Part shown: in pieces, positions 1 to 64,000 of the stretch | How positions within the stretch are numbered: the stretch's first letter is position 1 | Layout: each line of letters begins with the position of its first letter | Origin: Escherichia coli | Lineage (GTDB): Bacteria; Pseudomonadota; Gammaproteobacteria; Enterobacterales; Enterobacteriaceae | Assembly (NCBI GenBank): GCA_025336685.1 | Contig: GCA_025336685.1_4717.1 | Reading direction: 5' to 3' (one strand) | Length of the DNA stretch: 64,000 nucleotides | Notes under the pieces: generated by a model | Databases searched by the model: none | What the model was told of the DNA's origin: nothing | The model's input: the letters and a program-made list of their open reading frames with translations, nothing else | Made by a program: the position numbers and the translations under genes

Positions 1-321
1 GACAGGTAATATCTCAGAGACCTTGGTTAGTGTATCTAAGGTTTCGATCTCGATGGGCCAGCGGTGCTGTCCGCCAGGCCAAATACCCAGTTTACCAAGA
101 TCGACGCGGTTATAATAGATGTCGACAGAGTTCACCAGCCCTGAACCCGGTTGGGGATGCACGGTTAACTTGCTGTTACGCTTGTACCCTGTGCTTTCAG
201 AAGCCTCACCGATAACCAGTTTATCCAGCGTTACGCCTCGAGCGTCGAAATCGCTATGCTTTCGAATCAGCCGAAAGAGGATTTCTTTCGATTCTAACCC
301 TAGGATTTCACTGTACTCCAT
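1..321 (-). CDS. hypothetical protein, 5' part only (ORF continues past window start)
   Basis: ATG at 321-319 preceded by GGGGTG SD; open frame with no stop down to position 1 (107 codons translated by hand); not in ORF track because no stop in window. Confidence 0.6.
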   Translation of the reverse strand, partial: MEYSEILGLESKEILFRLIRKHSDFDARGVTLDKLVIGEASESTGYKRNSKLTVHPQPGSGLVNSVDIYYNRVDLGKLGIWPGGQHRWPIEIETLDTLTKVSEILPV

Positions 322-336
322 TTAACACCCCTTAGG

Positions 337-546
337 TTACGGTAGGATTTCTGCGCCCGTCGGGCCTGCCTTACGAGCTTCCAACGCACCAAGGTCGTAT
401 TTCAACGTCAGCGTATCGTTGGTGGTAAATAGGTTGTGGTAAGTCGAAATCAGATCGGTAACCTGTGCGCCTACGATCTCGTTCATGTCGAAGGCAGAAC
501 CTTGACCATCATCAGCACGAACGATTTTGTCGCCAGCAGAGACCAT
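337..546 (-). CDS. small hypothetical protein (69 aa)
   Basis: ORF track; ATG start; stop abuts start of next minus gene; separate from 616-1221 (in-frame stops between them). Confidence 0.4.
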   Translation of the reverse strand: MVSAGDKIVRADDGQGSAFDMNEIVGAQVTDLISTYHNLFTTNDTLTLKYDLGALEARKAGPTGAEILP

Positions 547-615
547 CCCAATTTCAGAAATAACCGCGCAGTACTCTTCAATTACCCGGAGAGTTTAGCC
601 ACATTGAGATATTCG

Positions 616-1221
616 TTAATATCCTGATGGTGTCCAGACCAAAGAGACTCCAGCTATAATCGTAGTACTTCCGGTCGCTACCAGAATTCCTGTTGTTGGA
701 ATATCCGGTCGGGGCGGGTTGAGGTTCTTGTCGGTCGGATGCCATTCGATAGTCTGAGCAACACCATCGATGTACTTGGTATATCGCATGGAGCGGACAA
801 CGTTATCGAAATCGATGCGACGACCGTAATAACAGATGTACTTTTTACCGTTTTCCAGCGTCTCAATACGACGTAACCCAAATCTAGCACGTTCGTCCGT
901 GGTCAAATCGTTACCAACTTCACGCATCACGAAAGGTTTGATTTTCCATGGTGAAAGATCGCTTGCTTCGTGAGCGATCGGCATCGAGGAAGGGATGCCG
1001 TTAGCGTTGCGGATGAATTCGTGACCTTGGTTGCCGATACAGAAGTAACGTACAGCAGGATTACCCTCGGGGTAAATCTTTGATTGAATCTGAAGCTTTT
1101 CGTTCAAGGTGCTGTGTTCTTCCCACGCATGAGGAAGACCGAGCGTAAGGTTCGTTTGTACTTGACCGCCGATAATCGTACGGACGATACGATCGGTAGC
1201 ACGGATTTGTGTAGAAGCCAT
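616..1221 (-). CDS. hypothetical protein (201 aa)
   Basis: ORF track; ATG at 1221; tight spacing with upstream gene. Confidence 0.7.
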   Translation of the reverse strand: MASTQIRATDRIVRTIIGGQVQTNLTLGLPHAWEEHSTLNEKLQIQSKIYPEGNPAVRYFCIGNQGHEFIRNANGIPSSMPIAHEASDLSPWKIKPFVMREVGNDLTTDERARFGLRRIETLENGKKYICYYGRRIDFDNVVRSMRYTKYIDGVAQTIEWHPTDKNLNPPRPDIPTTGILVATGSTTIIAGVSLVWTPSGY

Positions 1222-1237
1222 GTCTTTTCCTATTTAA

Positions 1238-2089
1238 TCAGTTATATTGCATCAACAGGATACCGCCGTAGTTCGTGCAGTAATCTTGGCTAAGCGTAAC
1301 GATAACAGCGTTAGCGAACGCAGGGTTAACAGGATAACCCTGTGCGATAAGTTCTGTTGTTTTACCGGTTGCGAGTACGGTAGCCCCGTAAAGGTTGTTT
1401 TCGTCTTCACGACCGTTATAAACCCATGGGGTTGGCGCAACGTTGTTGAATAAGCTAACCATTGCGCTTAGGTTACCACCAACCTTTAACCCGGCAAGAT
1501 CGGAACGGATTGCTGTGCAGTCTATAGCGTAACTGTAGACCAACGCTTGGATACGATTTGCGGTGTAGTACGGGAAATTGAGACCGGCCATCACCGTGGT
1601 CTTCATCATCCCCGCAATATCGCGCGCGCTATCGAGGAGGTAGAATGTAACACTTCCCGTCCAAGCCAATCCGGTTGTTTTCAATTCTACGACATGAGGG
1701 AATGGGTATTCATTCCCTCGAACAATCGGAGAATCGACGCAGCTATCCCGATCGATAACGATTCCGTACGTCGATTGGATCAGAGGGATAAGATCGTGCG
1801 TTGTTTTAACCCCGGCGTCGATAGCAAGCTTCGGTTCCATTCCCAAGAAGAAGTCTTGGATAGGGATACGATCGTACCACACGTAGCTGCTTTCACGGTA
1901 TTGTGCTGGCGTTACTGTTGCCGAAGGCGATACCTTAGCGCGGGTGTTCCGTTTATACGCATGGTTTCCGTTTTCAGCAGCATCCGTGATCTCAAGCGCA
2001 TCGAAGTTAAAGTCGAAGTCAGGATTGGCAGCCTGAATAAGTTCGGCGACCAGTACTTTAGGACTTTTGTTTAACAATTTCTGACTCAT
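1238..2089 (-). CDS. hypothetical protein, tandem paralog family with LAWTGSV motif (283 aa)
   Basis: ATG with AGGAA SD; shares LAWTGSV and C-terminal Y..G.P.. segments with the adjacent 2100-3035 gene. Confidence 0.8.
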   Translation of the reverse strand: MSQKLLNKSPKVLVAELIQAANPDFDFNFDALEITDAAENGNHAYKRNTRAKVSPSATVTPAQYRESSYVWYDRIPIQDFFLGMEPKLAIDAGVKTTHDLIPLIQSTYGIVIDRDSCVDSPIVRGNEYPFPHVVELKTTGLAWTGSVTFYLLDSARDIAGMMKTTVMAGLNFPYYTANRIQALVYSYAIDCTAIRSDLAGLKVGGNLSAMVSLFNNVAPTPWVYNGREDENNLYGATVLATGKTTELIAQGYPVNPAFANAVIVTLSQDYCTNYGGILLMQYN

Positions 2090-2099
2090 TGTTTATTCC

Positions 2100-3035
2100 T
2101 TAGCCTTGTTCTTCTGGAGAACGACCCTGGAGGCTTGCGGTATGTCCGTCGACGTTGTAATAGAAAATCAATGGACCGCCGACAGCAGTACAGTAGTTTT
2201 CATCCAGACTGATCTCGATACCGTATTGGTAACCTGCTCGTGCTGGAATACGTCCGCCTAACTCGCCGTTGAAAGCCACTTTAGCGTTATACAGGTTATA
2301 CGGTGCGATGTTGTCGTCTAATACCCAACGATCGGCGGTCATTTCAGCCAGAAGATCGGCGACCACCACATCGCTAATGACCGTACCTGTTACCAGCGAA
2401 GCCAGCAACTCACCGTAATCGGAAGTATCACGACTGTAGCTGTAGATTTCACCGCTAGCGCGTACGCCTTGTCCGAAGAACTTAAGACCATCAAGCTCTT
2501 TGATTGCGATAATATCATCAAGATTCGGTACACGCGATTTCATCAAGATACGAACACTTCCCGTCCAAGCCAGGCAATCAGATACGACACGGAGCAATTG
2601 TCCGTTAACGGTATCCCAGTTAAGTTCGTCGTTGACAATTTCTTCTGCGGTAAGGCCGAGACCGAAACGTTCTTTGATGATAGGCCAGATATCACGCATC
2701 TTGGTGGCATCTGGTGCATCGATAAGAATAGGTGCTACGTTACGTAGATACGCACCGATGTTAATACGATCGTAATACAGCGTCGTCGAACCTTCGTAAT
2801 CGTCTAACTCGGTAAGCTTAGCGGTTGCCGTTGCCGTAATCTGGGTATCGCGCTCGTAGGCGCTTTGGTTGGTGGTTGGTGTCCCTAAAACCAATAATTC
2901 AGGGGTTAGAACATGTTCTCCGTTCTGAGGTGGGTTATCGTGGTTGATAAGACCATACACGAGATCGGATGAGGGTAAAGAGACGTCGACCGGGTAAAGT
3001 TCGGTGTCGTCAATAGTTGTTACCGTATCACTCAC
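2100..3035 (-). CDS. hypothetical protein, tandem paralog of 1238-2089 (about 311 aa)
   Basis: ORF track gives GTG at 3047 without SD; second GTG at 3035 is preceded by GGAGG at 5 nt, so start placed there. Confidence 0.75.
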   Translation of the reverse strand: MSDTVTTIDDTELYPVDVSLPSSDLVYGLINHDNPPQNGEHVLTPELLVLGTPTTNQSAYERDTQITATATAKLTELDDYEGSTTLYYDRINIGAYLRNVAPILIDAPDATKMRDIWPIIKERFGLGLTAEEIVNDELNWDTVNGQLLRVVSDCLAWTGSVRILMKSRVPNLDDIIAIKELDGLKFFGQGVRASGEIYSYSRDTSDYGELLASLVTGTVISDVVVADLLAEMTADRWVLDDNIAPYNLYNAKVAFNGELGGRIPARAGYQYGIEISLDENYCTAVGGPLIFYYNVDGHTASLQGRSPEEQG

Positions 3036-3094
3036 GGTGACCTCCACGCCAGGAATTAATTAAAAAAGACTTTACGATTTGCTGCGCTATCACG

Positions 3095-5506
3095 TTAAGC
3101 GTCCTCGATAGGCAAAGGTTTAACAATCAAACGATTGAGCGGATTCGATAGACGCATACTGACAGGCTTATACGCAACATGATTCGTCTCACTTAGAACC
3201 GCTGACCTGAAACGACCATTCACCTGTTTGTAGATTGGATCTATCCAAAGACCTTGAAGGTCGCGCTTACGGAAACGTTGTTCGAACGGTTTGATCGGGT
3301 TTATGGTCAGCCCATGCAGCGACTCCGACAGTAAACGCTCACGAAGGTCGCGTGGTGCCCGACCCGGGAACGGTGCAAGCCACAAACCATCGAGTGGGTT
3401 TTTACGGAAACGTAACGAGATGGGATCACTGATGACTTGTGCCCAATATTGCGTACTGAATCGAACCGTTTGGGTATTCTCGTAACCGCTACAGTCACAC
3501 CAGGTTGGTTTCGGAGGTGCTTCCAAACTTTCAACCACCGATTCGCGCCAGTTCGTCATCGGGTTGTTATCATGTACGAATTTGATAACTTCCGTAGCCT
3601 GGTTATCCGTATCATGAACGTTTGCCTGTGCCCAGTCTTCCCACAGTTCTTCACTACCACTTACTAAACTCGAACCAAGACGAACGGCGATTTTGTTTAG
3701 TGGTTTGATTGGATCACTGTTGATTGTCTGGATAAAATGGATGGTGTAACTACTCAATGTCTTAAGCAGCTGCAGCATTCCGTATTGAATATCCTTAAGA
3801 CTGGTGACATCTTCCAAATCTTGACCGGTGGCCTTTGTGAAGATATCGAGAGCCAGAATTCCCGCCTCTTCTTGACTGATTGCGTCAAGCTCCCAATCCA
3901 TCGCTAAGAACCATTCCTTGTAAAGCTGCCCAATACCGAAGTCGACACCAACATCCATGTAAAAGTTTTCAACGATGGCTTCAGCCATACCTCGAGCTTG
4001 ATAATGCTCTTGGAGCTGGTACATGAACTGATGACGACGCCAGCCCTGGTAGATCTCGGTAACGACGTTGAGAAACTCTTCAGTACTGACGACCGGACGC
4101 AATGTTACTTGCTTATCCAAACACCACCAGATCAGTTTATCGGGAATGATAGCGGGATCGGTAATGCTACGGAGATGGTCGAATGTCGGTAGCGTTAACA
4201 CCCTGACATGGTTAGCATGGATCTTAGGTACTTCAATCAGCGTCATGCCCATCGAATAGTTCAGCAAATACAAGAACAGCTTGTATGCATCTTTCATCGA
4301 CATCGTCATGGTATCACCCGTCACCGGGTTGGTTGTCGTTAACCGTGACTGGTACATGCCTATAGCGCTAAGATGAATCCATTCGTTCAGTAGGAAATCA
4401 TACTTAGGATACAATTCACTGTCTGTAAGGTCTTCCGCTTCACTTTCCAACACCTTGGTCGTTAAGGTGTTGTTGTCATGCATCGACATTTTCTCTATCG
4501 TGCGGTTAAGCTCGGTATAATACTCCGCTTCGTTATCCCGCGCTAAAGGGAACTGTTGCTGCATCACGGTGGTGACCTTACGCCTTACCGTGCCGTTGCC
4601 GACGATCTCTTGAAGGTTAAGTGGTTTACGCTCCATGTAAACGGTAGGTTTTAACGTCTGAGGTATCTCGGAAGCGTCTTGTTTGATCGAGAACGCACCG
4701 ATTGGAATTCCACGTTCGGTTAATACCTTTTGAATGAGCTTATCGTAGTTTTCCGTTCTGCCCATGTTTCTTTCAACGTAAGCAATGTTACGATAAAACC
4801 AGAGCATTTGAGATTCGGTCATGTATCGCTCGAATCGATCAAGACCTTGATGGCTTGCCAGATAACTCCAGATATGGAAGCTATGGGCATAATGGGTATG
4901 ACAGTTTTCCCAACGAATACCTTTTATCATCTCAGGTATTTGTGTGAATAGAATGGCGTATAACGCAGGCCAATGAAGCATATCGACGCTTTCATACGCC
5001 GGGTGTTCCCAACGTCTAAAGTAATCATCGATTTCTTGCTGTAAGCGTGGAATAAGATTGGCCTCGCGCGATTCAACCTCTCGTGTATCGTACCAGAGAA
5101 TCTCATGATTGCGTGCCGCAATTGCTTTCTCGATATCGATGGGGTTAAGGATACCCAAGATCAACATACGTTGTTCTGGATACCGCGCAATTAAACGATT
5201 GAAATAATCTCCGCCGTACGCGTATTCCCTTGCTGTCATGCGATGTCGTAACATGTTTTCCTTGGTGAACTCGATCTCTTCGAGCGTATCCAGGGAATTT
5301 ACGGTCATCATTGTCTGACAAGGATGATACTCGCCAGCGAGATTCATGTAGTATAACCACGTGCGTGGGTCGTCCCCGACGGCCATCTGGTAGACTTCGG
5401 AAACCTTGAGGTTTAACCGTTCTGCCGTGATGTCGCTTTTAATAATCAGGGTGTCCGTTAGACGCTGCACGCTTTCCGAATAAAGCTGATAGTCAGTGTT
5501 GGACAC
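3095..5506 (-). CDS. large hypothetical virion-associated protein with C-terminal tandem peptide repeats (about 803 aa)
   Basis: Long ORF; ORF-track start 5575 is TTG without SD; GTG at 5506 preceded by GGAGGA; C-terminus carries repeats RFRKNPLDGLW / RFRKRDLQGLW. Confidence 0.75.
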   Translation of the reverse strand: MSNTDYQLYSESVQRLTDTLIIKSDITAERLNLKVSEVYQMAVGDDPRTWLYYMNLAGEYHPCQTMMTVNSLDTLEEIEFTKENMLRHRMTAREYAYGGDYFNRLIARYPEQRMLILGILNPIDIEKAIAARNHEILWYDTREVESREANLIPRLQQEIDDYFRRWEHPAYESVDMLHWPALYAILFTQIPEMIKGIRWENCHTHYAHSFHIWSYLASHQGLDRFERYMTESQMLWFYRNIAYVERNMGRTENYDKLIQKVLTERGIPIGAFSIKQDASEIPQTLKPTVYMERKPLNLQEIVGNGTVRRKVTTVMQQQFPLARDNEAEYYTELNRTIEKMSMHDNNTLTTKVLESEAEDLTDSELYPKYDFLLNEWIHLSAIGMYQSRLTTTNPVTGDTMTMSMKDAYKLFLYLLNYSMGMTLIEVPKIHANHVRVLTLPTFDHLRSITDPAIIPDKLIWWCLDKQVTLRPVVSTEEFLNVVTEIYQGWRRHQFMYQLQEHYQARGMAEAIVENFYMDVGVDFGIGQLYKEWFLAMDWELDAISQEEAGILALDIFTKATGQDLEDVTSLKDIQYGMLQLLKTLSSYTIHFIQTINSDPIKPLNKIAVRLGSSLVSGSEELWEDWAQANVHDTDNQATEVIKFVHDNNPMTNWRESVVESLEAPPKPTWCDCSGYENTQTVRFSTQYWAQVISDPISLRFRKNPLDGLWLAPFPGRAPRDLRERLLSESLHGLTINPIKPFEQRFRKRDLQGLWIDPIYKQVNGRFRSAVLSETNHVAYKPVSMRLSNPLNRLIVKPLPIEDA

Positions 5507-5533
5507 GATCGGTCCTCCAAGGAGCCAGTGTAA

Positions 5534-8440
5534 ATGAACGATATAAATAAAGGGCGCGTCGCCCTCGAACGTCAAATGAGCAATAATGACGTTGCGAAGG
5601 CACTCATGAACAAATTTGTCGCTCCTGCTCCGCAGTCACGTCTTTATAATACACGTGATGCGGAAGGAGCGAGCGGTCGTTTCGGGTTAGTTGTTCCCGA
5701 CCAAATGACGATGAACACGGTTACGCGTGCGACCGCGACAAACATCGAGGATAATAAAAACATCCTCGAGTTGTTCCCTGAACTTAAACGCGTGATGCAG
5801 ATCTACGTTGCCGCGTTGACGAACCCTAACGATCTTAAGACGGTCGAGATGTTTATCGATAGCGAAGATTTCCCGGGTAGGGTCGCAGAAATCGTTCAGC
5901 CGATGATCGATACCATCGACACGCATTTTAAGAATATCTATAAAATAAAGACGCTTATCCCTCGTATCATCGAAGACGTCTTCTTTATCAAGGGCAGTTA
6001 TAACTTCGTTGTTCTGCCAGAAAGCACGCTCGACCGCGCTATTAATGGTAACGGTCAACTGAAACTTGAAGAATACGGGTTTAGAGACAACCATTTCGCA
6101 AGTTGGGGGCTTTTAGGTAACGACAGTCGCAAACGTCACGAAAATCAATTACCTTCGACGGTCTCGATGGAAGATTATTTCTCGGGCGTTAATGAAACCA
6201 TACCGTACGATCCCGTTGTCCGTATAGACAGCATTAAGTTTACCAATACCCTGCTTCGTGATAAGGACGGTAAATTCATTGAAGCGAAGATCGATATTCC
6301 GGATATGGTTACGGTTGTCGATAACCCAGATATTCTCCGCATGCCTATTTTGCATCAACGTCGAGCAGCGACAGCGGTGCAACGCGCGTTACGCACGAAC
6401 ACGTTAGGAGGTAGTGGTTTGGTAACACTGTCAGGTGATCCAACCCTAACCGCTAACCGACGTGAGCTGTCGCAAGAACAGGTTAACGAGATTTGGAATA
6501 AACTCAACATCCAACGTCACACCAAGGTATCTCCCGTTTACGCGCTGGCAACCCCAGATACGCTTGATCGTCAAAGCGTTGGCCATCCTGGTGTGATGCA
6601 CGTACCACCTGAGGCATTAGAACCCGTACATGCACCAGGTGATCCGGAGAACCATATCGGGTATTTAGTTCAGTTGGATGAGTTTGGTTATCCGGTGCGT
6701 TTGGTTGAGGATGCTGCGTATTACAAGCAGTTGGAAGGTCGGTTGTCGAAGATCACCGCGGATATCGCGGGTACGTCAAGCAACGGCATGGCGAGCGAGA
6801 TGATCGGTGCGGCCAAGAACATGATCCAAGGTACGTCGTGTAATCAAGTAGACATGTCGGCCTTCGTGTCATCGTACGAATCATTGATGCAACGCTACAT
6901 CGTTGAACGAATCGTCAACGGTTATCTTGGTAGTGCGGTGGAGATCGGTGCGACATCATCGTTTTACCTATCGATGCTTGCTCGCAGTCTCGCCCACAAG
7001 CAGACCCGTGTTTTGTTTATTCCTCGAGAGATGGTGACATACATCGCTTATGAATACAACAAATACGGTATTGGTCGTTCACTGCTTGAAAGTACGAAGA
7101 TGATCTCGTCGCAACGAGCCATGCTCATGGTTCAAGAACTGATGGCGAAAATCAAAAGTTCGTTGAACTATACGACGCTAAGTGTAATGCTTGAAGATAC
7201 CGACAGAAACCCGGTCGATACCGTCGAACAGGCACTACATAGTTTCGCTCGCGTCTACCAGTCTGGTTTCCCGTTGGGTGAAACTAACCCAATGGACATC
7301 ATCAACGCATACGAACGAAGCTCGATTCGATTGAAGGTTGAGGGGAATAACCCACGCTTCCCGAAATTGAATACGGACGTCAGCGTTGAGCAGCGTAACT
7401 ATCAGTCTCCTGATAATGAATTGATGGATCGTTACCGTCGTGACCACTTCATGGGTTTGGGAGTTTCTCCAGAGATTATCGATACTTCCTACCAATCTGA
7501 ATTCGCGGCTTCTGTGATTACCGCTAACGCGATGCAAGAGAAGCAGTTCACGGTTTGTCGTGAGGTTATCACGAACGGATTAACTGATCACATCAAGAAG
7601 TACACGGCTTACAGTCCTGTATTGTTGACGTCGCTACGAAACACGGTTCGTGCGAACATGTCTAAGCTCTCCCAAGCACAATTGAAACAGCTTTTTGGTA
7701 GCGATTTCGAAAACGGCGTTATTCGTAACGTTAATGCTTATCAGGAGATCGACGACCAGTCAGCAACAATGGACCTGGATTATTCTAAACCGGAAGTTCA
7801 GGAAGTTATTGCCGATGCTTATGTATCCATGTTCTTAAACAGTCTGCAGGTGCGTTTACCGAACAGCAATGCTCGCCGCCTTGAAGATCAGGTACGTGAA
7901 TATAATCAGTACAAGGAAGCGATTACAGCGCAACTTGATGATTATTTAACGCCTGATTACGTCATGGGTCTGGGTGGGGTTGATGAAACAACACTGCAGA
8001 TGATCCGTGCATGCATTATTGGTACCGCGATGCGTACATGGGCAAAAGAGAACAACTTCAATCAGGAGCTGGCTGATCTCTTCAGTCTCGACGATAAGAA
8101 GAATGCCGTGCAAGATTGGAAACGTGCATCCATGGAACATATTGAAATCATGGGTAAATGCATGGGTGATTTTGCATTGTATATTCAGAATCTGACGAAG
8201 AAGATTGAAGAGAAGATGGGAGATCAAGCACAGGACGGCAGCGTTTCATCTGATGGTTCTTGGTCGTCTGATTCAAGTAGTGATACCGGTTCTTCTGATG
8301 ACTTTGGCGGTGATGATTTCGGGGATACCGATTTCGATACCGAAACGATGGAGGAAACCTCAACAGAGGAGACAACCACGTCTGAGGATACGACTACCGA
8401 TACAACGTCAGAAGACGAGACTTCAGGTGATATTGTCTAA
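5534..8440 (+). CDS. large hypothetical protein with acidic S/T/D/E-rich C-terminal tail (968 aa)
   Basis: ATG at 5534 with GGAG SD 9 nt upstream; 2.9 kb ORF; last ~70 aa low-complexity acidic. Confidence 0.85.
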   Translation: MNDINKGRVALERQMSNNDVAKALMNKFVAPAPQSRLYNTRDAEGASGRFGLVVPDQMTMNTVTRATATNIEDNKNILELFPELKRVMQIYVAALTNPNDLKTVEMFIDSEDFPGRVAEIVQPMIDTIDTHFKNIYKIKTLIPRIIEDVFFIKGSYNFVVLPESTLDRAINGNGQLKLEEYGFRDNHFASWGLLGNDSRKRHENQLPSTVSMEDYFSGVNETIPYDPVVRIDSIKFTNTLLRDKDGKFIEAKIDIPDMVTVVDNPDILRMPILHQRRAATAVQRALRTNTLGGSGLVTLSGDPTLTANRRELSQEQVNEIWNKLNIQRHTKVSPVYALATPDTLDRQSVGHPGVMHVPPEALEPVHAPGDPENHIGYLVQLDEFGYPVRLVEDAAYYKQLEGRLSKITADIAGTSSNGMASEMIGAAKNMIQGTSCNQVDMSAFVSSYESLMQRYIVERIVNGYLGSAVEIGATSSFYLSMLARSLAHKQTRVLFIPREMVTYIAYEYNKYGIGRSLLESTKMISSQRAMLMVQELMAKIKSSLNYTTLSVMLEDTDRNPVDTVEQALHSFARVYQSGFPLGETNPMDIINAYERSSIRLKVEGNNPRFPKLNTDVSVEQRNYQSPDNELMDRYRRDHFMGLGVSPEIIDTSYQSEFAASVITANAMQEKQFTVCREVITNGLTDHIKKYTAYSPVLLTSLRNTVRANMSKLSQAQLKQLFGSDFENGVIRNVNAYQEIDDQSATMDLDYSKPEVQEVIADAYVSMFLNSLQVRLPNSNARRLEDQVREYNQYKEAITAQLDDYLTPDYVMGLGGVDETTLQMIRACIIGTAMRTWAKENNFNQELADLFSLDDKKNAVQDWKRASMEHIEIMGKCMGDFALYIQNLTKKIEEKMGDQAQDGSVSSDGSWSSDSSSDTGSSDDFGGDDFGDTDFDTETMEETSTEETTTSEDTTTDTTSEDETSGDIV

Positions 8441-8469
8441 ACGGACGTAAAAAAATAACACATAGTTAA

Positions 8470-8505
8470 CCTTCTCCCCAACCCGATGAGGGAAGGGGAG
8501 AAGGG
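8470..8505. terminator. GC-rich hairpin between convergent genes (CCTTCTCCCC...GGGGAGAAGG), member of the junction hairpin family
   Basis: Inverted repeat read directly; lies between stop of 5534-8440 (+) and stop of 8517-8798 (-); followed by CTATG. Confidence 0.5.
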
Positions 8506-8516
8506 CTATGCGCTAT

Positions 8517-8798
8517 TTAATTATTTCGAGAGGTTAACCACGATTCAATTGCGGTGAGGTTGCATTTCAGTTCACGCCAACTAGGGTGTGGTGGGATCAC
8601 AGCACCTTTGTCAATTACGGTTAGCTGAACCTGGTATTTCTGTTGCATACGTGCTACCGTATCGCTTACCGAGAGGAAAAGCTGGTAACGTTCGTACGCT
8701 GTCAGTTCGCGGTCCTGATAAACCGCGTAGGTGGCTAACGTAACTTCGCGTAAGTCCTTTGCGTCCACAGAGACGGTGATGAGTTTATATTGACTCAT
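8517..8798 (-). CDS. small hypothetical protein (93 aa)
   Basis: ATG at 8798 with AAGGAAA SD. Confidence 0.6.
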   Translation of the reverse strand: MSQYKLITVSVDAKDLREVTLATYAVYQDRELTAYERYQLFLSVSDTVARMQQKYQVQLTVIDKGAVIPPHPSWRELKCNLTAIESWLTSRNN

Positions 8799-8817
8799 AC
8801 GGTTTCCTTATCGACTA

Positions 8818-8840
8818 GGGTATTGCAAACTACAATACCC
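8818..8840 (-). promoter_or_regulatory. hairpin GGGTATTG-loop-CAATACCC immediately upstream of the SD of 8517-8798
   Basis: 8-bp inverted repeat between stop of 8861-11419 and start of 8517-8798; no U-tract. Confidence 0.3.
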
Positions 8841-8860
8841 GTCATCGGATGATAACTTAA

Positions 8861-11419
8861 TTACTGCTCTTCACGTTCCAACAGATACTCGGAAGCGGTA
8901 ATACCGTTTACCGTACGTACCGCTTTCAGACGAGTATCGTCACTCAGAATCACGGTAACAGACTGCAGACCTTTTACTTTGGTCTCGAAGGTCTTGAATA
9001 CCTGATCCAGCATACGAGCAATGCTTGGGTTGGTTGCAGCCGATGCGTGAGTGTAACCGTTCTGGTTCAGCTTCAGAATCTTGGCGTTGGTTGGTACACG
9101 AAGAACAACATGCGGACGCATTGCGAACACACTGTGGTTAAACCAGTAAGCATCGTTACTATCTTCGTCAGTGACGATGTCTGGATTAACACGCATGTCT
9201 TCGGTAGCCGCACCCGCCAAACGACGTTCGATTTCGTCAGCATCCAGAGAGCCGTCCTTCTCCAGTTCTGCACGATACTCACTCATGGCAACCAGATGAC
9301 GTTCACGATTCGCTGCAGATTTTTCGTGAGCGGCTTTCAGGTAGTCATGCATGTTGTACAGTTCTGCCATGGAAAGACGAATGTTCCACTGACCTTCGCC
9401 GTCACGATTGCAGTAGAGACACTTCAGCATGTTGACCCAGGTGTAGTAGCAATTGGAGAACTCATCTTCAATGAACTTCTGATCCATTTTAAGATCGTGA
9501 ATCAGCCAACCGGACAGTTCTCCGATATCATCAACGAAGCTAGAAATGGTGGTTTCAGAGAAGTTCTTCGGTACGATACGTTTGATCAGCTTGTTAACGT
9601 CTTTGGTCATGCTATCATTCAGGAAATGCCAGATACGCAGAGGAATGACATCACGATACTGTTGCATGATCTGACGATAAGCTTTGATATCGTCGCTACG
9701 ACCTTTATCAATAGACAACGCGTCCAGGAATTCATGGATAGCATCCAGCTCTTTGTCGGTATAGGTTCCCAGATAGGAATTGACCGTGGCAAGGAATGCT
9801 AATGCGTCGTTTTGGTTGACGTCGGTGTTGGTCTGCTGAATGATCGCTACTGCAGCTTTGGTTTCAGCATCCTCAACGCTTGACGCTGCGATTGCGTCGG
9901 TAACAGTAAACAGTTTCATTTCGCGCTGTTCGCCGACAACGATCGGTTCGCGTTGAACCGGTTTGTTAAGACTAACGCGAACAACTTCTGCTTGCGCGAT
10001 ACGATCCAGTTTTACCATTTCCTGCTCCGCCATACGACGAGCGGTCGGATCTGATTCAAGTTCGATGTATTCCACTTCTTCCTCCGTGAGGGATGTAATG
10101 TCAACAATGGTTTCATGAAGAATTCCGTTTTCGTCGATACGTGCTCGACGAGCGAAGTGTCTGAAGTCATACAACGTTGGCCAGCGACAATTAGGCGCAT
10201 AGTCTTTGGCCTTCAGACGCATCTGCATAAATTCTTCATGTTGAACAACACGACCGTAACGCTTAGCATCTTCGGTCGCATCAATTGGATTAACGGTCTT
10301 TGTTACCGTAGCAGAACGAGCCGTACGAATGGGTTCCGGTTTAGTCTGCACTGGTTCAGGTTGAACGGATTTCTGTTGTCCAGCCTTAACATGCCATTCG
10401 GGTTCTTCGTACCGTTCAGCAAATTGCTCGGCTGCTGCAAAGATATCATTGATACCACCAATATCTCCTTCTGGATTCGTCGAATATATCCGTGGTTGCG
10501 GTGCCTCGTAACGCGGCGCTGAGGTAGCAGATGCGTCGTTAACGACAGGATCGTCATCGCCAACATCATACAAACGGTTGAACGCACAATCCTTCGAATC
10601 GATGTACGATGGAGTTTGTGGTTGGATAACCGTCGGTCGAGGCTGTGCGCCGTATCCCGGCATTGTTGGAGCCATACCACGCATAACTGCTGGGTTAGGT
10701 TGGTATTGTGGTTGTGGGTAGGTTCCGCCATACGTGGGATATGCAGGCTGTTGCGGTTGACCGTACCCACCACCAACCATCGCATTTGCTTGCGGTCCAC
10801 GGTAAGTCATCCCCAGTTGCATCACCTGTTGCTTCAGACCGCGGGACTTCTGCGCTATTTGTGCTAGACTCCCACTTTTATTTAGCTGCGTGTACTTATT
10901 CGCGGCTTCCGGGTTAATGCGCGATAATTCAATCGCACGATAATACTCCGGGTATTGATTGGCTTCAAAGAGCCACGTTACAAGGTGATACAGCGCAACT
11001 GTGCTCACAGCAGCAGAGACGATCTGGTCGTTGGACGCATTCTGCGGCATCGGGTTGATGTAAGAGAATACGTTCCAGCAACAGTCTTCAACAAGCGATT
11101 CCATCATCATGTCGTTATTGGTGTAACGTGAGACGAACTCGGTTTGTATTTTATCCTGTTGGGCGAAGTCTTTCAGGACATTGAAGACAGCTTGACGGAT
11201 TTTGACGATCGTCGCTTCTTGGGTGATGAAGTTATAGTTCTGCTGATATGATGGTTGCTGGTACTGTGGTGGTTGATAGGTGTTATTCGGGTATGCGCTG
11301 TACTGCGGTTGCTGGTACTGTTGTTGGCGAACCTGTTCAGCCGCATAATTAATCGTACTCGCATAAGGGTTTTCGTTGTAGCCCATTTGCTGATACATGT
11401 TGTTACTGCCATTATACAT
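8861..11419 (-). CDS. large hypothetical protein with Q/Y/P/G-rich low-complexity regions (852 aa)
   Basis: ATG at 11419; N-terminal 60 aa and an internal segment are QQPQY/GYGQPQ-type low complexity. Confidence 0.85.
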   Translation of the reverse strand: MYNGSNNMYQQMGYNENPYASTINYAAEQVRQQQYQQPQYSAYPNNTYQPPQYQQPSYQQNYNFITQEATIVKIRQAVFNVLKDFAQQDKIQTEFVSRYTNNDMMMESLVEDCCWNVFSYINPMPQNASNDQIVSAAVSTVALYHLVTWLFEANQYPEYYRAIELSRINPEAANKYTQLNKSGSLAQIAQKSRGLKQQVMQLGMTYRGPQANAMVGGGYGQPQQPAYPTYGGTYPQPQYQPNPAVMRGMAPTMPGYGAQPRPTVIQPQTPSYIDSKDCAFNRLYDVGDDDPVVNDASATSAPRYEAPQPRIYSTNPEGDIGGINDIFAAAEQFAERYEEPEWHVKAGQQKSVQPEPVQTKPEPIRTARSATVTKTVNPIDATEDAKRYGRVVQHEEFMQMRLKAKDYAPNCRWPTLYDFRHFARRARIDENGILHETIVDITSLTEEEVEYIELESDPTARRMAEQEMVKLDRIAQAEVVRVSLNKPVQREPIVVGEQREMKLFTVTDAIAASSVEDAETKAAVAIIQQTNTDVNQNDALAFLATVNSYLGTYTDKELDAIHEFLDALSIDKGRSDDIKAYRQIMQQYRDVIPLRIWHFLNDSMTKDVNKLIKRIVPKNFSETTISSFVDDIGELSGWLIHDLKMDQKFIEDEFSNCYYTWVNMLKCLYCNRDGEGQWNIRLSMAELYNMHDYLKAAHEKSAANRERHLVAMSEYRAELEKDGSLDADEIERRLAGAATEDMRVNPDIVTDEDSNDAYWFNHSVFAMRPHVVLRVPTNAKILKLNQNGYTHASAATNPSIARMLDQVFKTFETKVKGLQSVTVILSDDTRLKAVRTVNGITASEYLLEREEQ

Positions 11420-11454
11420 TTCTTACGATCCTTTTTATTTTATTCGGTTATGTG

Positions 11455-13251
11455 TCAATCGATTATGTCACGATCGTTAATTTCTACAATTTCTTCATCG
11501 AATCGACCGACGTCTTTCTTCAAGCCTGCATTTGTTGCTGCAACGTCATTTGCGATTTGTGGGGTAACGATTAACCGACCACGCTCATCGATAGGTGCGT
11601 ACATACTGAACTTCTGACGTCCGGTTGGTTCGGAGTGTGGAAGATTCAGATAGCTTGCACAGAACGGGATGGAACCACTAACCAAACGACTCTCGTCAGC
11701 CAATGCAGCACCGCCTGCGTTTTGGCTCTGGAGAACAACATGCGTGCTCACTTTGAACAGCATGCAATCACCAGGTGACTGAATCGATGTTGCCACTTTC
11801 TCACGTTTATCACGATTGCTCTGGATATTGAGAATCGCTTCCGTTGCAACTTGATTTCGCAACGCCTTCTGTACATCGCGATTGGTCATCTCTTTACGGT
11901 TGTTCTGTCGTTTACCACGTTCCGTGGTTTTAAGATGGAACCCCAGTTTAAAGATGCTTTTACGCACATCCTCCATGACATATTCCAACACCATCAATTC
12001 CTTACCGAACATCGTCGTGGTATCAACACGACTCATTTCGATAGTAACATTGTCAATCAGATACGCCATAAATTCGTAGAAGTCGTCGCAAGGAATATTT
12101 TCCTGTTTGAACTTCTTCTGTTGAATTTCGTCAACGTAAAGATCGAGACTGTCGATGTGGTGGTTTACATCACGCAACAAACGCGCATCCGCATTGTTGT
12201 TATTAAAGATAATCAAACCGAGTAATGTACGCCAATGGTCTGGCGCATTCGCGAACTCTTCAACCGGATAGTCTTCCGGGAAACGATCGTAATAACGGTC
12301 GATGAGATATAAGAACGCACCGACAAGGCCAAGAACAATACGTTCCGTACCTCCACGTCTTACAGCGATTTGAATATCAGGATGTTTATAACGTACAGCG
12401 TTAGCGCTACGGCTTTTACCGCTTTTGCTGATACTAAAGCCTTTAGGAATAACCCCCATGGTGCGATAGATTACCCATTGGTCGCGCGGAAAATCACGTT
12501 CAGCAAGGTTCCGTCCGGTTACGGCTTCGACACCTGCAAAACGTCGGAAACATTCACCCACCCCATACTTCGCAAAGAGATAATGACCCAGTGTGGTTAC
12601 GCTGGTGTGGTTGATGTTGTCACCGTTCACTTTACTTTGTTTGGTAAGATGATAGATTTGCGACCAGGGTAACGACAGATAATGACGATAATCGATACCC
12701 GTTGGTGTATCATTGCTCAGGAACTGATACGGTGTACGTTTAACCGTGATTTTGTCACGCGGAAGCATGATGAACGCCATGTCTTTCGTGTAACTGATTA
12801 CAGGGTCAGCGAGCACCGCACTGAGAATGAAGTTCGCACCACGTAGACGCATTTTACCACCCTGACCTACTGCGGGCAATAGGAGAGGATGTCGGATAAT
12901 GCAGTAGTCCTTTCCCGGCTCACGGCGGTCACCTGATTCCATCGCACCGTACCAGCGGAATTCTAGCATCACCATAAACACGTCGGAAGGTGCAAGGTCG
13001 AAGGTCAGCTTACCGCTATCCTTCCCTTTGGTTTTCTTTCCTCCGCTTAAGTAGTGGAACTGTTCGCGGGCCATACAACGACGTAGGCCATGATACACCA
13101 GATCCTTAGGTAAACTATCTTTGCTGTTCCGCCAAAGACGATCAACATAGGACTCAACATCTTGCATCTTATCGACGACGATGTTGCGTGCTATCTTCTC
13201 GTTCATCTTCGGTGCAAGCTCAGCGACAGCTTTGCAGAATCTAGGATCCAT
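11455..13251 (-). CDS. hypothetical protein (598 aa)
   Basis: ATG at 13251 with AGGAG SD. Confidence 0.85.
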   Translation of the reverse strand: MDPRFCKAVAELAPKMNEKIARNIVVDKMQDVESYVDRLWRNSKDSLPKDLVYHGLRRCMAREQFHYLSGGKKTKGKDSGKLTFDLAPSDVFMVMLEFRWYGAMESGDRREPGKDYCIIRHPLLLPAVGQGGKMRLRGANFILSAVLADPVISYTKDMAFIMLPRDKITVKRTPYQFLSNDTPTGIDYRHYLSLPWSQIYHLTKQSKVNGDNINHTSVTTLGHYLFAKYGVGECFRRFAGVEAVTGRNLAERDFPRDQWVIYRTMGVIPKGFSISKSGKSRSANAVRYKHPDIQIAVRRGGTERIVLGLVGAFLYLIDRYYDRFPEDYPVEEFANAPDHWRTLLGLIIFNNNNADARLLRDVNHHIDSLDLYVDEIQQKKFKQENIPCDDFYEFMAYLIDNVTIEMSRVDTTTMFGKELMVLEYVMEDVRKSIFKLGFHLKTTERGKRQNNRKEMTNRDVQKALRNQVATEAILNIQSNRDKREKVATSIQSPGDCMLFKVSTHVVLQSQNAGGAALADESRLVSGSIPFCASYLNLPHSEPTGRQKFSMYAPIDERGRLIVTPQIANDVAATNAGLKKDVGRFDEEIVEINDRDIID

Positions 13252-13290
13252 TACTCACTCCTTTCAGAAAGTTGCTTAAGCAGATTAAAG

Positions 13291-14724
13291 TTACTTTTTC
13301 GATGACGCCTTCTCAAGAATCTTGAAAAAGGTCATACCTATACCGACAACAGCCGCGGTTATACTCGCAGCGGCTTTCCAAACATCGACGTTACGTTGAC
13401 GTCGTGCTTCTTCCGCTTCACGTTGTCTTTTTGCCTCTTCATCACGTCGACGTATCTCAGCAGCAAACTCGTCATGCTTACGTTTGGCTTCTTCGTCTCG
13501 ACGACGAAGTTCAGCGACGAATTCTTCATGTTTGCGTTTAGCCTCATCATCACGACGTTTTAAATCAGCTTGATAATCTTCGTGTATTTGTCTACGTAGA
13601 TCATCTTGACGTTTCATTTCGGCTTGGTGTTGTTCCATCCTACGTTTTTGTTCGTCTTTAAGCTGATCGAGTTCGGCTTTATGTTGTTCGTCGCGCAGCT
13701 TTGCGTCGGCGCGATGCGCTTCATGCATCTGTGCGATAACTGCCTTGTGTTCATCCGCCATACGTCGCATTTCAGCCATCACCCCTTTAAGGGTTTCTTC
13801 TGACGACTTACGTTCGTAGCTGCGTTGGTCGAAATCATTTTTGTAGGCTTCTTTTTGGATGGGATCGCGCCAATGCAATGCCGATTCACGCGTCGGAAAA
13901 ACATTGTACTTCCACATCTCTTTTTCCAAATCTTCGACCGGTACGAAGATGGAGTCATTATTCCCGAAGGTAACCAACATACCTGGCGCGCCTGCTCCAT
14001 TCGTTGGTTTTATTTCGAACGCTTTCCCCAGCACGTTAACCCATAGGCTATACGGATTATGAAAGTCGGGTGGCGTCCAGTGGATAGTGAGTTGCGTTCC
14101 GAGAATCCGGAAACCCTCTGTCTTTCCTGTTAAACTACGCGCACATGTTGCGATGTAGGGGTGATCAATCCCTTTCGTAACATGGTCTGCGCTTTTGTAT
14201 TCTCCTTTAACTTTTACGATTGCCACGTTGATTTGCGCGACATAAATAGGTTGATTAAAGTTCAACGTGTTGAGGTCAATTTGACATATCTCGTCCAGCG
14301 TATCGTACCAGTCTTGCTGGTCTAATAGACGCGGTATTTTCTCTGTGTTAACGATGCGACGGATATGCGGTTTCCTTATCGCGTAACCTGTACCATTTTT
14401 AACACGGAGTATATCCCGACGTCTACCCGCGTAGACGAAGTTTCTGAATGCACCATTCGCATTAGATACGTCATGGCTGTCAACTATTACAGGACTACGA
14501 AATTTTGAACGTCGTACGATCCTGAATGTATTACTGTCCTCAACTCTACCAGGAATGTACTGGAACATATTGTCGGAGGTGATAACCAACACGGTATGGC
14601 CGGATTCATTAATACATGCCCACCCTAATTCCAGGTCATACAACGGTTCAGCATAACCGTCAATGCGATATGCGTACCATCCCCACGGTTCGAACGCGGT
14701 ATCACATATTGGCATGGAGGGCAT
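13291..14724 (-). CDS. hypothetical protein with C-terminal charged coiled-coil repeats and a terminal hydrophobic helix (477 aa)
   Basis: ATG at 14724 with GGAGGTGA SD; three RRRDEEAKRKHxEFxAE repeats then WKAAASITAAVVGIGMTFFKIL. Confidence 0.85.
   Translation of the reverse strand: MPSMPICDTAFEPWGWYAYRIDGYAEPLYDLELGWACINESGHTVLVITSDNMFQYIPGRVEDSNTFRIVRRSKFRSPVIVDSHDVSNANGAFRNFVYAGRRRDILRVKNGTGYAIRKPHIRRIVNTEKIPRLLDQQDWYDTLDEICQIDLNTLNFNQPIYVAQINVAIVKVKGEYKSADHVTKGIDHPYIATCARSLTGKTEGFRILGTQLTIHWTPPDFHNPYSLWVNVLGKAFEIKPTNGAGAPGMLVTFGNNDSIFVPVEDLEKEMWKYNVFPTRESALHWRDPIQKEAYKNDFDQRSYERKSSEETLKGVMAEMRRMADEHKAVIAQMHEAHRADAKLRDEQHKAELDQLKDEQKRRMEQHQAEMKRQDDLRRQIHEDYQADLKRRDDEAKRKHEEFVAELRRRDEEAKRKHDEFAAEIRRRDEEAKRQREAEEARRQRNVDVWKAAASITAAVVGIGMTFFKILEKASSKK
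13407..13572 (-). repeat. imperfect tandem DNA repeats (about 45-48 bp unit) encoding the charged peptide repeats of 13291-14724
   Basis: Repeated cgtcgacg...ttcttcatg...gcgttt units visible; coordinates approximate. Confidence 0.4.
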
Positions 14725-14874
14725 CGCTCACCTCCATCAGATTGAAAATTATCATGCATAACGCATTTCCCTTTTCTTGTTCTTATCAAACTGACAGCCG
14801 ACGGTTTCCAGTATCGCCCCCAGCGCGAGAACGACCTTACGTGTTGTCTATGCCTTATTAATCGCAGGCTTCTG

Positions 14875-14894
14875 TCACCTAGGTAATGTAAGCG
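14875..14894 (-). promoter_or_regulatory. conserved motif TCACCTAGGTAATGTAAGCG (minus strand TACATTACCTAGGTGA), putative phage promoter
   Basis: One of 4-5 copies of the GGTAATATAG-type motif; about 150 nt upstream of the 13291-14724 start. Confidence 0.35.
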
Positions 14895-14932
14895 TCAAAT
14901 TTTTTCTATTCGCAACGATAAACGGCATAAAT

Positions 14933-14960
14933 CTCCCCCAACCCTTACGGGCTGAGGGAG
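14933..14960 (-). terminator. imperfect GC-rich hairpin (CTCCC..CCC-TTAC-GGG..GGGAG) flanked by CATA/TATG, downstream of the capsid-candidate gene
   Basis: Inverted repeat read directly; same architecture as the other junction hairpins. Confidence 0.4.
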
Positions 14961-15057
14961 GCTGACTTATGTATCACGGTGCCGGATGAATGTCCGCAAT
15001 GAAACCATCCGCAACGTTGTCGTCAAGAATATCATCCAACGAAGCAGCTACGGTAGT

Positions 15058-17280
15058 TCAGTTAGTCTGAACAGGCAGCTTGATGTTTTCGGTGTAGACC
15101 TTACGCAGGTTCACAACGTTAATCAGACCCAGCAGCGGGCAGTTGTTAACGAAGCGGCAGCGAGGCTGAACCATGGTTTCTTTAGAAACCTGACCGTTAC
15201 GGGTAACCTGAGCAACAGATACCAGTTCCGGTACGTACAGGAACATACCGAAGGTCAGCGGATCCGGAGAACCCTGGATACCACGAGACAGGGTCACGAA
15301 GATCTTATCACGCAGCAGAACGTTCGGGTTATCTACAACCACGAAGTTGAAGCTTACACCAACGGTACGGAAATCACCATCGGTCTGCAGGAACTGCGGG
15401 ATGTAGTTGTCAGTTGCTACCACGCAACGCGGTTTCTCATCAGCGTTGGAAGACAGCAGCTGCAGAGCTGGCTGATAACCAGACTCGGAGTACATGCGAT
15501 ATGCCATCTCACGAATCACGTTCATGATCGCAGCGGACACTTCAGCACGACGTTCTGCAGTGGTGGTGCCCTGAACAGATTTCGCCAGGTCCAGATTGAT
15601 TTCTTCGAACCACGGACGGATCAGGTAACGACCGAAACCTTCGATCTGGATGTCACCGAACTGACGGAAGCGAGAGGTCGCAACCGCTTTCAGTGCATCT
15701 TTGTAGCTGAACAGTTTCTCAACCATCAGGTTGTCGAAACGTGCGTTAGCAGCTTGGATCAGAACGTCCAGGTCAGCAGCGTTTTCTTCCCAATCCAGCG
15801 GACGAGGAATGGAGAACGGAGCCAGCAGGCCGATTGCATAACGCTCTTGCTTCATGTTGAAGTCAAGGTGTTTACCACGTTCACGACGGTTGCTGTTGTT
15901 ACGGCGAATACGCAGTTCGTAACCAACCAGTTTGAAGCTCAGGTCGTCAGCCAGGTCTTTAAATTCTTGGCTCTTACGCGGCTGTTCGATGTTGTCCTGA
16001 TCAACCAGGCGATACAGTTCAGCGTTAGCACCGTTAACACGCAGACCTGCTTTCTCTACGTTGGAAGAACCGTAAACTTCGATAGCCAGCTGAGCAGCAG
16101 ATTTCGCATCGATGATGTCCTGCAGCGCTTCGGCTTTCGCACCTTTAACGTCAACGGTGTTCTCATCAACGAAGATGGAGTGGGTGTCGAACGCCAGGGT
16201 CATTTTGCGGAAGTCGCCTTCCAGGGATTTCTGGAAACCGTTGGTAATCAGACCGGATACGTCGAACGGAACGTAAGAGGTCTTGCTGTGCTTGGCTGAT
16301 TTGATTTCCACCAGGATTTTGGTCAGCGTGATCTGAGCATCCAGCGCATCGGTGTTGTCGCTGTAACCGTTAGCCAGAATGCTATCGTCTTCAGCGATAC
16401 CGATCATGTCGATCAGTTTATCAACAGCCAGGTAAGACGTTTTGTAAGTTACGCCTTTAATCTCGATGTCGCGCGGAGCAACGATAGTTTTGTCAACGAA
16501 GTACTGCGCGTTAGCATCGTCGGCACGATAGATCGGATGCAGATCGGTCACGTCGTTGGACAGAACGTCGTTGTACATGAACGCATCCAGCAGCGGACGA
16601 CGTACCCAATCAGCCGGAGTACCGTCAGCGTTACGACGCAGGTGGTTGAACACCAGCGGACGACGGAAAGATACGTCGTAACCGATCTGGTTCGGAGCCA
16701 GAACGATGGTGTTGTACAGTTCGTTACCCATGCGGCTCAGACGAGAAGCCTTCACGTTGAACACAACGGAGTACGGCATCATGTCACGCAGTTCTTTCTG
16801 GTCGTAGGACAGCTGAACCAGTTCTTCAGATTCGCAACCGCAGGAATCAGCAGCCATCATGACGAAGTTAGAGCTGTCAACTTCACGGCCAGACGGAGTG
16901 GTGCTGATGTTCATGGAACGTGCTTGTTTAGCATATTCTACCGGGTTGCCATGAGCCAGCATGATCAGTGCTGCTGCACGAGCCTGCTGTGCGTTCATGG
17001 TGAACAGCTGTTCTTCAATACGCTGCTTCTCTTCCGGAGTGGTGGTTTCGAAGCCCAGCATGGACAGAACCGGTTCTTCTGCTTTACGGATGTCGCTGCT
17101 GAAGCTCTTAACATCCATATCGTTAACCAGTTTGTCCATGGATTTGAAATCAACCTTAGAAGCAGATTCCATAGACAGGAAGGTGTTCTCCAGACCTTTG
17201 TCTGCTGGTTTGCTACCATTAGCGGTCAGGAACTGGCGAGTGGCCGCGACCTGTTGGCTAAGAAGGGTTTTATCATTCAT
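15058..17280 (-). CDS. candidate major capsid protein (740 aa)
   Basis: ATG with AAGGA SD; codon usage sharply optimised (CTG, CGT, GGT, ACC, AAC) relative to neighbours; size fits jumbo-phage capsid proteins; N-terminus has SME|S-type motifs; function by inference only. Confidence 0.85.
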   Translation of the reverse strand: MNDKTLLSQQVAATRQFLTANGSKPADKGLENTFLSMESASKVDFKSMDKLVNDMDVKSFSSDIRKAEEPVLSMLGFETTTPEEKQRIEEQLFTMNAQQARAAALIMLAHGNPVEYAKQARSMNISTTPSGREVDSSNFVMMAADSCGCESEELVQLSYDQKELRDMMPYSVVFNVKASRLSRMGNELYNTIVLAPNQIGYDVSFRRPLVFNHLRRNADGTPADWVRRPLLDAFMYNDVLSNDVTDLHPIYRADDANAQYFVDKTIVAPRDIEIKGVTYKTSYLAVDKLIDMIGIAEDDSILANGYSDNTDALDAQITLTKILVEIKSAKHSKTSYVPFDVSGLITNGFQKSLEGDFRKMTLAFDTHSIFVDENTVDVKGAKAEALQDIIDAKSAAQLAIEVYGSSNVEKAGLRVNGANAELYRLVDQDNIEQPRKSQEFKDLADDLSFKLVGYELRIRRNNSNRRERGKHLDFNMKQERYAIGLLAPFSIPRPLDWEENAADLDVLIQAANARFDNLMVEKLFSYKDALKAVATSRFRQFGDIQIEGFGRYLIRPWFEEINLDLAKSVQGTTTAERRAEVSAAIMNVIREMAYRMYSESGYQPALQLLSSNADEKPRCVVATDNYIPQFLQTDGDFRTVGVSFNFVVVDNPNVLLRDKIFVTLSRGIQGSPDPLTFGMFLYVPELVSVAQVTRNGQVSKETMVQPRCRFVNNCPLLGLINVVNLRKVYTENIKLPVQTN

Positions 17281-17304
17281 TGAAAGTATCCTTTACAGAA
17301 TTAA

Positions 17305-17314
17305 CTTATATAAG
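17305..17314 (-). promoter_or_regulatory. palindromic CTTATATAAG box about 25 nt upstream of the capsid-candidate start, putative promoter element
   Basis: 10-bp AT-rich palindrome in the 150-nt leader of the most codon-optimised gene. Confidence 0.3.
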
Positions 17315-17429
17315 TCGGTCGATAGACCATAGCGTACACGCGTGCATGCGCCACTATAGTATCAGTAAACACTTACCGTTATTGAGGTCGTGATACAACA
17401 CTAAAAATGCCGCATAACTTTTCCCTACG

Positions 17430-17834
17430 TCACAAACGACGCAGGCGATAATGGATGGAACGATTGGTGCAATATGAACGGAACAGCGGCAATTGCGCAA
17501 CTTCCGCAAGACTCATATTAATTCGCAGGTGTTCAATAACGGCGCTGTAGTTATCAGCAATACGATCGCTCAATAACTCTTCTGCCAATAAAGGAAGACA
17601 ATCGACAACAATCGCGATCACATCCTCATTAACATAACGCACCCGAACACTCAACGGACGTTTGTCTGGGTTGTAAGTTGGATCCGCCAAACGACGTTCA
17701 ATATCACGCGGATAGCTCGTCAGTAAATGGTAATAACCATTGTCATAACGATTGATGTACTCACACAGCACACCAACGTTCTTCTCTGGCGGTAAACCTG
17801 TTTCGTCATAGTGGATACGCAAACATACCACCAA
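17430..17834 (-). CDS. hypothetical protein, C-terminal ORF of a possibly frameshifted gene (134 aa)
   Basis: ORF-track start is TTG; overlaps 17806-18051 in another frame; no in-frame ATG near the 5' end. Confidence 0.45.
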   Translation of the reverse strand: MVVCLRIHYDETGLPPEKNVGVLCEYINRYDNGYYHLLTSYPRDIERRLADPTYNPDKRPLSVRVRYVNEDVIAIVVDCLPLLAEELLSDRIADNYSAVIEHLRINMSLAEVAQLPLFRSYCTNRSIHYRLRRL

Positions 17835-18051
17835 GCAGGTTGTTAAGATGGACCGCAGGGTTCGCTTGTTCGTGTTCTTTCGTGATGAAGAAAGGCACGT
17901 TCTGGGCCGCGAAATAAAAACCTACATCATTGGGCGATAGTATGCCGAAAAGACTTTTAGGATCCAATAACACCTGTAAGTCATCACGCGCATTTCGAAT
18001 AATCGCGTGTTCTACCCAATTCGGAACGACGAGATATCGGAGTTCCTTCAT
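17806..18051 (-). CDS. hypothetical protein, N-terminal ORF of a possibly frameshifted gene (81 aa)
   Basis: ATG start; 3' end overlaps the 5' end of 17430-17834. Confidence 0.45.
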   Translation of the reverse strand: MKELRYLVVPNWVEHAIIRNARDDLQVLLDPKSLFGILSPNDVGFYFAAQNVPFFITKEHEQANPAVHLNNLLGGMFAYPL

Positions 18052-18090
18052 TATGATTACCTCTTTGCAAGTATCGAAAGGATTGAGTCG

Positions 18091-19701
18091 ATGGACCCAA
18101 AACAGATAGCCATTAAGATTATTACGTTACTGTTTCGTAACGCACAATTGAACCATCCCGATCCCAGTACGATCGACCATGTTAAATCCGTCTTAGATAA
18201 AGTCGAACCCCCGAAAAACCATCTCGCTACGGACATAGATAGAGAGGTTTTCAACAACCTGATGAATACCATTCATTGGATGTTGGAACAACCGTTATCG
18301 GAACCTTTCGACAAACAACAGTTGTTACAAAGGATACGTTTAGATTGCCTTGAGCAAAGCAATCTTTACGAGATTCTTGCCGACGGACTGTACGATATCG
18401 AAGACGATGCTCATATCAGTAAGGTCTGTTCGCTTTATTACAACGAATTGCGTAACCTGATTACCCGCCGTCGTGTTTTCGAAACCTTTAGAAACACGTA
18501 CATGGATATCAGTAACGGGCGACTTGGGGATAAAGAATTTTTCGACGCGATGGCGAATTTGAAATTATCGCTTGACAGTATCGAAATGGATACCGAAAAT
18601 CCCGAAGAGATGTCGTGTATGGTTGATGGCTTTATTGCTGACAGCGAAGACGATATCGAGAAAGTCGAACGTATGTTCGTTAAAGCGATGGAACGTAACA
18701 GTCCTGAAGGTGGGTTTGTAACCGGCTGGCAAGGTTTTAATAAAATGTTGGGGTCGGTCGGCGTTTTACGTCGCGGTACCTTAGGACTGATTGGTGCGAT
18801 GCAGCACCGAAATAAATCGGGTGTGTTGTTAAAACTGTTCACGCATCTGGCATTGTACAACAAACCTCATTTCTTTTTTCCGGAGCGAGCAAAGAAAGCG
18901 TTACTGATTCATTTGTCAACAGAAAACGAAGTAGAAGAAAACACGCTTCAGATATACAAGAACATGCGAGAACAGGAAACAGGCGAATATGTCGATATTC
19001 GTAAGATTGACCCTCGCGAGGCATCACGTTATGTGTTGAAGGTGTTCAACGATGCGGGTTTCTCTGTTTGTATGCGTCGTGTTGACGGGATGAGTTACAA
19101 ACAACTCGCTAATCTCATCGACCATTTCGAACGCATGGGTTATGAGGTCATGGCGTTGTTCATTGACTATCTGAAAATGTTCTCATCGGAAGGGCTGGAT
19201 AGAAATGGACCGACCGGCGCATGGCTCCAAGAACTCTTCAACAAAGTTCGTAACCTCTGCAGTGTTAAACGTATTTTAGGTATGACCGTACACCAGCTGT
19301 CATCCGACGCGAAGATGCGTGCACGTGACGGTAACGATGAAGAGTTTGTTGACCAAGTCGCAGGCTTAAGTTACTGGGATGGTTGTAAAGGGATTGACCG
19401 TGAGATCGATCTTGAAGTGATTGTTGATATCGTTAAGGAGCCAGGTAAACGTCAAAGCTGGCAGGTCTTTGCGTTAGGGAAAGACCGTCAACCGGATAAC
19501 GGTTCAACGAAACCTGAGGATAAACATTTCACAATGCCATTCCAAACCATCGGGATGCTTCCTGATGATTACGGTAAGAAAGCAGTATACTGTCGTAAGG
19601 TTGGTGGACAACCAGTCTCCGAGGGAGGTAAAGGTCCGTGGAACAAGTTCGATGAAAACGCAGCACCAAGTAATGAATTACAATTTGATTTAGAATTTTA
19701 A
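18091..19701 (+). CDS. DnaB-like helicase homologue with atypical P-loop (about 536 aa)
   Basis: ATG at 18091 with AGGA upstream; P-loop-like GAMQHRNKSG, Walker-B-like LFIDYLKMF, H3-like GMTVHQLS; assignment by motif only. Confidence 0.75.
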   Translation: MDPKQIAIKIITLLFRNAQLNHPDPSTIDHVKSVLDKVEPPKNHLATDIDREVFNNLMNTIHWMLEQPLSEPFDKQQLLQRIRLDCLEQSNLYEILADGLYDIEDDAHISKVCSLYYNELRNLITRRRVFETFRNTYMDISNGRLGDKEFFDAMANLKLSLDSIEMDTENPEEMSCMVDGFIADSEDDIEKVERMFVKAMERNSPEGGFVTGWQGFNKMLGSVGVLRRGTLGLIGAMQHRNKSGVLLKLFTHLALYNKPHFFFPERAKKALLIHLSTENEVEENTLQIYKNMREQETGEYVDIRKIDPREASRYVLKVFNDAGFSVCMRRVDGMSYKQLANLIDHFERMGYEVMALFIDYLKMFSSEGLDRNGPTGAWLQELFNKVRNLCSVKRILGMTVHQLSSDAKMRARDGNDEEFVDQVAGLSYWDGCKGIDREIDLEVIVDIVKEPGKRQSWQVFALGKDRQPDNGSTKPEDKHFTMPFQTIGMLPDDYGKKAVYCRKVGGQPVSEGGKGPWNKFDENAAPSNELQFDLEF

Positions 19702-19726
19702 ACGCAAAAAAAAAGATTGTACGGTT

Positions 19727-19758
19727 CCCTCCTCCAACCCGTAAGGGAAGGAGGAGGG
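19727..19758. terminator. junction hairpin CCCTCCTCC-AA-CCC-GTAA-GGG-AA-GGAGGAGGG between convergent genes
   Basis: Perfect 9+3 bp stem; A9 run 12 nt upstream gives a U-tract for the minus-strand transcript; followed by TTATG. Confidence 0.55.
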
Positions 19759-19773
19759 TTATGACCGCGGTGG

Positions 19774-20100
19774 TTAACTTATTGTCATAAATTCGCTTGG
19801 TGAGAATTTCCAACCATTCTCATTGAGAAGTGTGTTGAGTTTCGCTGCGACAATAAGCCATGCATGCATAGCCGTTATGTCGTATTGGCGATTCACTCGA
19901 CGTTGGTTTTCGATATTGATTTGCTCCTGTTCAGTGATGTTTGGATAGAGTGAGATAGCGCTGGGCTTACCCAGCGCGCTAGCCATCACCGCAGTACATT
20001 CACTGATAATGTTGTTTAAGTGGTAGTTGTATACCGTTCCGCGCATGACGCGATGACGGCATTCGATAATAGCGTCGTAAATGATTTCTCGAGTAATCAT
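19774..20100 (-). CDS. hypothetical protein (108 aa)
   Basis: ATG at 20100. Confidence 0.6.
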   Translation of the reverse strand: MITREIIYDAIIECRHRVMRGTVYNYHLNNIISECTAVMASALGKPSAISLYPNITEQEQINIENQRRVNRQYDITAMHAWLIVAAKLNTLLNENGWKFSPSEFMTIS

Positions 20101-20106
20101 GATAAC

Positions 20107-20508
20107 TTAAAACATGCGTTCGTTTTTAGCACGGGCAGCCATTACCAGATCGTAGATACCTGCGGTTCGTAAACATTCGTCGTAGTAACGATGTGCGCCT
20201 TCCTCAGCCATCCATGATAACCCACGGCTATCCGCAACGATAACCAATTTGTTATTGTTGAATGCACACACCACACGGTAAGTCGCGTTGTTATTCGGAT
20301 CGCGAGTGATCAGCTCATAGACACCGTTAACAGGTTTACTGAATTCGCCATTTAACGGGACGAGTTCGGTAGTACCTTCAGCAAACGTTACGTTGATCGG
20401 AGACGGATCTTTAGCGATAACAGTATATTCCACATTGTGTTCTTTACTGGTCATAATGCCGAAGTAAGAACTGATAGGGGAACGTGGTACACTAAGAATA
20501 TTAAACAT
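20107..20508 (-). CDS. hypothetical protein (133 aa)
   Basis: ATG at 20508 with AGAGGA SD. Confidence 0.7.
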   Translation of the reverse strand: MFNILSVPRSPISSYFGIMTSKEHNVEYTVIAKDPSPINVTFAEGTTELVPLNGEFSKPVNGVYELITRDPNNNATYRVVCAFNNNKLVIVADSRGLSWMAEEGAHRYYDECLRTAGIYDLVMAARAKNERMF

Positions 20509-20578
20509 GAGAGTTGTCCTCTTAATTGGATTTAGATTGTTGGATATGTAATCGGGAAATGAAAACGCTGTTTCGGTT

Positions 20579-21148
20579 TTAGACGATATGTGACCAGGTG
20601 GTAAGCACGCCGCTTGCGAATTCGAGCTTAAGACGTTTACCGATAAGTTGTTGTTGAATCATCTTTTCAGTGATACGTCGATCATGCTGAACAGCTTTAT
20701 CAAACGCTTCTTTCGCTTCGGCTTGGTAGAAGTTCGTTTCTTCGTTGTCGTCGATATCTTCGAGAGCGTCATCGTCAACATCAGCAAGCTTTACTCGACC
20801 GTTTTCATCAGGTTGTTCTGCAGGTTCGTTGTCATAAGGCGTGTCTTTTGTTGGTGCGACACGATGATGCAACTCGACCTGTGTTAACATGATCTCCATC
20901 TCACCATCGATAGGGATGATTTCATCGGCGCAGCCGTTTTCGGTCAGCTCTCGACTTTCTAGCAATGTCGTGGTAACAGAGAACACCTCTTCAACAGGAA
21001 CCTCATCATCGTCGATAGTGTTAACCGTATTGCTGGTAACTTCGGCAACGACCATCAAATCAAATGCGTGAGGATCGCCTGGCATTTTGATTCCTGGGAG
21101 TTTGTTGAGATACCAAGGATCGAGAATCATGATTTCTGGATTAAACAT
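20579..21148 (-). CDS. hypothetical acidic protein (189 aa)
   Basis: ATG at 21148; D/E-rich. Confidence 0.7.
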   Translation of the reverse strand: MFNPEIMILDPWYLNKLPGIKMPGDPHAFDLMVVAEVTSNTVNTIDDDEVPVEEVFSVTTTLLESRELTENGCADEIIPIDGEMEIMLTQVELHHRVAPTKDTPYDNEPAEQPDENGRVKLADVDDDALEDIDDNEETNFYQAEAKEAFDKAVQHDRRITEKMIQQQLIGKRLKLEFASGVLTTWSHIV

Positions 21149-21215
21149 CGTTTTACCTTTCTATGTTAGGTGGATTGCGGATAGAAGAATCAATGCATAG
21201 ATTGATCGTTCTTTG

Positions 21216-22118
21216 TTAGAAATTATTGCCGAACCGGTTATGGTTGTATGGTTGGTAGTGTCCGTAATTGCCTGGGAAGCCACCATACGTCGTAGGCTCC
21301 GGTTTAGGGACTTCCATAATCGGATTTTTAGAATTGATCGCCATCACGTAAAGGGTTACGGGTGATGCTGCGTGGCCCATTTCGACGACCACACGGCGGA
21401 TATAATCAATGTATGCTGTTATTGCAGGCGTCAGTTTGTCTCCTTCGGTAGTTATAACGGTGCCGTCGGAAAGAATCTCACGAACCGCGCACCATTTACC
21501 AAGATGAACTCCTTGCTGCGGCTTTACTCCAGCAGAGATAGAGAGATAGGTATCGTACGTCGTTTGATGATACGGATGACTATAAATAGATTCCGCTTTG
21601 TTTTCGTCTTTCCCTAAGTACTCGCCTTGCTTAGGAGTATGAGTTGATATCATATCGGTATTTTCCACGAATGTCTTTCCTTCGAGTTGTTTGATTAATC
21701 GTTTAACCGATTCAGTTATGTTGTTGTGTCTAGGGATCAGCTTTAAGTAAACAGTCGGTAACTGGATTGTTGACCCATCACTACTGCGCGGATAAGATAA
21801 TTTGTAAAACTGTTCAAAAATCCGCCGTAACGCTTCGTTGTCTGAAGTTGCCAATTTAACATAGGAGCATCGTCCTTTAGCATTGGGATTGTAGAGAAGG
21901 AGAATAACGTCTTCGTCAGTACGTGTATCCTGAGGATGACAAGCGATGTAGTGAATGGGAATAGCCGTATCTTTTTCGTCTCCCGGTTTGATAGACAATG
22001 AAAAATCATGAGTTTCTTTTAACGTTCGTAACGTGCAGGATGCGTCGTCACTATTAAGTAAGAACACACCGAAACGCACGCTTTCGTATGCTGACGGGTC
22101 GCGTATTAATAAGGTCAT
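21216..22118 (-). CDS. hypothetical protein, tandem paralog family with HP.H.TYD.YL motif (about 300 aa)
   Basis: ORF-track start 22196 is TTG; ATG at 22118 has AGGAG SD at 7 nt; shares HPYHQTTYDTYLSISAGV with 22204-22977. Confidence 0.8.
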   Translation of the reverse strand: MTLLIRDPSAYESVRFGVFLLNSDDASCTLRTLKETHDFSLSIKPGDEKDTAIPIHYIACHPQDTRTDEDVILLLYNPNAKGRCSYVKLATSDNEALRRIFEQFYKLSYPRSSDGSTIQLPTVYLKLIPRHNNITESVKRLIKQLEGKTFVENTDMISTHTPKQGEYLGKDENKAESIYSHPYHQTTYDTYLSISAGVKPQQGVHLGKWCAVREILSDGTVITTEGDKLTPAITAYIDYIRRVVVEMGHAASPVTLYVMAINSKNPIMEVPKPEPTTYGGFPGNYGHYQPYNHNRFGNNF

Positions 22119-22203
22119 GTTCGGCTCCTTGATTACGATAAGGATGATTGCGGTTTTGTGGTGCTGGTAGGGCCCTAAACAAAGGAACCCTACCAATATT
22201 AGG

Positions 22204-22977
22204 TTATTCAGGATCGGCGTAGAAATGGTGAGGATAGCCGGAGTACGATCCTGCGTTACCGGCTATGGATTCTTTCTGGGAATCGACGACGAGCGCATAG
22301 AACTGTCGGGAATTTGTTAGCGTTGAGAAATAAGCGGAAAGGACTTTTTCATTCAACGCATCGCAAGGTAGACAGGTGCGACCGCAAAACGTAACGATAC
22401 GGCCGTCAGGATAGATCTCACGAATCATTCTCCACTCACCGATATCCACTGGTGATGGTGCTGCTACACCACCTGTTATCGTTAAGTAACGATCGTACGT
22501 GGTATGGCATTCAGGATGAATATAGATCGGCTTGTTCGTTTCGACAGGTTCCGAAGTGTCTCGACGACTAAGGAGTTCAACGACTTCAAGATAAATCGTT
22601 GGTAGATCGCGGAGAATACCGGTGTTACGACGTTTCTTTGTGATTCGCGGACGAATCTCGTTAAGAGCGTATTCGAGCTTACGTTCAGCTTCGTACGCAT
22701 CGAGTTTTATTAGGTGGCCCGGTTCATCGGAATGATCCTGAGTTATGTAAACGAAATACGTGTTGTCTTTTGCAGCGCGAAAGATTCGAGCGACCTTAAA
22801 TGTTTCTACAGTGCGATAACCAAGGCGCGATTGATTTTCCACAGGAGAAAATATCCAATGTCGTCCTTCGTCCGCCCCAACAATTTCGTTGAAACTATCC
22901 GTTTGTTCTGGGACCTGGTAGTCAGCCATTAATGTATCAAGAGCGTCATCGGCCAGTTTGGTGTAAATATCTGTCAT
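22204..22977 (-). CDS. hypothetical protein, tandem paralog of 21216-22118 (257 aa)
   Basis: ATG at 22977 with GAGGA SD; HPECHTTYDRYLTITGGV motif. Confidence 0.8.
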   Translation of the reverse strand: MTDIYTKLADDALDTLMADYQVPEQTDSFNEIVGADEGRHWIFSPVENQSRLGYRTVETFKVARIFRAAKDNTYFVYITQDHSDEPGHLIKLDAYEAERKLEYALNEIRPRITKKRRNTGILRDLPTIYLEVVELLSRRDTSEPVETNKPIYIHPECHTTYDRYLTITGGVAAPSPVDIGEWRMIREIYPDGRIVTFCGRTCLPCDALNEKVLSAYFSTLTNSRQFYALVVDSQKESIAGNAGSYSGYPHHFYADPE

Positions 22978-23032
22978 GTTTGTATCCTCGGTTGTTAAGA
23001 GAAATTTACAATGATAACAGTAACCGTTGCTA

Positions 23033-23054
23033 TCACCTAGGTAATATAGTCGCG
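23033..23054 (-). promoter_or_regulatory. conserved motif TCACCTAGGTAATATAGTCGCG (minus strand CTATATTACCTAGGTGA), putative phage early-type promoter
   Basis: Exact TATATTAC on the minus strand about 60 nt upstream of the 22204-22977 start; motif recurs at 14875, 58090, 58255. Confidence 0.4.
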
Positions 23055-23091
23055 AAATAAACTGGAGTAATACGCTTAAGACAGTATAGAA

Positions 23092-23123
23092 CCCTCTCCC
23101 TTCCCTTACGGGTTGGGAGAGGG
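23092..23123 (-). terminator. junction hairpin CCCTCTCCC-TT-CCC-TTAC-GGG-TTG-GGAGAGGG
   Basis: Perfect inverted repeat immediately after the stop of 23128-24495; inverse orientation of the 37018 copy. Confidence 0.5.
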
Positions 23124-23127
23124 AATA

Positions 23128-24495
23128 TTAAACGGTTGGGCGAACGGTATTGTCTTTTTCTGGTGCGATCCATAACGTGACCGTACCATGACATGTCCAT
23201 TGTGGTTCACGTACAGAAGAACCTGCCATCGTCACAGCGCAATCGGTACGCATAATGACCCCGTATGCTTCGCAGAGATTGTTATCCTGCATCCACACAA
23301 CTTTAGCAGGCATGCCGGGATACAACAAGTCCATGTTTGCGTATTCCCACACCAACTGCATCGTTCTACCACGTAATCCGGCAGTATTGCTTAATTCACG
23401 CCATCGGTTATCGGTTACGCGTCCCATCCCTTTCGCCACCTTCACGTTATCGCTACGCTCTTCAGTTACGTACTCGCTAACGTTTACAGTACGGCTGATT
23501 ATTGTATCGCCCCCTTTTGATAATGTCATCCCCTGACTCATCTGACTTGCCGAAACAAAACGCCCACCCGCATTACCTAACAACGAAGCCGCGTTATTGA
23601 CGTCGCTTACCGACGCCCCTCTCGTACATGCAATTTCCACGTATTTGTCACGATTGATCCAGGTCTTGTCCATGCCTGGAAACATATCGGCAGGATAGTT
23701 GTAAAAGATCGCCGTGCGTCGACCGTCAGAGAAACGGGTTTCGTCGTAGAGAGGATAAATATACAGATACGGGGATTGATAATAACAACCGACATCTGCT
23801 GAATAAATACCGACCTGGTTCTGGATTTTATCTACAAGATCCATTGCGTTGGTACCGTGCGGAAGAATAAGCAACTTGAATGGGTTGTCGTTATTCGGTG
23901 CAACAATATCCACACCCTGCATTTTGAATCCGGTGTCAGCTTCAACCGCAGAAAGTATCTTGCTGAATTCAAGGCGCAACACATCCAGCACTTTCGATCC
24001 GGTATAGTTCTCACCGGTTTCCGATTGCATGAAGCTTTCAAGAACAGGATCGAACAGTTGAAATTGAAGGTCGACCATTTGTTCGTAGTCTTTCTTCGAA
24101 GAATCGGTTGCGGTACGTTCGTCGGTAGCAGACATACGACTGTCTACGGTTGTTAAACAGACCGCCCGGTAGACATAAGCCTGTGCGGCATCGTCTACGG
24201 TTTGGCGTTGTCCGCGCATCAGGCTGTACGCCTGCACGATGATGCGCATTTTAAGTTGTTGTTGGTACGGTAGAATGTATTTTCCGTAACTGCCTGGTGG
24301 GAACTTTACAGAGATATAAAGTTCATCCCCTGCGTTACGTTCATAGTCTCGATACGTGTGGACTTGAGTCACTAAAGGAACAGACACCGTCATTGACGGC
24401 GTGATTAGTTCCGCGGTGACTTTATACGCAACAGCAACAGCTTCCTGCGCAAACGTACCGATATACCGTCCTAACGGCGTCTGTTTGTAATCCAT
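23128..24495 (-). CDS. hypothetical protein (455 aa)
   Basis: ATG at 24495; 2-nt gap to upstream gene. Confidence 0.85.
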   Translation of the reverse strand: MDYKQTPLGRYIGTFAQEAVAVAYKVTAELITPSMTVSVPLVTQVHTYRDYERNAGDELYISVKFPPGSYGKYILPYQQQLKMRIIVQAYSLMRGQRQTVDDAAQAYVYRAVCLTTVDSRMSATDERTATDSSKKDYEQMVDLQFQLFDPVLESFMQSETGENYTGSKVLDVLRLEFSKILSAVEADTGFKMQGVDIVAPNNDNPFKLLILPHGTNAMDLVDKIQNQVGIYSADVGCYYQSPYLYIYPLYDETRFSDGRRTAIFYNYPADMFPGMDKTWINRDKYVEIACTRGASVSDVNNAASLLGNAGGRFVSASQMSQGMTLSKGGDTIISRTVNVSEYVTEERSDNVKVAKGMGRVTDNRWRELSNTAGLRGRTMQLVWEYANMDLLYPGMPAKVVWMQDNNLCEAYGVIMRTDCAVTMAGSSVREPQWTCHGTVTLWIAPEKDNTVRPTV

Positions 24496-24497
24496 GT

Positions 24498-25103
24498 TTA
24501 ACGACCCCGTTGCTGTTGTTGAATGATGAATTCTTCGATCTTCGTGCCACGGAATTCGCTGTGACGAACTGCTTGCAGCTGTTCTTCAACGGTTGGACCA
24601 GCGTGGAGACCACCACGACGTGCGCGATTGATGCCAATACGACGACGTTGACCGATTTCACGCAAACGTGAAGATAATCCGCTCATTTCGGTTGGGTCTT
24701 TAATACGACCGCGTGCAACGTTCCACAGACCACCCATGAACTCTTCGAGAATACGGCTGGCTTCGAGAGACGGTACGCGTGCGTTAGGGTCGTTTTCGAG
24801 ATTGTATTTAACGTATTCCGTGTGTTCCAGAAGTAACATGAACATCTTCATGGCGTTCACGTCGGGATTTGCAATACGCATAGGGACACCACGAGAATGT
24901 TTTTCAGCAGCCTGCGGTACCGTGAGTTGTGCGGGCACCTCTTCGTTCATGGTCATATCGTCGATTTCTGCAACCCCTGAAGAGTAGACACCGCTGACCT
25001 CATTGGTGTAGTTATCCACCATGAATTTACGGGGAATCCAGAATTCGAATTTACGTTCAAATAGACGTTTGGTTGGAGTATCTTTAACGTGTTGTAGACT
25101 CAT
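24498..25103 (-). CDS. hypothetical protein (201 aa)
   Basis: ATG at 25103 in ATGA overlap with upstream stop. Confidence 0.8.
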   Translation of the reverse strand: MSLQHVKDTPTKRLFERKFEFWIPRKFMVDNYTNEVSGVYSSGVAEIDDMTMNEEVPAQLTVPQAAEKHSRGVPMRIANPDVNAMKMFMLLLEHTEYVKYNLENDPNARVPSLEASRILEEFMGGLWNVARGRIKDPTEMSGLSSRLREIGQRRRIGINRARRGGLHAGPTVEEQLQAVRHSEFRGTKIEEFIIQQQQRGR

Positions 25104-26416
25104 GGTTCAATAGCTCCTGCTCGTAACAGCATAATAACGAACGGTGTGAAATAATAACGATCTAGCGGAGAAAGCAACGGTAACGCGTCAACCATCTGTT
25201 TCAATGCTGGATGACTGATCGCTTTCTCGTCGACCATATCACGCACCATACTCTCAATGATTGTCATTGGGGCTTGGTTGCGATAGAAAGCCTCTGTGAA
25301 AACGTAGTACGGATCGTCTGCTACCGATGGAAATAGCGGAACGTCATCGTATTCCATCGATGTATGATTGGTCACCAACGGGTTCGTCGGTGGTGTGTTT
25401 TCAGGCACAGCCAACTCTTTACCTACGTCTTCACCGAGCGATGTGGCCGCAGGCCACATACAGAATCGCGCCCCGCTAAAACGAATCCCACCTGCAGCCG
25501 GGTACTGATAGAAACGCTTTGTTGACAACAGTGTGAATTTCACCGTCAGTCGCGCCTCGTCTTCCCGACGTCCGTCCATGACCCATTCAAAGACAGAAAT
25601 CGCATTCGCTTCCTGGCTATCATCTACATTAAGACGTCCGAAGTTCCATGAGGGCTTTCCTTCAAGCGACGACCATAATTTCGTAAACGCGTTAACACAC
25701 CAGGGATCGTAGGTTGCAGCATCCTGACCAGGAACAAGCAGTGTGTTTAATTCACGGCTGTAAAATTCGTGGTAATACGCATGACAAAGTCCCAGCGCAC
25801 GACGGAGATAATCATACTTGCGATTGTATTTCTCCGTTGCCATTACGGGGTGTTTTCCGTGCTTTAACTGGTCTTGGTCGTATAGTGTATCCTCAACGAT
25901 TTTCGCTTCCAGTTCGATAAGCTGTTTTTCGTCAAGAATACGCTGGAAGGAAATGTCGCATTCGTAAGCCGGTGCTAAGCTGATGTTCTTCGGCGTGATT
26001 CTGGTGATAGTGTACACTGCGATACGATGATCGAGACCGGAGATTAACAGCATGTTACCTAAAAGCGGAACGGATACTGCCGGAAGTATACACGTACCCT
26101 CGGATTGAAAACGTGCGGTGCCGCTGTCGTACGAGGGTGTCAATGACGACATTAACTTGATAGGGTAATGTCTGATACGACGATACTGTTGTTCGGCAAT
26201 ATCACGGTTAGCTTGAAAACTACTTTGTTCATCATCACGACCGAGAATCTGTTCGTAATAATCACATTCTACGGAATAACCGGATGCGTAATTCACCAGT
26301 CCGATTTGACTATTATATTGCTCATCCACCACCGCAGAACGATAAACATCGTCGCGAGCCTTCGCGGGCTGTTGGGGGTTGATGATGGGTTTCGCGGGCT
26401 TCTTAGCGAGCGCCAT
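25100..26416 (-). CDS. hypothetical protein (438 aa)
   Basis: ATG at 26416 with AGGAG SD. Confidence 0.85.
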   Translation of the reverse strand: MALAKKPAKPIINPQQPAKARDDVYRSAVVDEQYNSQIGLVNYASGYSVECDYYEQILGRDDEQSSFQANRDIAEQQYRRIRHYPIKLMSSLTPSYDSGTARFQSEGTCILPAVSVPLLGNMLLISGLDHRIAVYTITRITPKNISLAPAYECDISFQRILDEKQLIELEAKIVEDTLYDQDQLKHGKHPVMATEKYNRKYDYLRRALGLCHAYYHEFYSRELNTLLVPGQDAATYDPWCVNAFTKLWSSLEGKPSWNFGRLNVDDSQEANAISVFEWVMDGRREDEARLTVKFTLLSTKRFYQYPAAGGIRFSGARFCMWPAATSLGEDVGKELAVPENTPPTNPLVTNHTSMEYDDVPLFPSVADDPYYVFTEAFYRNQAPMTIIESMVRDMVDEKAISHPALKQMVDALPLLSPLDRYYFTPFVIMLLRAGAIEP

Positions 26417-27968
26417 AGCGTTTCACTCCTACGATGGTACCGACAAGAATTCTCGGTACGAATAAACTACGATGTTTGAACCATGAAGCGGTTGTTGGGA
26501 TACGTTTGATGGCTTCGATAAGCCCGATTAGCGTATAACATCCCCGGCTGTTCTTCTTAGGCCAGTACTTTTTATCTAAACCTAATACTGCAAACAGTTC
26601 ATCCACCAGATTGGGATAACAACACAACGCTTCAAGCGTCTCAACCTGTAACTGACTTAAATCTAACAGTATCGCCAGACGAACGTGGTAATCACTCCGT
26701 AAGTCTAACGGATCTTTCGCTTCAAGATCACCAACATCGGTTAATGTCCATGCGTCTCTTGCGTAGCGGTATTTACCCTTCCAAACCTCAAGGAAAAAAG
26801 GAGATTGGTAATGACATTTTGACCATTCTGGGTACTCGCGGAACCACCGAACAAGATCGGGATGGAATTCACCTTCTTCAGCTAACGCGTCCAACGTCAC
26901 CAACAGGTTAGGTTGTTCAGGATCGATAGCGAGCAGCGCGGTGAAAAGCGTGCTTGATGGAAGCTCGGTCTCCACGCTCGATGGAGGCAGCCATTCATCC
27001 AAATCGGGATACCGATACGCTTGAATCGATGCACCCTGTTCCGGCAAGAACGAATCACGAAGAATGTCCTGATACTGCACCACCATACCACCACGACGTG
27101 CACGGGATTTATCGCGCACCGAGAGGCTCGGTTTGTAAAGGTACTCTTCGGGGAGTATCTGCTGGTGTACTTGAACCGGATACCGCGCTACGATGTGTGT
27201 TGGTGTGTCGTACGTGTAACGGTAAGAGAATGTAGCGTTGTACGAAGAACTGTTCTCATTCTTCTCTGGCTTCGGAGCGTCAGTGAAATCAAATTGACCA
27301 GAGATCTCTTCTTGCATTTCCCTGATAACCAATTTAACGCTCTTACCGTCACCTGCGACTGTCGTCATGGTGGTTGCACGGTTGTCGAACCCGTCTCTAA
27401 GGTATTCGCTGAACTTATCCTTGTAACCCGCTATTGCTTCTCGGTGTGTGTGAATAACTTTTAACAACATGAGAAACTGTGTTGGGATCGCATAGCTGTA
27501 TTCGGCGCTAAGAAAGGCGGCAACATGCTGACTTGTGAGCAACCGTTTCATGTCGTACCACCAACGTTCGGCGGTGACCTGATCCTCGAACCGTTTGGTG
27601 ATCTGCATGGTCGCAACCATCGTACTGTAGACAGGTACTAACGATACGCCAAGGTTACGGTCTTCAAATACTGGAAGACTGTTTCGTTTGTAAACGGTAT
27701 CGTACATGGACGCCTGTTCTTCAGGAACAACGTTAAGCTCAATTTGGATAAACCCGTCAGCAGGCCCCTTTACATCCTGATCAACAACTTGCGGTGGTTG
27801 CTCGTTCGCAGCACTCATTTTAGCGTGAAGAGCTTCCCCTCGAAAAAGAATGTTCTCCCGATTATAATCCCACCCGCAAAGCTCGCTGATCTGCCGTAAC
27901 ACCGCGATTGCAACTGGACGTGTTACCGTCGCGTATACGTCATTGATTTTTCGATCAAGTTTAGGCAT
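26403..27968 (-). CDS. hypothetical protein (about 521 aa)
   Basis: ATG at 27995 has SD too close; ATG at 27968 has GAGGA at 8 nt and reduces overlap with upstream gene. Confidence 0.8.
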   Translation of the reverse strand: MPKLDRKINDVYATVTRPVAIAVLRQISELCGWDYNRENILFRGEALHAKMSAANEQPPQVVDQDVKGPADGFIQIELNVVPEEQASMYDTVYKRNSLPVFEDRNLGVSLVPVYSTMVATMQITKRFEDQVTAERWWYDMKRLLTSQHVAAFLSAEYSYAIPTQFLMLLKVIHTHREAIAGYKDKFSEYLRDGFDNRATTMTTVAGDGKSVKLVIREMQEEISGQFDFTDAPKPEKNENSSSYNATFSYRYTYDTPTHIVARYPVQVHQQILPEEYLYKPSLSVRDKSRARRGGMVVQYQDILRDSFLPEQGASIQAYRYPDLDEWLPPSSVETELPSSTLFTALLAIDPEQPNLLVTLDALAEEGEFHPDLVRWFREYPEWSKCHYQSPFFLEVWKGKYRYARDAWTLTDVGDLEAKDPLDLRSDYHVRLAILLDLSQLQVETLEALCCYPNLVDELFAVLGLDKKYWPKKNSRGCYTLIGLIEAIKRIPTTASWFKHRSLFVPRILVGTIVGVKRYGAR

Positions 27969-28344
27969 CGGTGTCGTCCTCGCTAATTTCACCATATCCT
28001 TGTTGTCGATATCCGGTATAATGAATCAGACTGCTCTGTAGAAGCTCTTTAACGAGCCCTAGACGCGTTTTATCTGCTTCATTGGACGTTTCCATTAATG
28101 TTTCTATTTCGTTGTTTAAAACAGCGTATAGCGCTTCTAACGGCAATCCTTGGATGATTGGTTTGCTGGTGCCTTCTGGCAATGCCGCAACAGGAATCTG
28201 CACGACGGTTTCACGCGCGGTATGCGGGTTAATACGACAAATGTACATACCTGGTACTGAATGTCGCGGACATACCGCTACCAAGCATGTCTGTTGTTGC
28301 GCACCGTTAAGTGCGAGGGGTAGAAATTTTGCTTCACGTGTCAT
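27961..28344 (-). CDS. hypothetical protein (127 aa)
   Basis: ATG at 28344 with AGGAA SD. Confidence 0.7.
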   Translation of the reverse strand: MTREAKFLPLALNGAQQQTCLVAVCPRHSVPGMYICRINPHTARETVVQIPVAALPEGTSKPIIQGLPLEALYAVLNNEIETLMETSNEADKTRLGLVKELLQSSLIHYTGYRQQGYGEISEDDTDA

Positions 28345-28395
28345 CGCAGATTCCTGTTTGAAAGATAAGATATCACATGATGGTCGACAGCATAA

Positions 28396-28417
28396 AGCCC
28401 ACCCCGAAGGGCGGGCT
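28396..28417 (-). terminator. intrinsic-terminator-like hairpin (GCCCACCC-CGAA-GGGCGGGC) followed on the minus strand by UUUAUGCUG
   Basis: Stem-loop directly after stop of 28433-31798; U-rich tract after stem on the coding strand. Confidence 0.55.
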
Positions 28418-28432
28418 GTTTATGCGTACGGG

Positions 28433-31400
28433 TTACTTGTAGGCACCACAATGTGCTTTGATGAGGAAAAGCACCGCTTGCATCGGTTTATTGAACTGTT
28501 GCCATAACGTCAATGCCGGATGGAACAACCAATCTTCCAGGCCAAGAACAATACCGTAGTTAACGACATTATTAACATCGTTCTCAACGTTGAGTTCGCT
28601 ATCCAGGAATTTATCGATTGAACGCAGGGCCTGCATGGCGTTGTCGGCAATAAGCCACGCTTCATGCGCTTCACGAGCCGCACGCAGCAATGCTTCCAGT
28701 TCGCCGGTGCTGGCTACCGGTAACTCCTCACTGGTGAGGTCGTCAGAAACCGTAAACTGACGGTTGATACCAGTGTAGATCCACTGCATCAGTTTCGCTG
28801 CTTCCTCGTTCGGGTTGTTACGCGTTGTCGCATAGGTCGCGCTCATTTTCACGATATGCGTTTCACCAAGATACGCTTTGGACCCAACGCCTTTACGATC
28901 GCTGTCTTTCCACGGTTGTACGGTAGCGACCATGAGCTTATCCCATTTCTGAATAGGAATACGCTTCAGACCAACAACCGATCCGGCGGATGTTTCGGAC
29001 TGGTTGCTCTTCCGCACTTCGCTGAGCTCACGATCGATAGCAACGATTAATTCACGCGTCATGTTACCAAGCATTTTGATTTCACCCAACGCAGCGATGA
29101 GCTTCTTCACATCGGTAATAGGTTCACCACCGATGGTAAGATGACGGATGAAACGTTTCAGAATAATCCGTTCTGCTGCTGGGTTACCACGACGCGCTTT
29201 AGCCAACGCTTGCTGTGTTTCGGCGAACAGCTTATCCCATGGAGCCGTAGCGGCGGTATAGTAACGGTGGTTGGTTTCAATCCAGTTACCGATACGGTTG
29301 ACCGCACTCTTAACGGTATCCATGAACCCTTCCATCGCAATTTCGGTGGCTTCGACGTTACCCTGGAAGTTATCAGGACCGATCTCGCGTGCCGCTACCA
29401 GAATACCTTCCACTGCACTCACCGCGTGACGACCGATAGCCAGATTTCGCTGCGCTTCTTCAGCACGCTCAACGAATTCCACTACCGCAGGATCGTCAAC
29501 GATTTCCGCCTCGGCAACAACACGTGTACCTGCATCGCCTTCCAGTGTCTCGATAGTGACAACCGGATCGTTTTCACCAGCAACATCCTGGTACTCTTCC
29601 TGTTTGAGTTCGCCGTTATCGGCCGCTGCGACAGCGGTGAGTATACGGACGGTAACATCACCGAGTTCTTTCGCAGCGAATCCGTAGACGGTACATGCTG
29701 TTGTCGCAAAGTTCATCAGTGTGCGTGTGCGTTTAACGATGTAGCCAACGCCGTAGTCACTACCGTTCTTATCGATGTCGCGGATTAACCGTTCAGCTGT
29801 CTCCTGAAGTTGTGTAGCTGCTTTCAGAAGGTCTTCGTCAAACAGTTTCGTTGACGCATCGATCAGCATATCGACGCTAACGTTAGACGGTACGGCATCA
29901 TCCTGCTGTTTCATGGCGCTAAGTTCATCACGGAACTTACGAATACCGTCTAAAGCGGCGTCGGCGCTATGTCCGAACGCGGCCACGCCAGACATTGTTG
30001 TTGCTGTCAGCATGTCCGTATCAGCGTTTGGACTTTCGCCTTCTTTAAGATCCTTCAGCTGGTCGAAGAACTTACGGGATGCTTCAGCGATACGTTTGCT
30101 GTCTTTTACCGCGTTTACGATTTTATCAACCGATTTAGCGTCGTTCGCAAGCAGCGTGTCGAGTTTGTTCCATTCGATGTCGACTTTCTTTTCATCCGAA
30201 GTATTACTCGGTGGAGGAAGCAGTTTCATCACTGGTGCTGTGCGTTGTTCTTTGGTGAGCTTACCAGCCTTCTCTTCGATTTTCTTTTTATTAACACCGA
30301 AAAGTTTTCTTAGGCGTGCCACGATTGCTTTTAAGAACTTCACAACCGCTTCGTAAACCGATTTCAGAATCTGTTTAAAGCGACCTGGCTGCTTTTCCCC
30401 GTCTTCCAGATTGAGATCGCTATTTAGTGCGATATCAAGCTGTTTGTACGATTCCATGATGTATTCGTCTTTGATTTCAGGACGAATCTCGAAGCTTTCC
30501 ATCGGACCCTCAGCCGGACGGAATTCCATTTTCAGTTCGCCTTGCAGAGTAGGGTCGACAATGGCGATAGCTTCACCCTGACCATCAGCGTTAAAGCGCT
30601 CAGCGTAACGAGTACGACGAACAATAACACTCTTATCCCCATCAAGACGACGTACCACCATGGTGCCAGGAATGTACGGTTGTTCTGTTTCAATGACGGT
30701 TACATCTGTTTCACCTTCACCGAGAATAACAGAAGTGCGCTGTTCAACAACAGGAACATCTAATACACCGCGGGCTTCCAGCTCTTGATGAATTTCGAAC
30801 GACTCTTGTTTCAGATCTTCATCTTCTTCGTTTTCGTCGTCTTCATCGTCACCTTTGGTGGTTTTGGTGTCGGTAGCATCAGCATCCGTGTCTGCGTTGG
30901 TAGCTTCTTCGGACGCAGGTTCGGTGGTGCCGTCCTCGGTAGGCGTTTCATCAGCGTTATCGACGTCAACATCACCTTGCAGTTCTGTTTCCTGAGCAAC
31001 TGCTTCGGCTTTCTGCTCACCGGTGTTACCGTCATTAGCGTCGACAGCAGGTTGTTCGTCAGCGACGGTATCTTCAACCTTTTCTACTTTCTCCACGACA
31101 CGTTTAATCACGGTGACTTTGATGGGTTCTTCCGTTGTTTTGGTTTCTGGTGTTGCGTCGGCTACCGCAGGTGCTGTTTCAACAACAGGTTCTGCTTTTT
31201 CCGGTTCGACGACACTACCTTTAACACCTTCGGTGGTTTCTGCAGGTTGCGCTGCCTGTTCGATTTGTGCCGGATTGGTCGGATCGATGGCATTAGCCGC
31301 ATCCTGAATCTTGTTCTTCAGGTTGTCACGGTCAGCGCTAACGGTCGGGTCATTGGTCACTTTCGGTGCCGGTGTTTCGGTCGGCGCGTTTGCCGGATAC

Positions 31401-31798
31401 GGGTTCTTCGGCTCTTCACCAGGTGCGGTTGGTACCGCGATCAGAACGAACGGTTGAACATCGTTACCGTCTTCCATGGTCACGCCACCGTTGCTCGGCG
31501 TGAAACGGATTCGCAAGCTACCATCAATAGGACGGGTAACAATAACAGCACGTACGACATCCTCACCGTTTTCATCCGTGCTACGAATCACACGAACGGC
31601 GTCATCAACAGTAGCCCCTTCCTCGAGCGTATCTGATTCGATCGTCGCTTCGATGCTGTCTGGTCGTGCCGCTGTAGGTAATGCGATCACTTGCTCTTCT
31701 TTATCGGTAGAAAGCGTTGCTTTGACTTCGATAGGTGTATCGCCGCTTTCCAGGTTAAGATGCGACTTACGCATCAGATCAGCTAACGATTTTTTCAT
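28433..31798 (-). CDS. very large hypothetical virion-associated protein with internal duplication and acidic T/D/E-rich linker (1121 aa)
   Basis: ATG at 31798 with GAGGAA SD; repeated RxxIVxRxxDG..R(I/M)xFxP segments; contains MESFE/IMESY motifs shared with the head-internal paralogs. Confidence 0.9.
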   Translation of the reverse strand: MKKSLADLMRKSHLNLESGDTPIEVKATLSTDKEEQVIALPTAARPDSIEATIESDTLEEGATVDDAVRVIRSTDENGEDVVRAVIVTRPIDGSLRIRFTPSNGGVTMEDGNDVQPFVLIAVPTAPGEEPKNPYPANAPTETPAPKVTNDPTVSADRDNLKNKIQDAANAIDPTNPAQIEQAAQPAETTEGVKGSVVEPEKAEPVVETAPAVADATPETKTTEEPIKVTVIKRVVEKVEKVEDTVADEQPAVDANDGNTGEQKAEAVAQETELQGDVDVDNADETPTEDGTTEPASEEATNADTDADATDTKTTKGDDEDDENEEDEDLKQESFEIHQELEARGVLDVPVVEQRTSVILGEGETDVTVIETEQPYIPGTMVVRRLDGDKSVIVRRTRYAERFNADGQGEAIAIVDPTLQGELKMEFRPAEGPMESFEIRPEIKDEYIMESYKQLDIALNSDLNLEDGEKQPGRFKQILKSVYEAVVKFLKAIVARLRKLFGVNKKKIEEKAGKLTKEQRTAPVMKLLPPPSNTSDEKKVDIEWNKLDTLLANDAKSVDKIVNAVKDSKRIAEASRKFFDQLKDLKEGESPNADTDMLTATTMSGVAAFGHSADAALDGIRKFRDELSAMKQQDDAVPSNVSVDMLIDASTKLFDEDLLKAATQLQETAERLIRDIDKNGSDYGVGYIVKRTRTLMNFATTACTVYGFAAKELGDVTVRILTAVAAADNGELKQEEYQDVAGENDPVVTIETLEGDAGTRVVAEAEIVDDPAVVEFVERAEEAQRNLAIGRHAVSAVEGILVAAREIGPDNFQGNVEATEIAMEGFMDTVKSAVNRIGNWIETNHRYYTAATAPWDKLFAETQQALAKARRGNPAAERIILKRFIRHLTIGGEPITDVKKLIAALGEIKMLGNMTRELIVAIDRELSEVRKSNQSETSAGSVVGLKRIPIQKWDKLMVATVQPWKDSDRKGVGSKAYLGETHIVKMSATYATTRNNPNEEAAKLMQWIYTGINRQFTVSDDLTSEELPVASTGELEALLRAAREAHEAWLIADNAMQALRSIDKFLDSELNVENDVNNVVNYGIVLGLEDWLFHPALTLWQQFNKPMQAVLFLIKAHCGAYK

Positions 31799-31813
31799 AA
31801 AGCGTTATTCCTC

Positions 31814-32920
31814 TTAAAAGTAATATTTCAGCGCCTCGCGAGAGACATCAAGCATAGCCGCCGTTGAATTCGTAAAGAACTCGGCATAGCCCACAAGCGG
31901 CACCTTGATCCACGCGGTATACGCTGTAAGGTATCGAGAAAGGGCTACCATAGCATCATCAGAAGCAGTAGTAACTGACAACTGACCTTGTTGACGATAA
32001 ACGTCGTTAAGTTTCGCTTGTAGATTCCCTGCAATTTCGAGTAACTCGTTGGCGTACTTTTTACGATGGTAACTAACCAGCAAATCAACGCCCGTATTCA
32101 CAGACTCGAGCAACACACCAACTTGTTCTAATGTTGGCATTGTAACCACCATATCCCGTTCAATGGACGGCACATCCTGGACTTCAAACCGTGCGGATTG
32201 AATAGCGAGGGATTGTTGAATTGAACCAGAACCTGAGGTGGTAACCTGATCGAGTCGTAGCGTACGGTTGCCCAGTAACGTTACGTTGACAAGTCTCGAT
32301 TCGTTCAGCGTACTGTAGACTTTATGCAATAACGTATACGCATCACGATTAATCACATCGATTAATGCGGTATCCGTCTGTTTTAAGATAATGTCGAGTG
32401 CTCTATCTAACGTATTAGCGAACTGCTTGAAATCATCACGGAATGACGAAGACAAGAGATATTCGGCGATTGCCAAATTCTGTTTGTATAGCGTATTCCC
32501 GGTTGTGAAATCGAACCCAAAACTGTTCCCATACCGTAGGTGCGGAGCCAACGTCGACGTAGCTTCGAAGCTTTGCGCGATAGGTTTACGACCAACGGCT
32601 TTTGTGTAGTGACGGCGGATGTTACTGAGTTCGAGTTGTAGTGCGCGACTACGATCGATAAACCGTGCGATAAACGCAGTAATGTTCCGCAACGTTGTCC
32701 AGATTGCATCGATGATAGCTTTGATGATTTTCATCGCAAGCTGATTGTACGATTCCATCGTGAGGAGATCAGCACTTTCTGTGGTATAACCGGTCGTCGG
32801 AATACCGCCCGCTTGCTGATAAATAAGCTGATGAATTTGTCGTTGCGTTGCTGTCTCTGGCACAGGTAATGTCTTTAACAAGCTTAACGCTTGAATCTGT
32901 CCGTCATAGGTCTGCGGCAT
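31814..32920 (-). CDS. hypothetical protein with LTMESY motif (about 368 aa)
   Basis: ORF-track start 32971 overlaps upstream gene by 68 nt; ATG at 32920 has GAGGAA SD at 8 nt. Confidence 0.8.
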   Translation of the reverse strand: MPQTYDGQIQALSLLKTLPVPETATQRQIHQLIYQQAGGIPTTGYTTESADLLTMESYNQLAMKIIKAIIDAIWTTLRNITAFIARFIDRSRALQLELSNIRRHYTKAVGRKPIAQSFEATSTLAPHLRYGNSFGFDFTTGNTLYKQNLAIAEYLLSSSFRDDFKQFANTLDRALDIILKQTDTALIDVINRDAYTLLHKVYSTLNESRLVNVTLLGNRTLRLDQVTTSGSGSIQQSLAIQSARFEVQDVPSIERDMVVTMPTLEQVGVLLESVNTGVDLLVSYHRKKYANELLEIAGNLQAKLNDVYRQQGQLSVTTASDDAMVALSRYLTAYTAWIKVPLVGYAEFFTNSTAAMLDVSREALKYYF

Positions 32921-34205
32921 TGCTGGTTTCCTCAAGTTCGAGATGCGCATCAAGATAATCATTAAGACCATCGATGACGTCGCAGACAGTTAACAGGAAT
33001 CGGGCAAAAGCGACCGCCTGGAAGCCGACGACGTTACGCGCGATACCTACACGTTGAACGATAGCGGATGATGCGGTATCGTTGTTATCCATCTGTTGTA
33101 GTAAACGCTCGTAAGGTTGAATCCATTCGTCCTGGTCGGCAAGGCTTGCTTCAAGACAACGTTTAAATTCCAACTGTCGTAGCGTAGACCATAATGTACT
33201 TAATGCGTTGATGATCGCGTTGGTTCCGTCGATAACATCGTTTAACGGTAAGAAACGGAATCCGTCTTTTGCTGATTGGAAAGGTACAGCTTCCCACACA
33301 ACGCTGAACTGCGTTCCTGATGTGTCTTCGATGTTGTGTAATTTAAGGTAGGAAGCACCAACAGGAACGTCAACGACCAGATCGTCTGTTCCGGTAGGTG
33401 TTAACGGCTTCTCGCATAACGCATCGTTGATGACCTCGAGAATATTCTCCCAACAGGCTTCGTTTTCTGCAGCGATACCTTCTTTGTTATCCACTGATGG
33501 TGCTTTTAGTAGCTGCATTAATAACGGATCGAGTTGACGATGCCATGTTGCGAGTATCCCTGTGTTCGTTACGATGTTTTCTGCGGTTTGTTGTAAATCA
33601 GCAATACTGCTTACCGCACCGCCTTTCGGATGAAGATATCGCCAATTGTAAGGAAAGTTCTCCCAGAATGCGTTATCTTCATTAACATCGTATTCAGAAA
33701 TAGTTTTCAACGCAGCCGCTTTCTTTAATAACGGCTTCACCTGACGAACGAATCGACGATAACAGCGATTGCAGATATCGATCGCGTAGCGGTATAACTC
33801 GTTCATGTAAAGCCATAATGCACGGGTTGCTTCTTTTGCGGTCTTGTCAAAACTTTCCATGTTCAAGCTCATCCCGCTGGAAGTTTCCTCTTCCATACCT
33901 TCGATGATGTGGTTTGGATCCATCCCCATCCCGGCTGCTGCGGTCGATGCGATATGTTTGATCGTGCTGATATCGCGTTCTTCAGCCTCAGTCATATCTG
34001 GGATAATATCCAACCTGAGTTTATTTAATGTTTGAAGGTGTTGTTCACCTTCTTTCATCACCATGTTTGTTTCGTCGATTGAGTGAAACTGGTTCTCAAT
34101 ATTACTGGCATCGAGAATATTGCCAGCGATACCGAACGATTCTACAGGTTCATCATCAATCCCTTGAAACAACGATGTCATGGGTTGTTGCAACACGTTT
34201 TCCAT
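32904..34205 (-). CDS. head-internal (inner-body-like) protein paralog (433 aa)
   Basis: ATG with AGGAG SD; acidic N-terminus, conserved ISTIKHIASTAAAGMG and NMESFDK segments shared with the three genes upstream. Confidence 0.85.
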   Translation of the reverse strand: MENVLQQPMTSLFQGIDDEPVESFGIAGNILDASNIENQFHSIDETNMVMKEGEQHLQTLNKLRLDIIPDMTEAEERDISTIKHIASTAAAGMGMDPNHIIEGMEEETSSGMSLNMESFDKTAKEATRALWLYMNELYRYAIDICNRCYRRFVRQVKPLLKKAAALKTISEYDVNEDNAFWENFPYNWRYLHPKGGAVSSIADLQQTAENIVTNTGILATWHRQLDPLLMQLLKAPSVDNKEGIAAENEACWENILEVINDALCEKPLTPTGTDDLVVDVPVGASYLKLHNIEDTSGTQFSVVWEAVPFQSAKDGFRFLPLNDVIDGTNAIINALSTLWSTLRQLEFKRCLEASLADQDEWIQPYERLLQQMDNNDTASSAIVQRVGIARNVVGFQAVAFARFLLTVCDVIDGLNDYLDAHLELEETSNAADL

Positions 34206-34311
34206 TTGGGACTCCTACGTAGGGAAATCTTGGCGGGTGATCATGTCCGCCATTTACCTTCTGAACCGTTGATTCAGAAGTCAAAAGATAACCGGATACC
34301 GGCGTCATAAA

Positions 34312-34343
34312 CCTTCCTCCTTCCCTTACGGGTTGGAGGAAGG
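34312..34343 (-). terminator. junction hairpin CCTTCCTCC-TT-CCC-TTAC-GGG-TTG-GGAGGAAGG
   Basis: Perfect inverted repeat after the stop of 34354-35643; flanked by CATAAA and TTATG. Confidence 0.5.
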
Positions 34344-34353
34344 GATAGGGTGA

Positions 34354-35643
34354 TTATGCTTTTTCGGTCGCTGCGTTGAAGTATTTCGCAGCAGCAAATA
34401 CAGCATCCGCATACTGACGTACAGAGGCACGGAGGATCTTAGTTCCTAATACAGAGCTTAAACGAGCCATTTCTGTTACAGCTGTGATATAAGGACGTAC
34501 GGTTTCACGATCAGCCTCAGGTAACTTGTCGAGCATTTCGCCCCACTTCGTTTTGATCTGCATTCCGTTGAGTTTAGCGTCTCGTCCTACAGAGCGCGCC
34601 AAACTTTCAACTTTATGCAAATACGTCGGTTCCACCATACGGAATGCCTTCAGATATGCAGTCAATGCGCTTTTCAGCTCATTCCCATCGTGGAAAATAT
34701 TCGCATTTTCGATTTTATCTGTTACGGTGTCAACAACTTCAATATGAACATCCTTCACCAAAGCACATGCTTTAACGACATCCTTCTCTTTTTCTAGCGC
34801 ATCCAACCCTTTAACGACATATTGTTTTCCACCACTTTCTGGAAGTCTGAACGCCCTCAGTGCGGCTTTAGTGGCCTGAAGATACTCGTCTAGGACACGA
34901 TCAAGCGTTGTTAAATCAGTTAGGACATTAATGTCGTAGTTGATATCGCCGATCTTAGTAAATAAGAAATCTGATATCGTCGCACTTGCAGCCAGTTGTT
35001 CGATATGTTTGCTAACGGATGCCGCATCAACAGATTTTGCGTTCGGGAACATATTAACCATATTCCCGGTAGGCTTCTCTAGTTGTTTGATCTGACGTTC
35101 CCCTTTATTGACTTCGGATGCAATTTTGGTGATCTCAGCATAAGCCAGAACGAGATTCTTGAACAACATCTGGAACAGTTTGAACAGTTGCTCAGCAATA
35201 TTTGCAATGATTACCCAAACTGCGTATAACGCTTGTGCTGCGCGTTCTTTAAAGCCTTCCAGTACGATAGCCTGTCCTTCCACTAATTTATCATTAGCCT
35301 GGAACATGTCTTCATCAGACATCCCCAGGTTTGCTGCTGATGTCGAAGCGATCTGACGGATAAGTGCGACGTCGCTCACACGTGCTTCCGAGATCGTTGG
35401 TGCGATCATGTACGCTGTATCTTCCAGCGTTGCTGAGGTACGCACTGCAATTTCAGCCAGTTCGCTGGATTCATCGATTGTCTCGTCGGTATGTCGAATC
35501 ACCAACTCAACTTCACCCTCTTCAATTTCTGCGTTAGGATCGTGTTGCTCCGTCGGAATCGTCGCGAGAAGATCTTCGGCGCTGAGCAATGCGAGTTCGA
35601 ATGCGTTTTTATTGACGTTGTCAAAAAGAGAAATACGTGCCAT
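34354..35643 (-). CDS. head-internal (inner-body-like) protein paralog (429 aa)
   Basis: ATG with AGGAA SD; VSDVALIRQIASTSAANLG and IVLEGFK segments. Confidence 0.85.
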   Translation of the reverse strand: MARISLFDNVNKNAFELALLSAEDLLATIPTEQHDPNAEIEEGEVELVIRHTDETIDESSELAEIAVRTSATLEDTAYMIAPTISEARVSDVALIRQIASTSAANLGMSDEDMFQANDKLVEGQAIVLEGFKERAAQALYAVWVIIANIAEQLFKLFQMLFKNLVLAYAEITKIASEVNKGERQIKQLEKPTGNMVNMFPNAKSVDAASVSKHIEQLAASATISDFLFTKIGDINYDINVLTDLTTLDRVLDEYLQATKAALRAFRLPESGGKQYVVKGLDALEKEKDVVKACALVKDVHIEVVDTVTDKIENANIFHDGNELKSALTAYLKAFRMVEPTYLHKVESLARSVGRDAKLNGMQIKTKWGEMLDKLPEADRETVRPYITAVTEMARLSSVLGTKILRASVRQYADAVFAAAKYFNAATEKA

Positions 35644-35652
35644 GTTAGTTCC

Positions 35653-36969
35653 TTAACCTTTGGTATAGGCTTTAACGAGAGTGTTGATAAATGAAGTCAG
35701 TGCGCGAAGATACTGGTACGCGAACTGGTTTTCAATACGGTTCTCTTTACCGCAAAGCAGAATCGCGCGCTTAACGAGCTTAGGATAGATCTCGATGTAC
35801 GGTTGGTAGCTTGCATCAAAATTCTGCTCGTTGAAGCGTTTCATGGTGATTTCCTGGATACGCTCCATGGTGCGAATTTTATTGCGAGAGAATATCTCAG
35901 AGAAAGCACGTCCGCGTTTTGTTACCATCAACAGATCTTTCGCGAACGTCAGTTGTCGAACGCTACGCAAATCGTCAGGTGTTGGTAGGACGTACGTTTC
36001 TGGATCGTTATCCCATTCAACATCTTCAACGACAATATCCAAGTCGAGGTAACGTTTAACAGCATCGATGATATTGTCTTTTGACGCATCGAATTCTTTC
36101 AAGAAGACTGCGCCGTTGATGTAGCGGATACGTTTTCCGGAAACCGTTGGGGTGATAACGTCAGCACCTTCCACAGAACCACGATTTTCCAGCGTCGATT
36201 TGACAGCGTTCAAGAAAGTCAGATAATCAACGGGAAGTTTTTCAACCTTATCTAAATGGAAGTCGATGATGTTTAATCCTAACCCATCAATAACTGAATA
36301 ACCGTCCGATTTAAGGAACATCTGATTGAAGGTATCGATGTTGCTTTTCAGCGTGTCTACACCACCAACGTTGTTACGGTTAGGGAAAAGTGTTCGCCAC
36401 TCTGCTTTAAACGCGACCTCTTTATTTTCCGTGTATTTGCCTTTGGGCATTTGTTCGAGGGCTGCAATAGCTTTCTGAAAATTGCGTGTCTCGTCATAAA
36501 CAAGATGGGTAAGCTTCTCGAAGGCTGCTGCCAGAGTCAGGGCAATATCAACGATGATATCCCAGATCTTTTTCATGGCTTTTACAACGGTGTCTTTAAA
36601 CCCTTCAACAACCAAAGCTTCTCCAATCTCAACACGGTCGGTTGGAGTCAGCAATGCTTCGGAGGGCAAGCCCAAAGCAATCGATGCGGATTCTTGAATG
36701 TTACGAACCAACGCAACATCACTGTAGTTAGCCGATTCGATAGTCGGGGCAACATCAAAACTGATTTCCCGCAGTGCTTCAACAGCAGGGAAAGCACGAT
36801 CAAGTGCATCTTCATGTTCGTCGATTGTCGCCAAACGTAACTCAACACCATCAGCATCGATGACTTCAGCGGTAGGCTCCACAGCAAGCGCTTCAGCAAC
36901 AATAGGATCTTTTTCAAACGCTTCGAGGCTGATATCGCCTTGGGTCGCAAATAGCGGTATGTGTACCAT
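35653..36969 (-). CDS. head-internal (inner-body-like) protein paralog (about 438 aa)
   Basis: ORF-track start 36993 is TTG; ATG at 36969 has GGAGA SD at 7 nt; YSDVALVRNIQESASIALG and LVVEGFK segments. Confidence 0.85.
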   Translation of the reverse strand: MVHIPLFATQGDISLEAFEKDPIVAEALAVEPTAEVIDADGVELRLATIDEHEDALDRAFPAVEALREISFDVAPTIESANYSDVALVRNIQESASIALGLPSEALLTPTDRVEIGEALVVEGFKDTVVKAMKKIWDIIVDIALTLAAAFEKLTHLVYDETRNFQKAIAALEQMPKGKYTENKEVAFKAEWRTLFPNRNNVGGVDTLKSNIDTFNQMFLKSDGYSVIDGLGLNIIDFHLDKVEKLPVDYLTFLNAVKSTLENRGSVEGADVITPTVSGKRIRYINGAVFLKEFDASKDNIIDAVKRYLDLDIVVEDVEWDNDPETYVLPTPDDLRSVRQLTFAKDLLMVTKRGRAFSEIFSRNKIRTMERIQEITMKRFNEQNFDASYQPYIEIYPKLVKRAILLCGKENRIENQFAYQYLRALTSFINTLVKAYTKG

Positions 36970-37017
36970 GTGTTGTCTCCAGTAATGATTCAAAAGATAA
37001 ACCTGAGCGGCATAGAA

Positions 37018-37049
37018 CCCTCTCCCAACCCGTAAGGGAAGGGAGAGGG
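37018..37049 (-). terminator. junction hairpin CCCTCTCCC-AA-CCC-GTAA-GGG-AA-GGGAGAGGG
   Basis: Perfect inverted repeat after the stop of the codon-optimised 441-aa gene; flanked by CATAGAA and AATATG. Confidence 0.55.
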
Positions 37050-37071
37050 AATATGTCAGTTTATTAACTGA

Positions 37072-38397
37072 TTACTGCTGTGCTGCGTCAGCCGGTTTCT
37101 CGGCCGCCTGGCCGCCGTACTCTTTCAGCATTTTAGCAGCGCCATCCAGGACAGCGTTACCTGCCTGAACACCGTATTTCATCAGACCAGTCTGTGGGTT
37201 CACGTAGCAGGAACGTGCGTCTTTCAGTGCAGACAGTACAGCTTGAACACGCTGTTTTTCCTGAGCGGAAACTTCGCCTTTCTTAGACAGATCAGCTTCC
37301 ATTGCGTCGCCGAATTTAACAGCGTCTTTGAAGCCCTGGGATTTCTTACCGATGTTGCCTTTCAGCGCCAGCAGTTTGTCAGCCAGTACTTCAACACCGC
37401 TAACCGCAGCGGCCAGCTGATTCAGGGACAGGACGGTAGCTTCAACTTCTTTTGCTTCACCGGAGCGTTCCCAGGTTACTTTACCATCGTTGGCTTTGAA
37501 ACCCCAGCCCGCAGGACCAGCAACGTCAGCAATCGCCGGAGCGTTCAGTTTATCGGCGTACTCGGTGTGAGATTTAGCAACAACAGTGTTGACGAATTTA
37601 TCAGCACGATCGTCAGCAGCCTTCATTGCTTTCTCGAAGGTGTCGGCGATTTTGGTCGCACCGGTAACCAGATCGTCGCCACCGATGTAACCTGAAATGC
37701 CACTACCCAGGGTAACTTTGGCATTTTTAGCAGCGCCTTTACGCTTGGCGATCATTTCTTTCAGTTTAGCAGCGCGTGCTTTCAGTTTGGTCGCGCCGTC
37801 GAAGATGCGATCCATGAACTTCACGAAGGTTTCCCAGGAAGTTTTCAGGAAGTTCTTGATGGTTGCCCACAGTTTCTGCCACCATTTTTGTTCTTCCAGG
37901 AAGATCATGTTGGTTGCATCGTAACGGGAAGCAGAACCACCGAAGCTTTCGAAGGACGGCATGGTTTCCGGCAGTTTGAAACCGATAGTACCACACAGGC
38001 GTTTCAGGTTACGCATGTGTTCCTGAGCGGTTTGTGCAGACATACCACCGTCTTTCAGGTAGCTTTCGGTTGCAACAACGGTTTCCGTCAGTTCATCCAT
38101 GGCTTCATCCATGGCTTCTGCGGTTTCGTCGTCTTTTGCAATTTCGATAACAACAGCGTCAACCTGCTCGATATCGCCACGAACTTCGATAGCCAGTTCG
38201 GTTTCAGCTGCAGTATCTTCAGCGATTTCAGCGCGTTCGGTCAGTTCAGCTACAACGGTTTCATCTGCTGCTGCTGCGGCATCAGCTGCCGGTTCTGCTT
38301 CAACGGTTGCCGCTGCATCCGGATCGATCTCAGCAGCCAGTTGAACCAGCTGTGCGTTAGATGGATTTGCGACAAGACGATCAAAAATAGAAGGCAT
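37072..38397 (-). CDS. abundant head-internal protein paralog, codon-optimised (441 aa)
   Basis: ATG at 38397 with AAAGGAAA SD; strongly optimised codon usage like the capsid candidate; Ala/Glu-rich acidic N-terminus; SFESFGG motif. Confidence 0.9.
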   Translation of the reverse strand: MPSIFDRLVANPSNAQLVQLAAEIDPDAAATVEAEPAADAAAAADETVVAELTERAEIAEDTAAETELAIEVRGDIEQVDAVVIEIAKDDETAEAMDEAMDELTETVVATESYLKDGGMSAQTAQEHMRNLKRLCGTIGFKLPETMPSFESFGGSASRYDATNMIFLEEQKWWQKLWATIKNFLKTSWETFVKFMDRIFDGATKLKARAAKLKEMIAKRKGAAKNAKVTLGSGISGYIGGDDLVTGATKIADTFEKAMKAADDRADKFVNTVVAKSHTEYADKLNAPAIADVAGPAGWGFKANDGKVTWERSGEAKEVEATVLSLNQLAAAVSGVEVLADKLLALKGNIGKKSQGFKDAVKFGDAMEADLSKKGEVSAQEKQRVQAVLSALKDARSCYVNPQTGLMKYGVQAGNAVLDGAAKMLKEYGGQAAEKPADAAQQ

Positions 38398-38422
38398 AAT
38401 TTGTTTCCTTTACAATAAATTG

Positions 38423-38438
38423 CACATTAGCTAATGTG
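38423..38438. promoter_or_regulatory. perfect 16-bp palindrome CACATTAGCTAATGTG about 25 nt upstream of the 441-aa gene start
   Basis: Exact palindrome read directly; adjacent second imperfect inverted repeat (TTAAGTG...CACTTAA). Confidence 0.35.
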
Positions 38439-38461
38439 GCTTAAGTGAGCCATTAGCCCAC

Positions 38462-38992
38462 TTAAAAGCCCTTAAAACCCGGTGCCATAGGTTGCCCAAA
38501 CACCGCATTCAAAGTACATATGATGTCCTGGATGCCATTGTCCCAATGGAGCCAAGTACGCACCATCTCTTCGTCTGACAACGTGATATAACTCATAAGT
38601 TTACCGCTGCTTTCCAGACGTTGGTGCGAACTTAGCGACTGACGATCTGACCAGTTATCAATCAGTTGACCAGCGATCTGAACGTTCGTGTCTCGTCTAC
38701 CTGTGTGAATGAACCGCAGTGTATCACGGATAAACTCCAGACTGGTGAAGTTCAGATTTGGGTTATGGCTGTTCATTTCCACCCAGTCGGTAATGGGGTA
38801 CATCAAACGATAAAGGGTAGAAAGAACCTGACGCTCGTATTTCCAGTCATCGAGAGGAGTACCGTCGACCAGACGCTGATACAAACTAACAACGTCGCGA
38901 TCGTAGTTCTCCTGACGTTTTACGCCGTTAACCGGAAATCCGAAGAATCCGGTACCGTATAACGTTAAAGGGACGTCACGAAGTGCACTCAT
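38462..38992 (-). CDS. hypothetical protein (about 176 aa)
   Basis: ORF-track start 39124 overlaps upstream ORF by 135 nt; internal ATG at 38992 forms an ATGA overlap with the upstream stop. Confidence 0.7.
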   Translation of the reverse strand: MSALRDVPLTLYGTGFFGFPVNGVKRQENYDRDVVSLYQRLVDGTPLDDWKYERQVLSTLYRLMYPITDWVEMNSHNPNLNFTSLEFIRDTLRFIHTGRRDTNVQIAGQLIDNWSDRQSLSSHQRLESSGKLMSYITLSDEEMVRTWLHWDNGIQDIICTLNAVFGQPMAPGFKGF

Positions 38993-39465
38993 ACAGCCGC
39001 CTCTTCTTTTCGTTTGATGTCGTAACGAAGTTTCTTCAGTCGCTCTTCGTGATATTCGATCTGCTGCTGGATTTTTGGATCGTTGCCCGCATTCTGTTGC
39101 TTTTGCTTCAGTGACAAAATCCAATACTCCAACGCTTGGGCTTCTTCTTTGGCTGCTTGTAACGACGCTTCTTCACGTTCGCTGCGCCAGATGCGATAAC
39201 GGTAAATAAGCGTGTTGGTCATTTGAGTGTCGGACCATGAACCCATGCGCATCGGGTCAGTATTACCCGCGTTGTACAACCCATTACCAACACCGTCTTC
39301 ATCAGAAACCACAACATCCGGGATTTTATCCAACCCAGCAAGGATCTGTTGTTTCTGTCCACACAGCACCTCGGTGGCAATGGCGAAACCGTACATGTTG
39401 GCGGTCAGGTAAGCAATCTCGTTTTTGGTGAAGAACTCACCAAGTGCTTTATCACCACCTGGCAT
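38989..39465 (-). CDS. hypothetical coiled-coil protein, intact 3' ORF of a frame-disrupted gene (158 aa)
   Basis: First ATG at 39465; frame stays open without a start for 66 further codons upstream to 39663; codon usage optimised. Confidence 0.6.
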   Translation of the reverse strand: MPGGDKALGEFFTKNEIAYLTANMYGFAIATEVLCGQKQQILAGLDKIPDVVVSDEDGVGNGLYNAGNTDPMRMGSWSDTQMTNTLIYRYRIWRSEREEASLQAAKEEAQALEYWILSLKQKQQNAGNDPKIQQQIEYHEERLKKLRYDIKRKEEAAV

Positions 39466-40121
39466 GCTTTCGCAGATGACTGTCGCACGAAGCAGCGTAC
39501 GAGCGTAGCTAACGTAGAAGCCCAGGGACTCAACAAGACGTACCAGAGCGGCTTCTTTGAAACTCAGACCGTCGGCAGCAACATCGATTTCCAGGTTTTT
39601 GTTAACACGTTTAACAATTTCTGGAATCAGATCAACAGCATTACGTAGCGCTATGAACGTTTTCTACCCAGCTTCCAGAGCGAACGCGGGTTAAACGCTG
39701 ATGCAGATCCTTGTCAGCGAGTTTCCATAAGGCGCTTTCCCTTTTGGAGAAGCGGAGCGGATGTCTCGTAGGCGGAATCGCGGTGTTGTTGATTTCGTCA
39801 CGGATCGATTCAAGTGCGTCAGCAACACCGGCAGGTTTAAAAGCGGCTTCAAACTGCGAATGAATTCTTTAAAATCAATTGCCATGAGTGAGCAATTCCG
39901 CGCTATTTCGAACAGGTTACGTGTGTTAACGAATCTGTGGGACGTTTCCGGTACGGAGGCCTGGAGGATCGTCAGAAGATCAACCCGAGGTTGACGAACT
40001 GTTGATTTTTCCAGCTGTTTGAAGCTTACTGTGGTCCCTTGATCCAAGCTGTGGAAATAGAAGGTCACCATCTCTTCAGCTTGTCGATGATGATCAACTG
40101 CATTGCAAGGGCTTCAGCCAT
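39466..40121 (-). pseudogene. frame-disrupted 5' region of the gene ending at 38989 (at least two frame changes)
   Basis: Three minus-strand frames each carry protein-like open stretches (40121-40065, 40071-39691, about 39880-39664) separated by frame switches; ATG at 40121 lies 13 nt after the upstream stop. Confidence 0.4.
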
Positions 40122-40133
40122 GACTTTCACGTG

Positions 40134-41021
40134 TTATAGCCGACAAACGACGTCCGATTCATGCCTGATGGCTTCCTGGTTAGCCTTAGAGATGATATAG
40201 GTGGAGGCGATTGCTCCAGAAGAAGGGATCTTTGTGCTCGCTGCAGCTTTTGCGGCATTGATGCGCGCAGCATTAACAGCCTTGCGGATACCCTCTTTAT
40301 CCATACGTGAGATTCGTTTGTGTTCACGAACCAGGTCACTAAGCAGGATCATGTCGCTCCAGAAAGACAGCTCACCCGCCATCATGCGATGCCAACGTGC
40401 TCGCCAGGTGTTCTGTGGGCCGCCGATCGCTAAAATCGACGCAAGCACTTCCGCTGGTGAACTTGCAATACGCATGCTGATGTTCAATGGCATTTTCATC
40501 GTTGCCTGACCATCGGTCAGCGTCACGGTTAAGAACTTGCCGGTGACCGCGTTTGCATCTTTGTTCAGCAATTCGATCGCTGCGTCGCTGGCCCCAACAT
40601 CGAGGCTATTTTTTTGTTTCCCCAGCAGGTTGAATCCTTTGTCATCAAGGAAAACAAGGCTTTTGCTATCCGCACTTTCCAGTGCTAATTTAACAGCCTT
40701 ATCCATCATGTTAGCGTTACGGTTTGGATTCACACGACCCAGCGTTTTATCGACACTGATATTACCCACCTGCATGATGGTGTTCAACGCCAGTAAATAG
40801 AACCCGGTATACATATTTTCAGCGGTGCGCATGCAGTTGCCTAACGCATTGCGTGCGTCGCTATAATACAACTCACGTTCAAAGATCAACGGCGCGATAA
40901 CGCGTGAAGGTTGTGAGAGTTCAACCAGCGAACCTGGCTGGATAAGTTTATTAACTTCGTAGACTTTAGCGATACCGGACGCAACAACGTTAACAGCGTC
41001 GGCAATTTCTGATGCTACCAT
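40134..41021 (-). CDS. hypothetical protein (295 aa)
   Basis: ATG at 41021 with AAGGA SD. Confidence 0.8.
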   Translation of the reverse strand: MVASEIADAVNVVASGIAKVYEVNKLIQPGSLVELSQPSRVIAPLIFERELYYSDARNALGNCMRTAENMYTGFYLLALNTIMQVGNISVDKTLGRVNPNRNANMMDKAVKLALESADSKSLVFLDDKGFNLLGKQKNSLDVGASDAAIELLNKDANAVTGKFLTVTLTDGQATMKMPLNISMRIASSPAEVLASILAIGGPQNTWRARWHRMMAGELSFWSDMILLSDLVREHKRISRMDKEGIRKAVNAARINAAKAAASTKIPSSGAIASTYIISKANQEAIRHESDVVCRL

Positions 41022-41055
41022 ATTGAAATCCTTATTTACAAATAAAGGAAAGAAA

Positions 41056-41265
41056 ATGTCTAATTACTACGACCAAGCTATTCAAACCATTCAGGAAGAT
41101 AATGCGTCGTTAACACCCGAAGCTGTGGAGGCAGCGGGCAATGCGGTGTTATTCACTGATTCAGATTGGGCAATGGCGCGGAAGAATATTCGTACCAGTG
41201 TCGGTCAAGGGACATACGGACAGTATCGCCAGACGGTATCGGAATGTGTCACCTATTCCGGGTAA
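41056..41265 (+). CDS. small ORF (69 aa), possibly the 5' part of the downstream gene joined by a +1 frameshift
   Basis: ATG with AAAGGAAAG SD only 34 nt from the divergent start at 41021; overlaps 41141-42259 by 125 nt in another frame. Confidence 0.35.
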   Translation: MSNYYDQAIQTIQEDNASLTPEAVEAAGNAVLFTDSDWAMARKNIRTSVGQGTYGQYRQTVSECVTYSG

Positions 41266-42259
41266 CAGTCCGATTCCGATTAACCGCGATCATGCCGGTA
41301 TTACCTTCTTCACACGACCTAATTTACATCTTACCGACGCGAACTTAAAACGAGATCGACGTTTGTGGTCGTTACGTACGGATAACCCTAACAGTATTCA
41401 GGCTGTTGTCCGTGACTACTTGGACCCTGTGGGTGCCAGAAAGCGGAACCATCGAGGACGTGCCATCGTCGATGAGCGCAATCCATTCATAAGTATACTG
41501 ACGGACAACCTGACGGATATCAGCGGTTTCAATGACATGGAAATGCAGGTCTATCAGGGTAAACCGGGATTACGCCAAGAAACCGTTGTGATGGCTGACG
41601 GTTCAGTGGATATGTTTCAACCCTATAACCTGAACGCGACGTTCAAGAACATCATGGGTAACCCCATCATGTTCCTTCATTATATTTGGTTGATTTACAT
41701 CGCTGGTGTGCATAATGGTGAACTGACGCCAAGCCCTCAGGCCATCATCGACAATGAAATGGATTACTGGACAAGATGTTATCGTATCATCCTGGATCCG
41801 ACTGGGATGTATGTTCGTTATATCTTCGCACCGACCGCGATGTTTCCTGTCGGGTTACCGACTGGTAATATGGCTAACTACAGCATCGATAAACCCTTCA
41901 CGCAAGATAACGAACGTATCACTATTCCATACCAAGCGGTTGGTAACAACGCATTCGATGAAATTCTGAAGGATGAATTCAATCGACTTGTCCTGATGTT
42001 CTATTACGGTGAGAACGATACCCGTACGTTCCTTGAAGATGAGGAGTTGGTACCTATTTCACCCTACGAGCGTCGAATCATGTCGTATCGTGTCGATATG
42101 TATCCATTTATTCATCCGTTGACCTCAGAGCTTCTTTGGTTCGTACCCGCTGATGCTTACAACGAATTCTATCTGGATCTTGAGCCATCGGCGTTACCAC
42201 CGGATACGTTCAGTCGCGATCTTGTCCGTACCACCATTCCGCAAAATTACGAGGGATAA
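41141..42259 (+). CDS. hypothetical protein (372 aa)
   Basis: ATG at 41141 with GGAGG 9 nt upstream; first gene of a plus-strand cluster. Confidence 0.7.
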   Translation: MRCYSLIQIGQWRGRIFVPVSVKGHTDSIARRYRNVSPIPGNSPIPINRDHAGITFFTRPNLHLTDANLKRDRRLWSLRTDNPNSIQAVVRDYLDPVGARKRNHRGRAIVDERNPFISILTDNLTDISGFNDMEMQVYQGKPGLRQETVVMADGSVDMFQPYNLNATFKNIMGNPIMFLHYIWLIYIAGVHNGELTPSPQAIIDNEMDYWTRCYRIILDPTGMYVRYIFAPTAMFPVGLPTGNMANYSIDKPFTQDNERITIPYQAVGNNAFDEILKDEFNRLVLMFYYGENDTRTFLEDEELVPISPYERRIMSYRVDMYPFIHPLTSELLWFVPADAYNEFYLDLEPSALPPDTFSRDLVRTTIPQNYEG

Positions 42260-42262
42260 TAA

Positions 42263-43378
42263 ATGAGCGTAACCAACAAAGATCTTGCTGAACAGCTCAA
42301 TCGCTATATGCTTTCACCCATTGAAATGCAGGCTGTTGCAAGCGATATGATCCGTTTGGCTTCCGATGGTGAGTTAACCCTGGTTGACCCCAGCTGTCCG
42401 TTTGTTTATCTGCTGGAGGTTGCAACGGCGACGGCTGCGAACCAGAACGCGCGGGATGAATCCCGTGTTCGCGAACTGTATCCGAAACTTGCAACCAACT
42501 GGAGCCAGCTCTATCGTTGGATGTATGACGAGTCGTACGTCGGACGTTTCGCAATGCCGGGTAAAACGGAAATCATTTATTCGTTAGGGTATCAGGAAAT
42601 CCTCGATCGTGCTGTAGAGATTCCAAACACCGCCGCATCCGATGATTTAAGCCGTTCTTACAGCCGTAAGTTAGTGATACCACGTACGACGGTGTTTACG
42701 GTAGCCGGAATGGATTTCGGGCTGCATTATCCCATCGAAATCCAAGTGCAGGCGCACGACCAGATACGCGTTGTTTATAACACTGATAACATCAGCCCGC
42801 TGCAAACCTTGGAGAGTAACCAAGTTGAGTATGGTGTTGTTCGTGTAAAAGCGGGTAAAGTGTTGGTGATGCGTATCCCACTGTTCCAGTTTAAAACGCT
42901 GGTAAAAGATGTGCCGTTTAACAGCGTTCACGGGATGAACAGCAGCATTACCTTCGAAGATCAGTTTTACCATTGTCGTGCGTACATGTCGTCGGATAAC
43001 GATACCTGGACGGAGATAGCGACAACCCACAGCCAGCAGATCTACGATCCGTTAACACCGACCATCGCGTTACAAGTAGAAGGGAACAAACTTAACTGGC
43101 GTGTTCCTGAAATTTATTTGTCTCAAGGTACGATGGATAAAAGCACCATTCGACTCGAGGTGTTGACGACGAAAGGGAAAATCAGCGTCGACCCGTCTGA
43201 TTACGACGTGACTGATTGGAAAGATAATTACATCGATCTGTCACCAAAAGCCGAACAGAAATACAGTGCGCCGCTAAGTGCGTTCAACATTAAAGGGATT
43301 TATAGTGAAGGGGCGTTGTCGGGTGGACGATCTGCGTTAACATTCGAGGAACAACGTGAACGCGTTATGGCGAAGTGA
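42263..43378 (+). CDS. hypothetical protein (371 aa)
   Basis: ATG with GAGGGA SD; 3-nt gap to upstream gene. Confidence 0.85.
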   Translation: MSVTNKDLAEQLNRYMLSPIEMQAVASDMIRLASDGELTLVDPSCPFVYLLEVATATAANQNARDESRVRELYPKLATNWSQLYRWMYDESYVGRFAMPGKTEIIYSLGYQEILDRAVEIPNTAASDDLSRSYSRKLVIPRTTVFTVAGMDFGLHYPIEIQVQAHDQIRVVYNTDNISPLQTLESNQVEYGVVRVKAGKVLVMRIPLFQFKTLVKDVPFNSVHGMNSSITFEDQFYHCRAYMSSDNDTWTEIATTHSQQIYDPLTPTIALQVEGNKLNWRVPEIYLSQGTMDKSTIRLEVLTTKGKISVDPSDYDVTDWKDNYIDLSPKAEQKYSAPLSAFNIKGIYSEGALSGGRSALTFEEQRERVMAK

Positions 43379-44712
43379 ACAAAACCGGAGTACCGATCAC
43401 GGGAACACAGGTAGAGCTGGTGCTTCAAGATGCGGGTTATGGGATGGTAACCACTATCGACAACGTAACCAATCGTTCGTTCCTGGCAACCCGAGATTTA
43501 CCGCAATTGAGCGACAGCGTGCCGCAAGCCGGTTCGTTGATGGGGTCTTTCTATACTTCAGCCGCAGCGTTGGTGAAAAGTAAGTTTGTCGCCGATAACG
43601 GCGATCGTATCACGATTAAACCGGACTGTCTGTATCGCGACAGTAACGGAAGTATCGCACTGTTGTCGGACGATGAAATTGACCGTATTAATGCAGGTAA
43701 CTCTGATGCGAAGTTGAACGCGGTAAACAACGCCATGTTGTTTTACAGCCCGTTTCATTACGTGTTGGATGCGACAAGCGATTTCGACATTCATGCTTAT
43801 TACCTGGATGCTCCTAAGATCGGCACACAAGCATTCCTCGACGCGAACGAGACAATCCCGTTAACCGCTATGGTGACCGGATACCGTCTGGATCGTATCG
43901 CTGAAGGATATCGTCTAAGCCTCATTGTAGAAGGTAACGACGCATGGAAGGCGCTCGACGATAAAAACGTGCACGTGCAGCTGGGGTTCAATCCGCGGGG
44001 TGAGGGTGATTATGCGACGATGTTAGCATCACCGACAACCGATGAACAAGGTCGTCGTTTGTTCACCTTCGATATCACCACGAATTATGATTTCACGCGA
44101 ATCCTGGCCGATGATTCCACGGCGTATGAACCATATATCGCATTGACCTCTTTCTCGATGTATGAATCGACACCGCGGGATTACTGGGCATCACTGCAGC
44201 AGTATTTGGAAATCTTCCATGTGGTGACGGATTATGCGCCGGAAGATGTCGACGGTATTTTACACAGTGCTTCCGATAATTACCTGGTTAAGAAACTTAC
44301 GCTTCAAAATGGGTATTGTTTCTACCGTGAACGTCTCACCGCAACCTTTGGTTATGATCTGGATGGTCTTTGGATGCGCTCTCGTACGGTAGCCTCGGAG
44401 ATTACGTATAAACGTTACACCGAGAACATTCCGTGGGTGTATGAAGAAGATATTCCAGCGACGGATGAGACCGGTTCGGTTATCATTGAACAAGGTGATG
44501 ACGGTACGCTGTCAGTTAAATACCTGCATCGTAAAGGTGACCCGAAATTAAACAGTGATGGAAGCCAAGCCTATCGTTATCTGAAAGGCGACATCATGAA
44601 AGATAATTACGGTAATCCGATCCTGTCGATGAACGTGAAGTTCTGCGTAGCCTGGACATGTTCTTTATTGATGCGTCGTATCTGCTTTAGCGAACGATAC
44701 GGACGTGATTGA
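43375..44712 (+). CDS. hypothetical protein (445 aa)
   Basis: GTG start overlapping upstream stop (GTGA); start uncertain. Confidence 0.8.
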   Translation: MNKTGVPITGTQVELVLQDAGYGMVTTIDNVTNRSFLATRDLPQLSDSVPQAGSLMGSFYTSAAALVKSKFVADNGDRITIKPDCLYRDSNGSIALLSDDEIDRINAGNSDAKLNAVNNAMLFYSPFHYVLDATSDFDIHAYYLDAPKIGTQAFLDANETIPLTAMVTGYRLDRIAEGYRLSLIVEGNDAWKALDDKNVHVQLGFNPRGEGDYATMLASPTTDEQGRRLFTFDITTNYDFTRILADDSTAYEPYIALTSFSMYESTPRDYWASLQQYLEIFHVVTDYAPEDVDGILHSASDNYLVKKLTLQNGYCFYRERLTATFGYDLDGLWMRSRTVASEITYKRYTENIPWVYEEDIPATDETGSVIIEQGDDGTLSVKYLHRKGDPKLNSDGSQAYRYLKGDIMKDNYGNPILSMNVKFCVAWTCSLLMRRICFSERYGRD

Positions 44713-45257
44713 GTATCGTAACACGATTCCTACGCAGCTTATCGGAGTGGATCAAGAACGATATCATCACATTCAGGAATTTCTGTTATGAGGAAACAGA
44801 GATTTCACTGTATCCTAAACAATCGTTGGGGTATGTGGATGTTATTGTCGAAAACGGATTGGAAACAACGCTTCCTGCCGCTCTATCGTTCAACGTGACG
44901 CTTTACTTACCAGCTAAGCAATACGCGGATTTGGATCTCCGTCAAGTCCTTCAAGCGATGGTATCGAAAGTCATCAACGAATGCTTAACGTCCCGTACGG
45001 TGGCTAAAGCAGAAATGATCGCGATGATTCGTGAGGAGGGTGGTGACGACATCCTTAACGTTGAAATCGATGATTTTGGACCAGGTAAGAACCTCAGTGT
45101 TTATACTGCGAAGAACGATGGTGTTCGCTGCGCGGTGAAGAAAGAGCTTTATGTGAAAGCGGATGGTATCTTGTCCGTACGTGAAGCGATCGATGTAAGT
45201 TTTGTGAAACATGCACAAAGCAACAGTTCGGCATTAGCGCAAGGCCTTCGTGTCTAA
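44709..45257 (+). CDS. hypothetical protein (182 aa)
   Basis: TTG start overlapping upstream stop (TTGA); no in-frame ATG until aa 88; start uncertain. Confidence 0.65.
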   Translation: MSIVTRFLRSLSEWIKNDIITFRNFCYEETEISLYPKQSLGYVDVIVENGLETTLPAALSFNVTLYLPAKQYADLDLRQVLQAMVSKVINECLTSRTVAKAEMIAMIREEGGDDILNVEIDDFGPGKNLSVYTAKNDGVRCAVKKELYVKADGILSVREAIDVSFVKHAQSNSSALAQGLRV

Positions 45258-45278
45258 AACAAAATAGCATGAGCATAA

Positions 45279-45310
45279 CCCTCCTCCAACCCGTAAGGGA
45301 AGGAGGAGGG
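45279..45310. terminator. junction hairpin CCCTCCTCC-AA-CCC-GTAA-GGG-AA-GGAGGAGGG between convergent genes
   Basis: Identical to the 19727 copy; flanked by CATAA and AATATG. Confidence 0.55.
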
Positions 45311-45319
45311 AATATGTTG

Positions 45320-48112
45320 TTATCTTACGTTGCTGCTATTCTGCTGTTCGCTGAACCAACAGTACACCTTGAGATCGGTACCGTATTTCAATGCGATATA
45401 CGCATTCAGTGCGGCACAGAACAAAGACGCGAATGCCCATATCAGTGAAGGATCAACATCTTCCGTTACCACCCGGGGAGTATTATCCGGTTCCCATGAT
45501 GGAGAACTGTCCATGAACGTCGTGTACCATTCCCGCCGTTGTTCTTCAGTGGTAAAGTCACTATGAGGCTCCAGCGCTTCTTTTGCCAGACGTCGATATT
45601 CGAACACATACGTTGCGAAAGCCGATGAGTTACCAGATTCGCCTTCATAGTTCGGATCCACCGCACAACAGAGTTCTGTGGAATTTAACAAAGCAATCGC
45701 TTGTATGATGCTGTCGGCAGTGCCTGCACTATAGAGCTCGATAGACCGCGAAAGCTTTTCACAGAACGTATTTAACGCGGTAGGATTGGACACCTGAAGG
45801 TCGAGGCCTAATGTCCACGGATAGTTACTGAACACACCCGTAAACCGCGGCATAACACCCAACAGATGTTGTCCGATTACGGCACGGTTATAAACAGCCC
45901 GGTTATAGACTTGAAACGCAGCCTCCAAGGCTTGGTTATAATGACGACGAAGTTCATCACGCGAGTTGCGGAATCTGTTTGCCGCAAGACTTGTGGCTGC
46001 GACGCTACAAACATCGTAATCGGTGGACGAGAGCACGGTTTCGTTAAGATCGAACGCTTCCTGTTTCAATGTTCCGCTAACCGCTGTCGCTTCGCTGTTT
46101 GCTTTATCGACAACAGTACTCAAAGCGTTGATGTAACGTTTAGCTCGGACCTCCAACCATTGTGCGATGCCGAGAATATCCACCGCAGCTTTAGCAAGAT
46201 CGCGGGCGTTCACGATTTCGTTCTTCAACGCACCTAAACCTTTATTCTCAGGCGAAGAGGCTTGTTGACGAATCATGCTGTTCAACATGGTAAGCAGATT
46301 ATCCAACTCATGCCCACTGACCTTGTTACGCGCATCGGTAACTGGTCCTTGCAGGAATTTACGGCAACCGTCGTTGTATCGAATCAGTTTATCCACATCG
46401 ATAGATTCGTTCGTGGATTCCTTGAACTGATCCTTCAATTCTTCACGGTAGTCATGGATTTCACTTGCGAGATTATCGATAGTGATGCCGTTATGTCCAA
46501 GAAGAACTTTATTGAAGTTACCTTTCTCGAATGCAAGAGCAAGACCTTCACGAATCTTAGCGAGTTTATCCTGATCGAGTTCGCGACCGTTCGATAGCTC
46601 TTTCACTTCCGAGCTGATTAGTGCCGCAACGTTACCCAGATTGTCGGTAACCCCTTTGAACGCTCCCGACCAGATCGTTCCTGCTCCAGCGTATTTCGCA
46701 ATGGTCTGAATACCGACGGTGTGCAACGACGCTAAACGTTTCTTTGTGCCTTCGGTAAGCAGAGCGTCTTTAGCTCGCGTAAGTTGACTGTTATTCGCTT
46801 CCGCCTGCTGAATCGCTGCTTTCGCACTTCCATTACGCCAGCTCTTAACCAGCCAATCAACCAAACGTTTTAGGATATTGACGGTGTATTCCATTGTCCG
46901 CCGTAACGTTTCCCACGCGCTTTCTGCGGTATAGATGCCGTACCCTTCCATCTTCGTTGGGTCAAAGAAACCTTCCTGCACGAGATCAGTACGTGTGTAG
47001 CCATCAGCAGCTTCTACTTCCGCCTGGGTTTTATCCCAGAAGTCGTCGCTCTTTGCAGCAACCGCTGTATCTTTAACGTCCAGGATGATCTGACCAACCG
47101 TTTGTGCAAACAGCAAGGCCGCACGTACCGATTGTGCGAACATCCGCTGATATTTGATTCGAACGCATTGCATCTGGGTTAGCAGATTCAGTTGTGCGAT
47201 CCCATCCAAGGTGCTATCCTGAGCAAGCCCTTCGGCTTTAGCGATAACCTGTTTTACACGTTCAGCGACATCACCGTACTGCTGGCAAACATCCCGCAGA
47301 ATACGTGCCGCGAAGACCCCGGTACCGATATAGTTCAATAGGTCTTTTAACGACCATTCGGTCGGGCAATCGGTCGGCGCAATAGGGAGTAAGCAACCAT
47401 CACCGTCCATGAATCTCTCTAATGCGCTAATATCCTGATTTTCTACGCTCATGGGGATATCGACATCAGCCGCTTGCGGATCCAGCATCTGTTGTAGGAT
47501 GTTGGTATCGGCTTGTACAAGCGTCACAAGCGCTTGGCTGTGTGCGATTATTGGTAACGCAGGTGACCATACTGCAGCAAGCTTGTCGGCGTGACGTTGA
47601 ATGGCGTACCCCATATCCTCGATCACATCGGGATGCTCGATAACCCCCTGAAGCGTTTGATGTAGCTCACTGAGTTGCTGAGACAGATCGACCATCATGG
47701 TGTTGAAGGTTTCGCCATCCTCTTTATGGTTGTCCAGACGCTCGAGTTCATGTCGAAGCAATGTGACGAGCTGTCCGCTGCCTTCTTGCTTCAGCTTGCT
47801 TTCCATTAACGTAATGGCTTTATCGACGATCCGACACGCTTCATGAAAACCGGTTGTGGAAGGAAGCTCTGTCCATAACGCCAGCGGTTTACCGTCAAGG
47901 GCTTCCGACATCGATAACGAAAGCATAGACAGTTGTTGACGTGATACTTGCTGTTCACGGTGTAATGTTTCTTTTAACGCCAGGAGATCGTCAAGAAACG
48001 CGCCGTTAAGGGTGGTCGTACGTGGTGTTGAATTAATACCGTCAGTTAACGATTCAAGCACCAGGAGACCGTTATCAGCTGAAGAGAGTCCCGCGGCAAG
48101 ATATTTGTTCAT
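45320..48112 (-). CDS. large hypothetical virion-associated protein (about 930 aa)
   Basis: ORF-track start 48169 is GTG inside the hairpin region; ATG at 48112 has GGAG SD; N-terminal LLVLES motif. Confidence 0.85.
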   Translation of the reverse strand: MNKYLAAGLSSADNGLLVLESLTDGINSTPRTTTLNGAFLDDLLALKETLHREQQVSRQQLSMLSLSMSEALDGKPLALWTELPSTTGFHEACRIVDKAITLMESKLKQEGSGQLVTLLRHELERLDNHKEDGETFNTMMVDLSQQLSELHQTLQGVIEHPDVIEDMGYAIQRHADKLAAVWSPALPIIAHSQALVTLVQADTNILQQMLDPQAADVDIPMSVENQDISALERFMDGDGCLLPIAPTDCPTEWSLKDLLNYIGTGVFAARILRDVCQQYGDVAERVKQVIAKAEGLAQDSTLDGIAQLNLLTQMQCVRIKYQRMFAQSVRAALLFAQTVGQIILDVKDTAVAAKSDDFWDKTQAEVEAADGYTRTDLVQEGFFDPTKMEGYGIYTAESAWETLRRTMEYTVNILKRLVDWLVKSWRNGSAKAAIQQAEANNSQLTRAKDALLTEGTKKRLASLHTVGIQTIAKYAGAGTIWSGAFKGVTDNLGNVAALISSEVKELSNGRELDQDKLAKIREGLALAFEKGNFNKVLLGHNGITIDNLASEIHDYREELKDQFKESTNESIDVDKLIRYNDGCRKFLQGPVTDARNKVSGHELDNLLTMLNSMIRQQASSPENKGLGALKNEIVNARDLAKAAVDILGIAQWLEVRAKRYINALSTVVDKANSEATAVSGTLKQEAFDLNETVLSSTDYDVCSVAATSLAANRFRNSRDELRRHYNQALEAAFQVYNRAVYNRAVIGQHLLGVMPRFTGVFSNYPWTLGLDLQVSNPTALNTFCEKLSRSIELYSAGTADSIIQAIALLNSTELCCAVDPNYEGESGNSSAFATYVFEYRRLAKEALEPHSDFTTEEQRREWYTTFMDSSPSWEPDNTPRVVTEDVDPSLIWAFASLFCAALNAYIALKYGTDLKVYCWFSEQQNSSNVR

Positions 48113-48127
48113 AAAACACTCCGTTGG

Positions 48128-48158
48128 CCTAGGGGAAGGCTGAAAACCTTCCCCTAGG
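48128..48158 (-). terminator. hairpin with perfect 12-bp stem CCTAGGGGAAGG / CCTTCCCCTAGG
   Basis: Between stop of 48172-50967 and start of 45320-48112; divergent member of the hairpin family. Confidence 0.45.
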
Positions 48159-48171
48159 GTTATAAACACAA

Positions 48172-50967
48172 TTAAGCTAATTTACCGAAACCGGCTTTCT
48201 GCAGTTTCTCGTTGATGATTTTCGCTTCAGCGAAGACGTAATCACGATACGCAGTGACTAACCCATCCACCCGTGAACGCAAGGCTTCTTCGAAGCTATA
48301 CCACGCAGCGATTTCACGAATCTGTGCGTTGATATAATCAACGGTTGAGCGAAGCTCGGTTGCATTTTCTTGCGGAATGGCTTTCACCTGGCGAGCAACG
48401 TCATTTAAACGACGGAACTGTGTTTCGATTTCTTTAAACTTACTGTCGGCAAGTTTGCTGAATTCGTCACCGGAACGGGTGAATAACAGATAGCTGTTGC
48501 CGTCAAGCGCTGTCGCTAACTGCTGAAGAACGTTGGTATCCGGATACACAGGAGTACCGCTTTGCAGTACTTTCTCACCGAATTCCGCGAAGTCCTTCGG
48601 CGGTAAGTGCGCAGACGTTGTTAACTCGTTGAAACGGAAAGTCAGCGAATTATCATACAGCATCCGGTACGCTTCCATACCCTGTTGCATGGTACCGGCC
48701 AGGTTAGCCAGACGCGGAGCAATCTCACCCTCTTTAGCGCGTTTCTGGTCTTCTAACGCCCCTTCGAGTTCTTTACACTGGTCGTTCAGATACACGATAC
48801 GATCGGGACGCAGACGACGCATCTCACGAAGAATAGTATCCAGCTTACCTTCCTGGAAATAACCCAACGTTAAAGACGTACACGCTTGCTGAAGACGATC
48901 GAACACCGGCAAGGTCACCATCTCTTTACGGATACCATCAACAATCGCAGAAACAGCCGAAAGTTTCTGTTCGGTGGTTAATGGGGCGTCAGAGACCGAC
49001 TTGCTGGGCGCGCCAACAACGTTACGCATTGCGTCGGTATCCTCGGTTTTATCAACCTCTTTACGAACATTCTCATCAGGAACATAAACGTTCGCGTTAC
49101 GTTTCGCCTGCTTGATGGCGTCGTTGGCTGCTTTTTCGGTGGCCGCTACGCTATCGGCACGTTTCTTCAAGAGTTCGATAATCCAGAGCAACAGACGACG
49201 AATCGCGGTATAGGCCGTCGTGATGATGACACCGATAACAGCCATCTTCATGATACCGAACGATTCCATGGTCGGCTCTAACGCCTGGTCTGGCATATAC
49301 CGTTCACGCAGTTCCAGATAGATCTGCTCATCTGGTTTGCTGATCTCACCACGATGCGAAGTCCGATAGATGGCTTCGTCAATCTCAACAAGATCTTTGC
49401 GTGCCTGACGGTCTGTTTCGGTCAGATAAGCGCAGCCGGATACATCGTCTTCAAAACTTTCGAACTTGAAAAAGTCATTGACATCGATCTTGATCTTCTT
49501 CGCTTCATTATCGACATCAATAAAATCTTTTTTCTGTGCTTGATATTCCGCTTTGATGTCGTTCACCGGCTTCAACGCACGTTCTTTTAATGCCTGTACG
49601 ATCTGTTTCCAGTCAGCGTCGCGCTCAAGAACAAGGAAGTAATTCTTGAGTTCAAAAGCACGGTAACGCGCAACGAGTTGTTCTACCTGAACATGAGCGA
49701 GTTGCACGTCCATCAGCCAACGCGACATTGCCGAGATCAAACGACTATAAGCAAGTAATGTTTGATACGTCAGCTTCATGTGCTTTTCGTACAGCTCAAT
49801 ATCGCCGTCTTGAATATCAGCCGTCGGGTTCATTTCCTTCGTTGCTTTGAAGATTTGTTCGGCTTCATTTAAAGTCTGTTCGAATTTGACTTCATTAAAC
49901 GCGTCGAACGGCTCAGCCAACACCGCCATTCGATCGCGAAGTTCACGAACCCAGGCGTCTTTATTGTTGCGAATAGCTGCGTCATCGTGAAGTTCGGTTT
50001 GATGTTTCTGTACCCATTCTTCGACGATATCAGCGGCGGCAACAATTCCGGTACCATCGGAAACTAACGGAACAACTCCAGCAAGTACGCCTACACATGC
50101 CGGAGTTTTCCAGTAATCGTTCAAAGCGTTTCTGAATTCAACGATGGATTGTACGTTTGGTACCATATCCAAAAACGTACTGCCGTTACGGCTCATTGTC
50201 GTTACGATATCAGCGAATTCCTTCTGCTTGGCGGTAACAAAAGGAACCAGGACCATAAGCCATTCAGCAACCGATTTCGCTTTTTCTTTCAGGTTCTTGT
50301 CTGCGATTTCTTTAAGACTAATCGCACCACCATAACCTGCAAGCTCTTTATATACGTCGCTAAGTGTCATCTGTTTATCCAACATTTCTTTGAAACGTGG
50401 ATAATCAGCACCTAACGCATCGATAATATCGTTGATTACGTCGTCGGTTGTCGCGATAAACTTCTTCGTATCGACGTTTGAATATTTCCAGACGTACCGT
50501 ACGGCTTTCTTGATTCCTGCAAAGATAAACGCCCAAATACGCTTGATGAGTTCCCAGACTTTCTTCGCGCCATCGACAAACAGTTTAGAGACCTTGGCAA
50601 CGAATCCTTCCTGTACCAACTCAACGCCGTTACGTGATGGGATTTCGGTGAAGAAAGCATCCGGTAGTTGTTTCGGGAACGCGTCGCCAAGACGCATACG
50701 CAGTTCGGGTACATCAGCACGAGAAATACCCCGTGTTACTAACTGTTCGTGAAGACGAACGTTTTCTTCGCCAGAGGTCACGAATTGGTTAACATCGAAG
50801 GAAACCATCGCTTCCTGATCTTCGGTGGTGACGACGCTTGAACCATCGCTGGTTTGGATGTCTTCGTCAGGGAACGCCATGAGCATACCGTGACGCATTT
50901 CAACCACTCCGTAATCGGTTGCTAAACCGAATTCGTTGTGGTCAGGGGTAATAACTGGGATACTCAT
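48172..50967 (-). CDS. large hypothetical virion-associated protein (931 aa)
   Basis: ATG at 50967 in ATGA overlap; N-terminal VELVQEGFVAK...KKVWELIKRIW segment resembles the head-internal paralog motif. Confidence 0.9.
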   Translation of the reverse strand: MSIPVITPDHNEFGLATDYGVVEMRHGMLMAFPDEDIQTSDGSSVVTTEDQEAMVSFDVNQFVTSGEENVRLHEQLVTRGISRADVPELRMRLGDAFPKQLPDAFFTEIPSRNGVELVQEGFVAKVSKLFVDGAKKVWELIKRIWAFIFAGIKKAVRYVWKYSNVDTKKFIATTDDVINDIIDALGADYPRFKEMLDKQMTLSDVYKELAGYGGAISLKEIADKNLKEKAKSVAEWLMVLVPFVTAKQKEFADIVTTMSRNGSTFLDMVPNVQSIVEFRNALNDYWKTPACVGVLAGVVPLVSDGTGIVAAADIVEEWVQKHQTELHDDAAIRNNKDAWVRELRDRMAVLAEPFDAFNEVKFEQTLNEAEQIFKATKEMNPTADIQDGDIELYEKHMKLTYQTLLAYSRLISAMSRWLMDVQLAHVQVEQLVARYRAFELKNYFLVLERDADWKQIVQALKERALKPVNDIKAEYQAQKKDFIDVDNEAKKIKIDVNDFFKFESFEDDVSGCAYLTETDRQARKDLVEIDEAIYRTSHRGEISKPDEQIYLELRERYMPDQALEPTMESFGIMKMAVIGVIITTAYTAIRRLLLWIIELLKKRADSVAATEKAANDAIKQAKRNANVYVPDENVRKEVDKTEDTDAMRNVVGAPSKSVSDAPLTTEQKLSAVSAIVDGIRKEMVTLPVFDRLQQACTSLTLGYFQEGKLDTILREMRRLRPDRIVYLNDQCKELEGALEDQKRAKEGEIAPRLANLAGTMQQGMEAYRMLYDNSLTFRFNELTTSAHLPPKDFAEFGEKVLQSGTPVYPDTNVLQQLATALDGNSYLLFTRSGDEFSKLADSKFKEIETQFRRLNDVARQVKAIPQENATELRSTVDYINAQIREIAAWYSFEEALRSRVDGLVTAYRDYVFAEAKIINEKLQKAGFGKLA

Positions 50968-51404
50968 GCATTCTCTCCTTGCAGTGCGTTAGCGAAAGCT
51001 GTTGCAAGTTGCGCAACCAGTTTCGGATCAACGCCTTCGATAACGTCAGGAAGCCCTGCGGTTTCTTGGTCACGAACAGCGGAGGCTAATAACAACATAG
51101 TTTCGGGTGCGGTCGGCTCATGTACCATGCGGTAACGCAGACACCAGAAGTAGCGAGCAACGTCTAACGCATCAGCCAGCCCAATAACCAGTACCTTGTT
51201 CAGCTTATCCAACCCTTCACGGATTTTAGGGAGATGTTCACGAACGAAAATGCTGTCTGCAGTCAGATCTTCTTTTTCAGCGAATACTGGCATGCTGTAA
51301 CCAGCAATGTAACCTGCGGCAATACTTAATGCACGGGTCTGTTGTTCGGCCGGGAAATCACGAACCAGGTCTTTCAGCTGAACGGCGAAATCAGAAATAT
51401 TCAT
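50964..51404 (-). CDS. hypothetical protein (146 aa)
   Basis: ATG with AGGAA SD. Confidence 0.75.
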   Translation of the reverse strand: MNISDFAVQLKDLVRDFPAEQQTRALSIAAGYIAGYSMPVFAEKEDLTADSIFVREHLPKIREGLDKLNKVLVIGLADALDVARYFWCLRYRMVHEPTAPETMLLLASAVRDQETAGLPDVIEGVDPKLVAQLATAFANALQGENA

Positions 51405-51436
51405 GTTAAATTCCTTTACAGTAAAAATAGAAGAGA

Positions 51437-52747
51437 TTAGGCGATAATGGAATCAAGAGTCGCTGCTGTTTTGAACAGATCGCTGTTCATTGTAGAAGAA
51501 AGGACTTGCTGAATTTCTTCCTGTTTAACTGCTTTACGAACCCCTGGACGAAGGATAAGCGTAACCATCTGTGAAAAGGTACGATTATTGTTCATCACAC
51601 TCAGCGTTTCATCGATTGTTTTGATGGTATCCAACGTCATGGAACGAACATCGCTTGGAACATCACGATCTTTCAGACGTATGATTAAATCTTGTTTGAT
51701 TTTACGGAATCGTTCCATGTCGTTATCGTAAATGCTGTATGTCGGATCCAACCAAACAGAAAGCGCGGTTACAGCGATAACAACCAACACGCCGATAGCA
51801 CCAACAGAAGCTAAACCTAACGCCATCATAGAAGCTATAGTAGCATCCATGATGAAGGAGAGCCAGAACATCGTTTTGGACTTCATGGAATTGGTGCCAT
51901 AAAGCCGATACATTTTAGCAAGCCCGCTAACGAGATACTCCCCACTACCGTGACGCGTAGCGAACTGATCAGCCATGAATTCGGAAGCAACGTCGGTATA
52001 TCGTCCAGCGTTGTTTACATTTCGTAATTGCATCGCTTTGTTAGACACGTAAACCGTGTACCAGACACTACCATCGTCCGAATCGCCGATTTTGTTTACG
52101 TCGACGTTAGTATCCAGCGTTTTGTTTAACGCTTTAGCCAGTTCGATACGTTTTACCTTATCGGTTGTCCCCAACAGTTCGCGCTGCACGGTCATGATTG
52201 AGGCTTCGACACGAACCGTTTCCGACAATGTTTCAAGGAAAGTAAATGCATGACCGATTTCATGCAGCATTATGGCTGCTTTTTCTTCCGGAAGAAAGGG
52301 TTCTGTCGCTGTTAGCAGTTCATACGTGATGGCAGAACGAATCTTCAACTCCTCAAAGATACCGTAAGCGCGACCTTTTTCTAAATCGACGTAACCGACA
52401 GGTGCATCTTTAATCTTCTTAAGAAGTGCGACACCATCGACACCACGCATCCATAACCGATGATAGTCTGCCAGGATCGTGTTGTTTGTCGAAATATCCG
52501 GCGGGTACACGTAGGCATTCATCTGGCCCATTTTCACGTCGACCGAGAATTCGATGTTCAACCCAGTATAGCGTTTAACCATCTCGGTTAAATGACCGTC
52601 CTTGAAAACGTTTAAAACATCTTTTTTATCCAGTCCCTGTTTGCTTCTGAAGAACTCGGTCATTTCCTTGAACAAGGAACCATCCTGAAACTTGATGGCC
52701 TCCATCGTTAATTCGTCATGACCATACACGCGTTGTAGTAATGACAT
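51437..52747 (-). CDS. putative membrane-associated zinc metallopeptidase with HExxH motif (436 aa)
   Basis: AAIMLHEIGHAFTF (HExxH) about aa 160; two hydrophobic helices near aa 290-330; family not assignable by eye. Confidence 0.8.
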   Translation of the reverse strand: MSLLQRVYGHDELTMEAIKFQDGSLFKEMTEFFRSKQGLDKKDVLNVFKDGHLTEMVKRYTGLNIEFSVDVKMGQMNAYVYPPDISTNNTILADYHRLWMRGVDGVALLKKIKDAPVGYVDLEKGRAYGIFEELKIRSAITYELLTATEPFLPEEKAAIMLHEIGHAFTFLETLSETVRVEASIMTVQRELLGTTDKVKRIELAKALNKTLDTNVDVNKIGDSDDGSVWYTVYVSNKAMQLRNVNNAGRYTDVASEFMADQFATRHGSGEYLVSGLAKMYRLYGTNSMKSKTMFWLSFIMDATIASMMALGLASVGAIGVLVVIAVTALSVWLDPTYSIYDNDMERFRKIKQDLIIRLKDRDVPSDVRSMTLDTIKTIDETLSVMNNNRTFSQMVTLILRPGVRKAVKQEEIQQVLSSTMNSDLFKTAATLDSIIA

Positions 52748-52759
52748 TATACACTCTCT

Positions 52760-52775
52760 AAATTTACGTAAATTT
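52760..52775. promoter_or_regulatory. perfect 16-bp palindrome AAATTTACGTAAATTT just upstream of the metallopeptidase RBS
   Basis: Exact palindrome within the 220-nt divergent intergenic region; operator-like. Confidence 0.35.
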
Positions 52776-52968
52776 AAGGGCTAATGGATCGGCTGGCCGC
52801 ACCAATCACAATGTGTTCGTTGCTATGCAACGGCATTCATAGAAATACCTTTTGAGTGTAGCATTACCATTCACACCCCAAGCAATAAGAGCGGTCGGTT
52901 AAAAACAACAGAACGTGAGGATGATATAGAAAATCACCTTTTAACACTTATTACGAGTTTATCAAGCC

Positions 52969-54138
52969 ATGAGCGAACAAGAACGAAAACCTAAGAAGAA
53001 ACTGCTCGGTATTCAATGTCGACACATCAGCTATAACGAAGCGAACGATGGTAGTAAGAACGACCTCATGATCGCAAAAGAGATCATGTTCTTCGATGAT
53101 AATACGCAAGCGACGAACCTTCGCTTCTTTGAGAATTACAAACGTCCGTTTTGGGTGACGGTAGAGAGTAAACGTAAGAACAAATATAAAAAGGAAAGCG
53201 AGAAGCTCTCGCATGTGCGTCGCTACGATGTCCGCCAAAGCGAACTGGTTGAAAAGATCAGCTCGGTACTTTATAAAAGACGTGCTGACGATAACACCCG
53301 TTTACAGCAGCTCGCACGGAGTCCCTACCTCTATGGCACGGACGTTAGCGCCAGCTGTTATTTAAAAACCCAATATAATACAAAATGGCCGGAATACGTC
53401 GATAAATTACCCGCTTCTATCGCCTGTTTCGATATCGAAACCGACGTTGTCCATGGACACGGTAAGATCGTCTGTATGTCTATTACAATGGGATACAATG
53501 CGATACTTTGCTATACCAAGGACTTCGTTGGTCATATTCCGAATGCGATTGAGAAAACCCATGAGAAGATCCGATATTACCTGGCCGAACGTCTGAACAC
53601 CAAAGAAGATCCTCACGCGTTCGAAAAATATCAGTACGATGTTCGAATCGTAGAAAGTCCGGCGCAAGCGGTCATCCAATGCATGCAGAAGGTTCACGAA
53701 TGGCAACCGGATTATCTCCTTGGCTGGAATATCGCGTTCGATATTCCGCGCATGCTCCAGGCACTGAACGAGGAAGGGTATCGTCCCGAGGATGTTTTCT
53801 CCGATCCTCGCGTACCCCCTAAGTATCGTATTGCTCGCTGGGTACCACCGAAAACCGACAAGGTATCTGCTTCGGGTCGTAAAACCAACCTTACCCTCGA
53901 GCAGACCTGGCCGATGTTTTATACGATGGCTACGTATCAGGTTATGGATGCGATGTGTGGTTATAAGTTCGTTCGTTTAGGAAGACCGGATGAGGGACGT
54001 TACTCACTCGATGCGGTATTAGAGCGAAATAAATGCCATACGAAATTAAAAGCAATTCCTGGTACAGAAGGGTTCACAGAGCTCGCCTGGCACGAAAGAG
54101 ATGCAAACGAACCATCAAATCGACTACGGCGTATATAA
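52969..54138 (+). CDS. family-B DNA polymerase fragment: N-terminal 3'-5' exonuclease domain (389 aa)
   Basis: Exo I CFDIETD, Exo II YLLGWNIAFD, Exo III-like YQVMDA; weak SD. Confidence 0.8.
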   Translation: MSEQERKPKKKLLGIQCRHISYNEANDGSKNDLMIAKEIMFFDDNTQATNLRFFENYKRPFWVTVESKRKNKYKKESEKLSHVRRYDVRQSELVEKISSVLYKRRADDNTRLQQLARSPYLYGTDVSASCYLKTQYNTKWPEYVDKLPASIACFDIETDVVHGHGKIVCMSITMGYNAILCYTKDFVGHIPNAIEKTHEKIRYYLAERLNTKEDPHAFEKYQYDVRIVESPAQAVIQCMQKVHEWQPDYLLGWNIAFDIPRMLQALNEEGYRPEDVFSDPRVPPKYRIARWVPPKTDKVSASGRKTNLTLEQTWPMFYTMATYQVMDAMCGYKFVRLGRPDEGRYSLDAVLERNKCHTKLKAIPGTEGFTELAWHERDANEPSNRLRRI

Positions 54139-54292
54139 CCTTTGGGATAACCAGGGTATCGAGGCGTTGGACCAGAAAACGAACTATTCTGACATCCCTA
54201 TTCGTTTGGCGGCGTCAGTTTGAAGATTTCAGTTCTAACCCTAAACGTATCTGCGACAAACTTTCTTCGTTTATCTTAACCGTGGGGAAGTC

Positions 54293-54712
54293 ATGGGATG
54301 CACTGCCGACGACATGACCCAGGAAGAAGATAAGTGGGTTATCTCACGAACCGGACATATCGTCACATTACCGTGCGATCTCATGGCAGACAACGGCATT
54401 CATCTCTTCTGGGATATGCCTAATCTGAGAAGTTATATCCGTCTATTCGTTGCAGACCTCGACATAAGCAGTTCATATCCAAATGGGCAGATCCTGCTCA
54501 ATCTATCCAGAGCCTGTGTTTTCCGTGAGCTATCACGCATTGAGGGCGTCTCTGACTATCAATTCAGGAAGTTAGGTATCAACTTTATTACCGGAGGTAA
54601 AACGAACGCTGTAGACTTCTGTAGAATCGTTTATAAAGCACCATCGATGTTTGAACTCTTAGAGCATTTCGATGCGACGCGTCCGAAAGAGGAAGCGCGG
54701 ACCATCGAATGA
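54293..54712 (+). CDS. family-B DNA polymerase fragment carrying motif A (139 aa), separated from the exonuclease ORF by frame changes
   Basis: VADLDISSSYPNG matches pol B motif A (DxxSLYPS); no motif B or C before the stop at 54712. Confidence 0.55.
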   Translation: MGCTADDMTQEEDKWVISRTGHIVTLPCDLMADNGIHLFWDMPNLRSYIRLFVADLDISSSYPNGQILLNLSRACVFRELSRIEGVSDYQFRKLGINFITGGKTNAVDFCRIVYKAPSMFELLEHFDATRPKEEARTIE

Positions 54713-54777
54713 TTCAAGTGATACGATAAGGGTCATCCCGTTGATCCTCGCCTAACAAAAAGAAAACGCATGCGAAG

Positions 54778-54809
54778 CCCCTCCCCCTGGCGGAAGCCGG
54801 AGGGAGGGG
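54778..54809. terminator. GC-rich hairpin with GGAA loop followed by TTTTATGTGTTTTTAATT; bidirectional terminator
   Basis: Between stop of the polymerase fragment and stop of 54828-55277; T-rich tracts on both sides. Confidence 0.55.
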
Positions 54810-54827
54810 TGGAGGTTTTATGTGTTT

Positions 54828-55277
54828 TTAATTATTGTTGATGGGGTTATCGTCCGGCTTATATTCGATGCCGTAGGCGACGTAACGGTCTGTCGTATGG
54901 ACGACAAGCGAGATGGGGAAATCATAATGCGTGGTTTTGTCTCGGACGAGCTGAGTAAAGAGATCCATATAACGTATTAAGTCTTCACTGGTGTAATCAG
55001 AAGGGAAGAAGACGTCGATGGTTATTGAATCTTCATAGAGGCGTATAACCAACTTATCCAGAAGGTCGGCATATTGGTTAGCCGGGGTGACGTCCAGCTC
55101 ACAGATATCACGATCTCCTTCGTCTCGTGATACCCACATCATGGTATCCTGTAATGAGGTTTCAAGGATCTCGAAAATGCATTTTGCTGTAAGTTTTAGT
55201 TTATTTGTTACGTCATGGTTAGGTGAATAATGGTCACGGATGTTTTTCACTGCGTCTTTGATAGAGAAAGTCATCAT
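54828..55277 (-). CDS. small hypothetical protein, paralog of 55288-55797 (149 aa)
   Basis: ATG with AGGAG SD; shares ILETSLQD / LLESSLQD segment with next gene. Confidence 0.75.
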   Translation of the reverse strand: MMTFSIKDAVKNIRDHYSPNHDVTNKLKLTAKCIFEILETSLQDTMMWVSRDEGDRDICELDVTPANQYADLLDKLVIRLYEDSITIDVFFPSDYTSEDLIRYMDLFTQLVRDKTTHYDFPISLVVHTTDRYVAYGIEYKPDDNPINNN

Positions 55278-55287
55278 TGATGCTCCT

Positions 55288-55797
55288 TCAAATGAAATTA
55301 ATACGTGCGGCTGTCGAAACGAGTTCGCTTGTAAAGCAATGCTTACCGTCGGTATTTACCGTGTGAGTAAGTTTACAAGCCTTAGTGGTTGGGTTAGCGC
55401 CAATGACCAGGACGGTCGTCATATCGAACAGTTCCACACGTTGGAGAAATGCCGTATCGGCTACCTTCTGTAAACCGGTTGCTTCAAAATCGATGTGGTC
55501 GTTAAGCGATACCAATTGGATTTCAATACGTTCTTTGAAAAGTTTAAACGTTACTGAAAACCGATGAGGTTCGGTATTAAACCATAAAGGTCCGCGTTGG
55601 AAGTGCTGATATGCTTCATTCGTGTTGTTCTCGAAAACCCAGTAGTCGTGGACAAGAGAAGCGTCTTGTAACGAGGATTCCAGGAGATCAAACGTCTTAT
55701 TTATTGCTTTCTCAAGCATAGGTGCTAGTGAACCCGGGTATCCAGCAAATGCTGTTTCGGCAATCGATTTTATTGATACGATGTTATTCTGGTTCAT
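55288..55797 (-). CDS. small hypothetical protein, paralog of 54828-55277 (about 169 aa)
   Basis: ORF-track start is TTG; ATG at 55797 has AAGGAA SD at 8 nt. Confidence 0.75.
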   Translation of the reverse strand: MNQNNIVSIKSIAETAFAGYPGSLAPMLEKAINKTFDLLESSLQDASLVHDYWVFENNTNEAYQHFQRGPLWFNTEPHRFSVTFKLFKERIEIQLVSLNDHIDFEATGLQKVADTAFLQRVELFDMTTVLVIGANPTTKACKLTHTVNTDGKHCFTSELVSTAARINFI

Positions 55798-55801
55798 TTC
55801 T

Positions 55802-56281
55802 TTATTCCTTGTTGGATTCTTCAATGTGCTTGGTGTCGTAGGACAGATGCTGAATTAATTTTCGAGGTTCGATGAATATACGACATGTGATAAACACATC
55901 AGGATCGTATTGTTCCACGCAACGTCCGAAGGCTCGTTTTGCGGACTGACGCATCAAGGCTAATTCCTGATCGTTCATCTCATCATCAAATTCGATGTGT
56001 ATCGTGATTTTATCGGGAAATAAATAGATAGAGTAATCGCTACCGATATCACCGTCGTCAAAACGATAATCGTTGTGGTAATGGTGGAGTTTACCTTCGT
56101 GTATCGTCTGGTACCACCCGACGACACTATCAAGACCCATACCCAGGCGTCCGAATGCTTGGTTAATAATATCCTCGACGACGGATGCGGGCGTGGGACC
56201 ATGGAATAAACGATCTAAGCGCTTTTTCATTGATTTGTCGGTTTTCACATTCATTGTTTCTTTTCCTGTTATAATCGGCAT
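55802..56281 (-). CDS. small hypothetical protein (159 aa)
   Basis: ATG at 56281 lies 4 nt after the hairpin whose 3' arm (GGGGAAGGG) would be its SD; alternative ATG 27 nt downstream. Confidence 0.7.
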   Translation of the reverse strand: MPIITGKETMNVKTDKSMKKRLDRLFHGPTPASVVEDIINQAFGRLGMGLDSVVGWYQTIHEGKLHHYHNDYRFDDGDIGSDYSIYLFPDKITIHIEFDDEMNDQELALMRQSAKRAFGRCVEQYDPDVFITCRIFIEPRKLIQHLSYDTKHIEESNKE

Positions 56282-56284
56282 ATA

Positions 56285-56317
56285 GCCCTTCCCCGGCCTT
56301 GATGGCTAGGGAAGGGT
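56285..56317 (-). terminator. junction hairpin (CCCTTCCCC...GGGGAAGGG) abutting the start of 55802-56281
   Basis: Inverted repeat; flanked by CATATAG and GTATG; may occlude the RBS of the downstream gene. Confidence 0.4.
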
Positions 56318-56474
56318 ATGTTTACGTGTAATTACTCTGACGTAAGCGTCTTTATGCGTGTCGAAAAGTCTGTTGACGTTAGATTTGAATGAGTATTCTG
56401 CCGTCATTATTCTACCTTAATGGTTTAACCGACACGTGTCCCCACTTAACAAGGGACACGATATCGTTGATTAA

Positions 56475-56969
56475 TTATTCTTCTGTGTTTTCATTGTCAG
56501 GATCGTAGTGGAATTCGAACAACCCTGAACCGTCATGTCCGTTGATTGTGAGTATAACAGGCATATCGAATCCTCGGACGCGAGAATGAAAACACTGGGC
56601 TAATTTTAGTTTGGCATATGCCGCTATTTCATTGACGGCAATACACGACTCACCTGTTATACTGAGTATAACGTCGATACTAACAATGTTGTCGTGCAAC
56701 GCAAAACGCCAACGATCGATACGAGTATTATCTTTAGCGGGTGTCTCGTTGACGAGATAGACTTTATCGTCAACTGACAAAGCAGGGCTCCAGCAACGTT
56801 CGTTTATTAAATTCGCCTGGAGTTTTAGTACCGTCTGATCGATAATATCCCAACACGCAACCAGTGTGGTGTCGGGCACTGAACAGAGAAGGGCGAGCAC
56901 TTTATCCTTTATTTTAAGTGCTTCCGCTGAGCGTCCGCAAATACCATGCATTTCAACCTTCTTATCCAT
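56475..56969 (-). CDS. small hypothetical protein (about 164 aa)
   Basis: ORF-track start is GTG; ATG at 56969 preceded by AGAGGTGA. Confidence 0.75.
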   Translation of the reverse strand: MDKKVEMHGICGRSAEALKIKDKVLALLCSVPDTTLVACWDIIDQTVLKLQANLINERCWSPALSVDDKVYLVNETPAKDNTRIDRWRFALHDNIVSIDVILSITGESCIAVNEIAAYAKLKLAQCFHSRVRGFDMPVILTINGHDGSGLFEFHYDPDNENTEE

Positions 56970-57012
56970 ATTCACCTCTTTCTTAATCTAAATGTTAGTT
57001 GGGGTGGGATGC

Positions 57013-57615
57013 TTACATGCTTTCTAGCATATTGACGATCATGGAACCCATACCGAAACTCGGTCTCTCGCCAATGTACTCAGCAAGCTGACGATGAACG
57101 TCTTTTGGATTCCCTTCTTCACCGTCGGCGTCGATGTAAACCGAAAAAGAAAATGACTCGCAATCCACGCTGATAACCAGACGACGCTCATTGCGTTCCT
57201 TGAGTGTGTCGACAATAGCTGCTTTCAGTACTGCGATCGCGTTCATCGCGTGCAAGATATCCCCATCGGGTTTCGGCAGATCGATCTTTTCTTTCAGATC
57301 GATATTGATGTTGGTTACAATTGGATTGAGGTCGACCTTGACATAATCGTTAGGGTACATGCGAATAATCGCACGATCGATATCTGAACCGTAAAAGTCA
57401 ACACGTGGCTTTAACACTTCTTTGTTTGGATCCATGTTTTCATCCATACCCGCCTGTAGAAAGCGTTCTACGTTATCCAATTCACGATAGATTGCTGCTT
57501 CGATTTCTTTCAGATAGTTGGCTGCGGTTTCATGTTCTTTACGCAGCTCGTCTTTAAGGAGCTGTACGGTGGTTTCACTGGAACGAATACTGTTTGCGAA
57601 TTGGGTAATTGACAT
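57013..57615 (-). CDS. hypothetical protein (about 200 aa)
   Basis: ORF-track start is TTG; ATG at 57615 has AAGGAA SD at 7 nt. Confidence 0.75.
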   Translation of the reverse strand: MSITQFANSIRSSETTVQLLKDELRKEHETAANYLKEIEAAIYRELDNVERFLQAGMDENMDPNKEVLKPRVDFYGSDIDRAIIRMYPNDYVKVDLNPIVTNINIDLKEKIDLPKPDGDILHAMNAIAVLKAAIVDTLKERNERRLVISVDCESFSFSVYIDADGEEGNPKDVHRQLAEYIGERPSFGMGSMIVNMLESM

Positions 57616-57668
57616 ATCGAATTCCTTAAATTCTCTTGAGTTCAATTAATGATGAAAAGCTGTAAAAA

Positions 57669-57686
57669 GGTGGGGCGAACCCCACC
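57669..57686 (-). terminator. rho-independent terminator: GGTGGGG-CGAA-CCCCACC followed by U5 on the minus strand
   Basis: Perfect 7-bp GC stem with tetraloop, flanked by A5 on the plus strand; sits 25 nt after the stop of 57712-58134. Confidence 0.7.
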
Positions 57687-57711
57687 AAAACGTCAGACAC
57701 ACGCAGGAAAA

Positions 57712-58134
57712 TTAATTCAGTGACGTGTACAACGCATAACGACTGTAGATCTCAACCGCCGGTCCGTTATGCGTTAACAGACCATCTCGGTTGTAGTATT
57801 GGAAAAATGAATAACGTTTGTCGAAGTGATAAACGAAAGCAATGTCTTTGTCAAGACCTGTGATGCGCGGTCTGTTTTTATCTAGCAATGCTTTGACTTT
57901 TAACAGTGTTGCCGCACGTGCTTTAACATTAGGGATTAATCCATCACAGTCGATATAAACCGTGTAACCTGTTTCAGATGTTGCGACGGTTGTATTGCGA
58001 TTGACGCGGAAGATTTTTGTTTTGTATGTATCATCTTCAAGAATTGGGTTTTGTTTTTCGTATTTTCGTTTACGCAGAAATTCTACAACGGTAATATAGT
58101 TAGCGGTGATATGTCCGGTTATAGCTTGTAACAT
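57712..58134 (-). CDS. small hypothetical protein (140 aa)
   Basis: ATG with AGAGGA SD; no internal Met; contains a coding-embedded copy of the GGTAATATAG motif at 58090-58105. Confidence 0.75.
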   Translation of the reverse strand: MLQAITGHITANYITVVEFLRKRKYEKQNPILEDDTYKTKIFRVNRNTTVATSETGYTVYIDCDGLIPNVKARAATLLKVKALLDKNRPRITGLDKDIAFVYHFDKRYSFFQYYNRDGLLTHNGPAVEIYSRYALYTSLN

Positions 58135-58201
58135 CTTGACATCCTCTTATATTGGATTGATTGCAGTTATCTTAAATAGGCGATAAGATATCTTGCTCTT
58201 A

Positions 58202-58274
58202 TCACCTAGGTTGCGTTTTGTTAATAACAAAACGCATCGCCTTAGTGACCTATGTCACTAAGGTAATATAGCCG
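58202..58274 (-). promoter_or_regulatory. composite regulatory region: TCACCTAGGT half-motif, perfect 25-bp palindrome, 10-bp hairpin, then full GTCACTAAGGTAATATAGCCG motif
   Basis: Palindrome TGCGTTTTGTTAA-T-AACAAAACGCA at 58212-58236 and inverted repeat CCTTAGTGAC/GTCACTAAGG at 58240-58263, both read directly; TATATTAC on the minus strand. Confidence 0.4.
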
Positions 58275-58314
58275 TGAAATAGACTGCGTTAACAAGAAAT
58301 AAAACAGCATAAAA

Positions 58315-58358
58315 CCTCCTCCCCCATCCTACAAGAGGACGGTGGGAAGAGGGAGAGA
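58315..58358 (-). terminator. imperfect GC-rich junction hairpin after the stop of 58361-58762
   Basis: CCTCCTCCCCC...GGTGGGAAGAGGGAG with mismatches; flanked by CATAAAA; weakest family member. Confidence 0.3.
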
Positions 58359-58360
58359 GA

Positions 58361-58762
58361 TTAAATGTCGTGGACGGCATTGCCGTTTAACCAGCAATAC
58401 AGCTTAACGCGACACGGATACCGCTTCGTTGCAGCAGCCATTTCACCGCGTAAACGCTGGTAGATTTCATCCTGGTGTTCACGTTCGATGGGGTAATCAG
58501 CCCAGCATTCGATCATGACGTCACCATTAGTCAGAATCGTCGTACGCATCCTGTCCTGGACTCGACGATCTTTCCCAGCATTAGGGAAATACATCCCTTC
58601 AGTACGAATAAGGTCACCACAGGGCATGACTAACCATTCGTTCGTTTTGCCGGTATTCTTATAATCCGTTACAGCTTGCATTGCGGTGTCAACGCTAAAA
58701 GAAACATAATTCCAAACGGGGGTCCAACGATAGATTGCGGGTTGTTCAAGTGTTTCGTTCAT
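58361..58762 (-). CDS. small hypothetical protein (133 aa)
   Basis: ATG at 58762. Confidence 0.75.
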   Translation of the reverse strand: MNETLEQPAIYRWTPVWNYVSFSVDTAMQAVTDYKNTGKTNEWLVMPCGDLIRTEGMYFPNAGKDRRVQDRMRTTILTNGDVMIECWADYPIEREHQDEIYQRLRGEMAAATKRYPCRVKLYCWLNGNAVHDI

Positions 58763-58816
58763 GAGGTGCTTTTCCTATTTTTTATTTTCTGCACAGGATA
58801 AATTCAACGGCATAAA

Positions 58817-58848
58817 GCCCTTCCCTGCCCTTATATGGGGCGGGAAGA
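58817..58848 (-). terminator. junction hairpin (CCCTTCCCTGCCC-TTATAT-GGGGCGGGAAG) flanked by CATAAAG and TTTATG
   Basis: Imperfect inverted repeat; same flank pattern as the 28396 and 56285 copies. Confidence 0.45.
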
Positions 58849-58977
58849 GTTTATGACCGTAATGAGAATCTCTCACGACAAGCTCACGACGATTATCGCA
58901 TCACCCCGCGAGTGAGGGAGATCAGGATCACCTCCTACGTCGTAACGACAGTAATCCCGTTAACGCCACCTTAGGCA

Positions 58978-59616
58978 TTATGCAAAGCGACGCATGTAAC
59001 CCGCCAGATAGTTACGCGTATCGAAGTAGGCGATTTCAGGAATTGCGATATTAAGGTCGATAGCGCGGATTTCAACTTGGCGACGGCTTTCATCATAGAT
59101 CGCATCCATCAGACGCAGTACTGTCAGGAAAGCCATGCGGGTATGGTAGTCCAGCGGCATGTTATCGATACCGCGATACAGATAACGGTTTGCGTTGAAC
59201 GCCCCTTCGCGGTTATCTTTCCAGATCTTCAGAATATCAGCAAAGGCGGTGCGGAAAACCTCAGGATTATCCACATCCAGTAACGCACGGAAAGCAGACA
59301 TTAAAGATCGCTGATGACGGATCAAGGACTGCGGCGTTTGCGGCATGGTCGGACCCATTTCTTCCGCATATTTCTGGAACGGGGCAACCAGGGTTGCGGC
59401 ACGAGAAGCAACGATAGTGTTAGCCGGGGATTCACTCACCGCTGGTTTTGCAGGCTTTTCTTCAACGGTGGTTTCCTTCTTCTCAACAGCAACCGTTTCC
59501 GGTTGTGCTACAACGTTGTTGATTGGAGCAGCAGCCACACCATTTTCCGCGGTGGTCTCTACTGCTGTAATCTTTTCTTCCATTTGTGCGGAACGTTGGT
59601 CTTTATTCTTGCTCAT
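58978..59616 (-). CDS. hypothetical protein (212 aa)
   Basis: ATG with AGGAAA SD. Confidence 0.8.
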   Translation of the reverse strand: MSKNKDQRSAQMEEKITAVETTAENGVAAAPINNVVAQPETVAVEKKETTVEEKPAKPAVSESPANTIVASRAATLVAPFQKYAEEMGPTMPQTPQSLIRHQRSLMSAFRALLDVDNPEVFRTAFADILKIWKDNREGAFNANRYLYRGIDNMPLDYHTRMAFLTVLRLMDAIYDESRRQVEIRAIDLNIAIPEIAYFDTRNYLAGYMRRFA

Positions 59617-59641
59617 GTCTATTTCCTTTCATTTAACAAGG

Positions 59642-60943
59642 TTAACTAATGTAAAGTTCAGGATCGTAAGGCGCTAACGATACACTGGCGTTATGCATTG
59701 CTTTCATCATAGTGTTCATGAAAACGTTGTTTACACCAGTGATCTCTGCCCCGATCGCGTCTGGGGTTGGAGCCATCGCGTTACCGCAACAGGTAGCACA
59801 GTATTCCAACGGACCCGCCTTACAGCGTTGAGGATCGCGTAACTTGATGGTTTGTCCTTCCAAGGAAGCGAATAATTCAGCATCAATAAGTTTAAGCGCT
59901 GCGCCGTCGATCATGTAACGGCCGACAAGTAGCTTATCTTTGATGTGGTCGCGGTTTACCGTGAACAGAATATGTTCTTGGGTGCCGCAGTCGTCCATCG
60001 TGATTTTAAGGTTCTGTGTTGCACGTTGCGATTCTTTAGCCGTTTGTCCAGCTAAAGCGGTCAACGCACCACGTGAGAACGAACCAGCACGTGCACTGTT
60101 GTTGTACTCCGCCCAATGGTCGACGCGCATCCCTTCGGCCAGGCTGTGTGTGATAACGTTACGTTTACCAGGGTCAACGAAGTCGGCTTCAACCCCCATC
60201 ATGATGTGCGTTTTCTTTCGAGTATTACCGAAACTCTTACCTGGGTTAATATAGAACCCTTCCGATTCATCACCCTTAAAGGATTCCTTATCCATTTTGG
60301 TTAGCGTGGCTTCGAGTTTAATCAGTTCTTCAGGGGTGAACTTACCTTCCTCTTGTAAGCGTGCCAACTCTTTATCACGATAGGCAATAATATCATCATC
60401 AACCGTTAACGCTTTATCGCTCATCGATGGCACAATCAAACGGTTGATAGCGGTTAATGCGCTGATATTGTTGGTGAATTTCTTCACTTCGCTTGCGTAC
60501 AGCGGACCAATCGGACGCTCGTTAGGATCGGGTATTCCCTCTTCAGGGTCGTCTGCTACGCGTGGCGCAATCAGCGATTCTAGTGTGCCGCTGGTTAACC
60601 GTCCTGCCTGATATTCAATCTGAATACCGAAAGCGTCATAAAGGACGTACATATTGAACAACGCTTCACCGAAGGTTGTGGTGGTTGTGTTCTTAACCGA
60701 CGGTAGATCACCAGGTGCAAGCTCCAGCGGCTCCCAGAAATTCAACAAGGGTTTTGTTGGTTCTGTTTCCCATTGGTGTTCTTCACCGTCGATGGTAACC
60801 GTAACGATGTTACCTTGACGACGTAATTTAGGCTGATATTTCTCAGCGCCGCCTTCCGTAAAAGCAAATGCGTCGTTAATCCACTCAAGATAACGGTAGT
60901 GCCCTTCACGCAACGCGTAAAGGAAATAATCACGAGGTGTCAT
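59642..60943 (-). CDS. hypothetical protein (433 aa)
   Basis: ATG with AGGAG SD; C-terminal CATCCG...AIGAEITG...NTMMKAMH segment. Confidence 0.85.
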   Translation of the reverse strand: MTPRDYFLYALREGHYRYLEWINDAFAFTEGGAEKYQPKLRRQGNIVTVTIDGEEHQWETEPTKPLLNFWEPLELAPGDLPSVKNTTTTTFGEALFNMYVLYDAFGIQIEYQAGRLTSGTLESLIAPRVADDPEEGIPDPNERPIGPLYASEVKKFTNNISALTAINRLIVPSMSDKALTVDDDIIAYRDKELARLQEEGKFTPEELIKLEATLTKMDKESFKGDESEGFYINPGKSFGNTRKKTHIMMGVEADFVDPGKRNVITHSLAEGMRVDHWAEYNNSARAGSFSRGALTALAGQTAKESQRATQNLKITMDDCGTQEHILFTVNRDHIKDKLLVGRYMIDGAALKLIDAELFASLEGQTIKLRDPQRCKAGPLEYCATCCGNAMAPTPDAIGAEITGVNNVFMNTMMKAMHNASVSLAPYDPELYIS

Positions 60944-60956
60944 GTAACAACTCCTT

Positions 60957-61829
60957 TTAAACGTGGGTCAGGTCACCGTGACGTGAAACGAACTCTGATA
61001 ACGCTCGGGTTGCTTCTTTGGATTCTTCAGCCATCGGGAAGTTTGTGGTAACAAGCTCTCGTAGGACAGGAATGATTTCATTATCTTCGAGATCGGAAGC
61101 TAACGCGAATGCGATCAGTTCTTGGGCGTACGCATACGGCTGCTGACGTAATGCGGTAAGCTGATTCCGACACTGCGACATGAGCAGGTCCAGTGGAACC
61201 GCTATTGTACCCCCTTCATCAATATACTGACCGAATACCGGTGGGAACGCATCGCTGATTACACGAATTCGTCGACGGATGCGATCAGGAACCTGGACGT
61301 TTTCTTCGTCGGCGATATTTTCGCTGTCTTTCTCCAGCTTCTTGGTTAACACCTGCTGGATACGTGGGAGCAAGCTTGAATGCACGAAACTGATTAATGA
61401 TGCTACGTCCACAGCATCGACACCGTAAATATAATGCGCGCATTCCGCTAGCGCTTCAGCTGCGGTGTAGTCTTCATCTTCAACGATGGCGAGTAGAAAA
61501 GCGGTATCGTCATGTGTTTCCAGGTCTAATAACGTAGACGCCAGTGCATGAAGATATTTCAGACTATTCAGAGATAGTTGCCCTTCGTTAATTCGGATCC
61601 CGAAGGCGAGCAATTGTTGTTTATAAAGTTCGATACATCCGTTTGTTAAGATAGTATCTAATTCGTTTAAATCGTATTGTTCCCCAGCACCTGACAACAT
61701 CGTACTACAAAACGTTTCCAGTTGCTCGCATTTAAAATCTTGGTATAAACGATACATGCAGTGCTGTAACAGCGTACGCCTTGTTTCAGGGATCTTACCT
61801 TCTAACAAAGCCAAGACGGAATCAATCAT
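60957..61829 (-). CDS. hypothetical protein (about 290 aa)
   Basis: ORF-track start is GTG; ATG at 61829 has GGAG SD at 6 nt. Confidence 0.8.
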   Translation of the reverse strand: MIDSVLALLEGKIPETRRTLLQHCMYRLYQDFKCEQLETFCSTMLSGAGEQYDLNELDTILTNGCIELYKQQLLAFGIRINEGQLSLNSLKYLHALASTLLDLETHDDTAFLLAIVEDEDYTAAEALAECAHYIYGVDAVDVASLISFVHSSLLPRIQQVLTKKLEKDSENIADEENVQVPDRIRRRIRVISDAFPPVFGQYIDEGGTIAVPLDLLMSQCRNQLTALRQQPYAYAQELIAFALASDLEDNEIIPVLRELVTTNFPMAEESKEATRALSEFVSRHGDLTHV

Positions 61830-61925
61830 ATCCACTCCGATGCGGTAAATGTCTACTAGCTCTCATAATCTATTGAAGAAACTACCAGCTTACGCCAACT
61901 TAGATTAATCAGGAGTAACCATCCC

Positions 61926-62399
61926 ATGCCAGTTTCATCCAAACCAAGAAAAAAATCAGTAGGAAAACCTAAAGCTCAGGAAACAACAGCAATTCGTTGG
62001 GACGAGTTACGTGAACCTATCGAAAACTGCGAATTGTTATTAGGCACCCTGGGTGCGGCTATTTACCAGGCAACACAACCTTGCCGTTTACGATTAACCC
62101 AAAACAAGCGTGATGAGTTCGTTGCGTTATCAACAAGTACGAATAAAGATCTGACCGAACTTCAAACCGAGTTGACGACGATCAAGAACTCCATTACGCC
62201 GATGTATGGTAAAGAAGTCGATGAACAAAGTATTCTGTTACAGTACAACTACGGGATGTCGTTAATGAATATCCTGGAACGTGCATCCGATATTCTGCGT
62301 CCTGACGTTGCACGCCTGAGCCAACTGCGTGTTGAAGGGATGGAGAACCAGATCCGATTCGCTAACAGTGTTAAATCTCAAGGAGCCACCGAAGCATGA
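61926..62399 (+). CDS. hypothetical protein (157 aa)
   Basis: ATG with AGGAG SD; divergent from 60957-61829. Confidence 0.75.
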   Translation: MPVSSKPRKKSVGKPKAQETTAIRWDELREPIENCELLLGTLGAAIYQATQPCRLRLTQNKRDEFVALSTSTNKDLTELQTELTTIKNSITPMYGKEVDEQSILLQYNYGMSLMNILERASDILRPDVARLSQLRVEGMENQIRFANSVKSQGATEA

Positions 62400-64000
62400 G
62401 CGAACAAGAAAAAGAAGTCGTGACGAATCAGGAAGCCACCGAGCGTTCAGAGCCGTCCGTTGAAACTACGATTCCGGCAAGTGAGGGTAAAGACGAAGCC
62501 GTCGCTACCGAAGGGGATGTAGCGGCTCCAGAAGCAACCCATGAAGAAGAACCATCACATCCGCCGCTGGTCGATTTCTCGAAGGCGACGATACGTTTCC
62601 AATGCGAAGACATTCGTCCTAAGAGTCCGAAGAAAACAAAACGTCAACCGTTGGTGTTACCGCTGTATTCTCCGCGTGTACAGACAGCGTATTACAAGGA
62701 ATACATCAACGAAGCAATGGATACCGTGCAAGCCATTGTCGCTCAACGCGGTAAACCTTCGGACGAGCAATTTGATAAATTCAGTAAAGCGGTAGTGCAA
62801 TCGGTTGCTGATGGGCAATACCAACCGCGCGGGCCAGCTCATGATCGTGCGTTGGAGCGTAAGGGCAGTCAGTGGACTAACGTACCTGTAGACTCATCGG
62901 GTGTTGGTCGCGTTATTCCCGGCATCCCACAACCGAACCATATTCCTGATGATGTCGAAGCGCCGCTGACAGGAACCGACGCAATCTATTTTGCAATCCG
63001 CAATACGAAATCGGGCGCACCTGCGGTAATGCCGTTATGGCATAGCGGTATTAAGCTGCAGTTCAATCCACCGTCAAATGAACGTGTCGCAATTATGCAT
63101 GAACGTATAGCACGCGATAAAATCCTGGGTGGGCGTGATAGTACCGGTTTCCTGTTTTCGGCAACCTCGATTATCACCATGAAGCACGCAATCGAATTAG
63201 CGTTAGAATGCTGTTACATGGCCAACGTACCGAACCTGGATATCCAGCGTTTGAAAGACATTATCCCGGTTACCGATGTTCCGGCACTGTTGTTGAACGT
63301 GCTGGTAACCATGTACCCGTACGGGTATCCTTACGTGCAGACCTGCTATCAGAATCCAGAAACCTGCGACTATCGTGTTGAAGATACCGTAAGCTTTGCG
63401 AAGCTCTATCAAGTTGACAACAGCGCAATTACCAAACGTATGCGACAGATCATGACCGAAGGTCCGGTCATGACCGATGAACTTTTGCGTGAGTATGCGA
63501 ACGAGCTGGGCGAAACAAACTCCCGTACGCTGGATCTGTCCGACAACGGTTCTGTTATCATTGAGCTTGAAGTACCGAAGATTTCACGTCAGATCGCCAT
63601 GGGCGAACGCTGGTTAAGCGATACGCTGGAAGATCTGCGTGATATTCTATCGCGTCCGTCAATGACCGAAGAAGAGCGTGATCGTGTTATTCGTGAGCGT
63701 CAGTTCTATAGCTGGATGCGTCAGTATGATGCATGGATCAAATCGATGCATGTGTCGGTAAACGGCACCATGCGTCGTGTAAGCGATGCAGATACGGCAA
63801 CGGTATTAGCACAGCTGTCTCGTGACAGCGACCTTCGTGAACGCTATATCGATGGGTTGATGCAATTCATCGGCGATTCGACGATTGCGCTCGCAGCGAT
63901 GCCTGCCTGGAAATGTCCGAAATGTAATACCGATATTGCTGACAATCTGCGTGACCAGAAATACTACGATCTGATTGCTTTGGATGTACCCCAGCTTTTT
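62396..64000 (+). CDS. hypothetical protein, 3'-partial (more than 535 aa; continues past window end)
   Basis: ATG at 62396 in ATGA overlap with upstream stop; frame checked by hand open to the window end; optimised codon usage; absent from ORF track because no stop in window. Confidence 0.85.
   Translation, partial: MSEQEKEVVTNQEATERSEPSVETTIPASEGKDEAVATEGDVAAPEATHEEEPSHPPLVDFSKATIRFQCEDIRPKSPKKTKRQPLVLPLYSPRVQTAYYKEYINEAMDTVQAIVAQRGKPSDEQFDKFSKAVVQSVADGQYQPRGPAHDRALERKGSQWTNVPVDSSGVGRVIPGIPQPNHIPDDVEAPLTGTDAIYFAIRNTKSGAPAVMPLWHSGIKLQFNPPSNERVAIMHERIARDKILGGRDSTGFLFSATSIITMKHAIELALECCYMANVPNLDIQRLKDIIPVTDVPALLLNVLVTMYPYGYPYVQTCYQNPETCDYRVEDTVSFAKLYQVDNSAITKRMRQIMTEGPVMTDELLREYANELGETNSRTLDLSDNGSVIIELEVPKISRQIAMGERWLSDTLEDLRDILSRPSMTEEERDRVIRERQFYSWMRQYDAWIKSMHVSVNGTMRRVSDADTATVLAQLSRDSDLRERYIDGLMQFIGDSTIALAAMPAWKCPKCNTDIADNLRDQKYYDLIALDVPQLF

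Follow-up and report, generated by a model that had tools for sequence, protein, structure and literature searches.

The locus analysed here raises the question of what a series of repeated peptides at the C-terminus of an 803-aa phage protein is, and of what it may bind. The window (the whole 64,000-nucleotide stretch of DNA under analysis) comes from a close relative of the E. coli jumbo phage Goslar, a Goslar-like, nucleus-forming phage. The original prediction held that the gene contains an in-gene tandem repeat at 3235-3415 encoding RFRK..L.GLW peptides, and that this repeat may form a binding module prone to changes in copy number.

The gene encodes a chimallivirus baseplate wedge protein

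The gene lies at window positions 3095-5506 on the minus strand and, with the GTG start given in the annotation of Goslar gp035, encodes 803 aa. Its orthologs are Goslar gp35 and phiKZ gp128 (phrog_3222, matched with E=4.3e-210); identity is 95.9% to Goslar in nucleotides and 97.8% to Goslar gp35 in amino acids. Searching the PDB with phmmer returned 11lx_Bh and 36za_sR (E=0 for both) together with 9xqs_C, the PHIKZ128 chain (E=9.5e-111), and 643 homologs of the protein were retrieved. At E<=0.01 the 826-aa ORF of the gene had no Pfam match, and so it is without the DUF7941 domain (PF25613). In the window, Goslar, phiKZ, the Erwinia phage Deimos-Minion and metagenomic loci alike, the gene is divergent from the portal gene, and DUF7941 and then DUF7208 genes follow. 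With a homologous core of ~600 aa, a matching fold and a retained gene neighbourhood, the protein is a chimallivirus baseplate wedge protein.

In Goslar, gp35 belongs to the inner baseplate at six copies per virion (mass-spectrometry table of the Goslar preprint, 10.64898/2026.04.21.720040) and is placed by the same preprint in the upper wedge beside a gp32 dimer; in phiKZ, a (gp87)2-gp128 heterotrimer has gp128 as its wedge protein (PMC13250141). Its analogue in role is T4 gp7, the single-copy member of the (gp6)2-gp7 wedge heterotrimer, which links the inner baseplate to the periphery (PMC13250141; 10.64898/2026.04.21.720040).

The protein divides into a folded, alpha-rich core (aa 1-600; 3707-5506, minus strand), as delimited by AF2, Foldseek, the PDB and tblastn, and a C-terminal tail (aa 601-803; 3098-3706, minus strand) that is predicted to be intrinsically disordered and that differs among family members in both length and sequence. 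Over the core, the AF2 pLDDT was mostly 80-95, and a Foldseek comparison of the AF2 model with 9xqs_C gave a TM score of 0.80 across 610 modelled residues (E=7.7e-49). At E<=0.001 phiKZ gp128 was the only PDB match found by Foldseek, with no T4- or Mu-type wedge protein among the matches, and as modelled the core has an alpha-rich fold particular to chimalliviruses. It is conserved across the Chimalliviridae and corresponds to the portion modelled by cryo-EM: PDB chain 36za_sR comprises residues 1-595 of the wedge protein, and most of the tblastn alignments to 290 matched phage records stop at about residue 595-610.

Members of the family range from 682 to 1310 aa, and only the core is conserved among them. 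In our AF2 model (MSA of 38 sequences) the pLDDT of the tail was below 50 at residues 603-606 and 608-803, with values of 26-44 across about 603-803, and secondary structure was almost nil; the ~200-aa tail is thus predicted not to fold on its own. A folded beta-repeat domain was considered for the tail and rejected, as AF2 predicted no structure there. Core and synteny are what the window protein has in common with the deposited Goslar gp35 and phiKZ gp128 models (PDB 11lx, 36za and 9xqs), whereas the repeat-bearing tail is absent from both, the modelled residues ending at about 595-610. Searching the full texts of the Goslar preprint (10.64898/2026.04.21.720040) and of PMC13250141 turned up no mention of the tail repeats.

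Five diverged peptide units make up the end of the tail

The final 105 aa of the tail consist of five diverged units of ~20 aa (R1-R5; window 3098-3412) built around the core L-x-G-L-W-Φ-x-P, the fuller unit being (R-F/L-R)-x(2-6)-L-x-G-L-W/T-Φ-x-P-Φ. All lie on the minus strand. R1 is RFRKNPLDGLWLAPFPGRAP (aa 699-718; 3353-3412), which scored 13.8 with a position-specific scoring matrix (PSSM) trained on the tails; R2 is RDLRERLLSESLHGLTINPIKPFEQ (aa 719-743; 3278-3352), which aligns with ELDGLW of the ortholog P0003 and ELDGLV of the ortholog P0002; and R3 is RFRKRDLQGLWIDPIYKQVNG (aa 744-764; 3215-3277), whose LQGLWIDP is also found in Deimos-Minion gp7. Two further units are degenerate: R4, RFRSAVLSETNHVAYKPVSMR (aa 765-785; 3152-3214), where the orthologous position of P0003 reads RRFVSAELDGLYPVEFKPF, and R5, LSNPLNRLIVKPLPIEDA (aa 786-803; 3098-3151), where it reads GGELNGLETSSLP and after which comes the stop codon (3095-3097). 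The peptide repeats first proposed are accordingly real, namely RFRKNPLDGLWLAPFP (aa 699-714; 3365-3412) and RFRKRDLQGLWIDPIYK (aa 744-760; 3227-3277, minus strand). Guesses that NPIKPF and NPLNRLIVKPLP are degenerate copies proved correct, P0002 and P0003 having ELDGLW, ELDGLY and ELNGLE in their place. The span originally given takes in R1, R2 and most of R3 but falls short of the full array.

Because the array is biased in composition (R 12%, P 10.5%, L 14%), we considered whether the units might be a chance similarity within a low-complexity, Arg/Pro/Leu-rich tail without function. The best self-alignment within the last 160 aa scored 71, ~10 sd above the mean of 200 composition-preserving shuffles (mean 25.9, sd 4.6, max 47), none of which scored as high. 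Moreover, the anchor residues (L, G, L, W/Y and P) are conserved down to 61% identity within fast-evolving flanks and recur in a different genus, and a matrix derived from DUF7941 proteins, described below, found 119 matches in real tails against 7 in shuffled ones. Together these observations effectively refute the chance reading.

Codon changes between the window and Goslar tell of the same pattern: 9 nonsynonymous and 20 synonymous changes fall in the array, the figures for the core being 7 and 49, and none of the changes in the array is at an anchor residue. With its few conserved anchors, fast-evolving flanks and predicted disorder, the tail reads as a putative short-linear-motif array. 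A further candidate for the repeated peptides, prohead-protease cleavage sites, was rejected, since this is a baseplate protein and not a head protein and since the S/A/G-x-E pattern does not fit. (S/A/G-x-E is the pattern of the phiKZ gp175 prohead protease.)

The repeat resides in the peptide and not in the DNA

The prediction of a tandem repeat at the DNA level did not hold up. Tandem Repeats Finder (TRF) with a minimum score of 30 found no tandem array, and the sole exact DNA repeat in the gene is the 12-nt direct repeat TTACGGAAACGT (+ strand), whose copies at 3267-3278 and 3402-3413 are 135 nt apart and encode part of RFRK in R3 and in R1, respectively. By our own estimate, about 0.17 such 12-nt pairs are expected by chance in a 2.4-kb gene. 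Of the DNA motif quoted originally, CGTTTCCGTAA(G/A) is exact, but the second element varies, the two copies having GGTTTGTGG and GGTCTTTGG.

It is very improbable that the array is a DNA tandem repeat in which slippage adds and removes units, so that strains would differ in copy number. The 12-nt repeat and the differing copy numbers of distant family members could be taken to favour such slippage. However, R1 and R3 share only 28 of 48 nt (~58%), are not head-to-tail and have diverged units between them, and TRF sees no array. In addition, the same five units are present in Goslar, L009, L011, P0001 and P0003, P0002 having those five and a sixth; three IMG/VR relatives have these same five; and R1-R5 are kept position for position in P0002 and P0003 even at 61-63% identity. 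Repeat number is thus constant among the Goslar-like relatives, save for the sixth unit of P0002, and varies from 0 to at least 11 across the family. Copy number shifts over deep evolution and not by slippage, so that the predicted proneness to copy-number change applies on the longer timescale and not between close strains.

The motif recurs in wedge-protein tails and in DUF7941 proteins

The motif L-D-G-[LF]-x-Y-P is present in the tails of the family in numbers from 0 to at least 11. In 121 proteins, the tail-trained PSSM found 208 matches in tails (up to 11 per protein) and 1 in the 620-aa heads. About two thirds of the tails had no copy at the threshold used, and copy number correlated with protein length (r = 0.72); some copies are spaced by only 11-13 residues. 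Deimos-Minion gp7 contains five copies of L.GLW.DP; a search of the phiKZ gp128 tail, which is shorter, gave no convincing copy. These findings suggest that the variable extra length of the wedge protein across jumbo phages is largely a putative, reusable docking motif. Outside the tail the motif is rare, with just one other match scoring 10 or more in the six-frame ORFs of the window (about 34,000 aa).

DUF7941 proteins, encoded directly downstream, carry the motif as well. The ortholog of Goslar gp34 (2100-3047, minus strand; PF25613, E=3.8e-63) has one copy, IKELDGLKFFGQ (window 2469-2504), just past its N-terminal domain and is a candidate partner of the tail; the ortholog of Goslar gp33 (1238-2089, minus strand; PF25613, E=3.6e-47) has one copy, TTVMAGLNFPYY (window 1565-1600). 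Protein-homolog searches for DUF7941 gave 11 and 19 proteins, and for the family alignment we used instead 229 ORFs located beside gp35 homologs, drawn from 80 IMG/VR loci and three metagenome-assembly loci (L005-L007). Their consensus reads ...SLRWVGEVTVTL....DLSDLLLVTDLDGLNYP, and in 43 of 53 scoring sites the motif lies 24-27 residues past an invariant W. In each of the five Goslar DUF7941 paralogs tested, the best match to the tail-trained PSSM fell in that one alignment column, with weak scores (3.4-10.6).

A PSSM built from the DUF7941 column only, and hence not circular, found 119 matches in gp35 tails, 14 in heads and a mean of 7.0 in shuffled tails. The window's own L-x-G-L-W units, which are without Y-P, were not scored by this PSSM (built from 16 sites and then from 42), and for the window variant the link to DUF7941 is consequently carried by the L-x-G-L core and by the orthologs; certain DUF7941 linkers read NNILDGLWAPDF where R1 of the window reads KNPLDGLWLAPF. 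The likeness between the wedge tail and the DUF7941 fibre-cloud proteins thus consists of the L-D-G-[LF]-x-Y-P motif (L-x-G-L-W in some lineages), the adjacency of the genes and one natural fusion, P0014, present on 4 contigs, in which a wedge core is followed by four LDGL motifs and then by the N-terminal domain of a DUF7941 protein. The placement of the motif differs: DUF7941 proteins have it once, at a fixed offset past a globular domain, whereas the gp35 ortholog of the window has five copies in a disordered tail.

The tail as a putative docking array

Because the motif of the tail also occurs once in the fibre-forming DUF7941 proteins of the phage, the tail is, judged from sequence, probably a series of docking sites by which DUF7941 fibres, or another outer part of the baseplate, are attached to the baseplate. 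A repeat-based binding module, as originally suggested, fits the conserved anchors, the predicted disorder and the recurrence of the motif in the family and in DUF7941. More specifically, we tentatively take the tail to be a multivalent array of short docking motifs that most likely recruits DUF7941 N-terminal domains, and we infer both the role of the peptide and its receptor. The folded ~600-aa core builds the inner baseplate and the flexible ~200-aa tail extends onward from it, and each unit would be a peptide fitting a pocket on some globular protein of the peripheral baseplate; five sites per wedge would amount to 30 per baseplate.

AF3 models, together with gp22 filaments, point to docking of the DUF7941 linker on a neighbouring N-terminal domain, and the Goslar study proposes that DUF7941 proteins form a fibre cloud for host capture, the mode of attachment not being given (both 10.64898/2026.04.21.720040). 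The linker bearing L-D-G-L-x-Y-P is predicted to dock onto the next protomer during head-to-tail polymerisation, and the wedge tail may mimic this linker and so anchor or nucleate DUF7941 fibres. It is possible, if rather less likely than not, that the tail is the baseplate anchor of the fibre cloud and presents the donor peptide for polymerisation, with one fibre per copy (30 per Goslar baseplate, as against the 6 assumed) and with gain and loss of motifs (0 to at least 11) setting the number of fibres. Donor-strand or donor-peptide polymerisation, as in chaperone-usher pili, follows an analogous logic: each subunit lends a short peptide to its neighbour, which receives it in a dedicated site, and an anchor that presents such a peptide can start a fibre. 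These systems have no homology to the wedge tail, and pili are not known to use an anchor with several copies of the peptide. Among the DUF7941 ORFs, 55 of 223 consist of the N-terminal domain only, and in these the domain is present and its own motif absent; gp23 has only about 33 residues past the N-terminal domain, ADGFVKP among them. In the cryo-EM maps of the peripheral baseplate, at 7.9 Å for Goslar and 4.4 Å for phiKZ, most of the density has no protein assigned to it. The shared motif offers a specific hypothesis for fibre attachment.

Other candidate partners of the tail

Not all of the evidence favours DUF7941 as the receptor. In phiKZ, gp127 is mounted on the baseplate despite a motif-less gp128, and it sits at the far end of the spoke and not at the wedge, which argues against docking of DUF7941 by the tail. 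A rival candidate is the spoke protein, Goslar gp32 (DUF7208, PF23838), whose ortholog in the window (337-1221, minus strand) is encoded in the same operon and, on alignment with Goslar and by its translations, is interrupted by small indels. Spokes contain five gp32 dimers in Goslar (10.64898/2026.04.21.720040) and five gp139 dimers in phiKZ (PMC13250141). The five motifs might bind five successive gp32 homodimers, so that the extended tail would staple the spoke and fix or measure its length. Five motifs are found in the Goslar-like clade and, independently, in Deimos-Minion; the first dimer is touched by gp35/gp128; and by our own estimate the spacing of 19-25 residues would reach a maximum of ~6-8 nm if extended, which is of the order of one dimer. 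Nevertheless, phiKZ makes a five-dimer spoke with a motif-less gp128, family members have anywhere from 0 to at least 11 copies, some only 11-13 residues apart, and the fixed-site motif of DUF7941 is left unexplained unless DUF7941 also binds gp32. We think such a spoke staple unlikely.

Gene counts in the genomes showed no trace of a pairing with DUF7941. Within ±10 kb, and with lineages that are non-independent, the number of tail motifs was uncorrelated with how many DUF7941 genes lie nearby (Spearman rho 0.12, p 0.33) and with domain-only DUF7941 copies (Fisher p=0.80; rho 0.01), and the presence of tail motifs was unrelated to that of a linker motif in the neighbouring DUF7941 (Fisher p=0.81). 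In an AF2 model of P0014 residues 682-962 (block MSA), the DUF7941 N-terminal domain was confident and the four motifs appeared as low-confidence helices whose pLDDT was not raised, so that the model gives no sign of docking in cis.

These results, and the fact that much of the peripheral baseplate is unmodelled in both phages, count in favour of a reading in which the tail docks to another peripheral-baseplate or fibre component (gp220, for example, or a protein in the unassigned density) or takes on a repeat fold only once assembled; the likeness to DUF7941 would then reflect a shared third partner or convergence. Even with a different partner, the array would be a well-defined putative interaction module in a protein that infection requires. 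We consider this alternative rather unlikely, for the motif is specifically common to DUF7941 and rare elsewhere, and a natural fusion of the wedge protein with DUF7941 exists.

A five-unit peptide repeat at the C-terminus of the wedge protein

Escherichia phage vB_EcoM_Goslar is a nucleus-forming jumbo phage of the Chimalliviridae, and across the wedge gene alone the window is 95.9% identical to it at the DNA level. The wedge-gene ORF (3095–5575, minus strand) encloses the annotated 803-aa wedge protein, whose start is the GTG at 5506, matching the Goslar gp035 annotation. The protein matches PDB chains 11lx_Bh (803 aa) and 36za_sR (595 aa; residues 1–595 of the wedge protein), both with E=0, as well as phiKZ gp128 (9xqs_C, E=9.5e-111). 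In Goslar, gp35 is part of the inner baseplate's 'upper wedge', where it adjoins the first of the five gp32 homodimers that make up a spoke (10.64898/2026.04.21.720040); in phiKZ, one copy of gp128 joins two of gp87 in the (gp87)2-gp128 wedge heterotrimer and contacts gp139 dimer A (PMC13250141). The gene neighbors agree with this placement: downstream of the wedge gene, also on the minus strand, are two DUF7941 genes (2100–3047 and 1238–2089) and a DUF7208 spoke gene encoding the Goslar gp32 ortholog (294 aa; 337–1221), and the portal gene (5534–8440, plus strand) is divergent from it. Both the wedge protein and the structure of its core were known before.

The original prediction placed a tandem repeat at 3235–3415 within this gene, and both peptides it quoted are found in the wedge protein. 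At the protein level the repeat is well supported, the best local self-alignment of the last 160 aa scoring 71 against 25.9±4.6 (maximum 47) for 200 shuffles. Alignment with the orthologs from Goslar, two IMG/VR relatives and the homologs P0001, P0002 and P0003 (the latter two being 61–63% identical relatives) delimits five orthologous units, all encoded on the minus strand: R1 (RFRKNPLDGLWLAPFPGRAP, 3353–3412), R2 (RDLRERLLSESLHGLTINPIKPFEQ, 3278–3352), R3 (RFRKRDLQGLWIDPIYKQVNG, 3215–3277), R4 (RFRSAVLSETNHVAYKPVSMR, 3152–3214) and R5 (LSNPLNRLIVKPLPIEDA, 3098–3151). The predicted interval therefore holds R1, R2 and most of R3, but the array extends to R5, at 3098. In P0003 all five units read L-(K/D/N)-G-L-(W/Y/E); the ancestral array therefore had five units, of which R4 and R5 have decayed in the Goslar lineage. 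The predicted tandem array at the DNA level was not recovered: TRF (minimum score 30) finds none in the gene, the only exact DNA repeat is one of 12 nt (3267–3278 and 3402–3413, spaced 135 nt), and R1 and R3 are identical at 28 of 48 nt. The lack of a TRF array, the 12-nt repeat as the only one and the retention of the units in relatives effectively exclude copy-number variation driven by slippage.

An AlphaFold2 model of the wedge protein, built from a 38-sequence alignment, is confident over residues 1–600 (10-residue block means mostly 80–95) and has pLDDT below 50 at all of residues 603–606 and 608–803, with essentially no secondary structure there. The only PDB structural neighbor of the model is phiKZ gp128 (TM 0.80). 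The tail is absent from both experimental models, since Goslar chain 36za_sR stops at residue 595 and 610 of the 724 residues of gp128 are modeled. In the array, the window and Goslar differ by 9 nonsynonymous and 20 synonymous codon changes, versus 7 and 49 in the core, and all nine nonsynonymous array changes fall at non-anchor positions. Predicted disorder together with codon changes that spare the anchors is the hallmark of short linear motifs that lie within a disordered, fast-evolving region.

The tail motif recurs in the wedge family and in DUF7941 proteins

The core alone is common to the wedge homologs (120 listed of 643 found) and 290 phage genomes, and among those listed protein length ranges from 682 to 1310 aa. 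The extra tail length consists largely of one motif. A 12-mer scoring matrix (PSSM) trained on the tails, with consensus [ND]-[VPT]-x-L-D-G-[LF]-x-Y-P-P, has 208 non-overlapping matches in the tails (1.1 per 100 aa) versus 1 in all 121 heads (the first 620 aa). At the threshold used, copies per protein range from 0 to 11 and correlate with protein length (r=0.72); many-copy tails include those of P0008 (LDGF) and of P0103 and P0038 (LDxLxYP). Inspection of the phiKZ gp128 tail revealed no copy of the motif. Erwinia phage Deimos-Minion gp7 (locus L089, 5992–8367) has five L.GLW.DP copies, one of which, LQGLWIDP, is identical to window R3; this cultured phage belongs to a different genus (Agricanvirus) and shares motif number and flavor with the Goslar lineage. 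Many lineages beyond these two have 0 or up to 11 motifs.

The DUF7941 proteins encoded beside gp35 bear the same motif once. Searching 83 loci with an HMM built on the N-terminal domain of DUF7941 yielded 229 ORFs, whose consensus past the domain is ...SLRWVGEVTVTL....DLSDLLLVTDLDGLNYP. In 43 of 53 scoring sites the motif lies 24–27 residues past an invariant Trp, and in 83 of 172 proteins it is the top tail-PSSM match of the entire ORF; a further 55 of 223 ORFs stop directly after the domain. For Goslar gp22, gp23, gp31, gp33 and gp34, all five of those tested, the top match falls in one shared alignment column. A tail-independent PSSM, made from 42 DUF7941 sites picked by alignment column alone, has 119 matches in gp35-family tails versus 14 in heads, and composition-matched shuffled tails give a mean of 7.0 (maximum 11). 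Certain DUF7941 linkers (NNILDGLWAPDF) are closely like window R1 (KNPLDGLWLAPF). Chance similarity of the units is effectively excluded by the shuffle scores, the conservation of the units and these DUF7941-PSSM matches. We rate the wedge protein as one with a multivalent short-motif tail. In full-text searches of the two structural papers (the Goslar preprint and PMC13250141), neither the array nor the family-wide motif nor its sharing with DUF7941 came up.

At some loci (L052 and L056, from IMG/VR) a 285-aa wedge tail lacks the motif, and 7 of 8 neighboring DUF7941 paralogs there have a crisp TDL(D/N)GFxYP linker, which suggests lineage-specific alternatives in where the motif is deployed. 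Elsewhere in the window the tail PSSM has just one more strong match, LVQLDEFGYPVR (score 13.3), at aa 378–389 of the portal protein (5534–8440). It sits in the wing domain and has the L-D-x-F-x-Y-P pattern of the tail motif; this match is probably due to chance.

A putative role for the tail in recruiting DUF7941 proteins

[quoted passage not shown] The same study proposed a baseplate-anchored fiber cloud with six assumed sites and no named anchor. We infer, as the best explanation of our findings, that the gp35 tail may be a multivalent copy of the DUF7941 donor (linker) peptide that would recruit DUF7941 N-terminal domains, either to start a fiber or to hold domain-only members.

The two modules also occur in a single polypeptide, P0014 (1310 aa; L007 10001–13933, also L008), which consists of a wedge core, four LDGL motifs, a DUF7941 N-terminal domain and ~350 further residues comprising further domains. 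Four contigs carry it, drawn from two or more independent datasets (one ENA assembly and one Logan/SRA run), and its locus encodes three separate DUF7941 proteins as well. AF2 folds its DUF7941 part confidently (pLDDT 85–97); with the P0014 model as a cis proxy, no docking of the motifs on that domain was seen. Three observations count against DUF7941 recruitment: the number of motifs in a tail shows no correlation with how many DUF7941 genes lie nearby, phiKZ has a motif-free gp128 and carries gp127 at the spoke's distal end, and Goslar's own DUF7941 linker motifs match the tail PSSM weakly.

In the main rival explanation, the partners of the five motifs would be the spoke's five gp32 dimers, and the coincidental occurrence of five motifs in two separate genera speaks for it; as a general rule, however, gp32 binding is opposed by the motif-free phiKZ protein and by the copy-number range of 0–11. 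Alternatively, the motifs could bind another partner within the unmodeled peripheral baseplate. Recruitment of DUF7941 domains by a donor-peptide array offers a concrete, fast-to-test hypothesis on how peripheral fibers are attached.

Observations on neighboring genes

Relative to Goslar, the gp32 ortholog of the window has four small indels within ~100 nt (around 575–675), which shift the reading frame in two local patches and introduce two in-frame stops; as a result, ORF calling yields two pieces of the gene, 616–1221 (201 aa) and 337–546 (69 aa). The indels reflect either assembly errors or a disrupted spoke gene. In its last ~70 aa the portal protein (Goslar gp36 ortholog, plus strand) has a long low-complexity tail that is acidic and rich in Ser/Thr (…SSDSSSDTGSSDDFGGDDFGDTDFDTETMEETSTEETTTSEDTTTDTTSEDETSGDIV); this tail lies past the crown domain, which in Goslar ends at residue 923 (10.64898/2026.04.21.720040). 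Finally, only 27 nt (5507–5533) lie between the start codons of the divergent wedge (5506, minus) and portal (5534, plus) genes; at least one of these genes must therefore have its promoters within the coding sequence of the other.

Follow-up and report, generated by a model that had tools for sequence, protein, structure and literature searches.

An ATG-started open reading frame at 5534..8440 on the plus strand of the window (the whole stretch of 64 kb that was analysed) encodes a protein of 968 aa plus a stop codon, ending in ...SGDIV. The gene and its immediate surroundings are as follows.

5520..5524, plus strand: Shine-Dalgarno-like AGGAG, 9 nt before the ATG of the portal gene, read from the sequence
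5534..8440, plus strand: portal gene, orthologue of Goslar gp36, from the open reading frame list, PDB, PHROG and nucleotide identity
8470..8504, no strand assigned: G+C-rich hairpin CCTTCTCCCC ... GGGGAGAAGG, separating the portal gene from a convergent 93-aa gene at 8517-8798 on the minus strand

The hairpin is likely to be a bidirectional terminator; a simple terminator scan passed over it, its loop exceeding 8 nt. The gene had been described in the first-pass annotation as one of the few on the plus strand within the virion block, and this is borne out, as all of the other open reading frames of at least 120 aa from 616 to 17834 are on the minus strand. The portal gene is opposite in strand to both of its flanks in the window and in 12 other phages (Goslar and 11 more), and the gene order around gp036 in Goslar is conserved with the window.

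Portal rings form the route for DNA packaging and ejection at the unique vertex of the capsid. The 968-aa protein serves as the portal in a chimallivirus, a nucleus-forming jumbo phage resembling Goslar. The comparison with portal proteins, which had been suggested as a check, returned matches over the full length: the 'Portal Protein gp36' of PDB 11ed_J aligned across residues 1-968, PDB 36za aligned to residues 5-921, and PHROG 3004 was matched with E=1.1e-160 (residues 13-962 against profile positions 18-906 of 931). The gene is 94.6% identical at the nucleotide level to Goslar positions 33905-36814, the orthologue being Goslar gp36 (HOV27_gp036), and tblastn gave 98.7% amino acid identity to gp36 over residues 1-900. 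The phiKZ protein gp129 (PDB 9xpe_M, PHIKZ129) was also homologous (E=2.6e-75). A Pfam scan of the 968-aa portal found no family at E<=0.01, including PF07230 (T4 gp20), which is carried by all of the T4-like homologues. A PF22385 match in the neighbouring 852-aa protein was disregarded, as its score was under the cut-off for that family. Homologues were collected by an exhaustive search of cluster representatives, which gave 1212 representatives at E<=1e-3 and superseded a word-indexed search with 8 matches.

The closest known relative, Goslar gp36 (YP_009820721; PDB 11ed and 36za), has the same wing, stem/clip and crown layout, the same gene neighbourhood and essentially the same C-terminal tail, differing by a few D/E/A substitutions and by one G fewer here (FGGDDFG, compared with FGGGDDFG). 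This G within FGG(G)DDFG is the sole indel relative to the portals of the Goslar cluster. More distantly, phiKZ gp129, PhiPA3 gp148, 201phi2-1 gp214, SPN3US gp81 and RAY gp6 are homologous at 22-28% identity, and their genes show the same strand inversion relative to their flanks. All five carry a disordered, strongly acidic tail, most with a G-rich D-F-G or D-L-D, but these tails cannot be aligned with the present one and are not rich in Ser/Thr.

CryoEM has shown the Goslar orthologue to be a dodecamer, a ring at the unique vertex in which wing, stem, clip and crown domains are distinguished (bioRxiv 10.64898/2026.04.21.720040). Residue numbering in the alignment is identical up to residue 925, and the domain boundaries were transferred on that basis; the tail was divided into three zones.

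5546..7090, plus strand: wing domain, first part, residues 5-519, boundaries carried over from Goslar gp36 cryoEM
7091..7459, plus strand: stem and clip domains, residues 520-642, boundaries as in Goslar gp36
7460..7864, plus strand: wing domain, second part, residues 643-777, boundaries as in Goslar gp36
7865..8215, plus strand: crown domain, helical part, residues 778-894, its end set at the last basic residue, K894
8216..8302, plus strand: tail zone 1, S/D/G-rich arm MGDQAQDGSVSSDGSWSSDSSSDTGSSDD, residues 895-923, from composition
8297..8338, plus strand: tail zone 2, D-aromatic-G cluster DDFGGDDFGDTDFD, residues 922-935 (core DDFGGDDFGDTDF, residues 922-934), starting at the end of the cryoEM model
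8339..8437, plus strand: tail zone 3, T/E/D-rich distal polyanion ending ...SGDIV, residues 936-968, from composition

In the Goslar paper the model starts at residue 5, the crown comprises residues 778-923 and residue 923 is the last to be modelled; the whole crown domain spans the top of the ring and packs on three adjacent crown domains, and the C-terminal crown lies at the capsid side (top) of a channel of 74-60 Å (bioRxiv 10.64898/2026.04.21.720040). The deposited sequence of 36za stops at residue 921. Zone 1 is therefore ordered in the virion, being inside the modelled crown of Goslar gp36, while DFGGDDFGDTDF and the T/E/D-rich end are unseen because the crown was modelled only to ~921-923. 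Two virion structures exist, and the last ~45 residues of the portal are absent from both. An AF2 model placed the final helix at residues 862-901 with low confidence and residues 902-968 in coil (pLDDT 25-31); as it was built from a 9-sequence alignment and has a mean pLDDT of 46.9, it lends weak support, and only to the coil after ~901. The missing cryoEM density past residue 923 is compatible with disorder and with cleavage alike.

The acidic tail had been noticed in the first-pass annotation, which gave its length as about 70 aa and quoted a segment, S905-V968, of 64 aa. The tail is real, but the region of distinct composition starts directly after the last basic residue, K894, and is 74 aa long (residues 895-968). 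It is devoid of K, R and H and has 16 D and 8 E, giving a net charge of -24, with 41% S/T and 32% D/E. The description of the tail as highly acidic and of low complexity was upheld: no 74-aa window with a net charge of -24 or lower occurred in 2000 composition-preserving shuffles of the whole protein, and the Shannon entropy of the tail is 2.97 bits, compared with a minimum of 3.79 in 74-aa windows elsewhere in the protein. The last 50 aa, at net -19, are the most extreme among the open reading frames of at least 120 aa in the 64-kb window, where the runner-up has -7. No tandem repeats were found in the tail-coding DNA (8216-8437), and a recent slippage expansion was rejected as the origin of the tail on this ground. 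Residue 894 being the last K or R, trypsin would release the tail as a single 74-aa peptide. The virion proteomics that had been proposed as a check would therefore fail with this enzyme, as tryptic mass spectrometry is blind to the tail.

A net-negative C-terminal tail was present in all of the 164 aligned homologues, and in 161 its net charge was -10 or lower (median charge -24; median length 94 aa, range 17-265 aa). In five remote chimallivirus genera the last 74 aa had net charges of -16 to -41. The possibility raised at the outset, that the tail is absent from all homologues, thus does not hold. The tails have a median net charge per residue of about -0.31, and 162 of 163 fall below the Uversky boundary, meaning that they are predicted to be disordered. 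Together with the unmodelled residues past ~921-923 in the Goslar entries, this prediction agrees with the earlier suggestion of a flexible tether. The Ser/Thr richness that had also been pointed out holds in the Goslar clade and is specific to it, as the family median is 15% S/T; it is the D/E richness that is universal.

The property that is kept across the family is charge, as the sequence of the tail itself is not conserved and cannot be aligned family-wide. Even in the sister cluster, the tails are 39-48% identical, compared with 70% for the body of the protein. A common layout could nevertheless be recognised, with a G/S/D-rich arm followed by a D-aromatic-G cluster and then an E/D/T/P-rich end. 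The family equivalent of zone 1 has 24% G, 24% S/T and 19% D, and the distal zone has 22% E and 9-11% P. We found no earlier description of an acidic portal tail in the literature, and the structure papers on Goslar and phiKZ do not discuss it. The protein is therefore already known and structurally solved, and the new part is the undescribed, family-wide acidic tail.

The D-aromatic-G cluster was enriched in the homologue tails at up to 3.5 times the shuffle expectation (2.4-3.5 times, depending on the motif), as listed below; the z-scores overstate independence, since the homologues are phylogenetically related.

[GD][FWY][GD]: 177 observed, 51 in shuffled tails, z 19
FG: 149 observed, 58.6 in shuffled tails, z 13
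DF: 141 observed, 61 in shuffled tails, z 11.5

The cluster follows the crown anchor at a median distance of 38-41 aa. Within the sister cluster, F, L and M interchange in the motif while the pattern is retained. The strict motif is missing from about 15% of the tails, and a few tails are entirely free of aromatic residues. At the last five positions, a hydrophobic residue was only weakly enriched (89 of 163 tails against 70 expected, z about 3). The enrichment of the D-aromatic-G motif speaks against bulk charge alone as the full explanation. The cluster had gone unmentioned in the first-pass annotation.

All of the 119 T4-like portals had a short acidic C-terminal tip, often ending in ...EDF. 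The tip of T4 gp20, ...ARFQDPDQEQEDF (…QEQEDF), has a net charge of -8 in its last 30 aa, compared with -24 over 74 aa here, and gp20 itself is a protein of 524 aa that does not undergo proteolytic processing. P22 gp1, in its barrel, and T7 gp8 and lambda gpB also have C-termini that are crown extensions pointing into the capsid, but the portals of T7, lambda and P22 have no acidic tail (last 50 aa net -1 to -3). The C-terminal extension of P22 gp1 is an ordered helical barrel, not a disordered polyanion. T4 gp20 is the closest fold according to the Goslar and phiKZ papers, although the present portal has no PF07230 match. A GFP attached to the C-terminus of T4 gp20 sits in the interior of the prohead (PMC10893049), and the T4 crown and wing have been proposed as the parts that packed DNA pushes on (PMC12929629).

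The best explanation of these data is, in our view, a chimallivirus portal whose twelve tails form a brush at the mouth of the channel with a docking motif embedded in it, although we hold it tentatively and at somewhat less than an even chance. The identity of the portal is established by the matches above, whereas the brush and the docking are a mechanism that we infer. On the side of the ring that faces the capsid interior, where the DNA channel has its inner mouth, the disordered tail emerges from the last crown helix, and the twelve tails (12 chains of -24, about -290 charges per dodecamer) could act as an electrostatic and entropic brush around this mouth. Such a brush could repel packaged DNA as well as the internal head proteins, most of them acidic, and would so keep the crown and the channel entrance clear for packaging and ejection; it may also be part of the surface on which the pressurised DNA pushes. 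The D-aromatic-G cluster, DDFGGDDFGDTDF here, would be a short motif that docks, as the prohead is assembled, on the crown or on a partner inside the head. Most of the large open reading frames in the window encode net acidic proteins, including the paralogues of 429-446 aa at 34354-38397, which makes charge attraction between the tail and the head proteins of the window unlikely and repulsion plausible; charge complementarity with neighbouring head proteins was rejected for the same reason. A tail threading out of the capsid through the channel, to the nuclear shell or the terminase, is also unlikely, given ~45 free residues in Goslar and a length that is not conserved. The PhiPA3 portal binds ChmB, whereas Goslar has no ChmB.

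The main rival, which we consider possible but clearly less probable than the brush, is that the tail, chiefly through its D-aromatic-G cluster, carries short linear motifs by which proteins of the head interior are recruited to the portal, or anchored there, while the prohead is being built. On this view the contents of the head would be nucleated by the portal, much as T4 gp20 nucleates the scaffolding core. Candidate partners are the inner vertex-binding complex, the virion RNA polymerase, ejection proteins and core- or scaffold-like proteins. The 2.4-3.5-fold excess of the motif over shuffles at a fixed distance from the crown favours this reading, as does the retention of a hydrophobic position while F, L and M are swapped between close relatives, and the conserved acidic ...EDF tip of T4-like portals points the same way. 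Anchoring of ejection or core proteins by portal extensions has also been a speculation of the SPN3US authors (PMC5694885). Empty Goslar capsids that lack the portal also lack the inner vertex-binding complex (bioRxiv 10.64898/2026.04.21.720040); however, the Goslar paper reads these capsids otherwise, with cargo being loaded along with DNA. The motif is also missing from ~15% of the tails, whereas the charge is universal, most of the head proteins encoded in the window are acidic, and the mature virion shows no C12-symmetric ordering of the motif.

Another possibility, which we regard as unlikely, is that the tail past residue ~923 or 945 is a propeptide, cut by the prohead protease (after S/A/G-x-E) and acting only in the prohead, as an assembly chaperone, a solubility element or a plug of the empty channel. 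The portals of SPN3US, phiKZ and 201phi2-1 are processed by this protease (PMC5694885, PMC10052503), and in the Goslar capsid protein the first 157 residues are missing, a stretch that includes GCE150 and SEE153 sites. The cleavages reported for the portals of relatives are all N-terminal, however: those of SPN3US, phiKZ and 201phi2-1 shed a long N-terminal propeptide, whereas Goslar gp36 is modelled from residue 5. Scanning for S/A/G-x-E sites identified only one in the tail, S943-T944-E945, a single weak candidate, 22 residues past the last modelled position. The virion structure does not show the tail, but its missing density can be explained by disorder alone, and the tails of the family share no conserved cleavage motif.

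It is a little less probable again that the tail has no specific function, being either a tolerated, drifting low-complexity sequence or a mere aid to the charge balance or solubility of the portal monomer. Drift would account for a sequence that cannot be aligned across the family, for lengths of 17 to 265 aa and for an evolution faster than that of the body. It would not account for the sign and size of the charge being kept in 164 of 164 homologues and in five remote genera, for the short acidic form in 119 of 119 T4-like portals, or for the non-random zonal layout and motif, and the portals of T7, lambda and P22 manage without such a tail.

We also see little likelihood, slightly below that of a functionless tail, that the twelve tails act as a nuclear-pore-like disordered gate holding thousands of internal and ejection proteins in the prohead on its way to the phage nucleus. 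If this were true, the incoming DNA would push the tails aside, and the tails would help to order the exit of protein and DNA at infection. Its more specific form is marginally more doubtful still, and would have the G-rich FG/DFG segments of the twelve tails fill the unusually wide channel mouth of the empty prohead as a self-plug, a selective barrier that retains internal proteins until the arriving DNA displaces it. The excess of FG (149 against 58.6 in shuffled tails, z=13), the reported channel width of 60-74 Å and the presence in some homologues of 3-5 FG units in a G-rich context, such as GGGFGGAGGGFGGGSDFGGGGAGGNDFG, fit such a plug. The present tail, however, has two FG and one FD, and no FG is found in 76 of the 163 family tails. 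Cohesive nucleoporin FG domains have spacers of low net charge, whereas these tails carry a net charge per residue of about -0.31.

The least probable reading, which develops the suggestions of the first-pass annotation that the tail could mimic nucleic acid or bind cations, is that it mimics nucleic acid and sequesters a DNA-binding protein, as the tails of SSB and T7 gp2.5 do, or serves as a cation store in the head. Its negative charge density is high, its acidic and aromatic composition resembles that of SSB-type tails, and the segment just before it is often basic (18% K/R in the first fifth). Across the family, however, that basicity is weak (median net +1 over the first 15 residues), and no DNA-binding protein emerged as a candidate partner. 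The aromatic cluster lies inside the tail, 35-45 residues before a C-terminus that ends in D-I-V and not in the extreme C-terminal aromatic residue of SSB and gp2.5, and the cations held by twelve tails would be negligible against ~240 kb of DNA.

The chimallivirus portal is the hub of capsid assembly, docking to the phage nucleus, genome packaging and the ejection of DNA and proteins. The part of it that is missing from the structures is a family-wide disordered polyanion with a recurrent D-aromatic-G motif and a short counterpart in T4-like phages. The tail is therefore a concrete and cheap genetic target, which bears on the arrangement of internal proteins at the portal and on the means by which the channel is kept free of DNA; if it proves to be dispensable, it would be only a compositional curiosity of a known protein. 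Within the window, the same cluster had two weak matches in other proteins, at 12313-12669 on the plus strand and 48175-50988 on the minus strand, which are probably due to chance.

The 968-aa protein is a portal. By comparing it with portal proteins, as the first-pass annotation had suggested, a full-length match to the Goslar portal gp36 was obtained, in which PDB 11ed chain J ('Portal Protein gp36', 969 aa) aligned to query residues 1-968. The gene shared 94.6% nucleotide identity with gp036 of Escherichia phage vB_EcoM_Goslar and had the same neighbours, and the protein also matched PHROG 3004 (E=1.1e-160) and the phiKZ portal gp129 (PDB 9xpe, E=2.6e-75); a Pfam scan of the portal gave no match. 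Since it is an almost identical allele of a portal with a solved structure, the object itself is already known.

The last basic residue is K894, and the following 74 residues (895-968) lack K, R and H and contain 16 D and 8 E, giving a net charge of -24, with 41% S/T. The acidic C-terminal tail of about 70 aa described at first pass was confirmed, as the ORF ends in exactly the sequence quoted there and the distinct stretch is 74 aa long. Chance falls far short of explaining this composition: in 2000 composition-preserving shuffles of the portal, no 74-aa window reached a net charge of -24 or below, and tail entropy was 2.97 bits vs at least 3.79 in any other portal window. No other ORF of at least 120 aa across the 64-kb window had so extreme a charge in its C-terminal 50 aa (-19 in the portal, -7 in the runner-up). 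A tandem repeat was looked for in the tail-coding DNA and none was found. The sole other region of the window that matched the tail in acidity was a T/D/E-rich stretch (aa ~280-330, net -21 over 50 aa) of a 1121-aa protein of net charge -76 (28433-31798, -).

In the Goslar virion cryoEM preprint (10.64898/2026.04.21.720040), gp36 is a dodecameric portal with a wing (residues 5-519 and 643-777), a stem and clip (520-642) and a C-terminal crown (778-923), which spans three neighbouring protomers atop a channel 74-60 A wide and is the portal end facing the capsid interior. As the crown is given as 778-923, the model ends at residue 923, and PDB 36za was deposited with a sequence of residues 5-921; both end points directly precede DFGGDDFGDTDF. 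Of the low-complexity tail, roughly the first 28 residues belong to the part of the crown that was modelled, and some 45 at the end are not seen. The word 'acidic' is absent from the preprint, and the portal C-terminus is not discussed in the phiKZ atlas paper. In T4, GFP on the gp20 C-terminus was located in the prohead interior (PMC10893049), and packed DNA has been proposed to press on the crown and wing and so bring about the headful transition (PMC12929629). The tail itself, joined to the crown on the capsid side, is a disordered polyanion.

An exhaustive phmmer search gave 1212 cluster representatives (50% identity), the best 150 of which were aligned with 8 matches from a word-indexed search and six named portals (phiKZ gp129, PhiPA3 gp148, 201phi2-1 gp214, RAY gp6, SPN3US gp81 and FLC9 gp80). 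Homologue tails were taken as all residues past the alignment column of query T888, in the last crown helix. Absence of the tail from all homologues, which the first-pass annotation would have taken as a refutation, was not seen: the tail was net-negative in 164/164 (median charge -24), with 161 at -10 or below, and negative charge is universal in the portal family. Median length was 94 aa (range 17-265), and the charge-hydropathy plot classed 162/163 tails as disordered. Five remoter portals (OBP, N1M2, Vibrio VP4B, Aeromonas ZPAH34 and an Elvirus) were likewise acidic at the C-terminus, their last 74 aa carrying net charges between -16 and -41. Median D+E was 31% and median S+T only 15%, therefore the S/T richness of Goslar is clade-specific. 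As the homologue tails resist alignment, conservation is one of property and layout.

The layout was profiled in fifths of normalised tail length. The basic end of the helix makes up the first fifth (K/R 18%), the second is rich in G (24%), S/T (24%) and D (19%), the third has 23% D, 19% G and the aromatic maximum (5.3%), and the last two contain 21-22% E and 9-11% P. Compared with within-tail shuffles, FG was observed 149 times against 58.6 (z 13), DF 141 against 61 (z 11.5), [GD][FWY][GD] 177 against 51 (z 19) and [GD][FWYLMI][GD] 439 against 154 (z 25), these z-scores overstating independence because the tails are related. At least one motif unit occurred in 140/164 tails, the rest having mostly near variants (DEFG, DDFS, DEW), and a few of the 164 were without any aromatic residue. 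The spacing between the crown and the recurrent D-aromatic-G cluster is fixed: the densest cluster begins a median of 41 aa past the anchor (IQR 35-47), at about query residue 929, within DDFGGDDFGDTDF. The microevolution of the tail points the same way. Within the Goslar cluster (body identity 98-99%, tail identity 94-99%), the sole indel of the whole portal is one G in FGG(G)DDFG. The sister cluster has ~70% identity in the body and 39-48% in the tail, with many gaps, and retains the hydrophobic-acidic pattern with residues swapped (GMDDLGLGDL, GGEDDFGMGDLG, GLGGEFSVDGLGG).

Among other phage portals, net charge over the last 50 aa was -1 in T7 gp8, -3 in lambda gpB, -2 in P22 gp1 and -9 in T4 gp20, which ends in ...EEESKEARFQDPDQEQEDF (L008, the T4 gene 20 locus, 3208-4782). 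The T4-like portals are the closest fold according to the Goslar (10.64898/2026.04.21.720040) and phiKZ structure papers. All 119 of those compared (P0187-P0306; 51-100% identity to gp20) had a net-negative C-terminus, with a median of -8 over the last 30 aa, and 83/119 carried an aromatic residue among the last three positions, the tip often being ...EDF. No functional description of this short tip was found. Chimallivirus tails thus resemble a greatly enlarged form of a trait that they have in common with T4-like portals.

We tentatively propose, at somewhat less than even chance, one joint mechanism. Twelve tails, with about -290 charges together, would line the inner mouth of the channel as a brush, both electrostatic and entropic, keeping DNA and acidic internal proteins from adhering to or obstructing the crown, and docking would fall to the D-aromatic-G cluster. 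A motif-based hub that recruits internal proteins is a less likely explanation, although not mutually exclusive with the brush. Goslar empty capsids without portal also lack the inner vertex-binding complex (10.64898/2026.04.21.720040), which fits, but does not prove, a role of the portal in loading internal proteins. Net acidity prevails among the proteins of the surrounding genes, the three 429-446-aa paralogues at 34354-38397 included, which makes simple charge attraction to the tail unlikely.

It is improbable that the tail is a propeptide removed by a protease, for which the single protease-type site, STE945, is weak evidence. Tryptic proteomics is blind to tail retention because there is no K/R past residue 894. 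The SPN3US (gp81), phiKZ and 201phi2-1 portals shed long N-terminal propeptides of up to 254 aa at A/S/G-x-E sites (PMC5694885, PMC10052503), whereas the Goslar-type portal retains its N-terminus (5534-5545 in the window); the model of Goslar gp36 starts at residue 5 (10.64898/2026.04.21.720040). Portal maturation thus differs between these clades. Sites of this type are also found in the capsid protein:

15058-17280, -, major capsid protein orthologue, protease-type sites GCE150 and SEE153

Both adjoin the N-terminal 157 residues absent from the Goslar MCP model and reported missing in the mature protein (10.64898/2026.04.21.720040).

Neutral low complexity is slightly less probable again; the charge and motif layout recur across the homologues. 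An FG-like gate or plug, for which the FG enrichment could be cited, is very improbable, and a DNA mimic or cation store is the least probable. The searchable literature gave no description of a polyanionic tail that runs through the family, carries a recurrent motif and has a short counterpart in T4. Recognising the unresolved portal C-terminus as such is the new part, a modest yet testable addition to a known portal.

The portal gene lies amid the following features:

5507-5533, gap of ~27 nt to the divergent upstream gene
5534..8440, +, portal, ATG start, 968 aa (ORF listing)
8470-8504, G+C-rich hairpin, CCTTCTCCCC / GGGGAGAAGG, between the convergent portal gene and a 93-aa gene (8517-8798, -)

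On reading the sequence, AGGAG was found 9 nt 5' of the ATG. The gene had been noted at first pass as one of few plus-strand genes amid the virion block, rightly, since every other ORF of at least 120 aa within 616-17834 is on the minus strand. It is opposite in strand to both neighbours in the window, Goslar and 11 other chimalliviruses (L001-L007, L012-L016). The divergent gene is an orthologue of Goslar gp35, an inner-baseplate wedge protein. The hairpin is probably a bidirectional terminator, overlooked by a simple terminator scan because its loop is long. The 852-aa neighbour (8861-11419, -) is Goslar gp038, a hypothetical protein with no PHROG match and only one sub-threshold Pfam match, and its N-terminal start is Q/Y/P/N-rich, of prion-like low complexity (...QQQYQQPQYSAYPNNTYQPPQYQQPSYQQNYNF... 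and GGGYGQPQQPAYPTYGGTYPQPQYQPNP).

Portals at least 90% identical to the query form a cluster of 404 members (P0001), on 230-250 kb contigs from assemblies filed under Salmonella enterica and E. coli. Sequencing data from enterobacteria thus often contain Goslar-like phages, whether through a carrier state or contamination.

Follow-up and report, generated by a model that had tools for sequence, protein, structure and literature searches.

The thirteen dispersed hairpin elements examined here are probably factor-independent, hairpin-dependent transcription terminators for a phage's own multisubunit RNA polymerases and, by analogy, would represent the Goslar-clade form of the terminator described for phages phiKZ and 201phi2-1. 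They lie in a stretch of 64,000 nucleotides, referred to as the window. Judged by its nucleotide identity of 93-95% to Escherichia phage Goslar, the source of the window is a Goslar relative, i.e. a nucleus-forming phiKZ-like jumbo phage (chimallivirus). The identity to Goslar and the annotation of the Goslar record also place it among the chimalliviruses with phiKZ-like multisubunit RNA polymerases: beta/beta'-like RNA polymerase genes are annotated in Goslar (GenBank), and Goslar_00078 corresponds to 59642-60943 of the window. Four closely related Goslar-like genomes were compared, namely the window, Goslar, genome A and genome B.

All 13 hairpins reported in the earlier note were present at the coordinates given there, with fold energies (flanks included) of about -23 to -41 kcal/mol, and all are intergenic, as had been claimed. 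A 50-nt sliding fold of the plus strand of the window gave 11 loci at -25 kcal/mol or lower, compared to 0-4 when the window was simulated six times with a first-order Markov model. Nine of these 11 loci are intergenic, while non-coding DNA accounts for about 7% of the sequence (share measured in Goslar), and the strongest folds of the window are mostly members of the 13-hairpin family. Four hairpins are located at convergent (stop-stop) junctions and nine at tandem minus-strand junctions. The family thereby occupies 4/4 convergent, 0/5 divergent and 9 of about 27 tandem junctions of the window (tandem gaps of at least 25 nt counted). The distance from the upstream stop codon to the start of the stem is mostly 4-29 nt, the exceptions being 65, 96, 129 and 158 nt. 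Since this junction distribution is the one shown by terminators, it supports the terminator reading. Rfam 15 gave no match at the gathering threshold in the whole window. The elements are listed below; covariance matches refer to a two-tier model (9-bp CCCTCYCC stem, 2x2 internal loop, CCC-NNNN-GGG) with a cut-off of E<0.01.

e1, 8461-8510, convergent junction: hairpin 8470-8504, CCTTCTCCCC AA CCC GATGA GGG AA GGGGAGAAGG; TATG on the plus strand (8507-8510) and on the minus strand (8461-8464); covariance model E=3e-6, Goslar copy identical.
e2, 14922-14971, minus strand: hairpin 14934-14961, the stop codon of the major capsid gene 96 nt upstream; minus-strand TATGCCGT at 14922-14929, TATG on the plus strand at 14968-14971; covariance model E=1e-3; position matching terminator T057 behind the phiKZ capsid gene.
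e3, 19727-19763, convergent junction: canonical two-tier hairpin 19727-19758 with a covariance match; plus-strand tail TTATG (19760-19763), a T9 run in place of TATG on the minus flank; centre inverted in genome A.
e4, 23092-23123, minus strand: canonical hairpin 4 nt past the stop codon, two-tier covariance match; tail degenerate (TTCTATAC), in Goslar CTTATGCTGT; early-promoter-like GACTATATTACCTAGGTGA downstream on the minus strand (23041-23048); centre inverted relative to Goslar.
e5, 28387-28424, minus strand: short hairpin 28396-28418, GCCCACCC CGAA GGGCGGGC, without two-tier covariance match; minus-strand TATGCTGT at 28387-28394, TATG on the plus strand at 28421-28424; 'putative transcriptional terminator' in the Goslar record (55080-55101).
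e6, 34306-34343, minus strand: canonical hairpin 34312-34343, 10 nt past the stop codon, two-tier covariance match; minus-strand tail TTTATGACG with TATG at 34306-34309; centre inverted relative to Goslar and genomes A and B.
e7, 37011-37055, minus strand: canonical hairpin 37018-37049, 42 nt from the next start codon, two-tier covariance match; minus-strand TTCTATGCCG (TATG 37011-37014), TATG on the plus strand at 37052-37055; loop variable (GTAA/GTGA/GTCA), inverted in genome B.
e8, 45274-45316, convergent junction: canonical hairpin 45279-45310, two-tier covariance match; TATG on both strands (45274-45277 and 45313-45316).
e9, 48128-48158, minus strand: 12-bp hairpin of distinct sequence and mixed polarity (CCTAGGGGAAGG/CCTTCCCCTAGG) without TATG tail, followed directly by a GGAG ribosome-binding site and the ATG of the next gene (48112); two loop inversions among the four genomes.
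e10, 54778-54822, convergent junction: hairpin 54778-54809, CCCCTCCCCC TGGC GGAA GCCG GAGGGAGGGG; plus-strand TATG at 54819-54822, 9 nt past the stem, no TATG on the minus flank; covariance model marginal (E=0.23).
e11, 56279-56320, minus strand: hairpin 56286-56316; minus-strand CTATATGCCG (TATG 56279-56282), TATG on the plus strand at 56317-56320; mapping from Goslar puts the start of the downstream gene at 56254, hence the ATG of the tail need not be a start codon.
e12, 58304-58354, minus strand: imperfect long hairpin 58315-58354; minus-strand tail TATGCTGT at 58304-58311; early-promoter-like CACGGCTATATTACCTTAGTGA downstream at 58263-58270 (minus strand).
e13, 58807-58855, minus strand: hairpin 58818-58848, Goslar copy identical; minus-strand TATGCCGT at 58807-58814, TATG on the plus strand at 58852-58855.

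The family is heterogeneous. A common stem and clamp architecture, as described in the earlier note, applies to seven of the 13 hairpins, which match the two-tier model (8470, 14933, 19727, 23092, 34312, 37018 and 45279); matches at 54778, 56285 and 58315 are marginal, and 28396, 48128 and 58817 do not match. The 5' arm is pyrimidine-rich in 10-11 of 13 copies, the arm of e9 being mixed and the stem of e5 shorter. Bracketing of nearly every copy by CATA and TATG was overstated: within 14 nt of the stem, seven copies carry the motif on both flanks, four on one flank, and those at 23092 and 48128 on neither. Occurrence of the element in two orientations holds for the unpaired central part only, because the stem is a perfect palindrome and thus the same on both strands. 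The CAT near 48128 does not belong to the element; it is the start codon of the downstream gene, behind a GGAG ribosome-binding site.

For phiKZ, 61 termination regions were determined by ONT-cappable-seq, with the motif 5'-BCCYCCCCHWWDGGGRRGGBYTTATKYYGT-3' (Putzeys et al. 2024, PMC10914365). Motif A of the 201phi2-1 terminators resembles it, and some 201phi2-1 terminators are active in a terminator-trap assay (PMC11512511). The window elements agree with the phiKZ motif in stem polarity, spacing and tail. They share with the terminators of both phages a pyrimidine 5' arm opposite a purine 3' arm, a spacer of 1-3 nt followed by TTATG-YY-GT and CATAA upstream. In each case the elements follow stop codons in intergenic DNA, bidirectional copies occur where genes converge, and one element lies behind the major capsid gene. 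A capsid-gene hairpin with TATG-YY-GT is found in phiKZ, Erwinia RAY and Xanthomonas Xoo-sp14 as well, while SPN3US and PCH45 combine an ordinary hairpin with a T-run at the orthologous site; counter to the terminator reading, the tail is thus not shared by the whole family. In contrast to phiKZ, the stems of the window phage comprise 9-12 bp rather than 6-9 bp, its main class has two tiers, a 2x2 internal loop separating the outer stem from an inner CCC-GTAA-GGG clamp, and in Goslar TTAT is almost always followed by G and then mostly by C. Transcript ends have been mapped in phiKZ. For 13 phiKZ terminators the distance of the mapped 3' end from the G of TATG ranges from -3 to +3 nt (median +1), and the ends are on the tail, 5-8 nt beyond the stem; by homology, RNA 3' ends of the window phage would fall there too. 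The terminator half of the earlier proposal is thus supported by the motif match together with the junction distribution. As the phiKZ stop signal has already been mapped, with TATG marking the transcript ends, the elements do not constitute a new system. The GenBank record of Goslar contains 18 annotated terminators, among them e5, the one window element that was compared; published Goslar RNA-seq is at gene level.

The tail itself is well defined. In Goslar it reads T(1-4)-TATG-C-Y-G-T, begins 1-3 nt past the stem on the transcription-downstream side and has a stem-to-TATG spacer with a mode of 2 nt, as in phiKZ; the position tables of Goslar and phiKZ tails agree. Among the tetramers found up to 10 nt 3' of the 168 strand-specific perfect hairpins of Goslar, TATG is the most frequent (45 occurrences versus 3 for its reverse complement CATA). 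At Goslar tandem junctions the tail is located on the co-directional flank in 18/21 cases and on the anti-directional flank in 4/21, with a TATG background of 4.6% per 12-nt window. Intergenic TATGCYG follows directly behind a hairpin in 25 of 27 cases, and TATG elsewhere in the tandem spacers of Goslar is neither enriched nor oriented. A 5' arm with at least 75% pyrimidines is present in 39 of 47 TATG-tailed perfect hairpins of Goslar and the reverse polarity in one; the same tail also occurs behind hairpins with unrelated stems. In the window, TATG lies 0-9 nt from the stem on the transcribed-strand flank of 11/13 elements, and the full TATGCYGT is present in e2, e5, e12 and e13. Counter to the terminator reading, e4 (23092) and e9 (48128) have no TATG tail, and the tails lack the T-run of bacterial intrinsic terminators.

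Intrinsic terminators of bacteria likewise consist of a GC-rich hairpin and a U-containing stretch, release the transcript a few nt past the stem and are bidirectional where an A-rich upstream flank mirrors the tail. Unlike these, the elements have a specific sequence instead of a U-tract and would serve polymerases of the phage. A scan for generic bacterial terminators (at least 5 T in 8, starting 0-2 nt after the stem) detected 0/13 elements, the total of generic sites did not exceed that of shuffles in two of three segments, and the only canonical intergenic terminator of bacterial type in the window is at 57669-57686 (minus strand). Infection by phiKZ is resistant to rifampicin (PMC4666361).

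Presumably, once the polymerase has passed the stop codon, a GC-rich hairpin of 9-12 bp forms in the nascent RNA, pyrimidines making up its 5' arm and purines its 3' arm. It would be followed after 1-3 nt by the conserved tail U(1-4)-UAUG-C-Y-G-U, and the transcript would end at the G of UAUG or within about 3 nt. We infer that TAT|G is a pause point, which would provide a pyrimidine at the RNA 3' end, an incoming G and the G-rich 3' arm about 10 nt upstream. As a perfect palindrome, the stem would allow a copy with one tail per strand to stop transcription from either side at convergent junctions. A point against the terminator reading is that the ATG of the tail is annotated as a start codon in three Goslar cases, which indicates either read-through or mis-annotation.

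Alternatively, the polymerase might read through, and the hairpins might block 3'-to-5' exonucleases or mark cleavage sites. This would provide differential mRNA stability in polycistronic late transcripts, comparable to REP hairpins in E. coli operons. Very stable hairpins behind strongly expressed genes, that of the capsid among them, and the missing long U-run fit this explanation, and 3'-end mapping alone, including the ONT data of phiKZ, does not distinguish termination from exonuclease stalling at a hairpin. Protection alone, however, does not call for a conserved tail with strand orientation and a fixed spacing of 1-3 nt; the phiKZ ends are on the tail and not at the stem base, the occupation of all convergent junctions is consistent with a need to stop polymerases, and some 201phi2-1 terminators are active in the trap assay. 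A role restricted to RNA stability or processing is therefore very unlikely.

The statement in the earlier note that TATG occurs in phiKZ late promoters is correct. The phiKZ late promoter is 5'-TATG-3' with G as +1 (PMC4666361), and its non-template strand is read by the beta-like GP123 (PMC4666361, PMC12809450). Each element could accordingly combine both functions: the hairpin would end the upstream transcript, the non-virion polymerase would initiate the next at the G of the tail, and every junction would be a stop-start module. For several tandem spacers in the window, no TATG other than the tail lies between the hairpin and the next start codon (25-202 nt away), and the phiKZ start P049 is at a TATG 6 nt past a terminator hairpin. 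On the other hand, TATG tails are about as common at convergent junctions (19/30 flanks in Goslar), where a promoter would fire antisense. Between 60 and 118 kb of phiKZ, 1/20 hairpin tails coincides with a mapped start (P049), first-TATG tails account for 0/20, and P054 uses the second TATG, 21 nt downstream. The ends mapped at phiKZ tails are 3' ends, and starts almost never fall there. The proven late promoters P119L and the P83/P84 region have no hairpin, and published late-promoter logos are conserved at TATG only, whereas the tails add a G-rich stem upstream and YYGT downstream. Moreover, separate early-type promoter motifs are situated about 35-45 nt downstream of the e4 and e12 hairpins. 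As a general rule, the combination of terminator and late promoter is not supported and we regard it as unlikely, while individual junctions may have a promoter role.

At the DNA level, the copies could be mobile REP/MITE-like repeats or signals for recombination, replication or packaging that lie between genes by chance. An identical 32-nt core common to several copies, perfect Watson-Crick stems free of G-U pairs and the inversion of the hairpin centre, a DNA-level event that occurred at least six times among the four genomes, are in line with this. REP and other small palindromic repeats and the hairpin-loop inversions of organelles are likewise dispersed intergenic palindromes in near-identical copies, and in organelle-type inversion the segment between inverted arms flips with the arms unchanged, as in the elements. 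In contrast to REP, the elements carry a strand-oriented tail, keep to stop codons and convergent junctions and give no sign of mobility. Where flanks align, no presence/absence polymorphism was found at e1-e3 and e5-e9 among the four genomes (e4 is alignable in the window and Goslar only and present in both; e10-e13 are not alignable in genomes A and B), and neither insertion polymorphism nor target-site duplication was seen among the Goslar-like genomes. Tail orientation follows transcription rather than the genome strand, unrelated stems share the tail, and element class and tail are kept across phages whose capsid proteins are about 26-34% identical. A purely DNA-level origin is thus extremely improbable.

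All 13 elements are kept at the same junctions in Goslar. In the comparison of paralogs, 12 pairs are fully (100%) paired, with double changes at five, and the e9 orthologs of the four genomes contain two compensatory pair changes. The hairpin structure is under selection.

The tail and the phiKZ late promoter share one tetranucleotide, and the late start base is, within about 3 nt, the end of the terminated transcript; phiKZ late promoters differ in standing alone, without hairpin and YYGT. The non-virion RNA polymerase could conceivably use TATG for both transcript ends, a proposal that we consider rather doubtful. The non-template TATG, read by the beta-like subunit for the G start, would be read again during elongation; encountered 1-3 nt behind a hairpin, it would cause sequence-specific pausing and release in place of the bacterial U-tract. 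The polymerase might, at some junctions, start anew at this TATG or the following one. In the searched literature, no paper discussing a link between the terminator-tail and late-promoter TATG was found.

The TATG common to terminator tail and late-promoter core offers a route into the specificity of a non-virion polymerase with a four-base promoter consensus. That the centre has been inverted repeatedly among near-identical genomes makes the elements a small, clean case of micro-inversion driven by palindromes in a phage. For Goslar-type phages, of which Goslar is a main E. coli model for nucleus-forming phages, the elements would provide a ready map of transcription-unit boundaries.

All 13 GC-rich hairpins proposed in the earlier note (e1–e13, starting at 8470, 14933, 19727, 23092, 28396, 34312, 37018, 45279, 48128, 54778, 56285, 58315 and 58817) were found, and together with their flanks they fold at approximately −23 to −41 kcal/mol. 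A scan for perfect stems (9 bp or more, loop 3–12) matched e9 only, because the main class is two-tiered, and sliding-window folding was used instead. With 50-nt windows on the plus strand, 11 loci reached −25 kcal/mol or lower, compared with 0–4 in six Markov simulations, and nine of the 11 are intergenic. Two strong hairpins of about −25 kcal/mol in coding regions (5621–5670 and 13689–13738) lack the pyrimidine/purine arms of the family. Genome-wide in the related phage Goslar, 29 of 33 hairpins at or below −25 kcal/mol lie in non-coding DNA, which is 7% of the genome based on 247 annotated genes, all confirmed as intact ORFs. In the window a family hairpin occupies all four convergent junctions, none of the five divergent ones and nine of about 27 tandem ones, and the stem usually starts 4–29 nt past the upstream stop codon. 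The 13 hairpins are real and non-random.

A 12-kb piece of the window is 93.3% identical in nucleotide sequence to Escherichia phage vB_EcoM_Goslar, a Goslarvirus and phiKZ-like nucleus-forming jumbo phage; no other nucleotide-level match to this piece was found in the phage collection. The whole window aligns to Goslar 28372–92441 in five blocks with 90–95% identity and a few indels. The capsid protein shares 98.5% identity with that of Goslar, 34% with that of the next relative, Xanthomonas phage Xoo-sp14, and about 26% with that of phiKZ. Two more Goslar-like genomes (A and B) from IMG/VR, on contigs of 182,865 and 237,533 bp, were used in the comparison of elements. Window regions bearing indels relative to Goslar are:

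21249–22972
54456–54476
54818–55779
56316–56339

A 1.7-kb insertion in the window holds two ORFs, the block at 54818–55779 is replaced, and a 430-bp Goslar segment is missing from the window. A NUMOD1/HNH homing endonuclease gene beside the DNA polymerase gene is present in Goslar and absent from the window. Pfam returned nothing for the two ORFs inserted beside e4, nor for two that lie near e10 in the diverged block. Several genes that form one ORF each in Goslar are split in two or three in the window at 337–1221, 17430–18051, 38989–41021, 41056–42259 and 42263–45257, and Goslar_00063 (997 aa) corresponds to three ORFs; frameshifts, pseudogenes or assembly indel errors could be the cause.

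The main class has the layout CCCTCYCC(C) / AA / CCC-GTAA-GGG / AA / (G)GGRGAGGG. Twelve 32-nt copies, 10 of them distinct, were taken from the window and Goslar; all 12 base pairs are kept in every copy, and five of these pairs have changed on both sides. The sole exchange is C-G to U-A, and therefore a pyrimidine is kept on the 5' arm. Since the 13 elements with their flanks gave a MAFFT alignment too ragged to model as one, the covariance model was built from the 32-nt two-tier class only. It found about 18 copies in Goslar and, among the 13 window elements, seven at E<0.01 and three marginally, leaving e5 (28396), e9 (48128) and e13 (58817) unmatched. Consequently, the single related family claimed previously holds for a core class, accompanied by other hairpins that share its polarity and the TATG-containing tail just 3' of the stem, but not its sequence. 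Rfam contained no match for the elements. The claim that the element occurs in both orientations applies only to the unpaired central part, because the stem itself is a perfect palindrome.

When the window, Goslar and genomes A and B were compared, some orthologous hairpins differed in that their central segment, made up of internal loop, inner stem and loop, is the exact reverse complement from one near-identical genome to another, with the outer stem staying the same. The 13 loci show six or more independent inversions across the four genomes, called from orthologs in Goslar and in sequence pieces L013, L015, L017, L022 and L024:

19727–19758, e3, central inversion in genome A
23092–23123, e4, central inversion, window versus Goslar
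34312–34343, e6, central inversion in the window
37018–37049, e7, central inversion in genome B
48128–48158, e9, central inversion twice, window versus Goslar and A versus B

In the stem of e9 two compensatory pairs differ between the two genome pairs, and the loop of e7 varies between GTAA, GTGA and GTCA. Thus, pairing is constrained, whereas neither the orientation nor the precise sequence of the central module is. No element is missing from any of the four genomes where the flanks align; this lack of insertion polymorphism argues against a mobile element, and that reading was rejected.

The flanks were described earlier as CATA...TATG on nearly every copy; both are present in seven of 13 elements, one in four and neither in two. 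The main correction to this description is that the flank motif is oriented with transcription. Among 168 strand-specific perfect hairpins in Goslar, the commonest tetramer in the first 10 nt on the 3' side is TATG, with 45 occurrences against 3 for its reverse complement CATA. Of the pyrimidine-arm hairpins at Goslar tandem junctions, 18 of 21 carry TATG on the transcription-downstream flank and four of 21 on the opposite one, the background being 4.6% per 12-nt intergenic window. At convergent junctions 19/30 flanks bear TATG; at divergent junctions, with all intergenic hairpins counted, 0/10 do. The tail consensus in Goslar, T(1-4)-TATG-C-Y-G-T, is longer than TATG, and the distance between stem and TATG peaks at 2 nt. 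Of the 40 TATGCYGT in Goslar, 19 are intergenic versus 2.8 expected, and a hairpin directly precedes 25 of 27 intergenic TATGCYG, including hairpins with unrelated stems. The linear Goslar record starts inside an element copy (L002, 1–25), with a complete copy at its other end (L006, 37246–37277).

That TATG and CATA might simply be start codons was ruled out for most copies, since convergent junctions are not followed by an ORF and the starts mapped from Goslar are 25–202 nt away. Only at e9 is the adjoining CAT a start codon. On the minus strand of Goslar at 49773, 117667 and 166925, the ATG of the tail doubles as the annotated start of the gene that follows, and the purine arm of the hairpin occupies the ribosome-binding-site position.

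ONT-cappable-seq of phiKZ revealed a conserved terminator motif, 5'-BCCYCCCCHWWDGGGRRGGBYTTATKYYGT-3', in 61 termination regions, as well as six bidirectional terminator regions between convergent genes (PMC10914365). In 201phi2-1, which has 132 termination sites, the most frequent motif resembles it (PMC11512511). In the 90 kb of phiKZ scanned we observed the same arrangement as in the window, i.e. CATAA, a stem whose 5' arm is pyrimidine-rich, 1–3 nt and TATG-Y-Y-G-T. The generic bacterial-terminator scan found none of the 13 elements, because their tail is not a T-run. One canonical hairpin with T-run (GGTGGGGTTCGCCCCACC TTTTT) is intergenic, at 57669–57686 on the minus strand. Conservation between related phages, a check suggested previously, is evident, as all 13 elements have orthologs at the same Goslar junctions and phiKZ shares the layout. 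Hairpin and tail follow the major capsid gene in the window, Goslar and phiKZ, and counterparts occur in two further phages:

Erwinia phage RAY, L009 about 7830–7870: AGAGGAGGAGC-ATT-GCTCCTCCTCT, then TATGCCGTG
Xoo-sp14, L008 about 8130–8175: hairpin, then TATGCCGTC

Both differ in having a purine-rich 5' arm but retain the TATGCCGT tail; thus, the tail is more widely conserved than stem polarity. In contrast, the capsid gene of SPN3US and PCH45 is followed by an ordinary hairpin and T-run. According to published tables (bioRxiv 10.1101/2023.10.13.562163, supplement; ends compared for 60–150 kb), RNA 3' ends at 13 TATG-tailed phiKZ terminators map −3 to +3 nt from the G (median +1), at a resolution of about 2 nt. 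Some elements already carry a putative terminator annotation in the Goslar record. The proposed terminator function is therefore supported by the published motif, the junction placement and the phiKZ 3' ends, and by this likeness the elements are assigned, as Goslar-clade members, to an experimentally mapped class of jumbo-phage terminators.

As the earlier note indicated, phiKZ late promoters carry TATG; the G of this consensus is +1 (PMC4666361). The note also suggested that the hairpins may be terminator and late promoter combined. The evidence speaks against this as a general rule. Convergent junctions often carry the tail, and a promoter there would yield antisense RNA; the tail is where phiKZ transcripts end; and none of the first TATGs of 20 phiKZ hairpin tails (60–118 kb) is a mapped start. 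Moreover, P119L (TTGCTATGTAGAC), a proven promoter of phiKZ, and its P83/P84 promoters lie in divergent spacers without a hairpin. The phiKZ start P049 lies at a second TATG, 6 nt past the stem; P054 starts from yet another TATG, 21 nt further downstream. A combined function is occasional at best. Stand-alone TATG in Goslar tandem spacers outside hairpin flanks showed neither enrichment nor orientation (36 co- versus 29 anti-directional), although four nucleotides are too short to exclude late promoters. Early promoters of phiKZ (TATATTAC) often follow about 30 nt after a terminator tail (P017, P028, P034), and the same layout follows e4 and e12, which likewise speaks against the tail as a general promoter. 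There, a conserved TTCACGGC-TATATTAC-YTAnGTGA motif is similar to the early promoter used by the virion polymerase of phiKZ:

Window 23041–23048 and 58263–58270, minus strand, both intergenic, about 35–45 nt downstream of a terminator hairpin
Goslar 2567, 113797, 142800, 160791, 166069, 172978, 201944 and 226695, all minus strand

In Goslar, eight of ten copies are intergenic. The leader downstream of the motif at e12 contains two adjacent AT-rich/GC hairpins (58200–58262, minus strand). The ChmC eCLIP and Goslar RNA-seq papers offered no motif or end mapping usable for the hairpin elements.

Taken together, selection acts on the hairpin structure, the tail shows orientation and spacing, and the elements lie where polymerases must stop. 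Transcripts end on the tail in phiKZ and, by analogy, would do so in the phage of the window. There, the nascent hairpin and a pause between U and G of UAUG would release the RNA 5–8 nt past the stem. A G-rich arm lies about 10 nt upstream of this pyrimidine/G junction, an arrangement similar to the consensus pause of multisubunit polymerases. Since the tail tetranucleotide is identical to the promoter core, the pocket that binds the promoter's non-template strand might be involved at the tail too. That TATG is common to transcript starts and ends is the one thread worth an experiment.

Follow-up and report, generated by a model that had tools for sequence, protein, structure and literature searches.

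Judged from profile comparisons and gene order, the open reading frame at 8861..11419 of the window (the whole stretch of 64,000 nt of DNA that was analysed) is a Goslar-clade ortholog of JADA (Pa36 gp316 / phiKZ_124, PDB 9RP3). Its two low-complexity blocks correspond to a lineage-specific Q/Y/N/P extension of 64-70 aa before the N-domain and to the first ~70 aa of the interdomain linker. Taking all data together, we slightly favour the reading that the low-complexity arms of this JADA ortholog act as weakly adhesive interaction modules. The following features were assigned:

8861..11419, minus strand: JADA ortholog (Goslar gp38 / phiKZ_124 / RAY gp4 family), complete ORF of 852 aa plus stop codon
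11228..11419, minus strand: low-complexity extension of the N-terminus (aa 1-64), rich in Q/Y/N/P and preceding the JADA N-domain
10820..11209, minus strand: JADA N-terminal helical domain (aa 71-200), assigned by hhalign, AF2 helices and family conservation
10604..10819, minus strand: P/Q/G/Y-rich low-complexity block (aa 201-272), first part of the interdomain linker
10205..10603, minus strand: rest of the disordered linker (aa 273-405), net acidic, with a short conserved helix at ~aa 321-343
8864..10204, minus strand: JADA C-terminal domain (aa 406-852), assigned by a leave-clade-out HMM and a profile match to PDB 9RP3
9140..9409, minus strand: Goslar-lineage insertion in the C-domain (aa 671-760), a predicted helical hairpin
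11455..13251, minus strand: nvRNAP beta-subunit fragment (Goslar gp39 / PhiKZ gp123), upstream neighbour of JADA in the same orientation

Sequence similarity and gene content identify the window as coming from a Goslar-like chimallivirus, i.e. a nucleus-forming jumbo phage. The window shares 93% nucleotide identity with Escherichia phage Goslar (genus Goslarvirus), and the ORF is the counterpart of Goslar gp38 (Goslar_00038; 93% nucleotide and 95% amino acid identity). In the GenBank and RefSeq records of Goslar, gp38 is still named 'hypothetical protein'. The ORF begins with ATG, has an AAGGA ribosome-binding site 9 nt 5' of the start and lies directly downstream of the nvRNAP beta gene, which is separated from the start of JADA at 11419 by a gap of 35 nt. 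The product of 11455..13251 matched phrog_2943 'polymerase' (E=5.5e-120) and, by tblastn, the RAY 'nvRNAP beta subunit 1' and PhiPA3 gp139. Its gene is core gene cg36 in the published chimallivirus core list, and the genes flanking JADA in the window are the core genes cg35-cg37. Promoter and terminator scans gave results at chance level.

Standard BLAST and word-based searches miss the JADA family. In Pfam and PHROGs scans, no match of the window protein exceeded the threshold; comparison with 50,697 phage records by megablast and tblastn recovered Goslar alone, and word-indexed protein searches yielded only close relatives together with a few distant ones. Phmmer run exhaustively on 1.84 billion representatives added one extra cluster (P0005, 38% identity). 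Pa36 JADA was missed by single-sequence BLAST and phmmer because its pairwise identity to the window protein is only ~15%. As single-sequence searches were insufficient, homology was traced by synteny-anchored loci and profiles. A Pfam match to Cas9_C_2 (E=0.003, 17.8 bits, cutoff 27) was sub-threshold, fell within the lineage-specific helical insertion and was treated as chance. Other members of the JADA family match the unnamed PHROGs 15010, 36323, 35635 and 11639, and the PhiPA3 copy, gp140, is mis-annotated; its gene shows an apparent frameshift at about 126.4-126.7 kb of the PhiPA3 genome.

In all but a few of 80 chimallivirus loci, the nvRNAP beta gene was directly followed by an ORF of 600-940 aa, and the loci without it mostly ended just after the RNAP gene. 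The same order, with JADA downstream of a co-oriented nvRNAP subunit gene, exists in Pa36. By pairwise phmmer, 73 of the syntenic proteins including PhiPA3 gp140 and RAY gp4 formed one cluster, whose members matched in both folded domains. SPN3US gp78 is syntenic and of the same architecture, but its homology was not demonstrable. A C-domain HMM built from homologs outside the Goslar clade, among them Pa36 JADA, recognised aa 408-639 of the window protein (E=1.7e-16 at Z=1e6, 66 bits). Headed by the window sequence, the C-domain profile of the family retrieved 9rp3_A 'Gp316/JADA' from the PDB (E=3e-40, chain residues 363-720); 9RP3 was reached by this family profile only, single-sequence phmmer against the PDB giving no match. 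For the N-domain, which spans residues 1-170 in Pa36, the leave-clade-out HMM did not suffice by itself, but hhalign of the Goslar-clade N-region with the N-domain of the other homologs yielded a probability of 94.5% (E=7.4e-8) and placed window aa 71-197 on template positions 6-123 of 126. Furthermore, Goslar_00038, PHIKZ124 and RAY_4 share one column in the ortholog table of Prichard et al. Two literature records were not used: 'gp38' of the EPI-vesicle preprint is PhiKZ gp38, which is unrelated to Goslar gp38, and the binding of PhiKZ gp124 to host DnaX/FtsZ given in the Churi paper was not traceable to primary data.

Structure models were obtained with AF2 from alignments of 5 and 9 sequences, both of low confidence (pLDDT 39 and 48). 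Helices were predicted over aa 56-203 in the N-region, and the block aa 201-272 begins exactly at the end of the N-domain. The whole segment aa 201-405 is poorly alignable across the family, is classed as disordered by the charge-hydropathy plot and had a pLDDT below 50 in a model that is poor as a whole. Due to the low confidence of the models, the disorder call rests on composition, on the alignment of the family and on what has been published for Pa36. Residues 273-405 have a net charge of -6 and contain an AF2 helix at 323-335, whose motif is kept in the P0005 relative (38% identity). The insertion at aa 671-760 showed an occupancy of 0.03-0.46 in most 10-residue blocks of the family alignment (0.67 at aa 731-740) and formed the highest-pLDDT helices in both models. 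When the model of aa 386-852 (pLDDT 48) was compared with 350,542 PDB chains by Foldseek, 9rp3_A and 9rp3_B ranked first (E=7e-3, prob 0.85) with TM-scores of only 0.15-0.18; this ranking was discounted because of the low confidence of the models.

JADA has been studied in Pa36 (Muralidharan et al., Mol Cell 2026; PMC12931631). It is an early, abundant and reportedly essential protein restricted to the Chimalliviridae, which localises to the early-infection (EPI) vesicle and triggers Avs5 immunity (PMC12931631). At 10 min, Pa36 JADA belongs to the most abundant proteins, and in the course of infection it forms foci that coincide with EPI vesicles; expressed before or without infection, it gives diffuse fluorescence (PMC12931631). 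The purified protein is a soluble dimer according to SEC, mass photometry and cryo-EM (PMC12931631). Its C-domain mediates dimerisation, is alone sufficient for the activation of Avs5 (a Sir2 NADase) and has been suggested to bind DNA, and its linker, unseen in the structure, is described only as 'disordered or flexible' (PMC12931631). Since the C-domain alone activates Avs5, the arms are dispensable for this read-out. ASO knock-down of PHIKZ124 lowered the PFU modestly and strongly perturbed phage transcription at 30 min, a phenotype that may include an effect on the adjacent nvRNAP gene. phiKZ_124 is listed as 'non-core', which, like the modest effect on PFU, weighs against the reading favoured here. 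Early expression, essentiality, EPI foci and the triggering of Avs5 are known only from the Pa36 and phiKZ orthologs.

The first-pass annotation had described Q/Y/P/G-rich, almost uncharged blocks at the N-terminus and in the interior of the protein, and both the ORF and the composition were found exactly so. Residues 1-64 comprise 23% Q, 19% Y, 16% N and 9% P (Q/Y/P/G/N total 70%) with three charged residues (4.7%; net charge -1), and residues 201-272 comprise 19% P, 15% Q, 15% G and 11% Y (Q/Y/P/G/N total 64%), likewise with three charged residues (4.2%; net charge +3). In binomial tests against the amino acid usage of the window, the enrichment of Q/Y/P/G/N had P values of 4e-16 (aa 1-64) and 5e-14 (aa 201-272) and the charge depletion in the two blocks P values of about 1e-5 to 1e-6. 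In the charge-hydropathy plot, both blocks are placed in the disordered region. That such a bias might be typical of the proteins of this genome, the objection named along with the original description, did not hold: the highest Q+Y+P+G+N fraction in a 50-aa window was 0.72 for the JADA ortholog, which ranked first among 55 non-overlapping ORFs with a median of 0.34 (SD 0.07) and a runner-up of 0.50. A tandem repeat at the DNA level was found under neither block, which indicates that the blocks are not a recent slippage expansion.

The term 'prion-like' applied earlier is fair for the N-block, whose composition correlates with that of Sup35N (r=0.87) and whose tyrosines, one per ~5 residues, are evenly spaced: the 13 aromatics had a gap CV of 0.37 vs 0.79 in shuffles (P=0.002). 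For the tyrosine gaps of the internal block, a CV of 0.57 was determined (P=0.18). Both blocks have the composition by which prion-like domains are recognised, i.e. at least ~60 aa rich in Q/N/Y/G/S/P with few charged or aliphatic residues. The aromatics of the blocks are tyrosines and one Phe (aa 64), and FG dipeptides are absent from aa 1-64 and aa 201-272. From their sequence, condensate formation by these blocks is plausible.

The composition had also been called unusual for a phage protein. This is correct within the window, but not within the JADA family, in which the interdomain linker (64-404 aa) is compositionally biased in 76 of 76 homologs, nor for chimalliviruses generally, the N/G-rich tail of ChmC being a precedent. 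By their chemistry, 33 of the linkers are polar/aromatic, 24 intermediate and 19 of an R/D/G mixed-charge, RD-repeat/RGG-like type with almost no K; a plain G/S-type spacer occurred in none of the 76. Some other JADA clades possess GGFNQGG-type aromatic-glycine repeats, which the Goslar clade lacks. The N-extension is longest in the Goslar clade (70-84 aa), and across the family its charged fraction correlates with the charged fraction of the linker (Spearman 0.63, uncorrected for the shared ancestry of the homologs).

Both blocks are conserved in five orthologs. Residues 1-64 showed indels between orthologs and a dN/dS of 0.06-0.11, and residues 201-272 were nearly invariant across orthologs of 79-98% identity, with a dN/dS of 0.055-0.18; for both blocks dS was saturated. 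The folded domains had a dN/dS of 0.02-0.04 in two close comparisons. In the comparison with L006, the dN/dS of the N-domain was 0.16, and the dN of the internal block (0.077) was lower than that of the N-domain (0.168). These values indicate purifying selection on both blocks in the Goslar clade. On account of the low dN/dS, the regular tyrosine spacing of the N-block and the biased linkers in all 76 homologs, we regard the arms as functional rather than junk.

The competing explanation that survives best, possible but clearly less probable than adhesive arms, is that of a passive tether: the blocks would be entropic spacers that set the reach from the N-domain to the dimeric C-domain, and their composition would be due to mutational drift under the sole constraint of remaining soluble and unfolded. 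The large differences in linker length and composition between clades also fit a loosely constrained spacer, and linkers of 64-404 aa with wildly different chemistry are barely alignable among the homologs. Yet they follow 'sticky' grammars (Y/F/W in Q/N/G/P, or RD/RGG without K) and not those of G/S/T/E/K spacers. The indels in the N-block of close orthologs would be expected of a tether as well, but in the Goslar clade a dN/dS of 0.05-0.18 with saturated dS shows constraint at the sequence level, and against L006 the internal block is even more conserved than the N-domain. Similarly, the tyrosine spacing is unremarkable in the internal block (P=0.18) but regular in the N-block, and in the N-terminal extension there is nothing for a tether to connect. 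The diffuse distribution of Pa36 JADA expressed alone, its solubility as a dimer and the triggering of Avs5 by the C-domain alone are the remaining points in favour of the tether.

In the favoured reading, a JADA dimer, in which helical N-domains are joined to the dimeric C-domain by linkers of ~200 aa, would present four low-complexity arms. These arms would be flexible, multivalent and weakly adhesive modules with tyrosine 'stickers' in a 'spacer' background of Q/P/G/N, rather than passive spacers or an autonomous prion. They may help to recruit and concentrate the abundant early JADA together with ligands of its N-domain at the early-infection vesicle and the place of the first nvRNAP transcription. 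In other clades, RD-repeat/RGG-type linkers could reach the same end, which points to an RNA- or transcription-associated hub.

Autonomous prion-like phase separation, in which the Q/Y/P/G blocks alone would make JADA condense or form amyloid-like assemblies, is unlikely. Four arms per dimer, each with a block of at least 60 aa that has very low charge and a composition near Sup35N and FUS-LC, together with the even spacing of tyrosines, would suit such a process, but Pa36 JADA, which has the same polar linker type, is diffuse before infection and dimeric when pure. These Pa36 data argue against autonomous phase separation of the Pa36 ortholog. JADA is highly abundant at 10 min and focal during infection, and ChmC provides a precedent; however, recruitment suffices as an explanation, given that the foci are found at EPI vesicles. 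An even wider proposal sees JADA as a scaffold: its arms would form a condensate-like hub on the vesicle of early infection or the nascent nucleus, the hub would couple the earliest nvRNAP transcription to the hand-off of mRNA, and this function would have been kept family-wide while the arms switched between prion-like and RGG/RD chemistry. We consider this proposal improbable at present. A nucleic-acid or transport interface, in which the arms would contact RNA or create an FG-nucleoporin-like selective phase that lets early mRNA out of, or proteins into, the EPI vesicle or nascent shell, is very improbable: RD-repeat/RG-RGG linkers, as they are typically seen in disordered regions that bind RNA, in 19 of 76 homologs, GGFNQGG-type repeats in other clades, linkage to the nvRNAP gene, perturbed phage transcripts upon knock-down and the open question in the literature of how mRNA exits the EPI vesicle speak for it, but the window blocks have almost no positive charge and no FG dipeptides, polar and mixed-charge linkers would hardly form one common selective phase, and JADA has no known association with membranes or pores, the published suggestion being DNA binding by the C-domain.

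Should the condensate-hub proposal be true, it would provide a bacterial-virus counterpart of the transcription/RNA condensates of FET proteins and would account for the essentiality, the abundance and the focal distribution of JADA. The parts of JADA hitherto unseen and called 'disordered or flexible' are conserved low-complexity arms of sticker-spacer or RGG/RD chemistry that are under purifying selection. Thereby they offer a hypothesis open to testing, namely that multivalent recruitment or condensation takes place at the infection vesicle and is tied to early transcription, and the clear JADA ortholog gp38 in Goslar opens a genetically tractable E. coli system.

The window protein resembles Pa36 JADA in its homologous N- and C-domains, the long disordered linker between them and the position after a co-oriented nvRNAP beta gene. 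It is longer (852 aa vs 721 aa), its Q/Y-rich N-extension of 64-70 aa exceeds that of Pa36 JADA in length and tyrosine content, its linker is rich in Y/P/Q/G instead of G/P/Q/M, and its C-domain contains a helical insertion of ~90 aa unlike Pa36 JADA. ChmC (PhiPA3 gp61 / Goslar gp176) likewise is an early protein of chimalliviruses that has a folded domain and a polar low-complexity region, and it forms RNA condensates via its N/G-rich tail in vitro (PMC11077065). ChmC differs in belonging to an unrelated family with a Whirly fold and in having an N/G-rich C-terminal tail in place of a Q/Y/P-rich N-extension and linker; no sequence relationship to the window protein was seen in Pfam-type profile scans. 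ChmC may serve as a working analogy for the possible role of the JADA arms. FG-nucleoporin-like domains are defined by repeated FG/GLFG/FxFG motifs on a polar background free of charge, and the window blocks do not contain such motifs. With Sup35 N and the FUS LC domain, the blocks share a richness in Q/N/Y/G/P, ~5% charged residues and, in the N-block, a Tyr every ~5 residues. This is an analogy of composition without homology, and the blocks are shorter (64-72 aa), serine-poor and proline-rich. Prion-like domains and RGG/RD regions represent the two classic condensate-associated chemistries, and the linkers of the JADA family exhibit either the one or the other.

The ORF at 8861..11419 (-), with a ribosome-binding site AAGGA 9 nt 5' of its ATG, encodes an 852-aa product that begins with MYNGSNNMYQQMGY. 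It shares 93% (nt) and 95% (aa) identity with Goslar_00038, annotated as a hypothetical protein in the genome of the nucleus-forming Escherichia jumbo phage vB_EcoM_Goslar. The richness in Q, Y, P and G with few charges noted in the first-pass annotation was borne out: the N-block (aa 1-64) contains 23% Q, 19% Y, 16% N and 9% P, the internal block (aa 201-272) 19% P, 15% Q, 15% G and 11% Y, each with three charged residues. Among 55 non-overlapping ORFs called in the window, the protein gave the highest maximum of Q+Y+P+G+N per 50 aa (0.72; runner-up 0.50, median 0.34, SD 0.07), and block enrichment relative to the window's own amino-acid usage yielded binomial P values of 4e-16 and 5e-14. Thus, the bias is not typical of this genome. 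Both blocks fell on the disordered side of a charge-hydropathy plot, and no DNA-level tandem repeat was found under either of them. Aromatic residues are more regularly spaced than in shuffled sequences in the N-block (13 residues; gap CV 0.37 vs 0.79, P=0.002) but not in the internal block (eight residues; P=0.18). N-block composition correlated with Sup35N (r=0.87) and FUS-LC (r=0.64), values that are only indicative.

Attempts were made to trace the family of the protein. Pfam and PHROGs scans gave no match, tblastn against all phage records found Goslar alone, and word-indexed protein searches only relatives at 79-98% identity. Even exhaustive phmmer against 1.84 billion representatives added just one cluster (P0005, 38% identity). 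Since single-sequence searches failed, the conserved gene for the beta subunit of the non-virion RNA polymerase (nvRNAP) was used as anchor, and 80 chimallivirus loci were fetched. In all but a few, a co-oriented ORF of 600-940 aa lies directly 3' of the RNAP gene; the exceptions mostly end right after that gene. By all-against-all phmmer (E<1e-5), 73 of the downstream proteins formed one cluster including our protein, RAY gp4 and PhiPA3 gp140, which is similar to PhiKZ gp124. The matches covered the N- and C-terminal domains, not the biased regions. A profile of the C-terminal domain matched a single PDB entry, 9RP3 'Gp316/JADA' (E=3e-40), while profile-profile comparison of the N-domain gave a probability of 94.5% (E=7e-8, aa 71-196). 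When an HMM was built solely from non-Goslar-clade homologs, with Pa36 JADA (sequence from PP813861) among them, the protein scored E=1.7e-16 (Z=10^6). Independently of this, Prichard et al. 2023 tabulate Goslar_00038, PHIKZ124 and RAY_4 in one column of orthologs, although their core list lacks the gene. Judged by these profiles, the protein is a JADA ortholog, its gene adds a hitherto unannotated member to a family whose description dates from 2025-26, and the two blocks are the JADA N-extension and linker. The layout is as follows.

aa 1-64/70: Q/Y/N/P extension
aa 71-200: JADA N-domain
aa 201-272: P/Q/G/Y block, start of the linker
aa 273-405: rest of the linker, net-acidic and disordered
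aa 406-852: JADA C-domain
aa 671-760 (9140-9409, -): Goslar-lineage helical insertion within the C-domain

Elsewhere variable, the linker contains a short, acidic and amphipathic helix, GINDIFAAAEQFAERYEEPEW (aa 321-343; 10391-10459, -), which is conserved in P0005 as MQDLYNLAERFAVEEEDPMW and is a candidate binding motif. The insertion, missing from most JADA homologs, is predicted to form a long helical hairpin and had the highest pLDDT of either AF2 model, both being of low confidence (pLDDT 39 and 48). A sub-threshold Pfam match to Cas9_C_2 in this insertion was taken as chance. Foldseek with a low-confidence model ranked 9rp3_A first among 350,542 chains, the TM score being just 0.15-0.18.

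Pa36 gp316 received the name JADA, short for 'Jumbo phage Avs5 Defense Activator'; it is specific to Chimalliviridae, early-expressed, reported as essential and, at 10 min, one of the most abundant proteins (Muralidharan et al., Mol Cell 2026, PMC12931631). Its C-domain, a homodimer of novel fold (2.1 Å cryo-EM), suffices to activate the Avs5 Sir2 NADase, and involvement in early transcription or in binding DNA was suggested (PMC12931631). Prior to infection, the protein shows a diffuse distribution; its foci form at the vesicles of early phage infection (EPI vesicles; PMC12931631). In a PhiKZ antisense screen, knock-down of PHIKZ124 led to fewer plaques, less ChmA and, at 30 min, strongly altered phage transcription; knock-down of 122 also disturbs phage transcription. 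The neighbourhood in the window, which further includes the major capsid gene, comprises:

5534..8440 (+): portal-like virion protein (phrog_3004)
11455..13251 (-): nvRNAP beta fragment (phrog_2943, E=5.5e-120; RAY 'nvRNAP beta subunit 1'; PhiKZ gp123)
13291-14724 (-): gp40/PhiKZ gp122 homolog, core gene cg35

The lowest-entropy segment of the window is a 60-aa tail of the portal-like protein (aa 905-968), almost purely S/D/T/E/G (…SSDGSWSSDSSSDTGSSDDFGGDDFGDTDFDTETMEETSTEETTTSEDTTTDTTSEDETSGDIV). Over aa 330-477 of the gp122 homolog, a unit of ~16 aa (RRRDEEAKRKHEEFVAEL-like) occurs three times in tandem within a highly charged coiled-coil region, after which comes a C-terminal hydrophobic helix. 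Acidic A/E/D/T-rich stretches, of another flavour than the JADA blocks, occur in the proteins at 28433-31798 (-; aa 265-345), 37072-38397 (-; aa 10-80) and 58978-59616 (-; aa 5-75).

To delimit the linker, N- and C-domain HMMs were mapped onto 76 homologs. It measures 64-404 aa and is compositionally biased in every one of them. Hence the sequence, regarded earlier as unusual for a phage protein, is an outlier within the window proteome but typical within the JADA family. Polar/aromatic linkers (33/76) have at most 15% charged residues and are composed of Q/G/N/P/M with 6-12% Y/F/W in most members; some polar clades show GGFNQGG-type repeats. Mixed-charge linkers (19/76; R 18-26%, D+E 16-34%, K 0-6%) consist of RD repeats and RG/RGG boxes, e.g., RRGGRGRDRDDRDDRRGGGRGRG, and 24 are intermediate. 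Q/N/Y/P/M-rich N-terminal extensions of 40-84 aa recur in several clades, the longest in the Goslar clade. The charged fractions of extension and linker correlate (Spearman 0.63, P=1e-8, ignoring phylogeny). We found no paper on JADA low-complexity sequence or condensates nor on Goslar gp38, and the family-wide pattern and its conservation appear to be unreported in the searchable literature.

Codon comparisons with three Goslar-clade genomes gave dN/dS values of 0.06-0.11 (N-block), 0.055-0.18 (internal block), 0.02-0.16 (N-domain) and 0.04 (C-domain). Against L006, which encodes an 863-aa variant, dN of the internal block (0.077) was below that of the N-domain (0.168) despite saturated dS. 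By this measure, both blocks are under purifying selection. Divergence from the 863-aa variant of L006 (7832-10420) is mosaic within the gene: dS is ~1-2.9 over the first 272 codons and just 0.22 over the C-domain, a pattern suggestive of recombination among Goslar-like phages, the breakpoint lying in the linker.

The PhiPA3 homolog (L002:9649-11760; NC_028999 ~125.9-128.0 kb) is split over two reading frames within the linker. In tblastn with Pa36 JADA, the frame-1 alignment spans aa 2-167 and the frame-2 alignment aa 251-721, indicating that the gp140 annotation (261 aa) covers a truncated product; the C-domain has no annotation of its own and is overlain by 'gp141', an antisense ORF of implausible sequence. 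A sequencing error in the repetitive stretch or a real frameshift could be the cause. SPN3US gp78 (L004:9793-11469, 558 aa) occupies the JADA gene position and has the same layout (helical N-domain, G-rich and P/Q-rich low-complexity stretch, C-domain), with no sequence similarity detectable by the JADA HMMs of either domain. This protein is a strongly diverged JADA or else a replacement.

A JADA dimer would present four low-complexity arms. Tyrosines set at even distances in a Q/P/G/N background, and likewise the RD/RGG chemistry of other clades, are patterns expected of disordered regions that are multivalent and weakly adhesive. The most parsimonious interpretation of these sequences is that the arms may recruit the abundant early protein and its N-domain cargo to the EPI vesicle or early transcription site, or concentrate them there, multivalently and with low affinity. 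Given how much the linkers differ in chemistry and length among clades, a purely passive tether is still a serious rival. Autonomous condensation, in line with the condensate-associated composition noted in the first-pass annotation, is less likely, since the Pa36 ortholog stays diffuse if expressed by itself and behaves in vitro as a soluble dimer (PMC12931631); the Goslar version is the tyrosine-rich one. ChmC is a chimallivirus example of condensation through a low-complexity region. An FG-nucleoporin-like role is not supported, the protein having no FG motifs. The conserved low-complexity pattern offers a concrete handle on this phage protein, which is reported as essential.
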